Counted from the stretch's first letter, positions 1-64,000 are shown. The stretch: DNA of 64,000 bases from an uncultured Spirochaetota bacterium (GCA_963768055.1 CAVYGN010000001.1:672001-736000); one strand, 5' to 3'. Notes: generated from the letters alone by a model not told the origin. Program-made: numbers and translations.

Positions 1-92
1 TTCGGTACGGCCGAGCCTTAAAAAGTGGGAGGTATCATCTGGCACTCGTAAAAAATATTTATTAGTGCCAGAGTGCCAGGATAAACGTGATA

Positions 93-431
93 TTAGAATT
101 CTTTTTTTATAATTCTATCAAAAAGGACATCTTCAATATTTCTTCTGCCATCAATTACCGCAAGAATAAATATATCGGTTTTATCAATTTTGTAGAAAAT
201 CCTCCAGGGATTGTCGATTATTTCCCGGTATATATTAATATTAAGAGATTCTAATTCTGGTATGATTCTTCCTTTATTCTGCATGAATTGTAAATCATCA
301 ACTTTTGAAATAATTCTTTTATAAATTTGATTGGCTCGTTCAAACCCGTCTTTCATGATAAAATCAACAATATTATTTAAGTCTCGCTGTGCTGGTTTAG
401 TCCACTTAACATTATAACTTGAATTATCCAT
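93..431 (-). CDS. RelE/ParE family type II toxin
   Basis: 112 aa, N-terminal 'VKWTKPAQRDL', C-terminal 'WRIFY...ILAVIDGRR'; overlaps the upstream antitoxin. Confidence 0.85.
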   Translation of the reverse strand: MDNSSYNVKWTKPAQRDLNNIVDFIMKDGFERANQIYKRIISKVDDLQFMQNKGRIIPELESLNINIYREIIDNPWRIFYKIDKTDIFILAVIDGRRNIEDVLFDRIIKKEF

Positions 432-714
432 TGCTTTTAGTCAGGCTTTTCATCTTTTGGTCCATCTGCCTTTTAAATTCTTCATGAGATATAAAATTAT
501 TATTCTTTATATCCTGCTCGCTTTCATTGATGATTTTTAATATAGACACAGCATTTATCAGGTTTTCATAACTGTCAGTATCAATAATAACAGCTTTTGC
601 CAGACCGTTTTGAGTTATAAAAATTGGTCTATGATTGGAATTTATTTGTTTTAAAATATCAGCGGTATGTGATTTGATAAAAGAAATTGGTTTTACATCT
701 TCTTTTAATTTCAT
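424..714 (-). CDS. Phd/YefM family antitoxin
   Basis: 'DVKPISFIKSHTADILKQI...PIFITQNG.AKAV' Phd-like; paired with toxin; TTGACA-17-TACCAT promoter on minus strand at 767-739. Confidence 0.85.
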   Translation of the reverse strand: MKLKEDVKPISFIKSHTADILKQINSNHRPIFITQNGLAKAVIIDTDSYENLINAVSILKIINESEQDIKNNNFISHEEFKRQMDQKMKSLTKSNG

Positions 715-1465
715 AAATTACTCCTTATCAGTGCATATATGGTACTAAAATAAGACCGTTTTGTCAAATAACAAGAACTGTCAGTTCTATTTTTGAGAGC
801 GAATGATAACACTGCATTATCAAGGGTTTTCGGTTTGTTCATTTTTCTTTATATCAATAAATTCAACACTCACTTTGTTTTGTTTGCCGATAAAATATTT
901 AATTACTTTTGCTTTTTCCTGGATTTCTTTAATATTTTCTTCAAAGACTTTTTCAATTTTATCTTCGGTTTTATCATTTAATGTAGTCATTAATATATTT
1001 TTTACTTCATCATCATCCATATTAATATAATTTCTTAAGACAACTTCCTCTGAGTCGCCTGTCAGTTTTGAAACCAATTTAATATCATGCGTTTGTTGCC
1101 ATAAAAAAGTAGCGCTTGAATGTCTAATAACATAAATTGTAAGATCTTTGTCAAGGTTAAATACCTTTTTAATAGTATTCCATTTGTTTTTATAAATCCC
1201 TCTCGTTTTTGAATTAGGGTATTTCTCCCTCCGACAATCCGCTTCATTGCGGGATCAACGTATCTTTCTGCATCGTTCGTATCTTCGTATCCAGCAATCC
1301 TTGAGAAAACAGACTGTCGTAGTTGAGCTTATAGGTATAAATAATAGATCAGACATCGAAGGTGAATTTTGATAAATCTGAAGGATGCGATTAAAATAAT
1401 GGTTAGGATGGAATTAAATGAATAATAATTACCACGGAAAGGATAATTTCAAAAGGTGATTTCAA

Positions 1466-1945
1466 ATGAATTCTTACAAAAGATTATTCGGTTCAGGACC
1501 AATTTGTTTGCTGACAGGTTTCATATTATTTTTTATTGCATATTATTTGAAAATTGTATTTCATGCCCCTCAAATATTTATTGACCAGAAAATATTACGT
1601 TTAGCAATTTTTACTATACTGACCTCAATCACTATTATAATCAGCATTTGGATCTTTACATCATTAAGCCTGGAATCAAGAGGGAGAACATTGATAACAA
1701 CTGGCGCTTTCAAATACTTCCGTCATCCTTTATATGCCGCTTTTATAACATTTTTCTCTTTCGGATCGGCTATTCTATTAAATAACTGGATATTTATCTT
1801 ATGGGCTTTCCTTCTGCATTTTATTGGACATTTGCTTGTCGCAAGGGAAGAGAAGATGTTGAAAGAAATATTCCCAAATGATTATGAGGATTATTGTAAA
1901 AATACCGGAAGATTTATCCCGAGATTGATAATAAAAAGGCAGTAA
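1466..1945 (+). CDS. Isoprenylcysteine carboxyl methyltransferase/PEMT family membrane protein
   Basis: 'LITTGAFKYFRHPLY', 'EEKML', 'Y..YC..TGRFIP'. Confidence 0.8.
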   Translation: MNSYKRLFGSGPICLLTGFILFFIAYYLKIVFHAPQIFIDQKILRLAIFTILTSITIIISIWIFTSLSLESRGRTLITTGAFKYFRHPLYAAFITFFSFGSAILLNNWIFILWAFLLHFIGHLLVAREEKMLKEIFPNDYEDYCKNTGRFIPRLIIKRQ

Positions 1946-2100
1946 GAATTATGACACAAAAGGCTTGCAGGTCCTGCATGCATTAAACCTGAATTGGGGC
2001 ATTAAATTATTTTGGACTGAAAAAATTAGCAAAATATATGTTGAATAATTCATTCCGGAATGGCATAATATAAAAAGAGTCTATTAAAATTTGGGGAAAT

Positions 2101-2952
2101 TTGATGACTGAAAAATTCAATAGTTCTGTAAGCACAATGCTGCCTGTTAAAATGAAGCTTAATTTTGTGTATATTAACACAATTATTCTTATGGCATTAA
2201 TGATTTTTGTTTCGGTTTTTGGAATACTTAATCAAAATAAAATATATCCGGGTAAAGAATTATCAATAAATTTTATCTCGAATGATATATGCAATCTAAC
2301 TCTTGGCTTACTGATTATTGTAATTTCAATGCTTCTTACATTAAAGGGGAATCTTGCGGGGTTATTATTTTATCCGGGAGCGCTATTTTACATCACTTAT
2401 GATTATGTAAACTATCTTTTGGGATTGCCATTTAATATTTTATTTATTCCATATCTTATTCTTGTGATAGTTAGTATTTATACCATAATCGGATTGATTC
2501 TCGGAATAGATAGCGAGCAAGTATATAAAAAACTCAATGGTTATGTCCCTATAAGAACGGCAGGATCAACATTGTTTGTATTAGCCTGTTTGGTGATAAT
2601 ATTTCAGCTATATGCAATTGTAATTGCCTTAATAAAACAATCAAATATAGATCATATTATGATTGCGCAATGGATTGATGACCTTGTTATCGCATCTCCG
2701 CCATTTATTATTATTGGTTTTTTAATGATGCGCCGTAAAGCCTTAGGATTTACAGCGGGAGTTGGTTTGCTTCTTTTTTGGGGTTTATTGTGTGTCGGAG
2801 TTATTCTCATAATTATATTTAAAAGTGTTCTTACAAATACTTCGATTGACATTACAGGTTTATTAGTGGTTTTAGCATCGACTCTTATAATTCTCATACC
2901 TTTAATTTTATTTATAAGAGGTATTAATAAGGCTGTTAAAATAAAACCATAA
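2101..2952 (+). CDS. Hypothetical multi-pass membrane protein
   Basis: 283 aa with many hydrophobic segments. Confidence 0.65.
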   Translation: MMTEKFNSSVSTMLPVKMKLNFVYINTIILMALMIFVSVFGILNQNKIYPGKELSINFISNDICNLTLGLLIIVISMLLTLKGNLAGLLFYPGALFYITYDYVNYLLGLPFNILFIPYLILVIVSIYTIIGLILGIDSEQVYKKLNGYVPIRTAGSTLFVLACLVIIFQLYAIVIALIKQSNIDHIMIAQWIDDLVIASPPFIIIGFLMMRRKALGFTAGVGLLLFWGLLCVGVILIIIFKSVLTNTSIDITGLLVVLASTLIILIPLILFIRGINKAVKIKP

Positions 2953-3058
2953 GAAATTTAACGGCTTGATTTATTGTTTCACCTTCCAATTGTATTGTCA
3001 TTCTCCACGGGATTAGAATAATACTGAGTCGGTTTATTACTTTAAGTAGGAAGAAATT

Positions 3059-3772
3059 ATGCAGGAAATAATTGAAGGCATTTTAACGGAAGAATTACCT
3101 TCTAATATTTATACTTATGGGTTTGCCGACTTGAACAATCTTTTATCAACCATTTATAAAGATTATCAATATGGAATTTCATTAATGAGAAAATTGGATG
3201 ATGAAATTATTGATGAAATTTCCGAGGGACCAACTTTAAAGTATTGGAACCATTACAAAGAAATAAATAATGAGTTGAGGGAAAAAGTTATTATAATAGC
3301 CAATCTATTAAAATCAAAAGGTATAGAAGCTATTGGGATTTCTTCGGTTGAAGATGATGAACGTGATGATAATTATGAGAAATATTTAAGGTATAGATTA
3401 TCACATAAAATGGTGGCAACTCGTGCTGGTTTTGGATGGATTGGGAAAACAGATTTATTTATTTCAAAGAAATATGGTCCAAGGATTAGATTAGCATCTA
3501 TTCTTATAAATTCAAAAGTTCAATCAAAGGATATGCCTTTAAATGAAAGTCTTTGCGGAATTTGTTCCGTTTGTGTTGATTTTTGTCCTGCAAAAGCGGC
3601 TAATGGCAAATTATGGAATATCAGTACAGATAGGGATGAGTATTTTGACGCTTTCAAATGCAGGGATAATTGCGTAAAATTAACCACAGATAAAATCGGT
3701 AAAGATGAAAGATTATGTGGAATTTGTGTGTCTTTATGTCCAAGAGGGAAATTGAATAAAGTAGTACAGTAA
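3059..3772 (+). CDS. Epoxyqueuosine reductase-like 4Fe-4S protein
   Basis: 'LSHKMVATRAGFGWIGK', 'GPRIRLASI', CxxCxxCxxxCP and CGICxxxCP. Confidence 0.75.
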   Translation: MQEIIEGILTEELPSNIYTYGFADLNNLLSTIYKDYQYGISLMRKLDDEIIDEISEGPTLKYWNHYKEINNELREKVIIIANLLKSKGIEAIGISSVEDDERDDNYEKYLRYRLSHKMVATRAGFGWIGKTDLFISKKYGPRIRLASILINSKVQSKDMPLNESLCGICSVCVDFCPAKAANGKLWNISTDRDEYFDAFKCRDNCVKLTTDKIGKDERLCGICVSLCPRGKLNKVVQ

Positions 3773-3841
3773 AACAGATTTTATTTAGCTCTTCCTCTCC
3801 CTCTGCTTTGCCTGTTATAGTATGGGGATTAGCCTATTAAT

Positions 3842-5028
3842 TTGAAGGAGAGATTAATGTTTTCCTTAGATTTAAAGTATGGATGTAATCCACATCAGGG
3901 AAATGCGAAACTTCTATTTAATAAAAAAGACCCACCATTAAAAGTATTAAATGGGAGCCCATCTTATATAAATATATTAGATGCCTTTTCAGCCTGGCAA
4001 ATGGTTAAAGAATTAAAGAAAACATTAAATATTGAAAGTGCGGCATCTTTTAAACACCTCAGTCCCGCAGGGGCGGCGATCGCAAAACCATTGAGTGATG
4101 AATTTAAAAAATCTCAATTTATAAATAATTTAGACTTATCGCCGATAGCCATGGCTTATTTAAGGGCTAGAGGAGGAGATAGGATGTGTTCTTTTGGTGA
4201 CGCGATATCTGTAAGTGAAGAAGTTGATATTACACTTGCAAATATTATTAAATATGAAGTATCTGATTTGATTATTGCGCCAAAATTCAATCCTAAAGCC
4301 CTGGAAATATTAAAATCCAAAAAAAATGGAGGATATTTAATTCTTGAAATTGAAAATGATTTTGAAGGTCCAGAGATTGAAACAAGAAGTATTTTTGGGT
4401 TTACGCTTGAACAAAATAGAAATTCAATATTAATTGACGATAAAATTTTTAAAAAAATCGTCACTATTAATAAAACAATAAATCAATCCGTTCTCCAAAG
4501 TCTTATATTAGCTACGATTTCATTGAAATATACGCAATCGAATTCTATTTGTGTGGCATACGACGGGCAATTAGTTGGAGTTGGAGCAGGTCAACAATCC
4601 AGAGTTCATTGTTTGAGATTAGCTTGCAATAAAGCTGACAAATGGTTTTTACAGCAGCATCCGAAAGTATTAAATTTGGATTTTAATGACAATCTCAAAA
4701 AAGTTGATAAAACGAATTGTGTCGATCAATACATTCTCTGGGATGAACTTTCAGAAAATGAGAAAATGTTGTTATTTTCAAATTTAAAAAAATGCCCGGC
4801 ACCTTTAGGTAGGGAGAGAAGGAAATATTCATTAAAAATTACAATGGAATTTGCTTATCATCGGATGCTTACTTCCCATTTAGAGATAATATTGACAGAG
4901 CAAGTAGAAGCAATATTGAGTTTATAGCGCAACCTGGCGGTTCTTTACGTGATGATGATTGTATCAAAGCTGCTGATGAATATAATATGGTTATGTTTCA
5001 TACTGGAATTCGATTATTTACGCATTAA
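3842..5028 (+). pseudogene. AICAR formyltransferase (PurH transformylase-domain-only type), frameshifted near 4815
   Basis: 'LKYGCNPHQ', 'SFKHLSPAGAA', 'YTQSNS', 'GAGQQSRVHC'; the C-terminus 'SSDAYFPFRDNIDRA...IAQPGGSLRDD...RLFTH*' continues in another frame to the stop at 5028. Confidence 0.8.
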
Positions 5029-5098
5029 ATTTAAAATTGTTCCTCTGCTTTGCCAGCTATGAGGAGCGGGATTAGAATAAAGGACTTTCAGGTTAAGG

Positions 5099-5947
5099 GT
5101 GAGATGGAGATATTTTTCCATGATATTTAATTTTAGAGATGTAGAATTATATTATGAAATCTATGGTGAAGGTGTCCCAATAATAATGATCCATGGATGC
5201 AGACCGGATCATCGATTGATGAAAGGGTGCATGGAGCCAATTTTCCAATCAATAAACGGCTCTTGGAAACGTATTTATTTTGATTTGCCAGGCATGGGCA
5301 TGACAAAATCACAGCCCTGGATTATCAATTCTGATCATATGCTGGAAATAATATTAAATTTTATTGATACAATTATTCCAGGTCAACAATTTATTATAGC
5401 TGGCGAATCTTATGGTGGATATTTGGCGAGAGGTATTATTAAAAAACGGTTCTCAAATGTTGATGGTCTTCTTTTGATTTGTCCGGTAGCTGAACCTGAA
5501 CATCGAAAAAATACTCTACCATTATCTAAAGTGTTTGAAAAAGATGAATCTTTGCTAAAGAGTCTTTCAGAAGATGATAGGCGCCAATTTGAATTTATAA
5601 GTGTAATACAGAATGCTAATGTTTGGGATCGTTTTAAAAATGAAATTCTACCGGCTTTAAAAATTGCGGATACATCATTTATTGATGAAAGATTTAGTAA
5701 TAGCTTTTCTTTTAGTTTTAATGCGGATAATCTTGAAAGCCAGTACATGAAACCAGTATTAATAATAACAGGAAGGCAGGATTTTATTGTCGGTTATCAA
5801 GATATATTTAAAATTATTGAGAATTATCCAAGAGGTACTTTTGCAGTGTTGGATAAAGCCGGTCATAATTTACAAATTGAGCAAGTTTATTTGTTTAATG
5901 AGCTTGTAAAAGATTGGCTAAAAAGACTATCTGAAGAATCTGTATAA
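5099..5947 (+). CDS. Alpha/beta hydrolase
   Basis: 'MIHG', 'DLPGMG', nucleophile 'GESYGG', 'AGHNL'; likely true start ATG 5121. Confidence 0.85.
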   Translation: MRWRYFSMIFNFRDVELYYEIYGEGVPIIMIHGCRPDHRLMKGCMEPIFQSINGSWKRIYFDLPGMGMTKSQPWIINSDHMLEIILNFIDTIIPGQQFIIAGESYGGYLARGIIKKRFSNVDGLLLICPVAEPEHRKNTLPLSKVFEKDESLLKSLSEDDRRQFEFISVIQNANVWDRFKNEILPALKIADTSFIDERFSNSFSFSFNADNLESQYMKPVLIITGRQDFIVGYQDIFKIIENYPRGTFAVLDKAGHNLQIEQVYLFNELVKDWLKRLSEESV

Positions 5948-6197
5948 TGAGGCTCTTCCGCTCCCTCTGCTTTGCCTGCTATGAGGGATGGGGATTGAGG
6001 ATATTTTTAGATAAATTATAGAATTTCTTAAAGCTTTTATTGTCAATCATTCTATCAATTGGCACGAAAAACCACAAAATATCGTCTGATTTCACTTGGG
6101 AAAAATTGTACTGACTTGACTTGTTTCACACATACTACATTTCCCCCTCACATCTTACGATAATTAATTCATAATAATAATAATAGGAGTTTCCAAA

Positions 6198-6554
6198 ATG
6201 GATGAAGGTAAAATATTAGAATCGGATCTGCTTGATTTAAAAACAGCTGCTAAAAGCATTGGTGTCAGTATCTTCACATTTAAGACTATGCTGCGTGATA
6301 ACAATACCCCTGTTGTAAAAAAAGGCAGAAGCATTTTTATCAAGAAATCCCGAATAGAAGAGATGTTCACTCTTTCTGAGAAACCTTACAATGAGGTTGT
6401 TAAGTCCAGAGGCAAGAAAGGGGCTAAAAAAGCTATAAAGGCTGCAGGCAAGAAAACTGTGGCAAAGAAGCCTGTCGCCAAGAAGCCTGGCGCTAAGAGA
6501 GGACCCAAGCCGAAGGTGAAGAAAGCGGAGGGGGAAGCTGAACAGACACAGTAG
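6198..6554 (+). CDS. Excisionase-like HTH DNA-binding protein with Lys/Ala-rich tail
   Basis: 'LLDLKTAAKSIGVSIFTFKTML...KKGRSIFI' resembles the HTH_17/Xis fold; tail 'KKGAKKAIKAAGKKTVAKKPVAKKPGAKRGPKPK'. Confidence 0.6.
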   Translation: MDEGKILESDLLDLKTAAKSIGVSIFTFKTMLRDNNTPVVKKGRSIFIKKSRIEEMFTLSEKPYNEVVKSRGKKGAKKAIKAAGKKTVAKKPVAKKPGAKRGPKPKVKKAEGEAEQTQ

Positions 6555-6712
6555 GTGGAATAAGGAAATTGAATAAGCAGAAGCGCACACCTGTATTATA
6601 AGCAACTGCAAACAGGATTCCACCGGCATCTCTTCATGAAGGATATTATTGTAATTTATAAACCCGGGAAATTCAATAATTCAGCGTCGGTTACGATGCG
6701 CGTTAGATATAA

Positions 6713-7525
6713 CTAGCTGCTTGCGCTTGAATAATTTTTAACAGCCGCTTTCCACAGTATTCGTGTAATAGCAATTGCTATGACAGGCGCCGATACACCC
6801 CAGATGAAATAAATAAGATTCATCCTGCCAAGGATGAAAATAGTGGGGAAATTTGTTATTATAAAAATAGGGATGATATAAATTCCGATATTTTGAATAA
6901 TTTTATTATAAACGGACATGGGCACATTGTTAATATCCCAAAAAGAATTGAATGTTTCGCCTATGGCGCTTGTGTTGATAAACCAGAATGTCAGGATCTG
7001 CGGCAGCAAAAAGAGCGCGTAACCGATTACAACGCCGCTTGCTAAAAAAGAGGCGTAGCCGATTATGTCGATTAAGGTTAATGACAGATGCAGCCTGGAG
7101 AGGCCTATGACAACCAGAACTATACCTATGGAAACATCGATCAAAAACAATCCGAAATCCGAACGCCTCAATGTCGCCATGAATTGAAGAGATACAGGCT
7201 TGATAATATAAAAGTCCAATATGCCTTCCCGGACCAGGGTCCTCAGATTTATAAAGTTTATCATGAACAGGCCGGCGTGAAAACCGGTTAATATTATAAA
7301 TGTCCCGATAAAGACTAAAAGTTCGTTGGGAGAAAAACCGTTTATTTTCGAACCTGAACGGAAAATTACAAAGACATAGAGGAGTTTGACGCAAAGATAT
7401 CCAAGTTCCATGGCGATCCCGGTAAAAAAGTTAACACGATATTCCATTTGCGCCAATATATTATTTTTCAGGAAAAACCAGTAAACAATAATATGCTTTT
7501 TTATAATCTTAAGATAGTTCCTCAT
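6713..7525 (-). CDS. ABC-2 type permease
   Basis: 'MEYRVNF', 'G.LD.YIIKPVS.QF'; start more likely MRNYL at 7525 than the ORF-track start at 7642. Confidence 0.8.
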   Translation of the reverse strand: MRNYLKIIKKHIIVYWFFLKNNILAQMEYRVNFFTGIAMELGYLCVKLLYVFVIFRSGSKINGFSPNELLVFIGTFIILTGFHAGLFMINFINLRTLVREGILDFYIIKPVSLQFMATLRRSDFGLFLIDVSIGIVLVVIGLSRLHLSLTLIDIIGYASFLASGVVIGYALFLLPQILTFWFINTSAIGETFNSFWDINNVPMSVYNKIIQNIGIYIIPIFIITNFPTIFILGRMNLIYFIWGVSAPVIAIAITRILWKAAVKNYSSASS

Positions 7526-7527
7526 TC

Positions 7528-8337
7528 TTAAGCACCTACAGCCACATACTTTTTGGAACCTATGCGCCAGCACAATTTGGCAAGCAATAAAAGGGTTATA
7601 ATCCAGGCAATCTGGGTAAAATATCCTTTTATCAGGGCCCACCCCGGGTCTTGAGAATTCAAAATATCCACGGGAAAGTTAATAGTGTATTTGAACGGCA
7701 TCCAATCTAATATTGATGCTACCGCGGGCCCGAAAATTTTCAATGGAAAAATACCGCCGCTTAATGCAATTATCACTATTCTTAGCGCTTCGAAAAGGAA
7801 TCCGATCTCGGTAAACCAGAAACCGAGGGTGCTTATGCAGAAAAAGATTAAAAAATTCAGGCAAAGGGACAAAATCAGCGCGATTATAAAGCCTAAAATG
7901 TTTTCAATTGTAATAATAGAACCCAGGAAGTACCTGAATAAAAAAAACGCAAAAATAAAAAGGACGATTATCATAATAAGATTCATGATCTTTTGGCCAA
8001 GAAAACAGCACAATCTGTAAGTAAAATATCCGATCGGCCGGATTATAAACTTATTGAGGCCGCCGTTTTTTATATCGTCATTTATTTCATATTCAAAATC
8101 AGTCCTGATAAAACGGGATACAAGCTGGGCAAAAACGGTATATTGGATAATCTGGGCAAAGGAATAACCGAAAATAACCGGACTGCTTGAGTTTTTGTAT
8201 ACGGATATCCAGAGAAATGTCTGGATAAAAATCGGGAATAGTGCGGAAAGAATACTTAAGAAGAAATTGGCCCTATATTCCATAGAACTTTTCATTCCAA
8301 TTAAAAATGAGTAATAGTATTTATCGAACCCTTTCAT
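7528..8337 (-). CDS. ABC-2 type permease
   Basis: 'MEYRANF', 'DIKNGGLNKFIIRP', 'LSGGIFPL'. Confidence 0.8.
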   Translation of the reverse strand: MKGFDKYYYSFLIGMKSSMEYRANFFLSILSALFPIFIQTFLWISVYKNSSSPVIFGYSFAQIIQYTVFAQLVSRFIRTDFEYEINDDIKNGGLNKFIIRPIGYFTYRLCCFLGQKIMNLIMIIVLFIFAFFLFRYFLGSIITIENILGFIIALILSLCLNFLIFFCISTLGFWFTEIGFLFEALRIVIIALSGGIFPLKIFGPAVASILDWMPFKYTINFPVDILNSQDPGWALIKGYFTQIAWIITLLLLAKLCWRIGSKKYVAVGA

Positions 8338-9317
8338 TTACTCAAACCCTTTTCAAATAATAAGGTGATCCCTTCTTCTACAGGTATATCGACAATATTA
8401 AAATCGACGACCGGCAGTTTTTTCTGCAGATGTTTTAATAAATCCAATGCTTTTTGACGGTCAATTTCGAAAGTAGCCGTTGAACCGTCATAATCTTTTA
8501 CTTTGCCCAAACCCTTTAAAACAGGCAATTCGATATATTGTGAAAATTTTAACCGGATCAATTTTTTATCGATGAACAGATCGTTTACATGCGACAGTTC
8601 GCCGTCGAATATTATTTTTCCGTTATTGATAATAATAGAGCGTTTGCACAGGTCCTCAATATCCTTCATATAATGACTCGTCAGCAGTATCGTTACTTTA
8701 TTCTGTTCATTATAGTATTTTAAAAAATCCCGTATTTTTTTCTGCGACATCAGATCCAATCCGATTGTCGGTTCGTCGAGAAATAAGATCTTTGGTTTAT
8801 GTATCAATGATGCGATAAGTTCCATCTTCATTCTTTCTCCAAGAGAAAGGCGGCGAACCTGGATATTAAGTAAATGCTTTACATCTAATAATTCCGATAG
8901 TTCGTCAAGAAACAGGGAATAAGATCTTGAATCGATCTCATAAATGCATTTATTCAGATATAAAGATTCGCTTGCGGGAAGGTCCCACCAGAGCTGATTT
9001 TTTTGGCCCATTACTATTGAGATTATTTTTTTAAATTCGTCTTTTCTTTGCCATGGAACATAATCATATATGGAAACATTTCCGTTTGTTGGATAAAGAA
9101 TACCTGATAGCATTTTCAGCGTAGTGGTTTTACCCGCCCCGTTCGGACCTATAAAACCGACAAATTCCCCTTCTTCAACATTAAAGGAGATATTATTTAC
9201 GGCATCCTTATAAAGCTTTTCGCGATGGAATAAGTTTTTAACTGAGTTTGCGAATCCGATTTTCTTCTCATAATAAGTAAATTGTTTTGATAGGGATTGA
9301 ACCTGAATTACATTCAT
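8334..9317 (-). CDS. ABC transporter ATP-binding protein
   Basis: Walker A GPNGAGKTT, signature LSLGE, Walker B LFLDEPT. Confidence 0.9.
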   Translation of the reverse strand: MNVIQVQSLSKQFTYYEKKIGFANSVKNLFHREKLYKDAVNNISFNVEEGEFVGFIGPNGAGKTTTLKMLSGILYPTNGNVSIYDYVPWQRKDEFKKIISIVMGQKNQLWWDLPASESLYLNKCIYEIDSRSYSLFLDELSELLDVKHLLNIQVRRLSLGERMKMELIASLIHKPKILFLDEPTIGLDLMSQKKIRDFLKYYNEQNKVTILLTSHYMKDIEDLCKRSIIINNGKIIFDGELSHVNDLFIDKKLIRLKFSQYIELPVLKGLGKVKDYDGSTATFEIDRQKALDLLKHLQKKLPVVDFNIVDIPVEEGITLLFEKGLSK

Positions 9318-9548
9318 TATTAAATTTCTCCGGGAAATTAATCGGAAAAGTGTCTTTAAAATTTATCGGTTGTTCTCAATATCAATGTTTATCATTATTT
9401 TATCATTTTATTACGGGCAATGGCTATCCCGATAGGGCGGCCTTGGATCAAGTGACATCATCGAAATTTTGATTAATCTATGGGTCGGGATTAGAATAAT
9501 TGTTAATTTGTTTTAAAGGTTACCCGGCCGTACTCAATAAGGGGCGAT

Positions 9549-10232
9549 ATGAAAAAAGAAGAATATTTCCGGATGGATAAAATTGACCCTGAAGAATTAT
9601 GCAGGCAGCTTAGAAAGCCTTTCGGGGAACAGGGAAAATTAGTAGGCGAAAAAATGAATGTTTCCAACAATTCAATATACGCTTTAATGTTTTCAAAAAT
9701 AGAATTCAATGATAATGATAATATTTTAGAAATCGGGTTCGGCAACGGGAAATTTTTTAAACGGTATTTTGAAAAAGCAAGAAATATAAAAGTTTCCGGG
9801 ATTGATATTTCCGATGTTATGCTGGAAGAAGCTTCCATAATAAACAAGGGATTAATTGAAAGCAACAAACTTTTTATTTATTGTGAAAGCTGTCAAAAAA
9901 TGTCTTTTCCCGATGGAAGTTTTGATAAAATCATCTCTCTTAATACCATATATTTTTGGGAACAGAGAGATGCGCAGCTGGAAGAAATAAAAAGGGTTTT
10001 AAAGAGGAATGGAAAACTTGTAATAGGGTTCAGACCTAAAAGTATAATGGAAAAACTGGCTTTTATAAACAATTCTTTTAATTTATTTGAATCTAATGAA
10101 ATAGCAAAATTATTAGAAAAACACAACTTTAAAAATATTCGGGAATTCATGCAGAATATCTCAAGGAAAACGGTAGACGGCAGCGACATCGATTCTATCG
10201 ATATCTGCATATCGGGAGAAAAACAGGAATAA
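9549..10232 (+). CDS. Class I SAM-dependent methyltransferase
   Basis: 'ILEIGFGNG', 'GIDIS', 'RVLKRNG'. Confidence 0.85.
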   Translation: MKKEEYFRMDKIDPEELCRQLRKPFGEQGKLVGEKMNVSNNSIYALMFSKIEFNDNDNILEIGFGNGKFFKRYFEKARNIKVSGIDISDVMLEEASIINKGLIESNKLFIYCESCQKMSFPDGSFDKIISLNTIYFWEQRDAQLEEIKRVLKRNGKLVIGFRPKSIMEKLAFINNSFNLFESNEIAKLLEKHNFKNIREFMQNISRKTVDGSDIDSIDICISGEKQE

Positions 10233-10411
10233 AACGGTTCTTCCAACCCTTTCTTCTTTTTATGCTTATAATCCCCGCATTTATTTTCTCGGGGCATGGA
10301 GATATCGGCTGAATAGAATTAATAACGCATACAGCGGATTTAGTGGAATCGGAATTGGCAAAAGGATCTGCAAATTAGTTGAAAAACAACCAATGAAATC
10401 AGGGGTAATTA

Positions 10412-11098
10412 ATGGATAAAATGAACATTATTAAGAGTCATTTTGAAAAAGAGGCTAAAGTTTACGATAATATGATCATTAAAATTATTCCGTATTATAA
10501 AGAAATGGTTGAAGCGCTTGTATCTTCAATTCCTTTTAATGAAAACGATAAAATCAATATTTTAGATTTAGGATGCGGTACCGGTACGATTTCCAGGGAA
10601 ATTAAACTTAAATTTCCGTGTTCTATTTTTACGATTGTCGATATTTCGGATAATATGCTAAGCATCGCTGATAATAAAATAGGTGGCGGTAATATCATTC
10701 GCATTAGTGAGGATTTTTATAGGTTTAAATTTACTGAAAAGTACGATGTTATAATATCGTCTCTTGCTCTGCATCATTTGATCACCGATGATGATAAAAT
10801 GACATTTTATAAAAATATATATGATAATCTTAATCTAAAGGGCTTGTTTTTTAATGCTGATGTTGTATTAGGGTCTAATGACTATCTTCAAAAAAGATAT
10901 ATGAAAAAGTGGATTGAATATATGGGCAGAAGATGTGATATGGATGAGATAACCGGTAAATGGTTAGTTAATTATGAAAAAGAAGACCGGCCTTCGAAAT
11001 TATCAGATCAAATAAAGTGGCTTGAAAATATCGGATTTAAAGATGTCGATATTATATGGAAATATTATAACTTCGCCGTTTATGGCGGATACAAATGA
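10412..11098 (+). CDS. Class I SAM-dependent methyltransferase
   Basis: 'ILDLGCGTG', 'YDVIISSLALHH'. Confidence 0.85.
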   Translation: MDKMNIIKSHFEKEAKVYDNMIIKIIPYYKEMVEALVSSIPFNENDKINILDLGCGTGTISREIKLKFPCSIFTIVDISDNMLSIADNKIGGGNIIRISEDFYRFKFTEKYDVIISSLALHHLITDDDKMTFYKNIYDNLNLKGLFFNADVVLGSNDYLQKRYMKKWIEYMGRRCDMDEITGKWLVNYEKEDRPSKLSDQIKWLENIGFKDVDIIWKYYNFAVYGGYK

Positions 11099-11234
11099 TC
11101 GGGAGACCAAATTGGATTATAATATAAGAGAGATCACAATGAGCGATTATGATAATTTAATTTCCTTCTGGAAAAGTGTAACCAGGGGTACGATGCGCCG
11201 GATCATCTTGACATAATAACTTATTTATTTTATA

Positions 11235-11259
11235 GTAAATGATAATGAATATCATTTAC
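11235..11259. promoter_or_regulatory. Fur-box-like palindrome
   Basis: GTAAATGATA-ATGAA-TATCATTTAC, perfect 10-bp inverted repeat; 15/19 match to GATAATGATAATCATTATC. Confidence 0.5.
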
Positions 11260-11316
11260 AGATATTCAAAAAAAAGGGTATTTGTAAAATCCCGGATTGG
11301 GTAAGGCGGTTATAAT

Positions 11317-11949
11317 ATGGTTTATGACCTTAAAGCGCGAGCGATCAGATTGGTTTTTAATGAGAGTTTTAGGCGACAGCTGACAGTTTCCCTTGGCAAA
11401 AAAACTGCATTGAAAATTTTATATGAAGGTAAACGAAACTATAGAGAAATTGTAAAGCGTTCACCTTCAATCGGTGGATGGAAAAATCCGCTCAATGTAA
11501 ATGTTCTCGGGGTCGCTTATGTTGTTGCTATATACAAGGCTGCTAATGGAAAGCTTTCAGCGGAATTAATTGGAAAAGTTTTTTTAAATTCATTTAAACA
11601 GACGGATGTTTTGAAGTTATTTTATAAGTTTATGTCTAAAAAAATATTTACCCGGCAATGGCAGGATAAGAGAAATATTCTGGCAGTAGAATCTCAAAAG
11701 AAACTGTATACTGCAGATTTTGTCTATAAATTTGTATATGGAAAAACTATAAATGAATATGGCATAAACTATCGGGAATGCGGCATCTGCAAGTTATTAA
11801 AACAAGAAAATTGTTCCGAGCTTGCTCCTCAGATGTGCAAGCCCGATTATGTGACGGCAAATTTAATGGGCAGTGAGTTAACAAGGACAAAGACGATTGG
11901 AAATGGTGATGAACTGTGTGATTTCTGGTTTAGAAAGCTACGCCTATAG
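11317..11949 (+). CDS. L-2-amino-thiazoline-4-carboxylic acid hydrolase-like protein
   Basis: 'YRECGICK...MCKPDY...LTRTKTIGNGDELCDFWF'. Confidence 0.7.
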   Translation: MVYDLKARAIRLVFNESFRRQLTVSLGKKTALKILYEGKRNYREIVKRSPSIGGWKNPLNVNVLGVAYVVAIYKAANGKLSAELIGKVFLNSFKQTDVLKLFYKFMSKKIFTRQWQDKRNILAVESQKKLYTADFVYKFVYGKTINEYGINYRECGICKLLKQENCSELAPQMCKPDYVTANLMGSELTRTKTIGNGDELCDFWFRKLRL

Positions 11950-12113
11950 TTGATTAAGCATTTAGAAGCCACTTGATAAATTAAAATAACAATCCTTTGC
12001 CTGTTTACAGGAATGGAAAGGTATTGAAAAGTGTTAACATACCGATTATTAAAAATCGTATTGCATATTTATAAAATAGTATTATAATTAACCCGAAATA
12101 AAAAGGGGGGGAT

Positions 12114-12347
12114 ATGGTTTTATTTGAAGAAAATAATAAAATATTTGATAACGAATCTTATGATTTCAAGTTTTATCCGGACAAAAACAATAAAATTATC
12201 GGGATAATGTTAAAGGATGAAAAAGTATTATCAAAGGGATCATTTGCCTTAAATATTTCCGAACCTGTTTTAAAGGAATCGGACCAGAAGGCTCAATTTG
12301 AAGCTCTTGAAAGAGAATTAGTGAATAAATATCAGCAGACAGTATAG
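12114..12347 (+). CDS. Hypothetical protein
   Basis: 77 aa ORF with G-rich RBS and TTGCAT-17-TATAAT upstream. Confidence 0.5.
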   Translation: MVLFEENNKIFDNESYDFKFYPDKNNKIIGIMLKDEKVLSKGSFALNISEPVLKESDQKAQFEALERELVNKYQQTV

Positions 12348-12376
12348 TATCTGCCTGAAGGGTATGGGAGTCCGGA

Positions 12377-13099
12377 ATGAAAGTAATCGATCATTATGAA
12401 AATCATCTTGCCTCTTATTATGATTGGATCTATGGCGGTTTTGAGAATAAAATAGATGAAAACATGGCTTTCTTTAATAAAAATAATATCATTCCCCATT
12501 TATCCAAAGTGGCTATCGATCTGGGCGCCGGTTCGGGTTTTCAGACCATCCCGTTGGCAAAGAAAGGATTTAAAGTATTTTCTGTTGATTTCAGTGAAAA
12601 GTTGTTGAATGAGTTAATTATCCGCAAAAATAACCTGGATATAACAATAATTAATTCGAATATTTTAGATTTTTCCGGTTATCAGAATAATAATCCGGAA
12701 TTGATTGTTTGCATGGGCGATACTCTGACGCATCTTGAAAGCGTTGACGATGTAAAATTATTGCTGAACAACTGCCGTCTGCAATTAATGGACGGCGGCA
12801 TTCTGATTTTGACTTTTCGGGATTTGACGCATGAATTGACCGGTATTAATAGATTTATTCCCCTGAGGAATGATGAAAACAAGATATTTACATGCTTTCT
12901 GGAGTATTATCCCGAATATGTCAATGTCTATGATATAGTTAATGAAAGGGTTAATGACAGATGGTCGCAAAAAATCAGTTATTATAAAAAGATTAAAATA
13001 TCGCCGGAAGATATCAAGACCAGCCTGGAAGAATTGAATTTCAAAATAAAACTATATGAAATCGATAAAGGGCTTGTTACCGTAATAGCCGGGAAATAA
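12377..13099 (+). CDS. Class I SAM-dependent methyltransferase
   Basis: 'AIDLGAGSG', 'CMGDTLTH'. Confidence 0.85.
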   Translation: MKVIDHYENHLASYYDWIYGGFENKIDENMAFFNKNNIIPHLSKVAIDLGAGSGFQTIPLAKKGFKVFSVDFSEKLLNELIIRKNNLDITIINSNILDFSGYQNNNPELIVCMGDTLTHLESVDDVKLLLNNCRLQLMDGGILILTFRDLTHELTGINRFIPLRNDENKIFTCFLEYYPEYVNVYDIVNERVNDRWSQKISYYKKIKISPEDIKTSLEELNFKIKLYEIDKGLVTVIAGK

Positions 13100-13154
13100 G
13101 CGGAATTGCCTGGGGCGGCGGAGCAGCCGCAGGGCCGGGGGATTTAAATAAAGC

Positions 13155-13862
13155 CTATTTCTCCATCGCCTTTCGCTTCAATTCTTCCGGCAGTTTTTCA
13201 ATCGCGTATCTCAAGGCCGTTCTCGGCATCATTTCTTTCCTGCTCATCACATAGTCGAAAACTTCCTGCTTATGTGCATGGCTGGCTGATTTCAGCATCC
13301 ATCCGTAGCCCTTTTGCACCAAATCGTCATTATCTAAAAGCAGAATGTCCGCGAGCTCAATTATATCCTTAAGAAAATAGCCGTTTTTCGCCGGTATAAT
13401 GAGAGAAACAGACGAGGCGCGGCGCAGCCAGCGGTTTTCAGATTTTGCCCATTTTTTTAATTCCTTAATGGATTCCGGATACATTTCCAGAAAAGAGCCG
13501 ACCGTATGATTGCAGAGGGTGTCGCATGAAGCCCAATTATTCACATAATTGCCGATCCAATGTTCGAAAACCAGTATATCCTTTTTTTCAAATTCATTTC
13601 GGATATTGTATGCCCAGCGGCTGGCTATAAATGAGTCTTCAAGGTATCCCGACTTCCACAGTTCTTTGCATAAGCTTAAAACAGCAGTTTTGGTTTCATC
13701 CTTAATATTTTTGAAGATTTTATTTGCTATTTTATCGACAAGAGCCGTTTTTACTCCGTAAAGGGTGATCCCTTCCCTGAAAAAATTTGCGCTGCTTTTT
13801 ATAAAAGCTTCATCGCGGTTTTGTTTTAATTCACTGCGGACCATATCGATAATATTATTCAT
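13155..13862 (-). CDS. DNA alkylation repair protein (AlkD-like)
   Basis: 'NNWASCD', 'SENRWLRR', 'DLVQKGYGWMLK', 'PRTALRYAIEK'. Confidence 0.85.
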   Translation of the reverse strand: MNNIIDMVRSELKQNRDEAFIKSSANFFREGITLYGVKTALVDKIANKIFKNIKDETKTAVLSLCKELWKSGYLEDSFIASRWAYNIRNEFEKKDILVFEHWIGNYVNNWASCDTLCNHTVGSFLEMYPESIKELKKWAKSENRWLRRASSVSLIIPAKNGYFLKDIIELADILLLDNDDLVQKGYGWMLKSASHAHKQEVFDYVMSRKEMMPRTALRYAIEKLPEELKRKAMEK

Positions 13863-14833
13863 TAACGGACCTGCATCACGACTCCGGAAGCGTTCGCAAG
13901 GCCGCGGGTGGTAACGGAGGCCTGCCTGTTATAAGGTATCGATGCTATGCCTTTCTTTAAAAAAACCTGGATATAATAAAAACCGGGCTTTTTAAAATTA
14001 ATCTTGACTTTGAACCTCTGCGTTTCCTTGTCGAAGTTAATATCCCAGGGCCATATCTGCTTGTATTCGCTATCGGTAAAGTCCGGGTAAGACGTCCTGC
14101 TGCTTATTTCCGACGGCGTCATTTTACCTGGAAAATTTTCATAATAGACAATGATTGCGTAAACTCCGGCGTCCCTTGCCAAGACCCTGCCCGATATCAC
14201 GGCAGTTTCTCCTGCGGCGGCTGTCAGGGGGAAGTCATCCCACTCTATATACCGGTCTATAAACTCCTCATAATAGCGGATTTGAGTCGTTCCGTTTATA
14301 TTTGTTGAATAATATCCGATGCCGACATAATTATGGTAGCCGTTGATGACGTTTTCATAATGGCCGCCCCCCGGGCCTTCCGACATAAACTCTTCAAGGC
14401 CTTTCTTCATATAATTCAGCGCCTGGCCCGCATCGTCCATTCCGGGGGTTTCAATCCCGTATCCGTTCTCCCCGAAAGCGTTTTCCATAACATGGTCCTT
14501 CCCCCCGGCAAGCGAATACCTGATATAGGGCTTATAACCGTTCAGGTCCCAGTGTCCGATATAGCCGTTGACCGCCGCATTATAACACTGCATATTGGCG
14601 ACCCTGCTTGCAAGGATATCGAGGGATACTAATTTCTTATTGTGTTCGGACCGGTAACGGTTGATGTTTTCGACTTCCTTAAGCTTTGCGGAAATCATTT
14701 CCGGCGTATCTTTGAACTCTTCGAGGGTTTTAAGTCCGTCATTCGGCTTTATATAACTATCGATATTACTTTCCTGCGGCCAGCTTGGCAGGCAAAGAAT
14801 TATCAAAACAAAAACATAGAATATCATCTTCAT
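13862..14833 (-). CDS. Exported CAP/SCP-domain protein
   Basis: Signal peptide; 'INRYR', 'GYIGH', 'EN', 'GHYENVI...VGIG'. Confidence 0.65.
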   Translation of the reverse strand: MKMIFYVFVLIILCLPSWPQESNIDSYIKPNDGLKTLEEFKDTPEMISAKLKEVENINRYRSEHNKKLVSLDILASRVANMQCYNAAVNGYIGHWDLNGYKPYIRYSLAGGKDHVMENAFGENGYGIETPGMDDAGQALNYMKKGLEEFMSEGPGGGHYENVINGYHNYVGIGYYSTNINGTTQIRYYEEFIDRYIEWDDFPLTAAAGETAVISGRVLARDAGVYAIIVYYENFPGKMTPSEISSRTSYPDFTDSEYKQIWPWDINFDKETQRFKVKINFKKPGFYYIQVFLKKGIASIPYNRQASVTTRGLANASGVVMQVR

Positions 14834-14977
14834 CGGCGTTCACCTCTCTTAATTGATTATATACCGGTGCCCGGATTTACTCAAATTTTAAAAAGTGAGC
14901 GAATGTATTAATGAAAAGATGTTTTTTTTTGATATGTTAGGTATTTTATGTTAGATTATTAACTTAAAGGGGTATTT

Positions 14978-16858
14978 ATGGTTTTCGATGTTTTGCTGGT
15001 CATTGGAATTATAGGGACCCTCTCGATTTCAATTTATTACATTACCCTTTTGGTTAAGTCAGACGACGCTGCAAACAAGCTCACACTCAAGTATATACAT
15101 CTTGGCATCATCACCTGTTTTATTTATGGATTCATGCATAATGTTTTTGTCAATCCTGTTTATTTCAAAGGCTTTCTGAATCTTGATTTCAGCGACAGCA
15201 TGTTCCAGGACTTTCTAGTGATATGGTTCTGGAGGGGCACGGTATTCTTCCTTGTATTTACAATTACCTTCAATTATCTGCTGAGGAGGGCAAAAAGGCT
15301 CGGCCGCAAAACCGGATTCCTTAGAACGATTGTCATACAGATATCCCTTATCATCCTCTGCTGGATCACCAATTTTGAGTATATGGCTTTTAACGTTAAT
15401 ATCTTTAGCAGTTACGAGCTACTGCACTGGGTCGGCGGGTTTGTCGCAGTCGGTATGATGATTCTCATGTTCTTTGTATATCTAGAAAAAGATATTGAAA
15501 GATATCTGAATATCACTGAAATCCATACTTCCATCAGAAGAAGGCTGCTGCTGAATTTTATAGGAATAATCACTCTCCTGGTCGTTTCGCAATTCACCAT
15601 ACTGATCGGATGCCTCGGCAAAGACCCTAATCCCGTATTGTTATTCAAGCTCGTGTTCTTCACAATTCTCTATCTGATACCCCTCGCTATTATTATTTTC
15701 AAGACAACATTCGCTTTTTCTGGCAGCCTCCAGATAGCGGTAAATTTTCTGAACAGCGCAGCTGACAGGGATTTCAGCCAATCGATCAGTATAGACAGCC
15801 TCGATGAATTCGGACAGCTCGGGATTTCTATCAAACTACTTAAAGAGAGTTTCGGGAATATAGTTAAGACTGCTAACAGTTCCTCTGAAAAAATTAAAAT
15901 ATTCACAGGAAATATCAACAGCTCTATTGATGTCCTGAACACCAAGATCATGGAATTTTTATCGACACTCGGGGAAAAGACCTGCGGTCAGTCGGCATCA
16001 ACATCAGAAGCCGCTGAAAAAGTCGAACTGATGGTGAAGAGCGTTCTGGATATTTTTGACAATATCAGAAAACAGAATAATTTTGTTAATGAGATATCTT
16101 CTTCGCTTGAAGAGATGACGAATAATATTTCGAATATCGCCCTAAGGACAAGAACTGCCAGCGAGGAGTCGGCCCACCTTTACGAAATTGCACAGGAAGG
16201 CAAAACCCTGATTGAAAAGACATCCGTCAGTATCCAGGAAATCGAAGAGGCAAGCAATAAGATTTATGAAATAAACAAGATCATCAACAAAATCGCCGAG
16301 GATACGGATATGCTGTCCATAAATGCCTCCATCGAAGCTGCGCATGCCGGAGAATTCGGCGAAGGTTTCGCAATTGTCGCCGCCGAATTAAGGAAGCTGT
16401 CGAACAACGCCCGGAATAACGTCGATTTAATCGACGGGCTTATCGGCGATATTTTCAAAAAAATCAAAATCACCCTAGAATTTTCCAAGGATTCGAACAA
16501 CAGCTTCCTTAAAATCAATGACAGCGCAAATTTGACAAGGACAATCAATACTGAAATCGCCGGGGCTATGGACCGCCAGTCCGGATCGATAAAAGGAGTT
16601 ATGGAGACTTCGGCATTTCTTGTCGATATTACCCGCAGGATCGATCAATTGTCGGAGATGATCGAGAAAAATTCCGGGGAGATTAAAAGCACTATCCAGG
16701 ATCTGCATAAGTGCGCCGAAGCCGACGGAAAAACCATATCGGAAAGCTCTCAGCTATTGATCGAGACCCTTAAAGCGGTGAGCGCGGACCTGGAAAACAA
16801 TAGGGCCATAGCGGAGAATCTTCTTAATTTCGTATCTGTTTTCAATATAGAAAATTGA
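14978..16858 (+). CDS. Methyl-accepting chemotaxis protein
   Basis: N-terminal TM segments, HAMP-like 'DEFGQL', signalling motif 'LSINASIEAAHAGEFGEGFAIVAAELRKL'. Confidence 0.9.
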   Translation: MVFDVLLVIGIIGTLSISIYYITLLVKSDDAANKLTLKYIHLGIITCFIYGFMHNVFVNPVYFKGFLNLDFSDSMFQDFLVIWFWRGTVFFLVFTITFNYLLRRAKRLGRKTGFLRTIVIQISLIILCWITNFEYMAFNVNIFSSYELLHWVGGFVAVGMMILMFFVYLEKDIERYLNITEIHTSIRRRLLLNFIGIITLLVVSQFTILIGCLGKDPNPVLLFKLVFFTILYLIPLAIIIFKTTFAFSGSLQIAVNFLNSAADRDFSQSISIDSLDEFGQLGISIKLLKESFGNIVKTANSSSEKIKIFTGNINSSIDVLNTKIMEFLSTLGEKTCGQSASTSEAAEKVELMVKSVLDIFDNIRKQNNFVNEISSSLEEMTNNISNIALRTRTASEESAHLYEIAQEGKTLIEKTSVSIQEIEEASNKIYEINKIINKIAEDTDMLSINASIEAAHAGEFGEGFAIVAAELRKLSNNARNNVDLIDGLIGDIFKKIKITLEFSKDSNNSFLKINDSANLTRTINTEIAGAMDRQSGSIKGVMETSAFLVDITRRIDQLSEMIEKNSGEIKSTIQDLHKCAEADGKTISESSQLLIETLKAVSADLENNRAIAENLLNFVSVFNIEN

Positions 16859-16899
16859 AATTCAATTTATTCTGCCCGGGTAACCGCGTAAAATCAATT

Positions 16900-16973
16900 T
16901 GCGCCCAGGAGGAGTCGAACCTCCGGCCCCCAGATCCGCAATCTGATGCTCTATCCAACTGAGCTATGAGCGC
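16900..16973 (-). tRNA. tRNA-Arg(GCG)
   Basis: Reverse complement GCGCTCATAGCTCAGTTGGATAGAGCATCAGATTGCGGATCTGGGGGCCGGAGGTTCGACTCCTCCTGGGCGCA folds as a cloverleaf; anticodon GCG. Confidence 0.93.
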
Positions 16974-17028
16974 AGGCATATATTTTACAATATCGGCAGT
17001 CGATAGTCAACAGCCGACAGTCAAGTCA

Positions 17029-17745
17029 TCAGTCGAAAAATTTCTCCGCGTTTTTGACAACACCTCCATGTCCGGGACAGACGATCCCCGGTTTAAGTAA
17101 AGTTTGTTTCATGATAGACTCGCCGGACTTTTCTTTATTCCAGGTAAACATCTGCCTTAATGAAGTCGATGCAGTATAAAGTTTATCATTTTTTACAAGA
17201 AAGGAATCTCCTGAAAACAGGACTTTCGTGGATTTTAAATAAAAGGACAGATGCCCCGGTGTATGGCCTGCAGTCTCCAAAACAAGAAGTCCGCCGAGAA
17301 CGGGAATCTCGTCGTTTTCTTTCAAGAATTTATCGACATCAGCGGGTTTTACTTTCATACGCTTGCTCATAAGCCAGCCGGCGATTTTCATAAAACCCTT
17401 GAATTCTATCTTCCTGGTCGATTTGCCGAGTTTGATCCCCTCCGCTTCAATAGCCGAGGAATAGACCTTGGCTCCGCTTAATTCTTTTAAATCTGCAAGC
17501 GAACCTATGTGGTCCCCGTCAGAATGGGTTATCAGTATGTTTTTTAACTCTTTAATCGGTCTTCCAATGCTGTTGATGTAAGAAGCTATTTTTTTACCGC
17601 TGGGAGGTATCCCGCAGTCAATGAGTGTGAGCGAATCCGGTTCTTCTATGAGATAGCAATTGACAAAACCCAAATTTATTGCGTGAATGCCTGGAATAAT
17701 TACCATTATTAGATCTCCTTTATTAAAACTGAAATAGTATATCAC
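17029..17745 (-). CDS. MBL-fold metallo-hydrolase
   Basis: 'THSDGDHIG', 'GHTPGH', 'SGD', 'PGHG'. Confidence 0.85.
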   Translation of the reverse strand: MIYYFSFNKGDLIMVIIPGIHAINLGFVNCYLIEEPDSLTLIDCGIPPSGKKIASYINSIGRPIKELKNILITHSDGDHIGSLADLKELSGAKVYSSAIEAEGIKLGKSTRKIEFKGFMKIAGWLMSKRMKVKPADVDKFLKENDEIPVLGGLLVLETAGHTPGHLSFYLKSTKVLFSGDSFLVKNDKLYTASTSLRQMFTWNKEKSGESIMKQTLLKPGIVCPGHGGVVKNAEKFFD

Positions 17746-17794
17746 AATTTTGACAAATCATCGATTTCTGCTTAGAATATTTCTTCAATATACC

Positions 17795-17877
17795 GGTCGG
17801 GTACCCGAGTGGCCAAAGGGGGCAGACTGTAAATCTGCTGGCGTTCGCCTTCGGTGGTTCGAATCCACCCCCGACCA
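17795..17877 (+). tRNA. tRNA-Tyr(GTA), integration site
   Basis: GGTCGGG...GCAGACTGTAAATCTGC...long variable arm...GGTTCGAATCC-ACCCCCGACCA; CCA tail not encoded. Confidence 0.95.
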
Positions 17878-17950
17878 CATGGCCTTATCTGCATAATTCC
17901 TTTCAGGTCAATACATTGGGCAAAGCAAATACCAGGCTTTTTTAATAGTT

Positions 17951-17980
17951 GTACCATTTTTGTACCATTTTAGTACCACT
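17951..17980 (+). repeat. Putative integrase arm-type sites, GTACCA x3
   Basis: GTACCA at 17951, 17962, 17973 (11-bp period). Confidence 0.6.
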
Positions 17981-18011
17981 TCGATTTCTGAAAGTCGACT
18001 GGAGGTATGAT

Positions 18012-18629
18012 ATGGGATTAGTGAAAGCAAAGTCTGGGTTCTATTATGTCCGTTTCAAGCAGGGTAATGAGACTGTTAAATTCTCACTTAGAACTAAGAG
18101 CCAGCGGATGGCGGAAGACCTTTATTATGCATATCTGCAGGAACATTTGAAAAATAACATCTGGAAAAAGTCAACAGGAATAATTCAAGATAATCAGTAC
18201 TATAAAGAACCTATACTGTCAAAGTCAGTTGAGAAAAAGATTCCGAAAACTGATATTGCTACCATATATCCTGAATATATCAGATCTTGCGAGGTTAAAG
18301 ATTTCAGTAAATATACCTTGAGAATTAAACACTATTTCCAGAAAAACATTGAACTCTTTAAAATTAAATTTCCAGAAGATTTTAACCAAGCTATGATAAA
18401 CCGGTTCTTTGATTATTGGACAAAAAATTACAAGGTGAATAGCATTGCAAAATTCTCGGGTGAACTTCGGGCTTTTCTACACTGGCTGATAAAGAAAAGA
18501 CTTTATAAGCAGGATGATTATAGTTGTCTGGACATTCCCAAGTATAAAGTAAAAGCCAAAGAAATGGTTATTAAAGCAGAAGACCTCGAAAAAATCAGCA
18601 CATATACAAAAGAAAATGATTATGACTAA
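18012..18629 (+). pseudogene. Tyrosine integrase, N-terminal part only
   Basis: RBS GGAGG 18001, ATG 18012; 'YYVRF...FSLRTK' arm-binding-like, SAM-like 'SIAKFSGELRAFLHWL', linker 'EDLEKI', then stop before any catalytic R-K-H-R-H-Y residues. Confidence 0.7.
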
Positions 18630-18942
18630 TCCAGAACCTCCAAGTTTTGATTATGATAAAATCACCAAAAATGTTCAATTTAACTTTAAAAAATTTGGTT
18701 ATTATAATATTCCATTAGAGATTACTGAGAATATAGGAGAAACAGGATTAAGTGTTGGAGATGCAGTTGATGACTTATCTGACATTATAAGAGATTTTCT
18801 TGGAATCAATTGGTATTATGAAAATACTTCATTAGAAAATGCAATCTGGTACTTTAAATTTTTATTTAAAACTCATTTTGGACTTCATCTTATGAATTTA
18901 ATGATGTATCTACATAATTATTTGTTTTATAAAAACCAATGA
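18616..18942 (+). pseudogene. DUF5063-like C-terminal fragment abutting the integrase remnant
   Basis: 'GDAVDDLSDIIRD...AIWYFKFLFKTHFGLH'. Confidence 0.5.
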
Positions 18943-19075
18943 AATATCTCTTTTCCTTCCCCCTTCTATCCGTCATACTCTATTAAAATTTTGATAAATC
19001 TGAGGGACGGGATTAGAATAAAGGAACGGGTGAATATATTATTTTAAATATTTTAGTTTTATATGAGGATTCATA

Positions 19076-19752
19076 ATGGATAGCAAAGATGTAAATAAAT
19101 TGGTAAGAAAAATTATTAAACCCGCATTAGAAATCGAAGGATTTTCAGTCAATATGTCCAGAACTTTTTGGCGTTATAAAGGACGAAATATTAATGTAAT
19201 TAATTTACAGTCATTTAACTCTTATAATGCTAGTGTTATGAATGCTACAACATTTTCTTATGTAGTAAATCTGGGAGTATATAATCAAGATATTAATATT
19301 GGATTCATAATAAAATACAAAAAAGAGTATCCAATACCAGAAGAACACGTATGTCATTTCAGAGGAAGGGTCAAAAAGAGCATAAAACAAGAATATAAGG
19401 ATCCATATTTATTTTATATCAATGAAGATGGTAGTAATTTATTGGTTTGTATAAATGATACTTTAAAACAAATTAAATTATATGGGTTAAAATGGTTTGA
19501 AGAATTAAATAATTCTGATAATCAATTTGAATTAATATTGAATGGAACTCAAGAAATGTCTGTCCTTTGGGGATGGGGGCATAATCCTTCACCACTGAGG
19601 TCTCTAATGATTGCCTCTTTGTTTATAAAAAAAATAAAATTGATGAAGCTAAAGATTATTTAAAACATGCTATAGAATCAAAATGCTTTAAACATTTATT
19701 TAATTCGACTGAGGAAGAAATTATTTTTATACAAAAAGGACAGAAAGTATAA
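19076..19752 (+). pseudogene. DUF4304-like protein, frameshift in A-run near 19630
   Basis: 'IKPALEIEGF...INLQSFN...VNLGVY'; reading continues in the shifted frame to TAA 19752. Confidence 0.5.
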
Positions 19753-19879
19753 TTAAAAGTTAAATTGAGGGAAGATTTGATTTTTTATAATAATAAAAAT
19801 ATTGAGAATTTAAATATGATTCATAATAGTATTATTAAAGTTCAATTTTGACGTTAAATCTAAAATTCGGAGGTTCAAA

Positions 19880-21932
19880 ATGATTAGAAGAAAATTATCA
19901 GAAGAAATAGTCCAAAAAGACAAAAACCAAATTTGGAATGCCTTTATTGATTTAATAGCTTCAGAAAAAGAAATTGATTTGACGGACATACAAAAAAATG
20001 CCCAAAGAGCTTTCTGGTATCGGTTTTTGTCAAGGGAGTTGTCGCTTTTATTTTACGCCGCAACCAACGATTCCTTGTTAGTCTTACTCGGGTTTAAAAA
20101 TACCGATTCTATCCGTTCCCATTTTTTAGATTCTCCTGACCATCTTTCAGGATGTCTGCTTTTTGCAGCCGCATAAGTTTCCGCTCTCTTCAGGAGTATC
20201 GCCTTATCTTTACCTTCATGTCTCTGTGCTGGTGTGACATATCCGATCCCTGAATGAAGATGTTTATTATTATACCAGTCTACAAAATTTTGCATCCATA
20301 TTTCTACCGATTCCATTGTCTCGAAATTGCCTGGGTATTTCACATTATATTTCAATGTTTTAAACAATGATTCTGAGTAAGGGTTATCGTTACTTACACT
20401 CGGCCTTGAAAACGACGGCATAACCTGTAACCTCTGCAAGGTCGCTAACATCGTAGCCCCTTTCATAGGAGAACCATTATCAGAATGTAAATACAAGCCT
20501 TTCAAATCAATGGTTTCTCCGATCTCTGCCACCATTCTTGCGGCATGATCAGAGCTTTCCTCCTCGTGCATTTTCCAGCCGACTATCTTACGGCTCCAGA
20601 CATCTTCGATCATATAGAGGTAGAAATACTTACCTTTTATATGACTGGATATATATGTAATATCCCAACTCCATACCTGATTAGGACCCGTCGCTTCCAG
20701 TTCTCTTGGCGTTTTCCTTGCCGTTTTCGGCTTCGTTTCGTATCTATGGTGCAGCAAATCATTGTCCTTTAAAACGCGGTAAAAAGATGATTCTGATGCT
20801 ATATACCGACCTTCCTCTGCCAGCATGGGCACTATTTCATTCGGCGTCATATCTCTAAATCTCTCGCTGCAACAGCAGGAGATGATCTCCTCCCTTTCTT
20901 CGGCCGACAGGGCATTTGAAGGCATTACATTTCTCAATTTTCTTCTGTCTCCCTCAAGATTTTTATTCCAGCGCTGTATGGTCCTTATATCATAGCCAGA
21001 TTCTTCACAAGCCTTATCCCTGCTGGCCCCTGTCGTAACAGCCTCATTAATCAAGGCACAGATATCTATGCGTATATCCAATGGAGTTAATCTTCCTCGA
21101 TCCCGAACAGCTTGTTCAGTTTTTTTTTAAGCACCAGCAGAGAAGTAACCTCGGCTATAGTTTTATCCTTACGGTTAATTTCTTTTTCTAACTCTATGAT
21201 TTTTGCTTTCAAACCCTTGTTTTCTTCTCTGTATGAGTTATTAGATATCACTGATAAACACTCCTGTTTCCAGAGTTCGATATGAGTCGACTGGAGACCA
21301 TTTTTTCTCAACCACTGTCCTAACTCTTCTCCCGATTGGCTTGCTGCGTCTACTACCGCCTGATATTTATCAGATAATTTCCAGCCTCTCGGGCTTCTAT
21401 CCTGGAATCCTCTGGATACATTATTCTGGATCATTTTCCTCCAGTTGTAAAGGGTTTGTTCACATACTCCTATTTCCTGGCTCAGTTCAGATACTGTTTT
21501 TCCTCCTGGCATACACATCTTTTGAACGATAGATTTCCTGAATTCCTCTGAACGAATTTGACTATTCATTTTTTGTCTCCTAATATTTTAGGCGACAACT
21601 ATCCTAACACACGGGGGTATGATTCTGAATTACAAAATGGAGGACATCTTCAATATTTTGAAAATCATAGAAAGAATGATTACTTCGAAGTAATTAATTC
21701 ATTAAAAGCTATAGGGGCTGAAAAGCAATCTTCATTATTACTGAAGACATCAGTAATATTTTTAGGAAAAAAAAGAAAACCTATAAAAAGTGTTCAAAGT
21801 TATATTAAAAAAACTGAAAATGATGAATATAGCAAATTTGATTCTGAATATTATCATATCAAACCAGATGTAAATTTTTATCTTGAAGAATATTTGAAAA
21901 ATAATTTAAATGAATTTATTGAATTAAAATAA
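19880..21932 (+). pseudogene. DMP19/DUF4375 family gene interrupted by IS3 copy 1
   Basis: Removing the IS and one GTAT copy restores '...AFWY|DSELQNGGHLQYFEN...' (150 aa). Confidence 0.75.
20021..21616 (-). mobile_element. IS3-family element, copy 1 (1596 bp)
   Basis: orfA 21087-21569 (HTH) and orfB 20053-21081 (DDE: WSWDITY, LHSDNG, ESLF); A9 frameshift site at 21120-21128; 4-bp target duplication GTAT. Confidence 0.95.
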
Positions 21933-22076
21933 AAATTAGTTGAAACTCTTCCCCCCTCTGCTTCCCTTCCCCCTTTTCCAGCCTTTCTTTCTCCATTGAA
22001 TTTTTGATAAAAGCGCCGGGAGGGGATAGAATAAGGTAATGGGATTAAAAGGTTTAATCATTATTTTGGAGGTTTT

Positions 22077-22988
22077 ATGTTTAAGAGAGCTGTACTAATA
22101 ATTTTTTCTTTATTATGTTTTTCAAATTTAATGATATCAGATGAAATGAAAGACATATACACAAATTTATTGCAAAAAAGGGATTTTGATGCTTTGTACA
22201 TTCATTTAACAAATTGGGAAAAACAATCTCCAGATAATCCCGAAATGTATATTGGATTTTTCAATTATTATGTTTTTAGAAACAAAAAAGAAGGAGTTGT
22301 TTTAGGCAAAACTCCAAAATCAAATGCAGTGTTCAAATTTAATATTACAGATCCAAAAACAGGCAAAGTTGTTGGTTATATGAATGGCACCGAAATTTAT
22401 AACAGTGAAGATGTTCAAAAGGGGATAACATATATTGAAAAAGCTTTATCTTTGTATCCCAACCGACTTGACATGCATTTTGGCAAAGTTTATATACTTG
22501 GTGAAATTGAAGATTATAATAATTTCACTGAACAGCTTATTAAAATAATGGATATTTCTAAAATAAACAATAATAAATGGCTATGGGCAGATGGCAAAGA
22601 ATTGCCTGATGCAAAGAACTTTGTTGAAAATAATATTCAAGCAAAAATAAGGCAATTATTTGCACTCAGTTCTGATGAAGGAGATGAGTTATTATACACT
22701 CTTTCAAAGAAGTTGATTGAAGTTTATCCCGATTGCATTTACGGATATGATAATACAGGTTTATACTGCATGCTAAAAAAAGATTATAAAGGGAGTTTGT
22801 CTTACTTTAAACAAGCTGAGGCAATCAATTCAAAAGATGGTTATGTATTATGGCATATGGCAATAGCATATGAAAATATAAATGATTTAGATAATGCAAA
22901 AGCCTATTACATTAAAGTAATTTCTTATGGGGATGAGCAATTAAAAAGGAATGCAAAAAAGAAATTGGACATTTTAGAGAATAAATGA
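22077..22988 (+). CDS. Exported TPR-repeat protein
   Basis: Signal peptide; 'YIEKALSLYPNRLDM', 'AKAYYIKVI'. Confidence 0.7.
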   Translation: MFKRAVLIIFSLLCFSNLMISDEMKDIYTNLLQKRDFDALYIHLTNWEKQSPDNPEMYIGFFNYYVFRNKKEGVVLGKTPKSNAVFKFNITDPKTGKVVGYMNGTEIYNSEDVQKGITYIEKALSLYPNRLDMHFGKVYILGEIEDYNNFTEQLIKIMDISKINNNKWLWADGKELPDAKNFVENNIQAKIRQLFALSSDEGDELLYTLSKKLIEVYPDCIYGYDNTGLYCMLKKDYKGSLSYFKQAEAINSKDGYVLWHMAIAYENINDLDNAKAYYIKVISYGDEQLKRNAKKKLDILENK

Positions 22989-23084
22989 AAATTTAACGCT
23001 TCCCCCATTTGCTTTGATAAAACAGATAAAAGCGCCTGGAGGGGATAGAATAATGAAACGGATTGTTTAAGGGATAATAAACTT

Positions 23085-23384
23085 ATGTCAGTTTATATGA
23101 TTATTGAATACAAAAAAATCGAAAATGAAGCTGTATATAATGATTATATAATTCGGGCAGAACCAATTATTAAGAAATATAATGGTGAATATATAGTAAG
23201 AACCAATAAGATTAAATATCTCAATAATGATGATTGTAATCCAAAAAGAATAGTAATAATTAAGTTTCCATCGAATGAAAATTTGGATAAATGTTTTAAT
23301 AGTGAAGAATATAAGAAGATAAAATTATTAAGAGAAGATTCAACAATTAGCAGGGCAGTAATTGTTGAGGGATATGTATCATAA
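23085..23384 (+). CDS. DUF1330 family protein
   Basis: 'KYNGEYIVR...RIVIIKFPS...FNSEEY..IK.LR'. Confidence 0.8.
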   Translation: MSVYMIIEYKKIENEAVYNDYIIRAEPIIKKYNGEYIVRTNKIKYLNNDDCNPKRIVIIKFPSNENLDKCFNSEEYKKIKLLREDSTISRAVIVEGYVS

Positions 23385-23405
23385 AACAAAATATAATGAG
23401 GTAAT

Positions 23406-24161
23406 ATGAAGACTTTTTATATTCTTTTTTTATTTTCTTTTATTCTACTATCATGTGAAAGGCATCCAACTATAAATCATGTAATAATTAACGAAGATTA
23501 TTATTATAAAATTTTAAAAACGACTCAATTATATGACATTAATAAACTTCTTTATTTTATTGATTTTAACGATCATCATGGCGGAGTTTACTTCGGAAAA
23601 GAATTGAAATATCATGATTTCCATAGTTTTCAAATTGCTCAAGATCAGGATTTTAAGAAGATTAATAGCTATATTATATTTATTGTTAGTAATAGCATAA
23701 ATCAATTATACAGGGGAAAATATTATTATGTTATTTATTGGACCATAGATAATAAAGTAATAAAAAGAGGTCATTTTTATGACTCAATAACAGGAGAAGG
23801 GGGAAGTGGATTTCTTGAAATAAGAAATTTATACATATTAACCCCATCAGAAGCTGTAGAATATTTTACAAATAAATATTCGATAAATACAGAAGTGGTT
23901 GAACCTATTGAAGCAGTATATTTAAAAACTTCATTTTGGGTACAATTGGAATCTTTTTGGTTTTACAAAATAAAATTTATAAAAAATGTTTCTATTAATA
24001 ATCATATAAATAAAGAGTATTACATAAGTCCATTTGTCTTAAAAACAAATAAAAATGAAAAGCCGAGTGATTATAATTATAGTCTAATAATATTTCCAAA
24101 TTATACGTCAAGATGTTATTTTATTGATAATAAAGGAGAAATGACTCCACTAAATAGATAG
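23406..24161 (+). CDS. Hypothetical lipoprotein
   Basis: Lipobox-like 'ILLSC'. Confidence 0.5.
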   Translation: MKTFYILFLFSFILLSCERHPTINHVIINEDYYYKILKTTQLYDINKLLYFIDFNDHHGGVYFGKELKYHDFHSFQIAQDQDFKKINSYIIFIVSNSINQLYRGKYYYVIYWTIDNKVIKRGHFYDSITGEGGSGFLEIRNLYILTPSEAVEYFTNKYSINTEVVEPIEAVYLKTSFWVQLESFWFYKIKFIKNVSINNHINKEYYISPFVLKTNKNEKPSDYNYSLIIFPNYTSRCYFIDNKGEMTPLNR

Positions 24162-24248
24162 ATACTTTGTCTGCTTTCCCATTTTCCGGCATTCCCAAAC
24201 AATTGAATTTTTGATAAAAACGCCAGGAGGGGATAGAATAAAGAAAAA

Positions 24249-25544
24249 ATGAGGGTTATTATGAAACAAAGATTTGTTTTTATTATCATTTTAATTTTTA
24301 TCAATTCATATTCTTTTTCTGATTTTAACCACAGGTCGATAACAAGCTGTATATTATCAATGCCAACAAATTTTTCTGGTTTTGAATTCAAGGTTATTAG
24401 TAATGAATTATATTATTATGGCAATGATTATTATGGCTATAATAGCTCATTTAAAAAAGTATTTTTAGATGAAAAAAATGGTTATATTAAAATATTCCCA
24501 AACCCACGTAATATAAGTTCTGGGAATCTTAAATTCTACCCTGGAGATTTCTATGATACATATGCACTATTTTTAGACAGTAATAACAATCCTTATATTT
24601 CAAGGTTTGAATATTTCATTAATGAAAATAAGGATTTAGAAACATCTATAATGATATATTCATATTCCATTGAATGGTTTTTGTGTAGCAATATTATTTC
24701 CAATTTTTCAATTAATGATTTTTACACAAACACCAATATTGATATTCCTAATGATAATATATTGATATTTTATGAATTACCACAATATGGAACAATAATC
24801 AGAGTCGAGCCTTATTTAATTAATAATACTGATTTTGAATATATTCCGAATTTTGATTATATAGAGTTGAATTGGGACAAAACAAATGGTGTGTTTTTTA
24901 TTAACAATAAGCATTTAAATAAAAATAAATTATTTTTTGTAAACAAGTTAGCTTATGAATCTACTTCATATAAAGATTATTTAATTCTTAATGATACTAA
25001 TAAAAACGAATTACTATTAAATATGGTAAATTCAATCAAAACTATTGACGATTGTGAGAAATTATACTGGATTCTTATTGCTAATAAGTTTGAAGATATA
25101 AAATTAACTTTTAATATTATACAACCCTTCACACATAAAGTTATGGAATTTTATAATAAGTACCCTGTTCAAGTAATTTCAATGTGTACAGGTTTAAATC
25201 ATGGTGGAGCAGCATCAGATGAACAAGCAGTATTTTTATTTGAATACTTATACTGGAGGAATCCATATCTATACTTATCCTCAATAAGTCAAACAAATAT
25301 AATAGATAATTATTTTCTTCCTAATGATTCTGGGGAATTAATCAAAGATTATATGTATTGGCTACCTAAAAGTAATTATGATATCGAAGCCTTTGGTGGA
25401 ATAACACCTGAGAATAAAAATAAAGTCAGAAATCAAACAAGAAAAGATGTCATTAATTTAATAAATAAATTACCAGAAAATGAAAGATGGATTTCAAATA
25501 AAATTATTAAGCATACTTACTTTATGACACATCCCGATGAATGA
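24249..25544 (+). CDS. Hypothetical exported protein
   Basis: 431 aa ORF with N-terminal hydrophobic segment. Confidence 0.55.
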   Translation: MRVIMKQRFVFIIILIFINSYSFSDFNHRSITSCILSMPTNFSGFEFKVISNELYYYGNDYYGYNSSFKKVFLDEKNGYIKIFPNPRNISSGNLKFYPGDFYDTYALFLDSNNNPYISRFEYFINENKDLETSIMIYSYSIEWFLCSNIISNFSINDFYTNTNIDIPNDNILIFYELPQYGTIIRVEPYLINNTDFEYIPNFDYIELNWDKTNGVFFINNKHLNKNKLFFVNKLAYESTSYKDYLILNDTNKNELLLNMVNSIKTIDDCEKLYWILIANKFEDIKLTFNIIQPFTHKVMEFYNKYPVQVISMCTGLNHGGAASDEQAVFLFEYLYWRNPYLYLSSISQTNIIDNYFLPNDSGELIKDYMYWLPKSNYDIEAFGGITPENKNKVRNQTRKDVINLINKLPENERWISNKIIKHTYFMTHPDE

Positions 25545-25612
25545 AATAATTTGAGCTCTTCCCCCTCTGCTTTGCCTGCTGTGAGGGATGGGGAGGATAG
25601 GGAGAATTAGTT

Positions 25613-26212
25613 ATGCGAGATATAATTACTATATTATTCAATAACTTTGAAACCATTGATGTCTTTGGACCAATAGAAGTATTTGGAAGATTAAACGACA
25701 ATTTTAATTCGCAATTTTATTCACAAAATGGCGGGATTATTGTAAGCAGTCAGAATGTCCCAATAATGACCAGGGCAATATCAGAAATAAATTCGAATAA
25801 TTACATACTCTTCATACCTGGTGGAATTGGAACAAGGGAATTGTTCAAAGATAAGGTATTTATTGATAGTCTTAAGTCATTGTCAAAAGATGCTGAGTTT
25901 ATATTTACGGTCTGCACTGGTTCAATTTTATTCTCTAAAACAGGATTGTTAAACGGGAAAAAAGCGACTTCAAACAAACGGTTTTTTGAGACGACAAAAG
26001 AATCTCCTGATGTAAACTGGATAAAAAAAGCTCGGTGGGTGAAAGATGGAAATATTTATACGAGTTCGGGCATAAGCGCTGGAATCGATATGGCATTAGG
26101 GTTTATATCTGACTTATTAGGTTATTCTATTGCGAAACAACAGAGCAATGAAATTGAATATGACTGGAAAGAAGATCCTGACTGGGACCCATTGTCAGAG
26201 TTATATAAATAA
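25613..26212 (+). CDS. DJ-1/PfpI family protein
   Basis: 'DVFGPIEVF', 'PGGIG', 'VCTG', 'TSSGISAGIDMAL'. Confidence 0.85.
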   Translation: MRDIITILFNNFETIDVFGPIEVFGRLNDNFNSQFYSQNGGIIVSSQNVPIMTRAISEINSNNYILFIPGGIGTRELFKDKVFIDSLKSLSKDAEFIFTVCTGSILFSKTGLLNGKKATSNKRFFETTKESPDVNWIKKARWVKDGNIYTSSGISAGIDMALGFISDLLGYSIAKQQSNEIEYDWKEDPDWDPLSELYK

Positions 26213-26473
26213 TACTCCTTTTAGTTAACTTGTTTACCTGCCAGCCTTCCTCTTTCCAGCCTGCCAGACAATTGAATTTTTGATAAAAGTGCCAATCATA
26301 ATGTCTCTGCATTTTACCTGCATTGCGGGTACATTAATTTTACCAATTGAATATTTTAAGATATAATATATTGCTATCACCAATAAAACTGCAAGACATA
26401 TGGGCTTGCGACTTCCTTTCTTTCTGACGGATAAATAGACCGTTAAAAAAATATTTTAAGAGAAGGAGTATTT

Positions 26474-27013
26474 ATGGTGAACCTATCTGTATTAAAGGAA
26501 CCAACGGAACTATCATTGCTCATATCCTTTTGCGACCTAAGCAATTTTGCAAAATTATCACAAAAGATGAATGAATTTGAACTCTTCAAATTTGTTTCAA
26601 ATTTCTATGGGCAAATAGGAGAAATTATCGAATCATCAGGCGGAACAATAATTAAGTTTATTGGTGATGAAGCCTTAATAATCTATCCGGAGGATAAAAT
26701 TGATATAGGTGTTATAAGTGTGTTAAAATTGAAGCATTTAATTGACGGACAGAACAAAGGTAATGGAATTGATTCACGACTAAATGTTAAAATTCATTTT
26801 GGAAAAGTAGTTGCTGGGTTATTGGGGACACAATCTACAAAGCGCCTGGATATTATTGGTAAAGAAGTGAATACAGCGGCTTTACTAAAATCTAATGGAT
26901 TCGCGATGACACCCGAAGTATTCAGAAAATTAAACAAAGAAACAAGAACTTTGTTTAAAAAGCATACACCTCCAATAACTTATATCCCTTTAGAAGAAAG
27001 GCATAAAGATTAA
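26474..27013 (+). CDS. Stand-alone class III nucleotidyl cyclase domain protein
   Basis: 'FCDLSNF', 'IKFIGDE', 'IHFGKV..G', 'DIIGKEVNTAALL'. Confidence 0.75.
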   Translation: MVNLSVLKEPTELSLLISFCDLSNFAKLSQKMNEFELFKFVSNFYGQIGEIIESSGGTIIKFIGDEALIIYPEDKIDIGVISVLKLKHLIDGQNKGNGIDSRLNVKIHFGKVVAGLLGTQSTKRLDIIGKEVNTAALLKSNGFAMTPEVFRKLNKETRTLFKKHTPPITYIPLEERHKD

Positions 27014-27150
27014 TTTAAATTGTATTGGTGATAGCATAATTTAATTCTGTCCTTGAGCCTGCATTTTAGCCTGCCTCCTTGTTCATACTCCCATACTTCA
27101 TTAATTTTGATAAAAGTGCCAGGAGGGGATAGAATAAAGGAAAATTATGA

Positions 27151-27582
27151 TTGGATGGATTTATGAATATAAGGTTTTACAATAATGATTCAGACCAGGA
27201 ATCTGTTATTGAATTATGGAAGTCGGCGTTTAATTATGATTCACCCCACAATGATCCATTAACCTCAATAAAAAGGAAAATAGAATATAATGACAATCTG
27301 TTTTTTGTGGCAGAAACTGATGATAGAAAAATTATAGGTACAATTATGGCTGGATATGATGGACATAGGGGATGGATTTATTCACTTGCTGTTAAACAAA
27401 AACACAGGAATGAAGGGATTGGTACATTATTACTTCATTATGCTGAAAATGAATTATTGAAATTAAACTGCCCTAAAATCAACTTGCAAATATTGGCTTC
27501 CAATCAGGAAGTAATCGATTTTTATAAAAAGAATGGCTACAATATTGAGGAAAGGATAAGTATGGGTAAAAAGCTTTGTTAA
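27151..27582 (+). CDS. GNAT acetyltransferase (YpeA-like)
   Basis: 'GTIMAGYDGHRGWIYSLAV', 'CPKINLQI', 'FYKKNGY'. Confidence 0.85.
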   Translation: MDGFMNIRFYNNDSDQESVIELWKSAFNYDSPHNDPLTSIKRKIEYNDNLFFVAETDDRKIIGTIMAGYDGHRGWIYSLAVKQKHRNEGIGTLLLHYAENELLKLNCPKINLQILASNQEVIDFYKKNGYNIEERISMGKKLC

Positions 27583-27839
27583 TCTGATAACAAAGATTTT
27601 GCACTTCCCCCCTGCTTACCCTTCCTTCCTTTTTCAGCTTGCCCTCAAGGTAATTTTGATAAATGATATAACAATAGTACTCAATGAGCCCCCTTTGGAA
27701 AATTGGGGATTGGCAGGAAAATCTGGAGAAGAAGCAAATATCGGATTCAATTTAAACGTTTAGAATAGCTCTTCCCCCTCTGCTTTGCCTGTTATGAGGG
27801 ATGGGGTGAGGGTGAAGGATATATATAGGATAGGTAGTT

Positions 27840-28202
27840 ATGGGGCAATCTACTTCACAGACCACAGCTTTTTTTGAGGAAATTACTTTTAATAAAATTG
27901 TTTGGACAATTAAAGATGAAAAAGGATTTCCTGCTCCTTTAAACGCCGATGGTAAACGAGCTCAGCCATTTTGGTCTTCAAAATTGAGAGTTGAAAGAAT
28001 AATTAAAAAAGTAAAAGCATATTCTATATTTTCAATTCATGAAATATCTTTAAATAATTTTATAGAAAAATGGATTCCAGGGTTGAAAAAAGAAATATTG
28101 GTAGGTATTAATTGGTCTGGTGAAGAACAACGGGTTATGATTTTGAGCCAAAAGAGGTATTGGAAACAATCGAATATTATCTTTCTAAAGAAAAATGAAT
28201 AA
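27840..28202 (+). pseudogene. DUF2750 family protein, probable frameshift near 28125
   Basis: 'VWTIKD..GFPAP', 'PFWSS', 'VGINWSG'; 'TGYDFEP' follows in another frame. Confidence 0.6.
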
Positions 28203-28306
28203 GGAAATTTTGATGCGGATGAAAAAATAAAAAATATGATATTAAGCCTTAATCTCTGCTTTGCCTGCTATAAGGGATGGTGTTTAAGGATCAAAGGAGA
28301 AAATTA

Positions 28307-29068
28307 ATGGAACTGGCTCAAGAACAATACAATAATATATCATATTACTACGAGATATTTTATTCGGGAATAGATTCAATCCAGTTCGAAAATGATTTTA
28401 TAAACCAGTTTAAGGAATATCTGGATAGGGTGCCAAATAATGCAAAAATTTGTGATTGCGCCTGTGGTAATGGAATTCAGGCTATAGCTCTGAAAAGACA
28501 AGGCTTTGATGTTATGGCAACAGATATTAGTGATGAAATGATAAGGTTGACTATAAAAAAAGCAAAGGAGAACAATTTAGATTTTCCAATAAAAAGAATG
28601 TCCTGGAAAGAACTATCGATAAGTAATCCAGACAAATTTGATGCTGTATTCTGCTGGGGAAATTCAATTAGTAATAGCCTGTCAAAACAGGAAATGATAG
28701 ATAACCTTAAATCGATTTATCAGACAATCAGGGCAAATGGAAAATTATTCATAGATACAAGAAATTGGGATAAATTAGTTAAAACCAAGCAGAGGTATTA
28801 TACCTATGATATCAAAGAATATATTGGTAAGAAATATTTACCCTTTTACATTATGAACATTGGCAATTTTGATGAGCAAAGTAATCTTGAAATGTTATTC
28901 CTTGAAATCAAAGATAATTTAAAAACAGAATGCATCGGGTTTAAATTAGATTTTATGCCCTTTACACATAATGATTTTAAACTGCGATTGAAAGAAGTTG
29001 GATTCAAAATATTGAAAGATAATTATAAGGATGATGAGGATTTTTATTATCTTGTGCTTGAGAAATAG
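28307..29068 (+). CDS. Class I SAM-dependent methyltransferase
   Basis: 'DCACGNG', 'FDAVFCWGNS', 'DTRNW'. Confidence 0.8.
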   Translation: MELAQEQYNNISYYYEIFYSGIDSIQFENDFINQFKEYLDRVPNNAKICDCACGNGIQAIALKRQGFDVMATDISDEMIRLTIKKAKENNLDFPIKRMSWKELSISNPDKFDAVFCWGNSISNSLSKQEMIDNLKSIYQTIRANGKLFIDTRNWDKLVKTKQRYYTYDIKEYIGKKYLPFYIMNIGNFDEQSNLEMLFLEIKDNLKTECIGFKLDFMPFTHNDFKLRLKEVGFKILKDNYKDDEDFYYLVLEK

Positions 29069-29176
29069 ATGATTACTCTGCCTGCCTCAGTATACCACTG
29101 TCATTCTCCGTTGAAATTTTGATAAAAGCGCCAAGATGGAATAAAATAAAGACGAATTGTGAAGGAATAGAATAGT

Positions 29177-29758
29177 ATGGGAAAATATGACGCAATGACT
29201 GGTAATGAACGTCTTTGGGTAAGTGGTTTGATGGATGAGTTTGATGTTGCCAAAATTAATAATAAGCGAAGAGCATATGAAATATTAAAAAGTTTGGATT
29301 TTGATGAGGCATCAATTTTAAAAATATTAGAATTGGCATTTCCAATTAATATTCTTCTCAAAGCTGCATGTAATTATTATCCATATAATGTAATAAAAGA
29401 ATTAGAGAAATTTAAACATAATGACTTACTTTCAGTAGGTTGGGGATATTTCAATAAGGAAATAATTAACGATATTGAAAATAGAAAAAATATGAATAAT
29501 TTATTTGTTTTTACAAATGATGAATTGGTTCAATATTTAAGGACAAACAAAGATTTATGTGAAAAAATATTCAATGAATCTTATGACAAAAGAATAACTC
29601 GATCAACATTTATTCAAGAAAATAAAGGCAAATTCGAAGTTGGAATATATGATAATGAATACAAAGAATTAAAAATATGGGACTATTTATTTGTTGGTGT
29701 TGCAGATTACATTTTATTAACCTGGGGTCTTGGTCGATTAGGTTATCCTTATGAATAA
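29177..29758 (+). CDS. Hypothetical protein
   Basis: 193 aa ORF directly after a repeat promoter module. Confidence 0.55.
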   Translation: MGKYDAMTGNERLWVSGLMDEFDVAKINNKRRAYEILKSLDFDEASILKILELAFPINILLKAACNYYPYNVIKELEKFKHNDLLSVGWGYFNKEIINDIENRKNMNNLFVFTNDELVQYLRTNKDLCEKIFNESYDKRITRSTFIQENKGKFEVGIYDNEYKELKIWDYLFVGVADYILLTWGLGRLGYPYE

Positions 29759-29871
29759 ATTTAAAGCTCTTCCCCCTTTGCTTTGCCTACTGAGGGATAT
29801 AAAGGAATTATGATGAAAGATTGGAGCTAAGAGAGCTGAAAGGGAAGGCGAAAAAGGAAAGGAATAGTTCA

Positions 29872-30303
29872 ATGAGTTTTGGGATATTTACTGATAAGAA
29901 TTTTAAACCAACTATTGATGATATCCATAATGCTTTATCAATTTCAAAGCCTCTATTTGAATATTTGGTGAATTACATCGAATGTAATTTTAAAACGCAT
30001 TCTGAATTGAAATTTTATGGTAAGAATTATGGTTGGGCATTAAGATTTAATAGATCAGGCAAGTCATTAATTGCTTTATATCCTGGAAAGGATGAATTTA
30101 CTGCTCAGATAATTCTTAATGATAAACAGGTTTTAGAAGCCTTGAATTCAGATATCAGTGAAAAAGCCAAAAATATTATTGAGAAAACACCTGAAATATA
30201 TGAGGGAAAATGGATTTTTATCAAAGTTAATTCCGAAGTCATAGTTAAAGATGTTGAAAAACTGATTTTAATAAGAACTAATAAAGATCAAAATATGGAA
30301 TAA
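29872..30303 (+). CDS. DUF3788-like protein
   Basis: 'YGKNYGWALRF...KSLIALYP', 'EGKWI'. Confidence 0.65.
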   Translation: MSFGIFTDKNFKPTIDDIHNALSISKPLFEYLVNYIECNFKTHSELKFYGKNYGWALRFNRSGKSLIALYPGKDEFTAQIILNDKQVLEALNSDISEKAKNIIEKTPEIYEGKWIFIKVNSEVIVKDVEKLILIRTNKDQNME

Positions 30304-30306
30304 TGA

Positions 30307-30960
30307 ATGACACAAAAGAGATATGAGAAAATCAAAGCAGGTATAAAATATTCATACAATATTGCCGCTAAAAATTATCACAAGCTGTTTTCTGATGAGT
30401 TAAAAGAACATAAATATGACCAGCAATTATTAAGTCAATTTGCAGATGAGCTTCCAAAAGATTCTATTATCTGTGATATCGGCTGTGGTCCATCTGTTCA
30501 AATGGGTGGTTATTTATTTGAAAAAGGACATAATGTTGAAGGGCTGGATTTTTCAGATGCTTGCATTGAAAACGCCAAGACAATATATCCGAAAATGAAA
30601 ATTCATAATGTTGATATGACAAAAACAAATTTACCAGATAATTCTTATGATGGAATTATTTCATTTTATTCATTATTTCATATCCCAAAAGAATATCAAC
30701 ATGAGGTGTTTAAAGAATTTCATAGAATATTAAAACCAGGTGGGAAATTACTTCTGATGAATCATAAAGGTTCTGAACGAAAAATAATTAAGGAGATATG
30801 GGCGCATAATAACTTGAAATTATTCATCAATTTTTCAACTGAAAAAGAGATAAGAGAATTGGTATCAAATAATAATTTTATAATAAACTTATTGGAATCG
30901 AAAAAAGCCTATTATGATTATCCGAAAGAAAGAATTATATGTCTGGCGACACGAATATAA
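30307..30960 (+). CDS. Class I SAM-dependent methyltransferase
   Basis: 'DIGCGP', 'GLDFS', 'EFHRILKPGG'. Confidence 0.85.
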   Translation: MTQKRYEKIKAGIKYSYNIAAKNYHKLFSDELKEHKYDQQLLSQFADELPKDSIICDIGCGPSVQMGGYLFEKGHNVEGLDFSDACIENAKTIYPKMKIHNVDMTKTNLPDNSYDGIISFYSLFHIPKEYQHEVFKEFHRILKPGGKLLLMNHKGSERKIIKEIWAHNNLKLFINFSTEKEIRELVSNNNFIINLLESKKAYYDYPKERIICLATRI

Positions 30961-31243
30961 ATGCTCTTCTCCCTCTGCTTTGCCTGCTAGACGGCATATA
31001 TGACTTATAGTTCCGAGTAAGCAAAATAAATGTTGAATAATTCATTCCAGAATAGCATAATAATACATTAATTTATATGGACGTTATTATGTCTACTCTT
31101 AAACTCTTAATAAAAAAATTGTAGCTATTCTTTCTTATCTGGGTTTCTCCCCGTTATTTTATTTTGTACGAAGTTTTTGGGATGATACTTTTCTCAAAGG
31201 TGTAATATCATATTCACTTTTATTATCGTTTATTTTTAATAGT

Positions 31244-32014
31244 TTGCTTTGGTGCTATATGATAATCAGTATTGCTTTTGCTTTTTTAATTGTGTATTGG
31301 GGAGACGGGTATTATCATTTCAACCTTGAAACTATTCAAAATTATTTCTTTGGCATTTGCCTTATCATTTTTTGTATTTTATGGATATATTGTTTTATAA
31401 GTGATATTCTAAGCAAGAAAAAACTTTCTGATTTTTTAAATAGATTTGTAAATTCCATAATAATTCATAAACTTTCAGTTCTATTTCAAGTACTTTTTAT
31501 ATTCATCATTATAGCAGTTGTTGTTATTAGCCTTAAAGCAAATCGAATTTACGAATATAAGCCAGGTAAAGAAAAGATATATCTTCTTTATGATGATAGT
31601 TATCATTTACCTAAAATTATATTGGCAAGTATTTTTTATCCAATGATTATTGGGACTGTAGAAAAATTTGGTGAAGGAAGTTTCAAAATGGCTGTTATTA
31701 CTCCTGAAAGTTTTAATGAAGCCTTTCATAAAGCAAAATTATTGTTTATTGCCAGTCATGGGGATGAAGAAGGAATAAAAATATTGAATGATACAAATCT
31801 TGTTTTTAGGCCTAATGACATTCCTTCTATATCAGATAGGCCCAATCTTCAATTTGTTTATCTTACCGGATGTAATCTTTCTACAAAAACCAATGATTGG
31901 ATAAAAGCCCTTTCGGGTACTAAGATGGTTGTATTCAATCGTTATTCGGCAATGCTGGAACATCTTCTCTGGATATGGAAAGATGCTGATAAAGAAATAA
32001 AAGATTTGAAATAA
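31244..32014 (+). CDS. Hypothetical membrane protein; 5' part probably frameshifted from near 31090
   Basis: N-terminal TM helices; C-terminal 'ASHG' and 'LTGC'. Confidence 0.45.
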   Translation: MLWCYMIISIAFAFLIVYWGDGYYHFNLETIQNYFFGICLIIFCILWIYCFISDILSKKKLSDFLNRFVNSIIIHKLSVLFQVLFIFIIIAVVVISLKANRIYEYKPGKEKIYLLYDDSYHLPKIILASIFYPMIIGTVEKFGEGSFKMAVITPESFNEAFHKAKLLFIASHGDEEGIKILNDTNLVFRPNDIPSISDRPNLQFVYLTGCNLSTKTNDWIKALSGTKMVVFNRYSAMLEHLLWIWKDADKEIKDLK

Positions 32015-32140
32015 CAGTTTGCAAAGCTGTGAAATAAAGTAAAAATAATATCTTAGTTTGTTATATACTCTTTCAAGGTAATTTGATAAAAGTGCCGGGA
32101 GGGGATAGAATATCTACAATAACTTTTTGGGGTTAATAAC

Positions 32141-32548
32141 ATGCATTATGAGTTGTTAATAAAACTAGGGGGCATATTTCATTTAATTTGCGGACTGTTT
32201 CACATTATTTTCCCAAAAATATTCAAATGGGAAGATAACTTGAATGATTTGCCCGAAACAAAAAGAAAAATAATTAAAGAAAGCTTATACCTTTCAAATA
32301 TATGTATTCTACTGTTCTGGCTTATATTGGCCTATATCCCATTCTTTTATTCACAAGAAATGCTGACAACCAAAATTGGTAGAGCTCTTTTAACCTGCAT
32401 TGTTATTAAATGGGTCATTCGCATATTTATTTTACATCCGATATTTTCGGGTATTAAAAGTAAATTATCAATATCAAGGATATTGTTCTTTTTAGCAGGA
32501 TTTCTATTATTTTTAATACCCTGGATAAAAATATTCATTATAAAATAA
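32141..32548 (+). CDS. Hypothetical membrane protein
   Basis: 135 aa, four hydrophobic segments. Confidence 0.6.
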   Translation: MHYELLIKLGGIFHLICGLFHIIFPKIFKWEDNLNDLPETKRKIIKESLYLSNICILLFWLILAYIPFFYSQEMLTTKIGRALLTCIVIKWVIRIFILHPIFSGIKSKLSISRILFFLAGFLLFLIPWIKIFIIK

Positions 32549-32660
32549 GGAATGCTATTCCGTTCCCCCTGCTTTGCCGGCAATCAGGAGGGTTTCCATA
32601 TCTAATAAGATGTTTCATTGCTGATTTTTCCCTCTTAAATCAATTTTTAGAGTAGTATGA

Positions 32661-33611
32661 TTATTTCGGAAACATCGATATAAGTGCGTCCTGGTACCCC
32701 GGAACAGCGCTGTGATCATGATCGTATCCGTGAAGGATGTCCTGGGTCAGCTGAAAATTGGGGTAATTGCGGTTCCTTATCTGATTCACCCAAATGGGAT
32801 CGTAGGCGATCATCCATTCGTTATCGCTGACCGAGGTGAATAGGGTGCAGTTCAAATCGCTGTTATTCTCCGCATAGGTTGCTTCCATATTCGATATACT
32901 CGTGTCGTCCCACGGGAAGGCGGCCGGACTCAGAGACAGAAATTTGTGAAACATATCCCGGTGATTAAACATATTGTACAGCGAAAAAAGCCCTCCTAAG
33001 GAATGGCCGCCGAGACAGCGGTTGTCCGGGGTCGGGATCGTACGGTAATTGGAATCTATGTAGGGAATGAGCTTGTTTTTGATAAACGCCGCGAAGTTTT
33101 CCGCGCCCCCTGAGCCGGGGAAATTTCCGGTAGGATCGGCAGCCTGAATCAGATCGCGGCACCGGCTTGGGGACGTTCCCGTATAACCGTTTTGGTAAGC
33201 CTCGATCGGGCAAATTGCAACGAGGATGATCGGTTTCATGACCCCGGCCAACACTTGGGCATGGATCCAGCTTCGCACCGGATCAAAATGCCAGTTGGCG
33301 TCCGTAATATAGAGGGTCGTATAGGAAGTGCCCGTATCGGTTGCATAACCGTCGGGTAGATCGATAAAAACATAGTAGTAATCCTGAACGACATCCGAAT
33401 ACATGGTGATCGGATTCGAAACAGAACTTGACGATGATGAACTGTTAGAACTCGATGATGACGTTGATACAGAATTTACAGAGGATGAGGATGAACCGGA
33501 AGAATTAACCAGATTACATCCGGCTAAAATAGAATAAACAACCGTCATAAATATAACCAATCTGATTGAATGTGACATACTTTTATAATCCCCAAAAATA
33601 TCCTTGAGCAC
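32661..33611 (-). CDS. Alpha/beta-fold esterase (IroE/BesA-like), putative lipoprotein with Ser-rich linker
   Basis: 'ILAGC' lipobox, poly-Ser, 'GGAENF..FI...LIPYID', 'GHSLGG'. Confidence 0.75.
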   Translation of the reverse strand: MLKDIFGDYKSMSHSIRLVIFMTVVYSILAGCNLVNSSGSSSSSVNSVSTSSSSSNSSSSSSSVSNPITMYSDVVQDYYYVFIDLPDGYATDTGTSYTTLYITDANWHFDPVRSWIHAQVLAGVMKPIILVAICPIEAYQNGYTGTSPSRCRDLIQAADPTGNFPGSGGAENFAAFIKNKLIPYIDSNYRTIPTPDNRCLGGHSLGGLFSLYNMFNHRDMFHKFLSLSPAAFPWDDTSISNMEATYAENNSDLNCTLFTSVSDNEWMIAYDPIWVNQIRNRNYPNFQLTQDILHGYDHDHSAVPGYQDALISMFPK

Positions 33612-33643
33612 CCTATTATGTCAGAAATTCTTACTATCGGCAC

Positions 33644-36197
33644 TGCCGTCCGGCAGGTTTAGTGACCCAGGGTCGGCGTTTTTAGTGACCCGCCCCCCTG
33701 TCTACCTTCAGTATAGCCTTTTCAGATTTTCAGGTCAAAGATTTTAACTTATTTTTCTTGATGAAATTATTCAACCTGAAACTTTTACCATCAATAACTA
33801 TTTTAACCGAACCGTCTATCAAGCGGTCCATAATCGCACTTCCAATTAAGGGATTAGAAAAAACCGCAGACCATTCAGATATATCTCGGTTGCTCGTAAT
33901 AATGGTCGAGGCTTTGGTATACCGTCCATTAATAACTTCATATAGATCATCCTGCTGCTGCTGATTTAAATCCTGAAGCCCAAAGTCATCAAGAATGAGA
34001 AGTTCGATTTTGAAGATGTTTTTCAGCTTTAAATTATAACTTCCATTGCCTCTTGCGGCGTTCAAGGAGCGCAGGAGCAAAACAGTGTTCTTAAACACTA
34101 CCTCATGGCCTCTCCGGATAGCCTCATGTCCGATCGATTGAGCCAGGTGCGACTTTCCGACCCCGGAATGGCCTAAAAAAAAGATGTTTTCTTTGTTTTT
34201 AAGGAAATAACAGGTTGCCAGTTCCTTTATAACAGCTTCATTAATCTGAGGATTAAAACTAAAGTTGAAACTTTCCAGTGTTTTGTCATATTCAAGACCG
34301 CTCTTTTTTAACCTGATTTTCATAGCTCGCTGTTCCCTTCTTTCTGATTCTTCAAGCAGTAGACCGAGCAGGAAATCAGTATATGATGTCTTTTCATTCT
34401 GGGCCTTCTGGATATGATAATCAAGATTTTCCAATACCCCCGAGAGTTTCAAATGTTTAAGCCGGGGTATTAATTGTGCCCTGTCGTCCATAATATTTTC
34501 CTCCTCCTATAATTTGAAGTAACTGCTATCCCTGGCATACTTGAACGGTAGGTAAGTTTTAGGTGGATGATTCTCGTCATAAGGCTCTTTCAGATCAAGC
34601 TCTTTAACCAGGATGCTCTTTACACTTGTATAGTTCGGAGTATCATAGAAAATTGCCCTCCTGCAGGCCGCTTCTAAGCGCTCTTTCGGATATTTCTTAG
34701 AAAGGAACAAAATACCTCTCGCAGAACGGAACCCGTCTATCTGTCTATTTGAAAGTATCCTTTCAACAACTTCCAGTGTCGTTTTTCCTATGTTTCCAGC
34801 CCAGGTAAGCAGGGATTGTGATGTTTCTGCCATATATTCTTCTTTGTAGGGCGGCGCGTGAAGGGGATTATGTGTATATTTCCATTTTATTCCGGATTTC
34901 TCATGAAGCGCTATCAATTCGTACCCGGAATATACTTTTACAGACTTTGAATCTGCGCAGACCATTACTTCCTGGCCGATATACTTGTAAGGGACGCTAT
35001 AGTATGAGCTGTCGTACTGAATCAGCCATTCGGGCCTTACAACGCAGGTTTTCCAGTTTATCATATCCCAATCTGTTAAAGGGAGCTTTGAGAGGGTCTT
35101 TGATTCTTCAATAAACATTTCGCAGGGGGATCTTCCTACGCCATGAATAATTCTGATATCTGCCGTGTCTTCATCCCATTTTTTAAGCGACTCTTCAAGA
35201 TCAATTGATATGGGTATTTTGTGGCCTTTCTGTTCCTGTTTCTCGATGAAATACGGCCAGAAGTTTCTTTTAATATATTTGATATCATTCTCTACGCCGC
35301 CCTTGTGTTCCGGTTTCCCGGGAAGACATGGACTGATCATGAAATCGTAATACTTGGCCATTTCAAGAAAACTTCGATTAAAGATAGGGTCATAAAATGC
35401 GGCTTTTACAACGGCCGATTTCAGGTTGTCCGGCACGATCTTCTTCGGTATTCCTCCAAAGTGATGAAAAGAATGTATGATGCATAGAAAAAATGTCTCT
35501 TTTTTCTGGTTATAGACCACCTCGCGATATGCCTTACGGCTCTTTCTAAGCCTGCCGGAGAATACCCAGGCTTTTCTGTTCCTGCATTCCAGCGGATCAT
35601 AGACTATGCCGAGATATCCGAAATCCACTTCCATAACCCCGTCTTCAAGGGGTCTGATCATCACGCTTGGTTTCAAAGCAGGAAATTTTCTCTGTATATA
35701 CCGCCGGACGGTTGTTTCGGATATATTTGCACAATCAGAAAATTCACTGATCAGCTTGTGAATAACCACATAACTTTTTTCATCTTCCCTGTATTTTTTT
35801 AGTTTCTCAATATGATTATCCAGGATGTGAGGTTTTCCTTTGATATTTTCCGGCTCATTATATGCCAGGTCCATTTCTTTTTCTGTGGGCACGTCTGATG
35901 ACGATGAAAGCCATTCCTTTTTATCGCCTATATCCTTTATTTTTCTTATGACTTCCCGGTGTGTCCCGGTTTCTTTGTGGATATTTCTGATAGATTCGCC
36001 TTTCTTTAGCCGGGTCAATATTTCGATGAGTTGTGCCATGGTTTTTACCCTCGCCATTCATTCCCCTCCTGTGTGATTTCAAAAATTATATCACATCAGG
36101 TGGGTCACTAAATACGCCGGGGGGTGGGTCACTTAAAGTGCCGATAGGTGGGTCGTTATTTTTGCCGACCCTGGGTCACTTGGGGTGCCGGATTGCA
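33644..36197 (-). mobile_element. IS21-family element A (istA 34507-36057, istB 33730-34491)
   Basis: IstA 'VDFG', 'PDNLKS', 'KGGVE'; IstB 'GHSGVGKS', 'LDDFG', 'TSN'; ends TGCCGTCCGGCA..AGTGACCCAGGGTCGGC and TGCAATCCGGCA..AGTGACCCAGGGTCGGC with internal GTGACCC repeats. Confidence 0.92.
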
Positions 36198-36631
36198 CTT
36201 ACCGTTCTATAGAATTAGAAAGCTAAACATTTTAGCGCGAGCCTCATATATTTCAAATTTTAATTTTTACTGTTAATAATACCAAATATTAATAATTAAT
36301 ATGAAATAAAAATAAATAATATTTTTATATTTTAAATCATTGCTGTCTAAATTAGGAAAAATTTAAAAGCAGTTCATTATCAGCAGGTTTAGAACTTTTA
36401 CTATGAAACGGGGAATTCAGCCAATCCCACAAGTTTCTACGGGCAAAAACGCCATTCCACAAGTTTCAAACATTGTTCAAATTTAGACAAAGTAATTTCT
36501 AACCTTTTGTGCCTGCATTCTCCAGCATTTGGGAGGCATTGAATTGATGGGGGGATGAGAAAATTAGCAAAACAAATGTTGAGTAATTCATTCCAGAATG
36601 GCATAATATTGCAAAATATGAGGGTATTTAA

Positions 36632-37111
36632 ATGAACAAAGGTTTAAGCAATCTCATTTTATCACTAAAAAATTCGCCTTATATCATTCAAGATTTTCTG
36701 GTTCAAATTCCAAATGACAAACTTGATATTATAAGGAATAAGGATGCCTGGTCTATTAGACAGCATCTTTATCATATGGCTGGCGGTCAGGAGATGCTTT
36801 ATGAACGGATATTATCAATCAAAAATGATACAAATCCAAAAATAATGCCATATATCCCTACTAAAGAAGCTGAAGAAAAAAGGAAATTCAATTCCATAGA
36901 AGATGCTATCTCAAAATACATTGAGATTAGGGAAAAACAAATTTCTATTATTGAATCATTGTCTTCCGAAGAATTATTAAAAAAAGCCGAACATCTTGAG
37001 TATAAAAGATACAATATAATAATTTTGTTGAATCACATATTATTTCATGATTATTGGCATATGTATAGGATAGAAGAAATATTGCTTCTGAGAGATGAGT
37101 ATTTTATTTAA
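36632..37111 (+). CDS. DinB family protein
   Basis: 'WSIRQHLYHM', 'HILFHDYWH'. Confidence 0.8.
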   Translation: MNKGLSNLILSLKNSPYIIQDFLVQIPNDKLDIIRNKDAWSIRQHLYHMAGGQEMLYERILSIKNDTNPKIMPYIPTKEAEEKRKFNSIEDAISKYIEIREKQISIIESLSSEELLKKAEHLEYKRYNIIILLNHILFHDYWHMYRIEEILLLRDEYFI

Positions 37112-37189
37112 AGGTTTTCCACTCCTCCTGCTTTGCCTGCTGTGAGGGAATGGGGCAGGGTTGATGGGTGTAATTGATTAAGAGGTAAT

Positions 37190-37510
37190 ATGAAATATAC
37201 TTTTTTATCTTTAGCTATTTTATTTAATATAACAGCATATATAATTTTTAAATCTATATCTGGAAAGCAAAACAATCTACTGTGGTACATAATATTTTGT
37301 TCGGGTTTGATTATTGCGGGTATTAACACATTCTTTTTTACAAAGTCTTTAAAAGATTTAAACTTGGGAATTGCTTACCCAATATTTTCAGGTATAAGTA
37401 TTGCACTTATAATTTTTGTTTCAGTTTTTGTATTTAATGAAAAAATGAATTTGATCAATATATTTGGTGCTCTCATAATTATCATTGGGATTGTTTTATT
37501 AACAAGGTGA
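37190..37510 (+). CDS. SMR/DMT family small transporter
   Basis: 106 aa, four TM segments, 'LGIAYPIFSG', 'FNEK'. Confidence 0.75.
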   Translation: MKYTFLSLAILFNITAYIIFKSISGKQNNLLWYIIFCSGLIIAGINTFFFTKSLKDLNLGIAYPIFSGISIALIIFVSVFVFNEKMNLINIFGALIIIIGIVLLTR

Positions 37511-37614
37511 ATTTTTCGCTTCCATTCCCTGTGTGCCTGCCTTCTTAGTCTGGTTTGATAAAAGTGCCGGGAGGGGATAGAATAAGGGAAAAATTGTTTA
37601 TTGGGGTTTTATAG

Positions 37615-38379
37615 ATGGAATTAATACAATTGAATCTTAGCGTAACCAATTGCTTTTTAATCAAGACAAAGAAACAATATGTTTTATTTGATACTGGCTA
37701 TGAGGAAGATTGGGAACTATTTTGTAAAAGATTAAAAGAAGTTAATGTAGATATCTCTGAAATCAGCCATATTATTCTTACCCATCATCACGATGACCAT
37801 TGTGGATTGGTGCATAAAATATTAGAAAAAAATAGTGATATCAAGATTGTGATGCATAATCTTGCGAAAGAGCTTATATCATCAGGTATGAATGATCAAA
37901 CTCATGGAGGAGGATTGATAAATAAACGGATGAATTTTTTAATCGGATTTAAACAATTTTATATTTCTGTTATATTGAGAAAGAATATTGATAAAAATAA
38001 TAATTTAAAATTTCCTCCTTATAAGGTTAGAGATAATGATATTATTGTTCAAAACGAAGTGACTTTAAAAGAAATCGGTATTGAATTGGAAGGGAGGATT
38101 ATTGAAACACCAGGGCATACAATAGATTCTATATCTCTTTTATTTGATGATGGTGATTGCATTGTAGGAGATGCTGCCGCAAACTTTTTTCAATTTGCTG
38201 GAATAAAGTATTGTGTTGTTTTTGTTAATGATTTAGATATTTATTACAAAAGCTGGGAAAAACTTATTTCAATGAATGCTCTAAAAATATATCCTGCTCA
38301 TGGAAAACCGTTTGGCATTGAAAAGTTAAAGGAAAATATAGGGAAGAATAAAAAAAAGCATATGGTAATGAATTCATAG
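37615..38379 (+). CDS. MBL-fold metallo-hydrolase
   Basis: 'THHHDDHCG', 'PGHT', 'GD', 'PAHG'. Confidence 0.85.
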   Translation: MELIQLNLSVTNCFLIKTKKQYVLFDTGYEEDWELFCKRLKEVNVDISEISHIILTHHHDDHCGLVHKILEKNSDIKIVMHNLAKELISSGMNDQTHGGGLINKRMNFLIGFKQFYISVILRKNIDKNNNLKFPPYKVRDNDIIVQNEVTLKEIGIELEGRIIETPGHTIDSISLLFDDGDCIVGDAAANFFQFAGIKYCVVFVNDLDIYYKSWEKLISMNALKIYPAHGKPFGIEKLKENIGKNKKKHMVMNS

Positions 38380-38521
38380 CTGTAGTTTCAAATAAACAAG
38401 CTCTTCCTCTCTCCTTTGCATCCCTCATTGTCCAGCTTTGTCATTCTCCACAGAAATTTTGATAAAACTAAAGAACGGGATTAAAATATTGAATATCATT
38501 CCTTTTAAAACAGAGTCAAAT

Positions 38522-38872
38522 ATGGAACCAAGATTATCTTTTAAAGTAAGGACAGAATATCGGGAATGGCTTATAAAAAATAGTAATAAAATAGAAATAA
38601 TATGGATAGAGTTTTATAAAGACGGAACTAAGGGCATTTCTTATGACGAAGCGCTGGAAGAATCATTATGTTTTGGCTGGATTGATTCACTGATAAATAA
38701 AGTAGATGAAAGAATTTATATAAGGAAATATTCAATAAGAAAGAAGAACAGCAAATGGTCTGATAGGAATAAAGAATTAGCGGATGAGTTGATTAAAAGA
38801 GGATTAATGACTGAATACGGTTTAAAATCCATAGCGGAAGCTAAGAAGAACGGCCAATGGAATGAGAAATAA
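38522..38872 (+). CDS. YdeI/OmpD-associated family protein (N-terminal part)
   Basis: 'EALEESLCFGWIDS', 'SKWSDRNK', 'GLMTEYG'. Confidence 0.75.
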   Translation: MEPRLSFKVRTEYREWLIKNSNKIEIIWIEFYKDGTKGISYDEALEESLCFGWIDSLINKVDERIYIRKYSIRKKNSKWSDRNKELADELIKRGLMTEYGLKSIAEAKKNGQWNEK

Positions 38873-38971
38873 TAAAGAAACTCATTTGACCCTTTCCACC
38901 CCTTCTGCTTTACCTGCTGAGGGATGGAGGATTATATAGGGGAAGAATTGGAAAGGTAAAAAAGGGTATTT

Positions 38972-39307
38972 ATGAAAGAAGGACAAAGAGTAAAATTATC
39001 TGGTGGATATGACATGGATCCAAAATATCTTTCTGGGAAAGATTATCTCACAGGATATTTCATAAAATTTATTCCTGGACAAAACGGAAAAAAAGCAGCT
39101 GTAATTAAACTTGATGAACCTATTTTAATAGAAAATTATATAGGAGAAATTTGTGTTTTGGAATTAAGATATGTTGGTTCTCAATGGGGTAAAGAAAATA
39201 TATGTCATATAGAATTATGTAATTTTATCCCTGATGATATTAAATGGAATGATAGAAAACAAGGGAAATGGATTGAATCAAATTGTAGTGTTGAATTTAT
39301 TAAATAA
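38972..39307 (+). CDS. Hypothetical protein
   Basis: 111 aa ORF bracketed by two repeats. Confidence 0.6.
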   Translation: MKEGQRVKLSGGYDMDPKYLSGKDYLTGYFIKFIPGQNGKKAAVIKLDEPILIENYIGEICVLELRYVGSQWGKENICHIELCNFIPDDIKWNDRKQGKWIESNCSVEFIK

Positions 39308-39399
39308 TTCTTACCCTTTTGCTTTGCCTGCCTTCTTAGGTTTGATAAAAGTGCCAGGAGAGGATAGAATATATCCAAATAATTTTGGAGGATAATACA

Positions 39400-40152
39400 A
39401 TGGCTGAGCTGGGAATTAAGGGTAAATTTGCTTTGATTACAGGTAGTGCTCGTGGTATTGGGCGTTGCATCGCTGAAAAATTAGCAGAGGAAGGAAGTTC
39501 TTTAATTATCACTGATATTAATGAAGAAATGGCCAGAAAGACTGCCGATGAAATATCCAAAAAATATAAAGTTGAAACATATGCTTTAAAACATGATGTT
39601 TCATCTGAAGAATCGACAAAAAAAGTTGTTGATAATATAGTAATGAAATATTCAAGGGTAGATATTCTTATCAATAATGCAGGAATTACCAAGGATGCAA
39701 GGCTTATGATGATGCCGAAATCTTCCTGGGATCTGGTTATCTCTATTAATTTAACAGGTGCTTTTCTTTGCACTAAATATATATCAAAGCAAATGCTGAA
39801 GCAGAATAGTGGGAGCATTGTTAATATTGCATCTGTTGTTGGAATTATGGGAAATGTCGGTCAGGCAAATTATTCTGCATCAAAGGCAGGACTCATCGGC
39901 TTAACAAAAACAACAGCCAAAGAATTGTCTACAAGAGGAATTACTGTAAATGCAATTGCACCAGGTTATATTCATTCAGATATGACCGAAGTTTTATCAG
40001 AAGAAGTTTCTCAAAAAATGATGGAAAGAATACCATTGAACAAATATGGAACTCCTGAAGAAGTAGCTGATGCAGTATTGTTTTTAGTCTCAAACAGGGC
40101 AAAATATATAACCGGTCAAGTTTTGAATGTTGATGGCGGGATGATAATGTAA
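39400..40152 (+). CDS. fabG: 3-oxoacyl-ACP reductase (FabG-like SDR)
   Basis: 'TGSARGIG', 'NNAGITKD', 'GNVGQANYSASKAG', 'YITGQVLNVDGG'. Confidence 0.8.
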   Translation: MAELGIKGKFALITGSARGIGRCIAEKLAEEGSSLIITDINEEMARKTADEISKKYKVETYALKHDVSSEESTKKVVDNIVMKYSRVDILINNAGITKDARLMMMPKSSWDLVISINLTGAFLCTKYISKQMLKQNSGSIVNIASVVGIMGNVGQANYSASKAGLIGLTKTTAKELSTRGITVNAIAPGYIHSDMTEVLSEEVSQKMMERIPLNKYGTPEEVADAVLFLVSNRAKYITGQVLNVDGGMIM

Positions 40153-40195
40153 ATATTCAGGGGTGAAATTTAAAAGGCCAGTTGAGGAGGCAAAT

Positions 40196-40567
40196 ATGGA
40201 CCCGGTATTTCGTTTTGAATTGCCAGCAAATGATATGAAAAGGGCCAAATCTTTTTATGAAAAAGTTTTCGGATGGGTTATTGATTCCGGATATGACAGA
40301 TATTATTGGGCCCAAACCACAACATCTGATGATAAAAGGAAATCCCAAAATCTTGGTGAAATCAATGGCGCAATTCAATTCAAAGATGAAACGATTACTT
40401 CGATAAGAATCGCAATTAATGTATCAAATCTTGATGAAACTTTAAAAAAAATCCTGGCCGAAGGTGGCAGGATTTTTATTCCGAAAAAGAAAATTCCAGG
40501 AAGTTATTATTCTGTGATATATGATACAGAGGGTAATGAAATATTGTTAGTTGAGAAGATTATTTAA
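40196..40567 (+). CDS. VOC/glyoxalase family protein
   Basis: 'FELPANDMKRAKSFYEKVFGW', 'DTEGN'. Confidence 0.8.
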   Translation: MDPVFRFELPANDMKRAKSFYEKVFGWVIDSGYDRYYWAQTTTSDDKRKSQNLGEINGAIQFKDETITSIRIAINVSNLDETLKKILAEGGRIFIPKKKIPGSYYSVIYDTEGNEILLVEKII

Positions 40568-40633
40568 GATATTGTGCTTCCACCCCTCTGCTTTGTCTGC
40601 CTATCAAGAATTGTGATGAGGAGAGATTGGTGT

Positions 40634-41092
40634 ATGATTATAAGAAGGTATGATTTAAAAGATGTAAATGAAGTCTTAGACCTCCATATAGTTGCAATGA
40701 AAAATATTGGCGCTTATAAGGGTGAAGGACCTTGGGATGATGATTTGAAAAATATCGAAGATACATACATAAACAATAAGGGTGAATTTTTAGTAGGTGT
40801 TTTAAATGGTAAAATCATAGCGATGGGAGCATTTAAGAAAATTGATAATGCTACGGCTGAAATAAAAAGAATGAGAGTATATCCTGAATACCAGGGAAAT
40901 GGTTATGGAAAAATGATACTTAATAAACTTTATAAAATTGCTATTAATAATAATTATAAATATTTTATTTTGGAAACATCCACAATTCAATTATATGCTC
41001 AAAAATTATATGAAAATTTTGGTTTTAAAGAATTTAAAAGAGAAAAAATAGATGGTTTTGACTGTATTTGGTACAAAATGGCATTAACTTGA
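40634..41092 (+). CDS. GNAT acetyltransferase
   Basis: 'AEIKRMRVYPEYQGNGYG', 'AQKLYENFGF'. Confidence 0.85.
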   Translation: MIIRRYDLKDVNEVLDLHIVAMKNIGAYKGEGPWDDDLKNIEDTYINNKGEFLVGVLNGKIIAMGAFKKIDNATAEIKRMRVYPEYQGNGYGKMILNKLYKIAINNNYKYFILETSTIQLYAQKLYENFGFKEFKREKIDGFDCIWYKMALT

Positions 41093-41188
41093 TTCTCGCC
41101 ATCACGCAACATTCCATTCCAATGCCTGCCTGCCTTTTTCAGCTTTTGCCATTCTCCGTTGAAATTTTGATAAAAGCGCCAGGAGGGG

Positions 41189-42784
41189 CGGTTTTTGTCA
41201 AGGGAGTTGTCGCTTTTATTTTACGCCGCAACCAACGATTCCTTGTTAGTCTTACTCGGGTTTAAAAATACCGATTCTATCCGTTCCCATTTTTTAGATT
41301 CTCCTGACCATCTTTCAGGATGTCTGCTTTTTGCAGCCGCATAAGTTTCCGCTCTCTTCAGGAGTATCGCCTTATCTTTACCTTCATGTCTCTGTGCTGG
41401 TGTGACATATCCGATCCCTGAATGAAGATGTTTATTATTATACCAGTCTACAAAATTTTGCATCCATATTTCTACCGATTCCATTGTCTCGAAATTGCCT
41501 GGGTATTTCACATTATATTTCAATGTTTTAAACAATGATTCTGAGTAAGGGTTATCGTTACTTACACTCGGCCTTGAAAACGACGGCATAACCTGTAACC
41601 TCTGCAAGGTCGCTAACATCGTAGCCCCTTTCATAGGAGAACCATTATCAGAATGTAAATACAAGCCTTTCAAATCAATGGTTTCTCCGATCTCTGCCAC
41701 CATTCTTGCGGCATGATCAGAGCTTTCCTCCTCGTGCATTTTCCAGCCGACTATCTTACGGCTCCAGACATCTTCGATCATATAGAGGTAGAAATACTTA
41801 CCTTTTATATGACTGGATATATATGTAATATCCCAACTCCATACCTGATTAGGACCCGTCGCTTCCAGTTCTCTTGGCGTTTTCCTTGCCGTTTTCGGCT
41901 TCGTTTCGTATCTATGGTGCAGCAAATCATTGTCCTTTAAAACGCGGTAAAAAGATGATTCTGATGCTATATACCGACCTTCCTCTGCCAGCATGGGCAC
42001 TATTTCATTCGGCGTCATATCTCTAAATCTCTCGCTGCAACAGCAGGAGATGATCTCCTCCCTTTCTTCGGCCGACAGGGCATTTGAAGGCATTACATTT
42101 CTCAATTTTCTTCTGTCTCCCTCAAGATTTTTATTCCAGCGCTGTATGGTCCTTATATCATAGCCAGATTCTTCACAAGCCTTATCCCTGCTGGCCCCTG
42201 TCGTAACAGCCTCATTAATCAAGGCACAGATATCTATGCGTATATCCAATGGAGTTAATCTTCCTCGATCCCGAACAGCTTGTTCAGTTTTTTTTTAAGC
42301 ACCAGCAGAGAAGTAACCTCGGCTATAGTTTTATCCTTACGGTTAATTTCTTTTTCTAACTCTATGATTTTTGCTTTCAAACCCTTGTTTTCTTCTCTGT
42401 ATGAGTTATTAGATATCACTGATAAACACTCCTGTTTCCAGAGTTCGATATGAGTCGACTGGAGACCATTTTTTCTCAACCACTGTCCTAACTCTTCTCC
42501 CGATTGGCTTGCTGCGTCTACTACCGCCTGATATTTATCAGATAATTTCCAGCCTCTCGGGCTTCTATCCTGGAATCCTCTGGATACATTATTCTGGATC
42601 ATTTTCCTCCAGTTGTAAAGGGTTTGTTCACATACTCCTATTTCCTGGCTCAGTTCAGATACTGTTTTTCCTCCTGGCATACACATCTTTTGAACGATAG
42701 ATTTCCTGAATTCCTCTGAACGAATTTGACTATTCATTTTTTGTCTCCTAATATTTTAGGCGACAACTATCCTAACACACGGGG
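41189..42784 (-). mobile_element. IS3-family element, copy 2
   Basis: Same translated ORFs as copy 1; target duplication GGGG inside a junction-repeat promoter spacer. Confidence 0.95.
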
Positions 42785-42831
42785 GGGGATAGAATAAAGG
42801 AAAGTCAACAAATAAATTTTAAGGGGAAAAT

Positions 42832-43197
42832 ATGAAAATAAAAACCCGAGAACAAATTCCCTCTGAAGCTATTGTTGAGCGTTATGGAGTTAATAAAGAG
42901 CTTGTGATTGGTGAATATGATGATTCTAACCAGATTGTATTAAGAATAATAAGTCTTGATGTAAACAAGTTTATTCCTGTCCATATACATGATTTTCCTC
43001 ATATCTGGAAGATTGAAAAAGGTCTCGGCTTATTAACTGATAATGATGGTATTGAACATAGAGTAGAGGCAGGGCAATTCCTTTTTATTAAAAATAATGA
43101 AAAACATGGTATTAGAAACATTGGGGATGATAAACTTGAATATTTATGCTTCGGGACAATTGAAAGCGAAAAAATAGCTCCTCAAAAAGCTGATTAA
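42832..43197 (+). CDS. Cupin domain protein
   Basis: 'PVHIHDFPH...GLG', 'NEKHGIRN'. Confidence 0.75.
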   Translation: MKIKTREQIPSEAIVERYGVNKELVIGEYDDSNQIVLRIISLDVNKFIPVHIHDFPHIWKIEKGLGLLTDNDGIEHRVEAGQFLFIKNNEKHGIRNIGDDKLEYLCFGTIESEKIAPQKAD

Positions 43198-43238
43198 AAA
43201 GATTTTTGGAGTATTAATGGTTCGATTATACTGGAGGC

Positions 43239-43843
43239 ATGATGAGTAATGAAATACAATCCTTCGGTTCTAATCCGACTGGAATAAAAGGAAAATTTAC
43301 TGGTATTTTAATGAATATTATTCATGGCAATCAATATAAAAAAATTATTAAAAAATACATACTGAATAGAGTTAATTCAAGAGATGAGCTTAAAATATTA
43401 GATATTGGTTGTGGGGGAGGAAAAGCAGTAAATATTTTTTTGAAATTATTTCAAAAGTGTATGGTATTGACCATTCGGCTGATATGGTAGCTCTTTCAGG
43501 CAAAGTCAATAAAAAAGGCATTGAAGAAGGTAATGTTGAAATAACTCAGGGTGATATAATTTCACTTCCTTATTCAGATAGATATTTTGACATGATAACT
43601 GCTTTTGATACTGTAAATTTCTGGAATGATTTTAATAAAGCTATTTCTGAAATAATAAGAGTATTGAAAAAAGGCGGGGCTTTCATTATAGTAAACGCTT
43701 ATCCAAAAGAAGGGACAAAATGGTGGGATTTTGTAAAATTTAAAAATGAAGATGAATATAGTAAAGCATTGGCAAAACATAATTTTACGGATATCAATAT
43801 TACTACCGAAAAAAGCACTATAATAATACAGGCTATAAAATAG
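43239..43843 (+). pseudogene. SAM methyltransferase, frameshifted in T-run 43435-43441
   Basis: 'LDIGCGGG' in one frame, 'VYGIDHS...RVLKKGG' in the next. Confidence 0.75.
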
Positions 43844-44014
43844 TCTATAGCTCTTCCCCCCTCTGCTTTGCCTGCTATGAGGGATGTGGGAGGGGATAAA
43901 AGTAAAGAATAAATTGATAAGAGAGTAATGTGGAAAATGAAATCTTAAAATATGGGTTAAGAGGGAATTTTACTTTAATAGGGATTTTTAAATAAATAAT
44001 TTTAGAGGTTATTT

Positions 44015-44548
44015 ATGGAAAATATTTATAATTGTATCAAAGATTTATTTATACCTGGAGCAGCAATTATAATATCAATTTTTTCATTAAGTTATTCGTT
44101 AATTTATTCAAAAAAGAGTTTAGAAAACTCTATTTTATCTGATTTACTTGAAAATTATAGATCTGAAAAAATGGGTATATATATAAAACGTTTATGGGAT
44201 TATTATCATGCTTGCAAAGGTGAAGATGAAAATAAATATGAAATTAATTTACAAAATAAATATAAAAATGATTATAAATTATTAAAGAATTCCCAAAATA
44301 ATAAAGAAGATCATATACACTATATAAGACGATATGTATCACAGTATTTTCTATTAGTATCTATTTATTATAAAAATAGACATTTACCAATAAAAATTAT
44401 AAAACAAATATGGACTTCAGATGATCTGTTGATATTAGAAAAAATAATAATACCAATAGATATAATAATACCAGAATTATTTGGAAATAAACGAATAGAT
44501 AAAAAAATAGAATTAATAAAAATATTTTATAACGATTTAAAAAAATAA
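44015..44548 (+). CDS. Hypothetical protein with N-terminal TM helix
   Basis: Very AT-rich 177 aa ORF followed by an attC-like hairpin. Confidence 0.55.
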   Translation: MENIYNCIKDLFIPGAAIIISIFSLSYSLIYSKKSLENSILSDLLENYRSEKMGIYIKRLWDYYHACKGEDENKYEINLQNKYKNDYKLLKNSQNNKEDHIHYIRRYVSQYFLLVSIYYKNRHLPIKIIKQIWTSDDLLILEKIIIPIDIIIPELFGNKRIDKKIELIKIFYNDLKK

Positions 44549-44715
44549 AATACACACAGTATTAATTCATATAACATAGGTTATACACTGTGGTGCTCAC
44601 CACCAACGGTGGTTTATGTTAAGGGTGGCTGTGCTCCTCGCTGAAATTGCTTTCCCTCCCCCATCTTTCATTTCCCCTTCATATCTTACGATAATTAATT
44701 CAATAATAATAGGAG

Positions 44716-45660
44716 TTGCCAGTGGTAAACCCGGACAATCAGATAAAATCTGAAACATCCCCATCTAATATTCCGGATAAAGATAAACCGGTTTGGTATC
44801 TTGCATATGGAAGTAATATTAATCATGATAGATTTTTAACTTACATAAAAGGTGGGAAATATCCCCTTTGGGGTAATAAAGAAGACCCATGTTTAAATAC
44901 AACTTCACCATCAGATAATAAATTATGGAAATTCAAGCATAAAGTATATTTTGGAGCTAAAAAAGGAGTCGCTTTTATTGAAAACGAAGAACAAGAAGAA
45001 GAAAAATATTTAGGAAGAATTTGGAAAATCACTAAAGGTCAATTTGATGAAATTCATGGAAAAGAAGGAAATTTGTATAAAGGTGAACCAATACCTATAG
45101 GAATATATGATGATGGTATTGATATAAAAACATTTACAACAAAAGACGAGTCAAAGATAATTATAAAAAAACCAGATCCTAATTATATAATAACAATAGC
45201 TATTGGTTTAAATGAAATCGGATTATCTGTTAATGAAATTATTGAATATTTGTTTACCCTCGGAGTAATTGAAGGTGAGTATTCTTTTGATGAATTAAAG
45301 AAAGAAATGGAAAAATACAATGAGCCATTAAATCACAAAAATAATTTAAAGGAGATGAAGATTATGCCAGGTAAAAGAAAAAGTGCAGAAGAAAGGGTAA
45401 AAGAACTTCAGCAGAAAATTAAAGACATTAAAGCAGCAGAACTATTAAAAGGAAAAAAGGAAGATAAGAAGTGGATCAAGATTGACCCAAAAATCGGATC
45501 ATTTGTAAGAAAAGCATTTCAAAACAATTTCGAGGGAATGACCCTTGATAATCTGAAAGCTGAAATAAAGAAGATAATTGAACCGAGGAAGCCTGGTGCA
45601 AAGAGAGGGCGGAAACCAGGCGTAAAGAAAGCAGAAGGGGAAGCTGAACAGACACAGTAA
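44716..45660 (+). CDS. Gamma-glutamylcyclotransferase-like domain fused to a basic C-terminal module
   Basis: 'WYLAYGSN'; internal AAGGAG (45349) and ATG (45364) 'MPGKRKSAEERV...KKAEGEAEQTQ'. Confidence 0.55.
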   Translation: MPVVNPDNQIKSETSPSNIPDKDKPVWYLAYGSNINHDRFLTYIKGGKYPLWGNKEDPCLNTTSPSDNKLWKFKHKVYFGAKKGVAFIENEEQEEEKYLGRIWKITKGQFDEIHGKEGNLYKGEPIPIGIYDDGIDIKTFTTKDESKIIIKKPDPNYIITIAIGLNEIGLSVNEIIEYLFTLGVIEGEYSFDELKKEMEKYNEPLNHKNNLKEMKIMPGKRKSAEERVKELQQKIKDIKAAELLKGKKEDKKWIKIDPKIGSFVRKAFQNNFEGMTLDNLKAEIKKIIEPRKPGAKRGRKPGVKKAEGEAEQTQ

Positions 45661-45726
45661 GTGGAATAAGGGAATATAATAAGCAGGCTGACTGGTATGT
45701 TTCTTTAAATATCTAAGGAGTTTTAA

Positions 45727-46398
45727 ATGGATGCTGAAGAAAAAGCAAAATTAGAATTTGAAAATTGTATTAAACTAAGAAATTTTGAAATAGATAATTT
45801 TTGGAAAAGGAGTTGGTTTTTCGGAGCATTAATAATTGCATTATATACATTGTATTTTAAATTATCTGGTGATATTTATCAATCCTATAAAATTTATGTT
45901 TCTTTTATAATTGTTGCAGTCACAATTTGCCAAAGTTTAATAAATAGAGGTAGTAAATATTGGCAAGAAAGATGGGAATTTAAAACCAAAAATAAAGAAT
46001 CTCAACTTGGGATTGATGTTACACTTACAGAAGGATACAGTAAAAACGAAAAATCATTAATTGAACACTGTATTAGACAAAAAGATGAAAATATTTTTTC
46101 AAGTGCACGCAGATTTTCAGTTTCAAAATTAACAATTTTAGTCTGTGATATTATTGCTATATCCTCTATATTTATTTGGCTTAATGAAGTAATCAAATTA
46201 TTAAATATAAAATTATTCTGGGATTTTCTAATAACTCATTGGAAAATTGTTTTGTTTCATTTAGGAATAATGCTTTATATCTTTTTTTTCTGGTTTAATG
46301 GAAAAGTTTGGGAACCATTAAGCAAAATAAATAATAAAAAAGATCTCAAAGAGTGTGATGACTATACACATAACCAAAATAAAGAAAATTATCTATAA
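45727..46398 (+). CDS. Membrane protein resembling the RipA-type octameric membrane family
   Basis: 'LRNFEIDNFWKRSWFF', 'GSKYWQERWE', 'FSVSKL'. Confidence 0.45.
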   Translation: MDAEEKAKLEFENCIKLRNFEIDNFWKRSWFFGALIIALYTLYFKLSGDIYQSYKIYVSFIIVAVTICQSLINRGSKYWQERWEFKTKNKESQLGIDVTLTEGYSKNEKSLIEHCIRQKDENIFSSARRFSVSKLTILVCDIIAISSIFIWLNEVIKLLNIKLFWDFLITHWKIVLFHLGIMLYIFFFWFNGKVWEPLSKINNKKDLKECDDYTHNQNKENYL

Positions 46399-46489
46399 TT
46401 TTATTAAGAAGTCTATCATCTACCCTTGACTTTTCTTTACCCCCTTCCCCCTTTATTATATAATACCCTATCACAGAGCGAGGTTTATT

Positions 46490-46758
46490 ATGGCTAAAAG
46501 TGCTCTTACAAAACTTGATCTTGTTGAGCTGGTTCTTGCAGATTCCGAGATCAAAGAAAGCAGATTATCCAGGAAAGAAATCTCAACTATAATTTCCAAA
46601 TTCATAGAAAAACTGAAGGGCTCTATTGAAAAACTGGGAGCTGGAGGCTTAGGCACATTCGGTGTTAAGCGTTTAAATTATATTACAAACATGAAGCAAA
46701 GGAAAGCTTATAGAAAATGCTTTAAAAGAAATGGGAGTTTTATCAAATATATGACATT
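46490..46758 (+). pseudogene. HU/IHF-like DNA-binding protein remnant
   Basis: 'LTKLDLVELV...LSRKEISTII...GLGTFGVK'; the RNPxTG arm is missing. Confidence 0.55.
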
Positions 46759-49292
46759 TGTCGAGGACCGGGTAGATTCCCCAGTGGCAGGGCCATGAGA
46801 TTCCCCACCTTTTCCTGAAAAATACCGTTCTTGATTTTAGAGAGAAATCATAAAACTTTCAAATAGTTTTCCCTTCCTTCCGGAAAGATTTTCCATCTTT
46901 GGATTTTACCAGGATTTTAATTGAGCCTGAAACAAGGCGGTCAAGCATAGCCCCTCCAATCACAGGATCAGGGAAGATTGCCAGCCAGTCCTCCGGAGGC
47001 CGGTTGCTTGTCAGAATAATGGACCTGTTTCCAAGCCTTTCATCGACAATCCGGTATAGGTATTCCGTTTCTTCATTGTCGAGTTTTTTAAATCCGAAAT
47101 CGTCTATTATCAGGAGGTCTGTTTTAATACACTTTCTGAATAGAGTATTCTTAAACATAAGCTTTTCGCTTTTCAAGTCTTCAAGAAGAACCGCGGCTTT
47201 CTTGAAAAGAACTGTGTTTCCTCTTCTGCAGGCCTCATGGCCGACTGATTTTGCAATGCATGTTTTACCTATGCCGGGAGGCCCGGCGATGACAACAAAC
47301 TGTCTCATATCCATGAAACGGCAGGACGCGATTTCACGAATAAGCCTTGAAGGGATAGCGCTTTCATTGAAATTAAAATCAAACCCCTCGAAAGTGTTTT
47401 CCTGGCCGAACTTCGCTTCTCTCAGCCTCTTTTTGAGCATGTTATTATCCCTCTGGCATAATTCATCCTGAACTAACAAAGAGAAAAATTCTCCATAGTC
47501 CAGGTTTGATTCTTGAGCCTCCCTGATCCGCATAGGAAGGTTGAATAGCATCCCAGGAAGCTTTAACCTCCTTAAGTTTGCCTCAAGCTGATTCTGATGT
47601 TCCATATTTCCTCCTCATTATCTCTATTGAAAGTAATAGCTGCCGTCCCTGGTCATTTCAGACCCTTCTTCTGAAATTTCAAACAGGGTGTCCTATTTAT
47701 CCTTTCCTTCATTTTCCATCCAGCTTTTGAATAGTTTGGGATCGGTTATTTTTGCCGATATTGCTCTTTCACAGACTTTATTAAAGTATTCTTCTTTCGA
47801 GAATGTTTCCATTACACTTAAGAACCCCAGGGCCCTCCGGCAATTCAGATTAGCATGAACAGCAAGGATTTGAAAGATCAACTGGTATGCGGCTTCTCCG
47901 TATTTCCTCGACTGGTCTAATAAATACTTGGGGTATCCCCCGGATAGCATCTCCCTTGTATTCTCCGGAAAATCAGTCTTTTCATATGCTGCATGTCCTC
48001 TTGGTACGACAAATTCCCGGATAAGTTTGTACTGGAAGAAGATCTTCACTAAATTGCCGGTTCTCCTGACAAAGACTTCCTCTCCACGATACCTGGGAGG
48101 CAGGGAATACCTCTTTTTCTCGAACTGGACAAATTGGTCCGGGTGTACCTTGGCCTTTTTCCATACGGGAGTCTTAAACCTTTCTTCAGGAAGCTTCTTA
48201 AGCAGGGGCTTCTCTATCGTTTCAAATACCTCTATTGGTTTCAAACCTGTTGTTCCATGGTTCCTCATCCCGTATTCATACCTGCACCATTCCAGAGCTT
48301 TGATGTTTAATTCCTTTAACGAGGCTCCGGGATTAAGGGCTTTAAGTTTTCTGAAAAGCTCTCTGGCAACAGGGACCATTCTCTCTATCTTGGCTTTATC
48401 CTTTGGTTTCCTTACCCTGCAAGGATCAAGAAAAGTATTGTAATACTCCGCATAATCAGCATATGCCTGATTATATTTAGGATCGTAAAGGTCCGGTGAT
48501 ATGATGCCGGTTTTCAGATTGTCCAGGGATATTCTTACAGGCACACCGCCGTAAAACTCCAGCATATCCACATTGCTTTCAACGAATGATTCCTGGTTTT
48601 GTGAATAGACATATTGAACAAATGGCAGCCTTGAACTCGACATTATTCCGATAAAAGACTGCACGATCTTGTTGTGCCCCAGGTATTCCATTGTGCCGGC
48701 CCTGCCGTAGTCAAGCTGGATCTCCTGACCAGGGTTAGTTTCAATCCGGATGGTTTCCTTTAATTCTTTAGCTGTAAGGCCGCTCTTTATCGAGAATCTC
48801 TTGAAACTTGTATAGCTTATGTCCAGATTATGCCTTATACAGACAACTTCAAAGGCTGTCTTGGGTTTCATTCCGTTTTTCGGGTCATTTATGAGCCCGT
48901 ACAGCTCATCTTTATATCGTTCAAGTATGCTTTGCCTTATTTTCATTTTTTGGAGGCCCTACAAAGGGGCGTTTCAGATGGAATTCTTCCCGGCTTATTG
49001 TTTCTCCCGCCTTTTCAAAGCCGTAATCGATAATTTTTTGAATCGCTAGTCGGACTGTTTTCCTATCCCTGTTTTCCTGTTCGGAAATTTCACTTATGCT
49101 TTGATCGGCTTTCCATCGTCTGTAAATGTCATAGTAATCCTGTTCGTTCATAAATCTGTACCCCATCCATTCCCCTCCGGTTTTTTCCGGAGAGTATGTT
49201 TGATTTTTTAGATTCTGAACAGGAAAAGGTGGGTGGGGAATCTCATGGCCCTATTTTGCCTTTTTACTGGGGAATCTGGGTGGCCCCGGACA
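46759..49292 (-). mobile_element. IS21-family element B (istB 46859-47605; istA 47693-49166 split by a frameshift)
   Basis: IRs TGTCGAGGACCGGGTAGATTCCCCAGT and TGTCCGGGGCCACCCAGATTCCCCAGT; 5-bp target duplication ACATT; frameshift at the T6 run 48946-48951. Confidence 0.92.
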
Positions 49293-49311
49293 ACATTAAG
49301 GAAATCTATAT

Positions 49312-51946
49312 ATGAATGGTAGTTATTTGTTTGTAACTCCTATTGAAAATCTTGTTTTTGATGATGATTTTAAGAAAAAGGAAATTAATATTGGGGATGT
49401 ATTATTTGTTAAAAGAAAACGATTACCTTATATTAGAAAACGTCTTGGTCTTAAAAAAACATTTAGTAAAATGACCTGGTTAAAAAAAGCAAATAGTGAT
49501 TTTCTAAAAAAAGCAGATGTTTATGCACTTATTCATTATACCGGTGATCCTCAAATAGTAGAATACAAATTCATAAAAAATATTCAGGAAGCCTTAAATA
49601 TTCTTTCATTTTCACAGTTAGGGTATTCAAAAAGACGCTCCACTTCAATACCAACAGTTTGGGGCATAAAAGATTTGTTTGGATATCATTATATGTCAAT
49701 CAATTTAGCAGATCCAAATCGGTTTTTGTCAAGGGAGTTGTCGCTTTTATTTTACGCCGCAACCAACGATTCCTTGTTAGTCTTACTCGGGTTTAAAAAT
49801 ACCGATTCTATCCGTTCCCATTTTTTAGATTCTCCTGACCATCTTTCAGGATGTCTGCTTTTTGCAGCCGCATAAGTTTCCGCTCTCTTCAGGAGTATCG
49901 CCTTATCTTTACCTTCATGTCTCTGTGCTGGTGTGACATATCCGATCCCTGAATGAAGATGTTTATTATTATACCAGTCTACAAAATTTTGCATCCATAT
50001 TTCTACCGATTCCATTGTCTCGAAATTGCCTGGGTATTTCACATTATATTTCAATGTTTTAAACAATGATTCTGAGTAAGGGTTATCGTTACTTACACTC
50101 GGCCTTGAAAACGACGGCATAACCTGTAACCTCTGCAAGGTCGCTAACATCGTAGCCCCTTTCATAGGAGAACCATTATCAGAATGTAAATACAAGCCTT
50201 TCAAATCAATGGTTTCTCCGATCTCTGCCACCATTCTTGCGGCATGATCAGAGCTTTCCTCCTCGTGCATTTTCCAGCCGACTATCTTACGGCTCCAGAC
50301 ATCTTCGATCATATAGAGGTAGAAATACTTACCTTTTATATGACTGGATATATATGTAATATCCCAACTCCATACCTGATTAGGACCCGTCGCTTCCAGT
50401 TCTCTTGGCGTTTTCCTTGCCGTTTTCGGCTTCGTTTCGTATCTATGGTGCAGCAAATCATTGTCCTTTAAAACGCGGTAAAAAGATGATTCTGATGCTA
50501 TATACCGACCTTCCTCTGCCAGCATGGGCACTATTTCATTCGGCGTCATATCTCTAAATCTCTCGCTGCAACAGCAGGAGATGATCTCCTCCCTTTCTTC
50601 GGCCGACAGGGCATTTGAAGGCATTACATTTCTCAATTTTCTTCTGTCTCCCTCAAGATTTTTATTCCAGCGCTGTATGGTCCTTATATCATAGCCAGAT
50701 TCTTCACAAGCCTTATCCCTGCTGGCCCCTGTCGTAACAGCCTCATTAATCAAGGCACAGATATCTATGCGTATATCCAATGGAGTTAATCTTCCTCGAT
50801 CCCGAACAGCTTGTTCAGTTTTTTTTTAAGCACCAGCAGAGAAGTAACCTCGGCTATAGTTTTATCCTTACGGTTAATTTCTTTTTCTAACTCTATGATT
50901 TTTGCTTTCAAACCCTTGTTTTCTTCTCTGTATGAGTTATTAGATATCACTGATAAACACTCCTGTTTCCAGAGTTCGATATGAGTCGACTGGAGACCAT
51001 TTTTTCTCAACCACTGTCCTAACTCTTCTCCCGATTGGCTTGCTGCGTCTACTACCGCCTGATATTTATCAGATAATTTCCAGCCTCTCGGGCTTCTATC
51101 CTGGAATCCTCTGGATACATTATTCTGGATCATTTTCCTCCAGTTGTAAAGGGTTTGTTCACATACTCCTATTTCCTGGCTCAGTTCAGATACTGTTTTT
51201 CCTCCTGGCATACACATCTTTTGAACGATAGATTTCCTGAATTCCTCTGAACGAATTTGACTATTCATTTTTTGTCTCCTAATATTTTAGGCGACAACTA
51301 TCCTAACACACGGGGAAATTCATTACCTGGTTATAAATTATTTGGAACTTTTGAACCAATGAGATTGAATTTATGGTGGTCAAAATATCAATCGAGGCAT
51401 TATTTTTTTAAGTTATTAAATATTATTAATAATAATATTAATATAAAATTATCATCTGAATGGTGTAATACAATTAAGAGAGCTTCAATATTAGTTGGAA
51501 GAAGTATTAGTTCAAAAGATATTAGCTACGCATTTCTTCAAAATATGATCGTAATTGAAATGCTTTTAACAGAACAAGGGGATAAATATTCTGATGTTTT
51601 ACCAGAGAGAATTGAAAGTTTTATAGGTTGGACTGGATACTGGAAAACAAATGATTATAGTAATAAAATTAAGTATCTTTATAAATTGAGATGTGAAATT
51701 GTACATGATGGAAAATATGACAATATAAAAGTTGAAGATTTATTATTCAGTGATGAAATTATTTTTAATTTATTTAATAACATGATTAGAAATATAAATA
51801 TTTTCAAATCAAAAAAGGATTTAATTTCATTTTCAAAGAAGGTTCAAGCAGAACATATTCTTGGAATTAATAGTAAAGTAAGACCCAAAACTTTAAGTTT
51901 TACTCAAAAATCATATGATAAAAAAGATCTTGAAGAGATAATATAG
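49312..51946 (+). pseudogene. HEPN-domain (ApeA-like) protein interrupted by IS3 copy 3
   Basis: In-frame after IS removal ('ADPN|SLPGY', 344 aa); RxxxxH motif 'LYKLRCEIVHDG'. Confidence 0.7.
49720..51315 (-). mobile_element. IS3-family element, copy 3
   Basis: Same translated ORFs; target duplication AAAT. Confidence 0.95.
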
Positions 51947-51982
51947 AAATCTTATTCAAAAATTATAGTGTAAATTAAATTA

Positions 51983-52012
51983 TCGGGGAACTTCTTGATT
52001 AGGGTTCCCCGA
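51983..52012 (+). terminator. Hairpin, probable intrinsic terminator
   Basis: TCGGGGAAC...GTTCCCCGA downstream of the HEPN gene. Confidence 0.55.
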
Positions 52013-52021
52013 AATTTTATA

Positions 52022-52050
52022 TTGACAGATTATATAAAATGTCGTAAAAT
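52022..52050 (+). promoter_or_regulatory. Sigma70-like promoter reading out of the island across att
   Basis: TTGACA-17 bp-TAAAAT. Confidence 0.6.
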
Positions 52051-52055
52051 AGGGT

Positions 52056-52295
52056 GTACTAAATTCGTACCATTTTAGTACCACTATTTTGATAAAATAC
52101 CAATGGTATTCTGCTAAGTGTCCTTTGTATTTGTAGTAATATCAATGGGTTGGGGATTTTGGAAATTATTTTATCCGATCCACCCCCGACCAATGGTTTT
52201 TTCGATTAGGCTAATCTTAACTCATTCCATCCAAATACTTTAGCAAAATACCATCCAGGCTTTCTTAATAAGTAGTACCACTTTAGTACCACTTC
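52056..52295 (+). repeat. att junction: GTAC(C/T)A arrays on both sides of the tRNA-Tyr 3' duplicate
   Basis: Hexamers at 52056, 52067, 52078; core 52178-52192; hexamers at 52275, 52286. Confidence 0.7.
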
Positions 52296-52601
52296 AGTAA
52301 TGCCAGCATATCATAATTGCATGTATAATATGGAAATAGATTGACACTCGATATTTTGTAGAAGTAGTGTCAGCAAATGTCAATAATGAGTGCCAGTTCT
52401 CCCCTAATTTTGTCCGGAATGTGTGGGGCATGCTCCACACTTATTGAAGTGCCTTGAATGTCCCGAATTCCTGCCGACAATTCTTAGTCTGGCAATTTTT
52501 GATAAATCTGTGGGACAGGATTAGAATTATGATAAGTGTATTAATTCTGTATGTGTTAATGTTCTTTTCTATTATTTCAAATATGTTGATGAGATAAAAA
52601 A

Positions 52602-52895
52602 ATGGATTATAAGTTTGATGACAGACGGAGAGATGTAAGGAAACCTCTTCTATTGGATGCTGAATATGAATTAAATGGAACTTTATGTTCGTGTAATATT
52701 GTTGACATATCAGCTCGAGGCATAGGAATGAGAGTAAAAGGATGCCTTATAGTTGGGGATAAAATAAATATAATATTGGATAAAAATAATATTACCGCAA
52801 AAGTAGTCAGGGTAGATGGAAATATTGTCGGAGTGATGTTTGACCAATTATCAAATGAAATGCTGAATTATATCCTGAGTTTAAATACATTATGA
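52602..52895 (+). CDS. PilZ domain protein
   Basis: 'RRRDVR', 'DISARG'. Confidence 0.8.
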   Translation: MDYKFDDRRRDVRKPLLLDAEYELNGTLCSCNIVDISARGIGMRVKGCLIVGDKINIILDKNNITAKVVRVDGNIVGVMFDQLSNEMLNYILSLNTL

Positions 52896-52962
52896 AACTT
52901 ATTATGAAAGTTCTATTGACTAATATCTGGTATAGGGATTAAGATGTTGATAGGAAAAAACT

Positions 52963-53796
52963 ATGAATGTTTTGATTTATACACAATCGAACTATGCCAG
53001 AATTACATTTATCAATGCCTTGTTTCCCGCCGGAATAACTTTATATCAAACAGAGCACTCTGAGACTATAATCAATGATATTCAACGGCATACCCCTGCA
53101 ATAGTTGTTTTGGATGTTATTAAGGAAGATTTTATTATCGTTTTTGAGATCGTAAAACAAATAAAAAACCATCCTTCTGAAGAGGTTAAAAAGACAGGTA
53201 TAATTCTTCTTATCGGCTCTATTGATAAACAAACCATTACATCTGCAATTCAGTTCGGCGTCATTGGATTTATTAAAAGTAATGCCGCAGTTGATTTTGT
53301 TAGCAAATATATTATAGATGCCTATCAAAAGGTTCGAGGGATTCCACCTGAAAGAAAATATATAAGGGTTAAAATCGACCCTAATGATGGGGTTGGTATT
53401 AAATTTCGGTCTCCTGTTAATTCACAGCTTATTATCGGTCAAATAAAAGATATAAGTTTCGGCGGTATCGCTGTCGAATTAGTTGGGGCATTTCCTCCCG
53501 ATTCAATAACTATCGGTTCTGAGATAACAAACATGCAGTTTATTATAGAGGGGAGGGATATATTTATAGATGGAATAGTGGTTGCTTACCAGAAAAATTT
53601 TTGTGCCTTTAGGTTTAAAAATATGACACCAGAAATAAAGGGAACCATTTCTCAGTATATTTTCAAAAAAATATCTGGTATAGGAGAAGATAAAAAAGTT
53701 GGGAATAAAGAAAATGGAAACGGTGATAATTCTGGAAATAAGGATAATCCCCAGGAGCAGGATAAAGATCCGCAGGAACCAAATGGACAACAATGA
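52963..53796 (+). CDS. Receiver-like plus PilZ domain protein
   Basis: N-terminal REC-like fold; 'ERKYIR', 'DISFGG'. Confidence 0.7.
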   Translation: MNVLIYTQSNYARITFINALFPAGITLYQTEHSETIINDIQRHTPAIVVLDVIKEDFIIVFEIVKQIKNHPSEEVKKTGIILLIGSIDKQTITSAIQFGVIGFIKSNAAVDFVSKYIIDAYQKVRGIPPERKYIRVKIDPNDGVGIKFRSPVNSQLIIGQIKDISFGGIAVELVGAFPPDSITIGSEITNMQFIIEGRDIFIDGIVVAYQKNFCAFRFKNMTPEIKGTISQYIFKKISGIGEDKKVGNKENGNGDNSGNKDNPQEQDKDPQEPNGQQ

Positions 53797-53910
53797 ATAA
53801 ATTATTTGCTCTTCCCCCCTCTGCTTTCCCTGCCTGTATATGACTTATAGTTCCGAGTAAGCAAAATAAATGTTGAATAATTCATCCCTGGATGACATAA
53901 TAAAGAATAA

Positions 53911-54441
53911 ATGATTATGGGGGAAAATATGACTGCTAAAGAAAAAGTTGTCGAGATAATGACATATATTATTGTTCCATCTGCCTTTCTGATAATTTCA
54001 CCATTATTAGCTAAATTTCTCGATTATATAATCCTAAAGGCAAATTATTTATTAGCACCTAATTCTGTTATTATATTAATTGGCATCTTCATATCATTGA
54101 TAGGATTATTTTTAGTATTTTGGACTATTTTCTTATTTAAAAAATTCGGGAAAGGAACGCCAAATCCGACTATTCCGCCTAAAGAATTGGTGATTAAAGG
54201 TCCATATAAAATTGTGAGAAATCCGATGGCGCTGGGAGGGGCTATTTTATTACTTGGAGAAGTGATAATTTATTACTCATTATTTTTACTGATACTGTCA
54301 ATATTGTATGTAATTATACTTTATTTTAATGCAATGCTGATTGAAGAACCTGAATTGATTAAAAGATTTGGCAAACCGTATGAACAGTATTTAAAAGAAG
54401 TTCCAAGATTTTTCCCGAAAGTATTTGGTCCGGCAAAATAA
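53911..54441 (+). CDS. Isoprenylcysteine carboxyl methyltransferase family protein
   Basis: 'GKGTP', 'LVIKGPYKIVRNPM', 'EEPEL..RFG..Y..Y...VPRF'. Confidence 0.8.
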   Translation: MIMGENMTAKEKVVEIMTYIIVPSAFLIISPLLAKFLDYIILKANYLLAPNSVIILIGIFISLIGLFLVFWTIFLFKKFGKGTPNPTIPPKELVIKGPYKIVRNPMALGGAILLLGEVIIYYSLFLLILSILYVIILYFNAMLIEEPELIKRFGKPYEQYLKEVPRFFPKVFGPAK

Positions 54442-54560
54442 TTGGCATATTCTATAGTAGTTCTTTACTTGCCTCACATTTTCCAGCATTGCCAGGCAAT
54501 TGAATTTTTGATAAATCGCCAAGAGTGGATAGAATAATAAAAATCAGAAAAGGAGTAATT

Positions 54561-54890
54561 ATGAAAATTGAAAATCTGCCATTTATTGTATCTGATTGGA
54601 ATAAAGGAAATAGTCAAAGAGTAAATGGTGAAAGTGGATTCTCGGATATTAAAATATTTGAGCAGGGTAATATCAGAGTTAGATTAGTCGAGTATTCACC
54701 TAATTACAAAGCAGACCATTGGTGCAAAAAAGGGCATATTGTTTTTATTATTGATGGAGATGTAATGATAGAAATAGAAGACGGAAGAAAATATGAACTA
54801 TCAAAGGGTATGAGTTTTCAAGTAGCTGATAATATCGATGCGCATAAAGCCTATTCTGTTAAAGGGGCGAAAGCATTTATTGTGGATTAA
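54561..54890 (+). CDS. DHCW-motif cupin fold protein
   Basis: 'RVRLVEYSPNYKADHWCKKGH'. Confidence 0.8.
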   Translation: MKIENLPFIVSDWNKGNSQRVNGESGFSDIKIFEQGNIRVRLVEYSPNYKADHWCKKGHIVFIIDGDVMIEIEDGRKYELSKGMSFQVADNIDAHKAYSVKGAKAFIVD

Positions 54891-54965
54891 TGAGAATTGT
54901 CGCTTCCGTCCCCACTGCTTTTTCCTGCTATGAGGGAGGTTAGAAATGAATTTTGAGGTCATTTT

Positions 54966-55820
54966 ATGATAGATTTAAAATTATTAAAAAAAATAGCAAC
55001 AGGCGGTCAGGCAGAAATATTTGAAATTAATGAAAATATGGTTTTAAGGTTGCTTTATAGGGAAGAAGACAACATTTTAGCCGAATATGAATTTAAATCA
55101 TTGCAAATTGCAAAACAGAATGGAATATATGTACCCGCTGTTTTTGAGATAGTAAATGTTGATAATAGACCTGGCATAATAATGGAAAAAACTAATGGTA
55201 TTACAATGACAAAAATGATTCAAGCAAATCCTTTTAAATTGTTTAAAAAAGCGAAAGAACTTGGTGAACTTCATTACAATTTAAATAAAATTGATGCCCC
55301 CGAAGGTTTTATAAATTTAAAGCAAATGGCAATGAAATTTGTTGAAAAATCGACTTTTATTGATTCGGAAATTAAGAATTTTGTTTATATGATATTAGGG
55401 CAATTACCAGACGGTGTTAAATTGTGCCACGGAGATTTTCATCCCGGGAATATTATTATCAGAGATAGCAACTCATATATAATAGATTGGTGTGGGGCAA
55501 CAAGCTCTGACCCCATTGCAGATGTCGCTGATACATATTTAATATTAAAAAATATGCCGAGATTGCCAGATATATCATTCTTTTCTTATCAAATTATGAA
55601 ATTAGCCGGATTGTTAGTTGCTAAAACGTATTTTAATTCATATAACCGTCATTATAAAATTGACACAAATCTGTTTTCCAAATGGCTGGTAGTTAGAGCT
55701 GCTGAAAGAACATATTATGGAATGTCCTCTGAAAAGGTGGCTTTAGTAAAATTCATTTATAAATGCTATAATGAATATTCTAATCGGAAAGATAATTATA
55801 AGTGGTATAAATTCTTATAG
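54966..55820 (+). CDS. Aminoglycoside phosphotransferase/choline kinase-like protein
   Basis: 'HGDFHPGN', 'IIDW', 'DPIAD'. Confidence 0.75.
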   Translation: MIDLKLLKKIATGGQAEIFEINENMVLRLLYREEDNILAEYEFKSLQIAKQNGIYVPAVFEIVNVDNRPGIIMEKTNGITMTKMIQANPFKLFKKAKELGELHYNLNKIDAPEGFINLKQMAMKFVEKSTFIDSEIKNFVYMILGQLPDGVKLCHGDFHPGNIIIRDSNSYIIDWCGATSSDPIADVADTYLILKNMPRLPDISFFSYQIMKLAGLLVAKTYFNSYNRHYKIDTNLFSKWLVVRAAERTYYGMSSEKVALVKFIYKCYNEYSNRKDNYKWYKFL

Positions 55821-55885
55821 CTCTTCTTCTCCCTCAGTTTGCCTGCTATGAGGGATCGTGCTAATGAATTTGTTCAAGGATATTT

Positions 55886-56401
55886 ATGAAATTAATCGTT
55901 ATTGTTGCACAAGATAAATTCAATAATACTGAATATAAAACGGTCATTAATACACTTGAAAAACATAAAATATTTTTTGAAACAGCATCAGTCTTAAAAT
56001 CAAAAGCAGTCGGTTATGGCTCTTTTTCTATCATGCCAGATAAATCTATCCAGGAATTAATTGTTTCTGATTATGATTGCTTTATCATTATTGGTGGGTC
56101 AGGGTGTAAGAAACATTTATGGGAATATGATATTCTTCACAATAAAATTAAAACTGCTTTTGAAAGCAACAAAATTTTAGCTGCAATTTGTCTGGCACCG
56201 ATATGTTTTATTTATTCGGGAATAATCAAAAACTCTTTTATTACGGCACATAAAACTGCTGAAACATTAAAAATAATAAAAGAAAGCGATAATATTTACA
56301 AAGACAATGATGTATATGTAAATGAAAATATTATTACAGCTAATGGACCAAAAGCATCTTATGAATTTTGTAAGTTAGTAATAAATAAATTAAAAATGTG
56401 A
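55886..56401 (+). CDS. DJ-1/PfpI family protein
   Basis: 'IIGGSG', 'AAICLAP', 'IITANGP'. Confidence 0.8.
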   Translation: MKLIVIVAQDKFNNTEYKTVINTLEKHKIFFETASVLKSKAVGYGSFSIMPDKSIQELIVSDYDCFIIIGGSGCKKHLWEYDILHNKIKTAFESNKILAAICLAPICFIYSGIIKNSFITAHKTAETLKIIKESDNIYKDNDVYVNENIITANGPKASYEFCKLVINKLKM

Positions 56402-56469
56402 GTTTCCTACCTCCCTAAAAAGAATCCCTTCGGTATTTTGTAAATATAATTGGGAAGTTTACTCGTCCA

Positions 56470-57048
56470 GTGCTGAATGCGATTGAAAAAGTGAAGGATT
56501 TGCCAATTGACATTATTGCTCCTTCACATGGACTGGTGTGGAGAAAACATCCCGAACATATTATTGAACTTTATAAGAAATGGTCTGAATATGCTGATGC
56601 CCCGACGGAAACGGGCATTACTCTGATTTATGGAACAATGTATGGAAACACAGATGTGATGATGAATGCAGTAGCTCAAGGAATAGCAAGCGAGGGTGTC
56701 CCTGTCAGTATTTTTGATGCTGCCCGCACTCACCCGAGCTATATCCTTCCATCCCTCTGGACACAGAAAGGTGTTTTAATTGGTGCTCCCACATATGAAG
56801 CAAGCCTTTTCCCTCCAATAGCTCGGATTCTTGAAATAGCCGCTTTAAAAAGAGTTATGAATAAAAAAGCCGCAATGTTCGGCAGCTATGGATGGAGTAA
56901 AGGTGCTTTAACAGAAATTAAAAAGTTGATTGACCCATTGAAATGGGAAATGCCGATGACTTTTGAATTCCCAGGGGGACCAGACAAAGGAAAATTAAAA
57001 CAGGGAGAAGAGTTTGGCGCAGCATTCGCAAGGCTTGTTAAAGCTTAA
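56470..57048 (+). pseudogene. Flavodiiron protein (FprA-like) C-terminal fragment
   Basis: 'IAPSHGLVW', 'YGTMYGNT', 'GAPTY', 'FGSYGWS'; N-terminal MBL domain largely missing. Confidence 0.75.
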
Positions 57049-57417
57049 GAATAAACAGAAAATAAGCGATATGTATGTTCTCGACATGATTTCCCTGCTC
57101 CTTCTGCTTTGCCTCACCTCACCCTTGTACAGCATTGCCGGACTCCTATGAATTTTGATAAATCTCAAGGACAGGATTAGAATAATAGTGAGTGGAGGGT
57201 ATATGACAAAAGAAATATTCCTTCTATTAAATCTGGTTCTTGCTTTCGAAGGATGAATCTGGCGGTAAGAGTGTTTATCTGTCAAAGATTTTAAAGACTC
57301 ATTGGATAAGAACGGTACTATGGAATGCAAACGGTTTGATGCTTCTATTTGTGACCATTCAGATTTTATCTAAGTAGTTTAGAGTTGGGGCTCCAAAATT
57401 TTATGAAAGGATTGAAT

Positions 57418-58245
57418 ATGAAAAAAGCCTTTTTAATAGTAAGTAGTCTTTTTATCTTAACCTTATCAGCATATAGCGTTGAAAATTCCTCTTCAAAAAA
57501 TAACATCTTTATTAAAGATTTGAGCACCTATTTTACAAATTATGATGGCTGTTTTGTGCTATATGACAATTCTAAAGGAATATATACAATATATAACGAA
57601 GAAAAAAGCATGAAAGAAATATCCCCCTGTTCCTCATTTAAAGCAATAAATTCTCTTATTGGCTTAGAAACAAAAGTTGTTGATGATGAGAAAACAGTCT
57701 TTAAATGGAATGGGACAAAATATCCAATGGATTCCTGGAACCAGGATCTTAATATGGCACAGGCAATATCTCTTTCGGCTTACTGGTATTATCAAATTGT
57801 TGCAAAGAATGTTGGTGAAAAAAGGATGCAATATTATTTAAATGCTATTGATTATGGTAATAAAGATATATCAGGTGGGATAACTCAATTCTGGGAGCAA
57901 TCTTCATTAAAAATCTCTCCAAAAGAGACAGTTGATGTTTTGAGGAAAATTTACTTTTATAACGTCCCTTTTTCCCGAAGAAATATTGGCATTCTTAAAA
58001 AAATAATACGATTAAAAGAGCAGAATGGTATTATCTTATATGGGAAAACTGGAACTGGTTTATCAAGCTCTGGATTTGCTTTTAATCCTGGTGATGAGAG
58101 CATAAATGGATGGTTTATTGGATTTGTTGAAAATAATGGGAAAGTTTATTTTTTTGCGACAAATATAGGTGCTAAAAAAAATGCTACTGGATGGGTGGCA
58201 AAGGATATAACTTTGAATATATTGAAAAATAAAAATATATTGTAA
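57418..58245 (+). CDS. Class D beta-lactamase-like (OXA/BlaR1-sensor-like) protein
   Basis: Signal peptide; 'PCSSFK', 'SAYWYY', 'YGN', 'FWEQSSLKIS', 'GKTG'. Confidence 0.8.
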   Translation: MKKAFLIVSSLFILTLSAYSVENSSSKNNIFIKDLSTYFTNYDGCFVLYDNSKGIYTIYNEEKSMKEISPCSSFKAINSLIGLETKVVDDEKTVFKWNGTKYPMDSWNQDLNMAQAISLSAYWYYQIVAKNVGEKRMQYYLNAIDYGNKDISGGITQFWEQSSLKISPKETVDVLRKIYFYNVPFSRRNIGILKKIIRLKEQNGIILYGKTGTGLSSSGFAFNPGDESINGWFIGFVENNGKVYFFATNIGAKKNATGWVAKDITLNILKNKNIL

Positions 58246-58291
58246 AATAGCTCTTCCGCTCCCTCTGCTTTGCCTGCTATGAGAAGGTATT

Positions 58292-58990
58292 ATGAAAGAA
58301 GAAATCAAAACAATTAAATTAGGTATAGTTAATTGCTTCCTTATAAAATCTGATATAGGTTTTATGTTAATAGACACTGGATTTTCAAGCAGCCGTATTA
58401 AACTTGAAAATGAACTTGATTGCGCAGGGTGTCTCCCTGGAAATCTTAAATTAATTGTTTTGACTCATGGTGATGCTGACCATACTGGCAATGCTGATTT
58501 CATCCGTAATAAATATAATTCAAAAATAGCTTTGAATAAAAATGATTTAATGATGGTCGAAAGTTTTATTGAGCAAGCAAATAGTTTAAAGAATAGAGAA
58601 ACCAGTCTTTTGATTACTGGAATTATTTTAAGATTAAGTATGGCTATCACCAGTTTGAAATTTATAAATAATAAACTTAAAGCTAATTATATTAGTTTTA
58701 AACCCGATTTATATTTAGAGGACGAACAGGATTTAAAGGGATACGGGTTCAATGCGAAAGTAATTCATATTCCCGGACACACAAAAGGTTCAATTGGTAT
58801 TTTGACTGAAAATTATGACTTAATTTGTGGAGATATTCTAAGGAATTATGGAAAACCAGCGATATGTCCTCAAGGTGAAGATTTAAAAGTTCTTTATTCA
58901 AGTATCGAAAAAATTAAGAAATTAAAAATCAGAATGGTATATCCTGGTCATGGTAAACCGTTTAAAATGGACGATTTATTTAAAAATTAA
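58292..58990 (+). CDS. MBL-fold metallo-hydrolase
   Basis: 'THGDADHTG', 'PGHTKG', 'PGHG'. Confidence 0.85.
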   Translation: MKEEIKTIKLGIVNCFLIKSDIGFMLIDTGFSSSRIKLENELDCAGCLPGNLKLIVLTHGDADHTGNADFIRNKYNSKIALNKNDLMMVESFIEQANSLKNRETSLLITGIILRLSMAITSLKFINNKLKANYISFKPDLYLEDEQDLKGYGFNAKVIHIPGHTKGSIGILTENYDLICGDILRNYGKPAICPQGEDLKVLYSSIEKIKKLKIRMVYPGHGKPFKMDDLFKN

Positions 58991-59347
58991 AAAGAAAAAT
59001 AAATATGCAATTCCTGATACTTCCCATTTCTAATGTTTGTCCTTGTAATTGGCTTCATATTGGGCTTAGTATTGGAAATACATAAATATTGGTTTATCCT
59101 GGATTTTTTAGTCATTATAATTTGTGGGATCAGCGGTGTAGTGCTTTTAATTGAAAAAAAAGGCAGTAAATAAAATTTAAAGCTTATTCTTCCGCTCCCT
59201 CTGCTTTGCCTTCCTTCCCTTTTTCCAGCTTGCCACACTCCATTGAATTGATAAAAGCGCCAAGGGAAGATAGAATAAGGGATTATTCTTATATAAGAAG
59301 CGGCATATTTTGTGTTATAAAGATTGCTTTACCCCATTATTTTGTAT

Positions 59348-59746
59348 TTAAACAAAATTCTGAATCCTGAATGGTTCTCCGATTTCAACTATGTGATTAT
59401 CGGGATCATAAAATCTGAATACATTTTGCCCCCAAGCCTGTTTTTCAATCTCATGTATAAATTTTACATTCCCATCTTTAATCCTTTCAAATGCATCTTC
59501 CAAATGATCGCATTCAAAATAAATAAGCAGATTTTTGCTGCCCTGTTTGAATTTTGAAAATAATCGATCTTTCTTAAAAACAGTTTTAATCAGGTTTCGG
59601 GAATTATGAATAACGAAATGATCCTCAAAAATGACTATGGTACCGTAGTCTTCTAAAACGTGTAAACCAAGTAATTCAATATAAAACCTTTTTGAAAGGC
59701 TGATATTTTTGACAAAAACAATTGTGTTTACAAATTTTACTTTCAT
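59348..59746 (-). CDS. VOC/glyoxalase family protein
   Basis: 'SKRFY..LLG', 'WGQNVFRFYDPDNHIVEIGE'. Confidence 0.85.
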   Translation of the reverse strand: MKVKFVNTIVFVKNISLSKRFYIELLGLHVLEDYGTIVIFEDHFVIHNSRNLIKTVFKKDRLFSKFKQGSKNLLIYFECDHLEDAFERIKDGNVKFIHEIEKQAWGQNVFRFYDPDNHIVEIGEPFRIQNFV

Positions 59747-60664
59747 AGTTTTTCCTTATAATATAACTAAATAGAATAAGTATTTTAAAAGAGAATTTAT
59801 CTTTGTCAAGAGGACAGGCAAGAGTATTTTATTATAGATTCATTTGTATCAATATCATGCTCAGAATATATAACAGTGGCTAAAACTCTTATGATCCTCC
59901 CTTATGCCCCGCCTGCCTTCCCCCCTTTCCAGCTTTGCCTGACAAATGAAATTTTGATAAAAACGCCAAGAGGGTATAGAATAAGGTAATGGGATTAAAA
60001 GGTTAAATCATTATTTTGGAGGTTTTATGTTTAAGAGAGCTGTACTAATAAATTATATATTATTTTAGTGATTGAGATGAGTTATGGCAAAGAATGTTTT
60101 TGAAATTTTATTATATAGAATTAAACGTGAAGAATTTTATTTAAAATACCGAAATGCATTGAATATTAAATTATCTGAATTTTATACAGAAAAAGATCCT
60201 AATGCTTTAAATTTCGAGGATTTATTTTTGAACTTATGGAGGGCCTTGGGAATACAATCGGGTAATCGGCGCAATTAAAATATATATTTTTGGAAACCAA
60301 ATAAGAGGAGATTTATGGTTATCCGGGAAAAAAAGATATTTAAAAATAATGACTAATAAAAACATTCATAGCTTTGATAAAGCATTTGAAATTAACAGTA
60401 TTTGATAATATGACAAATTATGATATTTCTAAAAAAATAAAGGAAAGAACTTATGAGTATTTTTCGCAATACTTTGTATTGTGCTTCAAGCTCTCTTTCT
60501 TCTTCACTGTCAGAATAATCAGGCGGAATGATTGGCATAAGGGCTCCTTGTTGACTTTTTATTTTCTTTAATTATAATTTGTTTTTAACAATTTGTAAGT
60601 GATAAAAGTATTTAACAGATTGATTATCATTGTATAAAATAACATTTGATTTTAGGGGCTGCTA

Positions 60665-61993
60665 ATGTATAAAAATTTCTTTTTTACTCTTTTTATTTCA
60701 TTTGTTATTACTGGACTGTTATGGCCGCAAAATATCGAAATGAAATCTGTAACAGTCGCTGGTTTCATTAACAAAGGCAAAGCAAATCAGGCTAATATAA
60801 ATATAATGATGGGAAAATCTTTATCTACTTTCCTGGCTAAAATATCAAAAAATATAACACCATTTAAAGATGTTGAAGAAACTGCTTTAAGCAATTCTTT
60901 TTGGAGTCAGAAAGAGTTAAAAAGCAGTCAGGCAATCAATATAGCCCAACAGTTTTCAACTGAACAAGTAATAACGGGCGATTATCTGGTTAATGATAGT
61001 GGAATTATTACCATCAACGTTTATGTTTATAATGTCATAAATGGAGATTTACTGTTTAAAAGGACTTATAAGGGAGATGCTGGCCCAGAAATCTTTGATA
61101 CTATCGATAAAATGATACTGGATGTATCAGGTCTTCTTGTTGGAAAAACAATTTCTCTGGGTTATTTACAAGTTTCTATAAAGCCTAAAGATGTGAATTA
61201 CAGGCTATTCATCAATGATTCTTTTGTTAAAGTGATAAACAATCAAAATGGATACTTTGACAAATTTATAGCAGGTCAATCCATAGATATCAGCCTTAAA
61301 TCAGAGAAATCTGATGATGAAGCAATGAGGAAAATTGTCGAGATTAAAGGAGGAAATACTAATGAATTAGATTTCAATCCTTCTGGGACATTAATGATAG
61401 AGGCAATGGAAGAGGGGTTTGATGTTTATTTAAACGGGGTGAAAAAAGGTAAAACTGACAGCTCGGGGGAATTTGTTATCTCAGGTGTTGAATCTGCCAA
61501 AGATAATGCCATTCAATTAAAAAAGGGTGATGCATTATTATCTGAAACGAATATTGTAATCAAAGAAGGAGCAACAAAAGCCATTATTTTTAAACTATCT
61601 GGAGCTCAACCAATTGAAAATAAACAAAACGATGAAATTGAAGTCTGGTCAAAATATCCAAATGGAATAAAATATGTTGCAAAAAAAAGCGGGATATATA
61701 AATTTGAATTTAACAGAGGGGCATATAGAGATCAAGCAGCCAATAATTGGGAAACTCTTATCCTAATTTATACAAATAGAAATATCGTTACAGAAAGTGG
61801 TTTTCCAGTAAGATTTGATTTTAAAATTGGCAGCGCTGTTTATGAATCAACCTTGGAAAAAGCGGAACAAAAAGCGATTGGCCAAAATATATCTATTGAG
61901 ATGCAGAAAAACGATTTTGTTATTTTTGTGGATAAGCCAATTAACTATAATAATAGCTTAGGTAGTGTTTATTTAACTGTAAATCTGGAATAA
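60665..61993 (+). CDS. Exported hypothetical protein with PEGA-like segment
   Basis: Signal peptide; 'GFDVYLNGVKKGKT'. Confidence 0.55.
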   Translation: MYKNFFFTLFISFVITGLLWPQNIEMKSVTVAGFINKGKANQANINIMMGKSLSTFLAKISKNITPFKDVEETALSNSFWSQKELKSSQAINIAQQFSTEQVITGDYLVNDSGIITINVYVYNVINGDLLFKRTYKGDAGPEIFDTIDKMILDVSGLLVGKTISLGYLQVSIKPKDVNYRLFINDSFVKVINNQNGYFDKFIAGQSIDISLKSEKSDDEAMRKIVEIKGGNTNELDFNPSGTLMIEAMEEGFDVYLNGVKKGKTDSSGEFVISGVESAKDNAIQLKKGDALLSETNIVIKEGATKAIIFKLSGAQPIENKQNDEIEVWSKYPNGIKYVAKKSGIYKFEFNRGAYRDQAANNWETLILIYTNRNIVTESGFPVRFDFKIGSAVYESTLEKAEQKAIGQNISIEMQKNDFVIFVDKPINYNNSLGSVYLTVNLE

Positions 61994-62031
61994 TATTAGA
62001 TTATTTTTAGTAATTTGATGATTTATTGCAA

Positions 62032-62238
62032 TTAATCCTCTGCCAATTCCAGCACTTTCTCACCCTGGAGCTTAGTTTTAAGGGTCTCCCTGATTATTTC
62101 ATCTGATGCAGGCGCTTCTAAGGTAAGGGTAGCGATATTTTGACCGTTATCCAGTATTTCAGTAAGACAGGTTTCATCAAACTGCTTGGTCTGTATCCAA
62201 TATAATCTCCCGCTGAATTCAATATAATGTGGCTGCAT
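62032..62238 (-). CDS. Small hypothetical protein
   Basis: 68 aa with strong RBS (AAGGAGG on the minus strand). Confidence 0.45.
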   Translation of the reverse strand: MQPHYIEFSGRLYWIQTKQFDETCLTEILDNGQNIATLTLEAPASDEIIRETLKTKLQGEKVLELAED

Positions 62239-62399
62239 ATTGCCCTCCTTGTGAAAATATCGGATAAATTTAAAATGGAATAAGGGGAAGATAAGGAGTC
62301 TGGCAAGCCAGAATAATCTTTTTGAGGCTATGAAAATTGGAAATTTTGATAAAAGCGCTAAGAGGGGATAGAATAAAGGAAATTTTAAGGGGATTAGAT

Positions 62400-62702
62400 A
62401 TGGTTAGAGTATTAGTTTTATATCCGAGAATTGAAGGCAAAAAGTTTGATTTTAATTATTACAAAAATCATCATATGAAATTGGTAAAAGAAAAATTAAA
62501 CCCTGTTAAAGTTGAGATTGATTTTGGGATTGTTAATCAGGAAAATCCATCACCATATATTGTGGTCAGCCACATGATTTTTGAATCACAAGAGCAGCTG
62601 ACAAATCGTTATAAGGAATTCTCAAAAATATTAAATGAGGATAAGCTGAAATTCACTGATATTGATATAATTAGACAGATAAGTGAAATAATTGATTTAT
62701 AG
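62400..62702 (+). CDS. EthD family protein
   Basis: 'VLYP...FDFNYYKNHHMKLV', 'FTDI...QISE'. Confidence 0.75.
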   Translation: MVRVLVLYPRIEGKKFDFNYYKNHHMKLVKEKLNPVKVEIDFGIVNQENPSPYIVVSHMIFESQEQLTNRYKEFSKILNEDKLKFTDIDIIRQISEIIDL

Positions 62703-62804
62703 GTTTTTTGTTCAAGTGTTTGAAAACCCGCATGTTCTTTTCCGAATAAAGAAATTTTGATAAATCAATGGGACGGTATTAGAATAATGATTTGGATGGT
62801 TCAA

Positions 62805-63170
62805 ATGAATAATAATTATCACGGAATAATACTTAATGTGAGTCAAGTAAACCAGTCAATATTTAATTCTTTAAAGATTATTGGAAAACTTAAAGTAAAA
62901 AATTCAAATTGGATATTGTATAAGGTTGAAATTAATCCTAATGATTTAGATGTTATAACATTAATCCTGCAAGAAAACATGAATGAAAATAAATTTTATT
63001 TCCATTTCTATAGAAATAATGAATTAATTATTGTATTTAAAAATCGAATATTTAAAATATCAACAGAGAAATCAACCTGGTCAGAAGCTATAGAATATGG
63101 AAAATCACTTGCAATTCCGGAAAAGCAGCTTGATTTTGTGCCCAATAGAATTGAAGATGAAACATATTAA
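62805..63170 (+). CDS. Hypothetical protein
   Basis: 'FYFHFY..NELIIVFK', 'AIEYGKSLAIPEKQLDF'. Confidence 0.6.
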   Translation: MNNNYHGIILNVSQVNQSIFNSLKIIGKLKVKNSNWILYKVEINPNDLDVITLILQENMNENKFYFHFYRNNELIIVFKNRIFKISTEKSTWSEAIEYGKSLAIPEKQLDFVPNRIEDETY

Positions 63171-63247
63171 ATTTTGCTCTTCCGCTCCATTTGCTCAGCT
63201 TGCTGCGGTTTGGGAGAATAAATGAATTGAAGTTATGGCGGCTTTGA

Positions 63248-63627
63248 ATGAATGAACAAGAGAAATCCGTATTAATTCAAGATTATCAAAACAAGATCCA
63301 TCAATTATTAGAATTAATTATAAACACATCGGATGAAGAATTGGATTATAGACCTCAAAGTTATTTTTGGACAATACGGGAACATACAGCTCATGTTATG
63401 GATTGTGAAATTTTTGGATTTGCACGATATAGAAAATCGATAGCAGAACCGAATTCCCGAGTAGAGGGTTTTAATCAGGATTCATTACAATCAAATCCGG
63501 ATTATTCTAAAATGGATATTTTTAAAGCAACTCAAATAATTCAAATTTTAAATGAAATAACTATAAATCATCTATTATCCATTGTAGATAAAGACTGGAA
63601 TAAATTTTATATCAATCATCCTGAAAG
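63248..63627 (+). pseudogene. DinB-like protein interrupted by IS3 copy 4
   Basis: 'WTIREHTAHVMDCE'; IS begins at 63628. Confidence 0.7.
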
Positions 63628-64000
63628 CGGTTTTTGTCAAGGGAGTTGTCGCTTTTATTTTACGCCGCAACCAACGATTCCTTGTTAGTCTTACTCGGGT
63701 TTAAAAATACCGATTCTATCCGTTCCCATTTTTTAGATTCTCCTGACCATCTTTCAGGATGTCTGCTTTTTGCAGCCGCATAAGTTTCCGCTCTCTTCAG
63801 GAGTATCGCCTTATCTTTACCTTCATGTCTCTGTGCTGGTGTGACATATCCGATCCCTGAATGAAGATGTTTATTATTATACCAGTCTACAAAATTTTGC
63901 ATCCATATTTCTACCGATTCCATTGTCTCGAAATTGCCTGGGTATTTCACATTATATTTCAATGTTTTAAACAATGATTCTGAGTAAGGGTTATCGTTAC
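63628..64000 (-). mobile_element. IS3-family element, copy 4 (cut by window end)
   Basis: Same CGGTTTTTGTCAAGGGAGTTGTCGC end and orfB C-terminus. Confidence 0.9.

Follow-up and report, generated by a model that had tools for sequence, protein, structure and literature searches.

A repeated linker with a promoter-like module bounds shuffled gene cassettes in a spirochaete genome without IntI

The Correia elements of Neisseria and the enterobacterial ERIC sequences are repeated intergenic DNA that gives promoters or terminators to its neighbors; both are bounded by inverted repeats and are found in either orientation. Phage morons are units of promoter, gene, and terminator inserted between other genes, and pdif sites are 28-bp XerC/XerD sites that flank modules in alternating orientation. 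The closest known analog of the repeat analyzed here is the promoter-early stem-loop (PeSL) of T4-type phages (Arbiol et al. 2010, PMC2839356; Comeau et al. 2014, PMC4122927), outlined in these reports as a ∼100-bp motif that combines a conserved σ70 promoter with a terminator, positioned after the stop codon of one gene and ahead of the following SD. As described there, PeSLs are concentrated beside non-essential ORFs, and recombination at PeSLs mediates indels (PMC2839356; PMC4122927).

We analyzed 64,000 nucleotides (the window) from an uncultured freshwater spirochaete relative (genome of 3.69 Mb, 94.75% complete), in which dozens of small accessory genes are separated by copies of a repeated linker. 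Like the PeSL, the linker is a ∼100-bp composite motif that extends from a stop codon to the next SD or start, contains a σ70-type promoter pattern whose −35 is preceded by an AT-rich stretch, and is concentrated beside small non-essential genes of hyperplastic regions; in both systems, the breakpoints of insertions, deletions, and replacements between relatives fall within the motif. In contrast to the PeSL, the linker resides in a bacterial chromosome (in tRNA-linked islands and at other sites) instead of a phage, has no stem-loop but a C/T-rich, G-poor tract in the terminator position, and accompanies integron-like cargo (GNAT, MTase, VOC, DinB, SMR, and β-lactamase-like proteins).

The sequence-only reading had counted about 43 repeat copies on the + strand, and a hand list of the window linkers, with half-sites and a third promoter module counted in, likewise gives 43. 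Repeat families of 12–17 copies each were recovered directly in the window. A profile scan of the 3.69-Mb genome returned 33 matches to an A module (19 in the window; 30 on the + and 3 on the − strand) and 51 to a B module (22 in the window; 49 on the + and 2 on the − strand), which merge at E ≤ 0.01 into 68 junctions, 35 of them inside the window. These junctions are grouped in a few low-GC arrays and, with few exceptions, point the same way as the genes; the distribution is both clustered and genus-restricted, with 47, 18, 5, 2, and 2 B matches in five congeners. The placement described earlier also holds. A copy begins shortly after a stop codon (25 of 27 A matches lie 0–23 nt past the end of a same-strand ORF, compared with 12% of random positions) and ends before the next gene (an ORF starts at most 93 nt beyond 41 of 43 B matches, for which the random value of 53% makes a weak control).

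The linker is a composite of modules spanning 40–100 bases and not an attC-like site. Its A module is C/T-rich, with the first base 0–23 nt beyond the stop codon, and contains the core CTGCTTTGCC, the best-conserved segment outside the promoter; the B module is TTGATA-N17-TAGAAT, a native-type σ70 promoter pattern. In the reference copy of the L-type (21944..22040, + strand), the A core is followed by a ∼45-nt C/T-rich tract, an AT-rich stretch, and TTGATA-N17-TAGAAT. The short, promoterless S form (reference copy 25552..25600, + strand) consists of the A core and TGCTGTGAGGGATGGGG, lacks the −35, and stops where the RBS of the downstream gene begins; 18 copies and three species conserve ∼40 nt of this form, which looks like a deletion derivative. 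The third module, B3 (2018..2071, + strand), is a promoter-like unit, TTGAAT-N17-CATAAT, with the palindrome TTCCGGAA in its spacer, and the repeat-family search located further copies at 31010–31063, 36556–36609, and 53850–53903.

Among 19 aligned B copies, 10 columns are invariant, nine within the hexamers TTGATA and TAnAAT and the tenth directly after the −35; the spacer varies and falls into two subfamilies. The same pattern is native to this genome: TTGnnn-N17-TAnnnT stands upstream of 23 of 48 tRNA genes, with a 17-nt spacer in 22 of the 23, and the tRNA-Tyr gene of the window has TTGACA-N17-TAGAAT as its own promoter. A generic promoter scan between 21.5 and 33 kb flags five B copies (22004, 24211, 27107, 29119, and 32083), each with 10 of 12 matches and a spacer of 17. 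The 3′ part of the linker (AT-rich stretch, TTGATA, 17-nt spacer, TAGAAT, then a short leader and RBS) is thus a candidate promoter of functional type, with activity predicted from these matches.

The 5′ part (25–100 nt, C/T-rich, G-poor, and right after the stop codon) may stop or dampen upstream transcription, probably through Rho, since no hairpin is present. The tracts between stop codon and −35 contain 29% C, 12% G, and 38.5% T (n = 15 L-type copies); between 21.5 and 33 kb, three sites resemble intrinsic terminators (5.0 in shuffles), none of them at a cassette end, and the genome encodes Rho (653 bits, cut-off 509). As a rut argument the tract is weak, because C-rich tracts are common behind ORFs throughout the genome: of 193, the array zones (7.6% of the genome) contain 27, which is only a ∼1.8-fold enrichment. 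In the S form, tract and −35 would have been removed by deletion, leaving a sequence that may merely link two genes.

The repeats might then be nothing but shared cis-regulatory elements of a regulon, formed by a promoter and a spacer operator with perhaps an island-encoded binder, with the shuffling due to unrelated processes. The spacer is indeed conserved within two subfamilies and identical between the host genome (G000) and its relative G023, the third module has its palindromic spacer, and four arrays are directly followed by genes for small lysine-rich putative DNA-binding proteins. We nevertheless consider a regulon unlikely, as copies of one cassette, when compared, repeatedly lose their homology inside the linker and all homologous segments are cassette-sized. 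Regulation alone is also insufficient to explain the S-type, which is promoterless and yet spread and conserved across its 18 copies in three species.

The linkers divide the window into + strand arrays. Array Ia (1363..6000) holds five co-oriented cassettes (ICMT/PEMT-like, a 283-amino acid protein of unknown function, Fer4, AICARFT-like, and α/β hydrolase), begins at a B2 promoter module (1363–1406), and contains S-type linkers at 3788–3832, 5042–5084, and 5950–5999. Array Ib (9462..13099) opens with B2 at 9462–9505, followed by three SAM-MTases, an ATC hydrolase, and a 77-amino acid ORF; its junctions are degenerate or without linker. Array II (18629..32594) comprises ∼17 cassettes with L-type linkers at 18946–19026, 21944–22040, 22996–23060, 24168–24247, 27040–27144, and 29075–29155 and S-type linkers at 25552–25600, 27765–27815, 28254–28284, and 29763–29800, together with left half-sites (26225–26295 and 27590–27663), A+B3 (30960–31063), B1 alone (32075–32118), and a terminal A (32554–32594).

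Array III (36556..46800) encodes DinB, SMR, MBL, two unknowns, SDR, VOC, GNAT, cupin+MTase, unknowns, and 8xMP, an IS3-family element being inserted between GNAT and cupin+MTase. Its linkers are of L-type (37515–37591, 38398–38495, 39306–39377, and 41100–41188, the last cut by the IS), S-type (37113–37160, 38890–38940, and 43848–43900), and A-like (40573–40615). In array IV (52494..63627), the series runs from PilZ (two copies), PEMT, cupin-like, APH-like kinase, DJ-1, flavodoxin, class D β-lactamase-like, and MBL to EthD, an unknown, and a DinB fragment; L linkers lie at 54462–54543, 57085–57191, 59183–59284, and 59880–59990, S linkers at 54898–54945, 55819–55863, and 58248–58291, B2 at 52494–52536 and 62749–62793, A+B3 at 53806–53903, B1 at 62336–62383, and an A-like copy at 63174–63215. 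Pfam searches bear out the cargo named from the sequence, with GNAT, SAM-MTases, VOC/glyoxalase, DinB, SMR, and DUF1330; the class D β-lactamase-like member is a 286-amino acid Transpeptidase-domain protein.

Three insertion sequences lie on the − strand. An IS3-family element at 49720..51316 recurs as the same 1.6-kb IS at 20019–21616 (in array II), 41189–42785 (in array III, inside a B1 spacer), and 63628–64000, and has ∼15 near-identical copies genome-wide. One IS21-family element (IstA/IstB; 33641..36198) is repeated at other genome sites with 99.9% identity, and another (46758..49292) has nine more copies at 99.8–100% identity.

With integrons and CALINs, as characterized by Cury et al. 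(2016, PMC4889954), these arrays share co-oriented one- or two-gene units of unrelated function with a repeat after the stop codon, the types of cargo, low GC, and a changing order from array to array and species to species. Co-orientation and varied cargo are present, but the 22 B promoter modules in the window contradict the integron trait of mostly promoterless cassettes, most units having a promoter module inside the repeat. IntI, which a complete integron requires and a CALIN by definition lacks, was noted as missing from the window and is missing from the genome as well: a whole-genome search with TIGR02249 gave 16 matches, the best at 87.8 bits against a cut-off of 265. The described lack of RYYYAAC...GTTRRRY ends was also borne out, with no pair 42–137 nt apart on either window strand (mean of 7.5 in 30 shuffles), although the + strand contains 20 single RYYYAAC and 36 single GTTRRRY boxes. 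The imperfect hairpin suggested earlier did not hold up. Linkers fold no better than shuffled sequence (single-stranded DNA, n = 12, both strands, −3.9 to −9.0 kcal/mol, z −1.19 to +1.76), RNAalifold predicts no pair over 18 copies, and Rfam has no match to the linker even at E ≤ 1. Lacking IntI, an R″/R′ pair, and a hairpin, and conserving sequence instead of structure, the arrays were rejected as members of the integron/CALIN group.

Acinetobacter dif modules (pdif, XerC/XerD), in published accounts (PMC6449649, PMC13141974), are likewise small accessory modules with a short repeated site on each side, which move among replicons with no dedicated element-encoded recombinase. The linkers differ in having one orientation, a length of 40–100 bp, and no 11-6-11 dyad; no dyad symmetry was detected in the linker alignments, and Xer-dependent dif modules were rejected on these grounds.

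The linker could also be a small non-autonomous mobile element, MITE-like and promoter-bearing, that settles in intergenic sites of accessory clusters without moving the genes. The uneven copy number among the congeners and its absence at orthologues in the relatives G020 and G021 would agree with this. It lacks, however, terminal inverted repeats, a fold, and visible target duplications, and its orientation nearly always follows that of the genes (on the + strand, 25 of 27 matches to A and 41 of 43 to B), for which reasons a MITE/REP-type repeat was rejected. Correia and ERIC sequences differ from it in their inverted-repeat ends and mixed orientation, and the linker, unlike them, bounds units that move. 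The compared orthologues include no clean empty site, as those without linkers are flanked by wholly different DNA and not by the same sequence minus an insert, and the gene order itself is shuffled; an insertion element of this kind is accordingly improbable.

Gene order changes at the repeats, a point that the sequence-only reading had proposed to test, and one- or two-gene units are reordered in other arrays and in two congeneric species. All 15 homologous non-IS pairs between arrays and species span 290–1095 bp, equivalent to one or two ORFs, and their homology breaks within the linker or at its edges. The two-gene cupin+MTase cassette (42785..43872, + strand) is present in three genome copies with different neighbors (C2:1854782–1855876 at 94.9% and C1:610066–610761 at 91.4% identity), and homology stops directly after CTCTGCTTTGCC. 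A DUF5063-like unit is 97.7% identical between contigs C1 and C2. The MBL cassette (37554..38419, + strand) matches G023 (C24:33230–34094) at 89.85% over 867 bp from B module to A module, with unrelated flanks.

Between G020 and G000, cupin and Fer4_16 are retained and the intervening cassette(s) replaced; DJ-1 and MBL are neighbors in G020, with two cassettes intervening in G000, and the distance from ICMT to GNAT is 24 nt in G020 versus 25 kb in G000. Some cassettes are 89–96% identical between species, compared with 70–77% for core DNA. The breakpoints vary in their position in the linker, some following CTGCTTTGCC, others following the −10 or interrupting the B spacer, which fits homology-driven exchange and not a single fixed crossover. 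Homologues in G021 (MTase) and G020 (DinB and O-MTase) have no linker on either side and share the RBS and ORF only; these count against linker recombination, because a linker should remain unless it was later deleted.

Part of the window is an island at a tRNA gene. The window encodes tRNA-Arg(GCG) (16899..16974, − strand) and tRNA-Tyr(GTA) (17795..17878, + strand), of which the latter is the integration site of the following island(s). Beside it lies a tyrosine-integrase fragment (17949..18629, + strand), an N-terminal part without catalytic domain that is 31% identical over 205 amino acids to a 353-amino acid integrase beside tRNA-Tyr in G020 and is joined at 18629 to a 5′-truncated cassette. 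A second tRNA-Tyr 3′ end (ATCCACCCCCGACCA) with its downstream sequence, including GTACCA repeats (52190..52300, + strand), is an att-like boundary separating two tandem islands. The proposed association with tRNA islands therefore stands for this part of the window and for the C2 array, ∼13 kb past a tRNA-Ala, but does not look causal, because arrays also occur outside islands (1363–6000, 9462–13099, and C1:603–613 kb). A recombinase co-occurring with the repeat was not found: none is consistently adjacent to the arrays, since C1:603–613 kb and arrays Ia and Ib have none at all, and with TIGR02249 no tyrosine recombinase in the vicinity of the C2 array exceeds 51 bits.

What stands of the earlier proposal of gene capture or shuffling by a different recombination site is the modular cassettes in differing order; a dedicated site is not supported, in view of the invariant promoter hexamers, the lack of structure or dyad, the several breakpoints, and the lack of an adjacent recombinase. 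Genes joined by one linker and found elsewhere in other orders indicate integron-style shuffling with no integron involved, for which ordinary linker–linker recombination, of the kind proposed for T4-type phages, is the most likely route. Our best reading, given about an even chance, is that of terminator/promoter "regulatory cassettes" whose shuffling proceeds by short-homology recombination. The linker would divide independently expressed accessory genes, and recombination between its copies, homologous or by short homology, would excise, duplicate, delete, and re-insert the DNA between two linkers, with frequent deletions within copies. The outcome would be integron-like arrays with typical cassette cargo and without integrase or attC, by the mechanism proposed for the PeSL promoter/terminator cassettes of T4-type phages. 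Circular excision products closed at a hybrid motif are a further PeSL trait; the window DNA occurs in low-depth contigs assembled from three runs of one study, none of them an RNA run, and neither circular nor variant forms were seen in these. Many linker copies share exact identities of 20–46 nt (with another junction, at least 20 nt in 46 of 68, at least 25 nt in 26, and at least 30 nt in 16). Identity of this length is near the lower limit for efficient RecA recombination, which counts against this explanation, as does the conservation of the promoterless S-type.

There is a small chance that the linker, or its A core, is instead the recombination site of a dedicated, unrecognized cassette-capture system, an integron analog acting on double-stranded, sequence-specific sites. 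The strict co-orientation of the arrays, their typical integron cargo, the conservation of the A core, and two homology breakpoints directly after it are consistent with such a system, as are, in two species, left half-sites that break off sharply at TTGATAAA or TTGATAAAAGTGCC, the conserved S-type, and ORF-only units of 89–96% identity where genomes carry no linkers around them. Apart from the missing IntI and the lack of a consistently neighboring recombinase, the varying breakpoints and the absence of dyad and hairpin speak against it; the G020 tRNA-Tyr island has an intact integrase and no linker match, and the genome encodes no reverse transcriptase. With the same low probability, the linker, with its invariant CTGCTTTGCC core directly behind the stop codon, would be the site of an undiscovered double-strand, sequence-specific capture system in Brevinematales that moves bare RBS-plus-ORF units between species and adds the terminator/promoter linker on insertion. 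If this were true, the Brevinematales system would be a functional analog of the integron with unrelated machinery.

The linker, a repeat of 40–100 nt between accessory genes, was divided into an A module (GCTCTTCCCCCCTCTGCTTTGCC..., the C/T-rich 5′ part after the stop codon) and a B module (AAATTTTGATAAA-N-TAGAATAA, a σ70-type promoter), and a profile of each was used to scan the whole genome (contigs C1 and C2; 3.69 Mb, 41.4% GC). On C1, the window spans 672001–736000. The A profile matched 33 times, 19 of them within the window (30 genome matches on the + strand, 3 on the − strand), and the B profile 51 times, 22 within the window (49 on +, 2 on −). Merging A and B matches at E ≤ 0.01 gave 68 junctions, 35 inside the window. 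The sequence-only reading had counted about 43 copies, all on the + strand; 43 were also obtained by hand list, with half-sites and a third promoter module counted, and the repeat families of 12–17 copies each from a direct-repeat search are on the + strand throughout. Linkers cluster at C1:505–763 kb, C2:1854–1860 kb, and, on the − strand, C2:1153–1155 kb, and the array regions have 27–33% GC. A Chi-like site was rejected, as CTGCTTTGCC occurs just 33 times genome-wide and is clustered in the arrays, not distributed as a genome-wide oriented octamer-type signal. A known RNA family was ruled out by Rfam, which found two tRNAs only in the window at the gathering threshold and no match at E ≤ 1 over 21.5–33 kb.

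The full-length (L-type) linker assumes the order stop codon, A core, ∼30–45 nt of C/T-rich sequence (often with a second CWGCWTTGCC-like word), ATTGAAATT, TTGATAAA, spacer, TAGAATAAGG, a short leader, and the RBS. The spacer of B occurs in two subfamilies (AAGCGCCAGGAGGGGA and ATCTGAGGGACGGGAT). A short, promoterless form (S-type) consists of the A core followed by TGCTATGAGGGATGGGG; because the latter stretch matches the B2 spacer (TGAGGGACGGGAT), we infer that the S-type is a deletion derivative without the C/T tract and the −35. The third promoter module, B3 (TTGAAT-N17-CATAAT), is found at 2018–2071, 31010–31063, 36556–36609, and 53850–53903, and its spacer contains an operator-like palindrome centred on TTCCGGAA. 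B3 is also present in the relative G023 (L047, ∼6950–7000) and is hence conserved in two species. Half-sites also occur: TTGATAAAAGTGCC is joined to unrelated sequence at 26280 (also in the relative G020), and at 27656 a gene remnant follows directly on TTGATAAA. At 41189, an IS3-family copy lies within a B1 spacer.

As had been proposed, copies start shortly past a stop codon: 25 of 27 A matches lie 0–23 nt after the end of a same-strand ORF (random 12%), and an ORF starts ≤93 nt downstream of 41 of 43 B matches (random 53%). Among 19 aligned B copies, nine of the 10 invariant columns fall within TTGATA and TAnAAT, which are spaced by 17 nt, and the tenth directly follows the −35; B copies were also flagged by a generic promoter scan. 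The tRNA promoters of the organism have the same form, with TTGnnn-N-TAnnnT upstream of 23 of 48 tRNAs, including the tRNA-Tyr of the window, and a 17-nt spacer in 22 of these 23. Intrinsic-terminator-like sites number three, against 5.0 in shuffles, and none closes a cassette (a one- or two-gene unit between linkers). The tracts from stop codon to −35 of L-type copies (n = 15) are 29% C, 12% G, and 38.5% T, and Rho is encoded in the genome. The C-rich tract may act as a Rho-type terminator or insulator, a reading weakened because C-rich tracts follow ORFs genome-wide (193, with 27 in the array zones, which make up 7.6% of the genome).

IntI, recombining attC sites, is usually credited with assembling integron-type cargo. 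Pfam bore out the cargo named from sequence, and the reported lack of both integron components also stood: the best TIGR02249 match genome-wide had 87.8 bits, where the cut-off is 265, and neither strand of the window contains a RYYYAAC...GTTRRRY pair 42–137 nt apart, compared with a mean of 7.5 in shuffles. The imperfect hairpin suggested for the repeat did not survive folding. For single-stranded DNA (n = 12), folding energies ranged between −3.9 and −9.0 kcal/mol (z = −1.19 to +1.76), and for RNA (n = 10), z ranged between −1.84 and +0.24; neither set is better than shuffles, and RNAalifold predicted no pairs in 18 S-type copies. The attC or hairpin reading is ruled out by these folds and the box-pair search; the repeat keeps sequence rather than structure and is not an attC. 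A translational-coupling hairpin, in which the pyrimidine arm masks a purine-rich SD, was dropped, both because of the folds and because, in most cases, the conserved GAGGGATGGGG and the true SD of the following gene are distinct. Retro-transfer of mRNA-sized units was likewise rejected, with no RVT_1 match in the genome.

The cassettes themselves are shuffled. A cupin–MTase pair occurs three times with different neighbours each time, at 42785–43872 of the window, C2:1854782–1855876 (94.9% identity), and C1:610066–610761 (91.4%), and the homology begins within B and ends right after CTCTGCTTTGCC. A DUF5063-like unit at 18629–19024 is 97.7% identical to a copy on C2, with homology stopping just past the −10. 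Leaving IS elements aside, the 15 segments that are homologous between arrays or species all measure 290–1095 bp. Core DNA is 70–77% identical between species, and several cassettes are far closer: MBL (89.85% to G023), Fer4_16 (93% to G020), DinB (88.5% to G020), and SAM-MTase (91–96% to G021, a further relative). Gene order differs as well. G020 has cupin-X-Fer4_16 where the genome studied has cupin-Y-Z-Fer4_16; DJ-1 and MBL, adjacent in G020 across a short junction that could be a collapsed linker, are separated by two cassettes; and the distance from ICMT to GNAT is 24 nt in G020 versus 25 kb. The proposal of a gene-capture or shuffling system is borne out as to scrambled order, within the genome and between species, but not as to a dedicated recombination site, since homology breaks at several positions (some directly following the A core, others within the B spacer or just past the −10). 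We consider it unlikely that the linker is a purely regulatory element of a regulon.

Exact identity with another junction extends over ≥20 nt in 46 of the 68 junctions and over ≥30 nt in 16. Linker copies would recombine with each other and thereby shuffle the cassettes; from the comparison of junctions, we regard such recombination as the likeliest driver, with about an even chance of being correct. Homologous genes lacking any linker, where homology covers only RBS and ORF (MTase in G021; DinB and O-MTase in G020), count against a simple linker-to-linker model. These linker-less ORF copies and the conservation of the promoterless S-type leave some room for a dedicated site-specific system, which we nevertheless hold to be improbable.

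The tRNA-Tyr at 17795–17878 is followed by an integrase fragment, comprising the N-terminal 205 aa only (31% identical to the 353-aa integrase of G020) and fused to a truncated cassette. The 3′ end of this tRNA recurs, with downstream sequence, at 52190–52300; therefore, arrays II (18629–32594) and III (36556–46800) and array IV (52494–63627) lie in two tandem tRNA-Tyr islands. Beside both 3′ end copies are GTACCA(N5)GTACCA direct repeats (17939–17980, 52055–52085, and 52274–52304), probably the arm-type binding sites of the island integrase. The C2 array follows a tRNA-Ala at a distance of ∼13 kb, and the region includes three tyrosine-recombinase ORFs. The suggested tie to tRNA-integrated islands thus holds for arrays II–IV and the C2 array, but arrays Ia (1363–6000) and Ib (9462–13099) and C1:603–613 kb have no such tRNA or recombinase context. 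The tRNA-Tyr island of G020 contains no linkers. Recombinase candidates were rejected: those close to the C2 array are tyrosine recombinases of generic Xer or phage type, and the ORF at 51257–51946 is not integrase-like.

Among 35 genomes of the order searched with both models, B matched 47 times in the genome studied, 18 times in G020, and five times in G023 (others ≤2, weak), and A matched 28 times in the genome studied and four times in G020; inspection by eye also showed S-type and B3 copies in G023. The exact B1 pattern was found in one other species genome (the G023 MAG) and two metagenome contigs, one being the same locus, and viral contigs gave no match to the B1 or S-type patterns. 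The linker family is confined to the genus and reaches its greatest expansion in the genome studied. That the linker is a MITE-like mobile element is held to be improbable. Part of the window was detected in three DNA runs, all from one freshwater-sediment study, and in no listed RNA run; the DNA runs contain it as low-depth contigs with fragmentary cover and no joints, whose loose ends correspond to other copies of the linker or to the version in a relative.

Several other elements neighbour the arrays. A 1.6-kb IS3-family element (20019–21616, 41189–42785, 49720–51316, and 63628–64000; ∼15 near-identical genome copies) occurs in G020 and, as contig-end fragments, in G023 and had no match in G021 and G022, the same species split as for the linker. 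A ParE toxin/Phd-YefM antitoxin pair lies at 93–714 (− strand), just upstream of the first array. A 442-aa ORF at 60665–61993 matches nothing in Pfam or NCBIfam, and its paralogs, at least six of 66–69% DNA identity, are spread over both contigs. Its flanks (60450–60608 and 62030–62316) recur at C1:623–624 kb and C2:1143–1144 kb, and the ORF may represent an unrecognised mobile element.

A lysine-rich protein family (81–123 aa) is encoded at 45334–45660 of the window, C1:614653–614925, C2:1860267–1860638, and C2:1151985–1151740 (− strand), in all four cases downstream of an array and within ∼2 kb of its last linker. Its members feature an MPGKRK start, a coiled-coil-like N terminus, and a conserved KKWIKIDPKIGAFVRE core; two of four (window and C2:1860267) carry an AT-hook-like KRG(R/P)KP tail, whereas PKKRG terminates the remaining two. 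In the window, the gene forms an in-frame fusion with a GGCT-like ORF (44716–45660). The best Pfam match (E = 0.0081, 16.8 bits) is far under the curated cut-off, and no Atlas lead exceeded 0.86; the family may act as a nucleoid or silencer-type protein. A 118-aa protein encoded where array Ia ends (6198–6554), which has a weak match to an excisionase-type HTH (HTH_17, E = 0.079), shares a lysine/alanine-rich tail and 3′ flank with this family (99 nt, 83% identical to 45588–45686).

The nearest published system is the PeSLs of T4-type phages, ∼100-bp promoter/terminator motifs between non-essential genes; as described in the available text, recombination of flanking copies deletes, inserts, or circularises genes (PMC2839356; PMC4122927). 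The proposed mechanism is the same, whereas the linker resides in a bacterial chromosome, has a C-rich tract in place of the PeSL stem-loop, and separates integron-type cargo. The available text of the literature on Spirochaetes integrons and cassettes, Brevinematales, and attC-less integron-like cassettes describes neither the repeat nor such Brevinematales arrays. What appears new is the presence in a bacterial chromosome of PeSL-like regulatory linkers that would assemble integron-type cargo.

Here, integron-type architecture and cargo (acetyltransferases, methyltransferases, glyoxalase/VOC, DinB, SMR pumps, and beta-lactamase-like proteins) exist without IntI or attC, and a conserved promoter-bearing linker joins the genes and marks the swap points within the genome and between species. 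If recombination between regulatory linkers suffices, it would provide a simple enzyme-free route to cassette arrays, documented so far, in the available text, in T4-type phages (PMC2839356; PMC4122927), and such arrays would be missed by integron finders.
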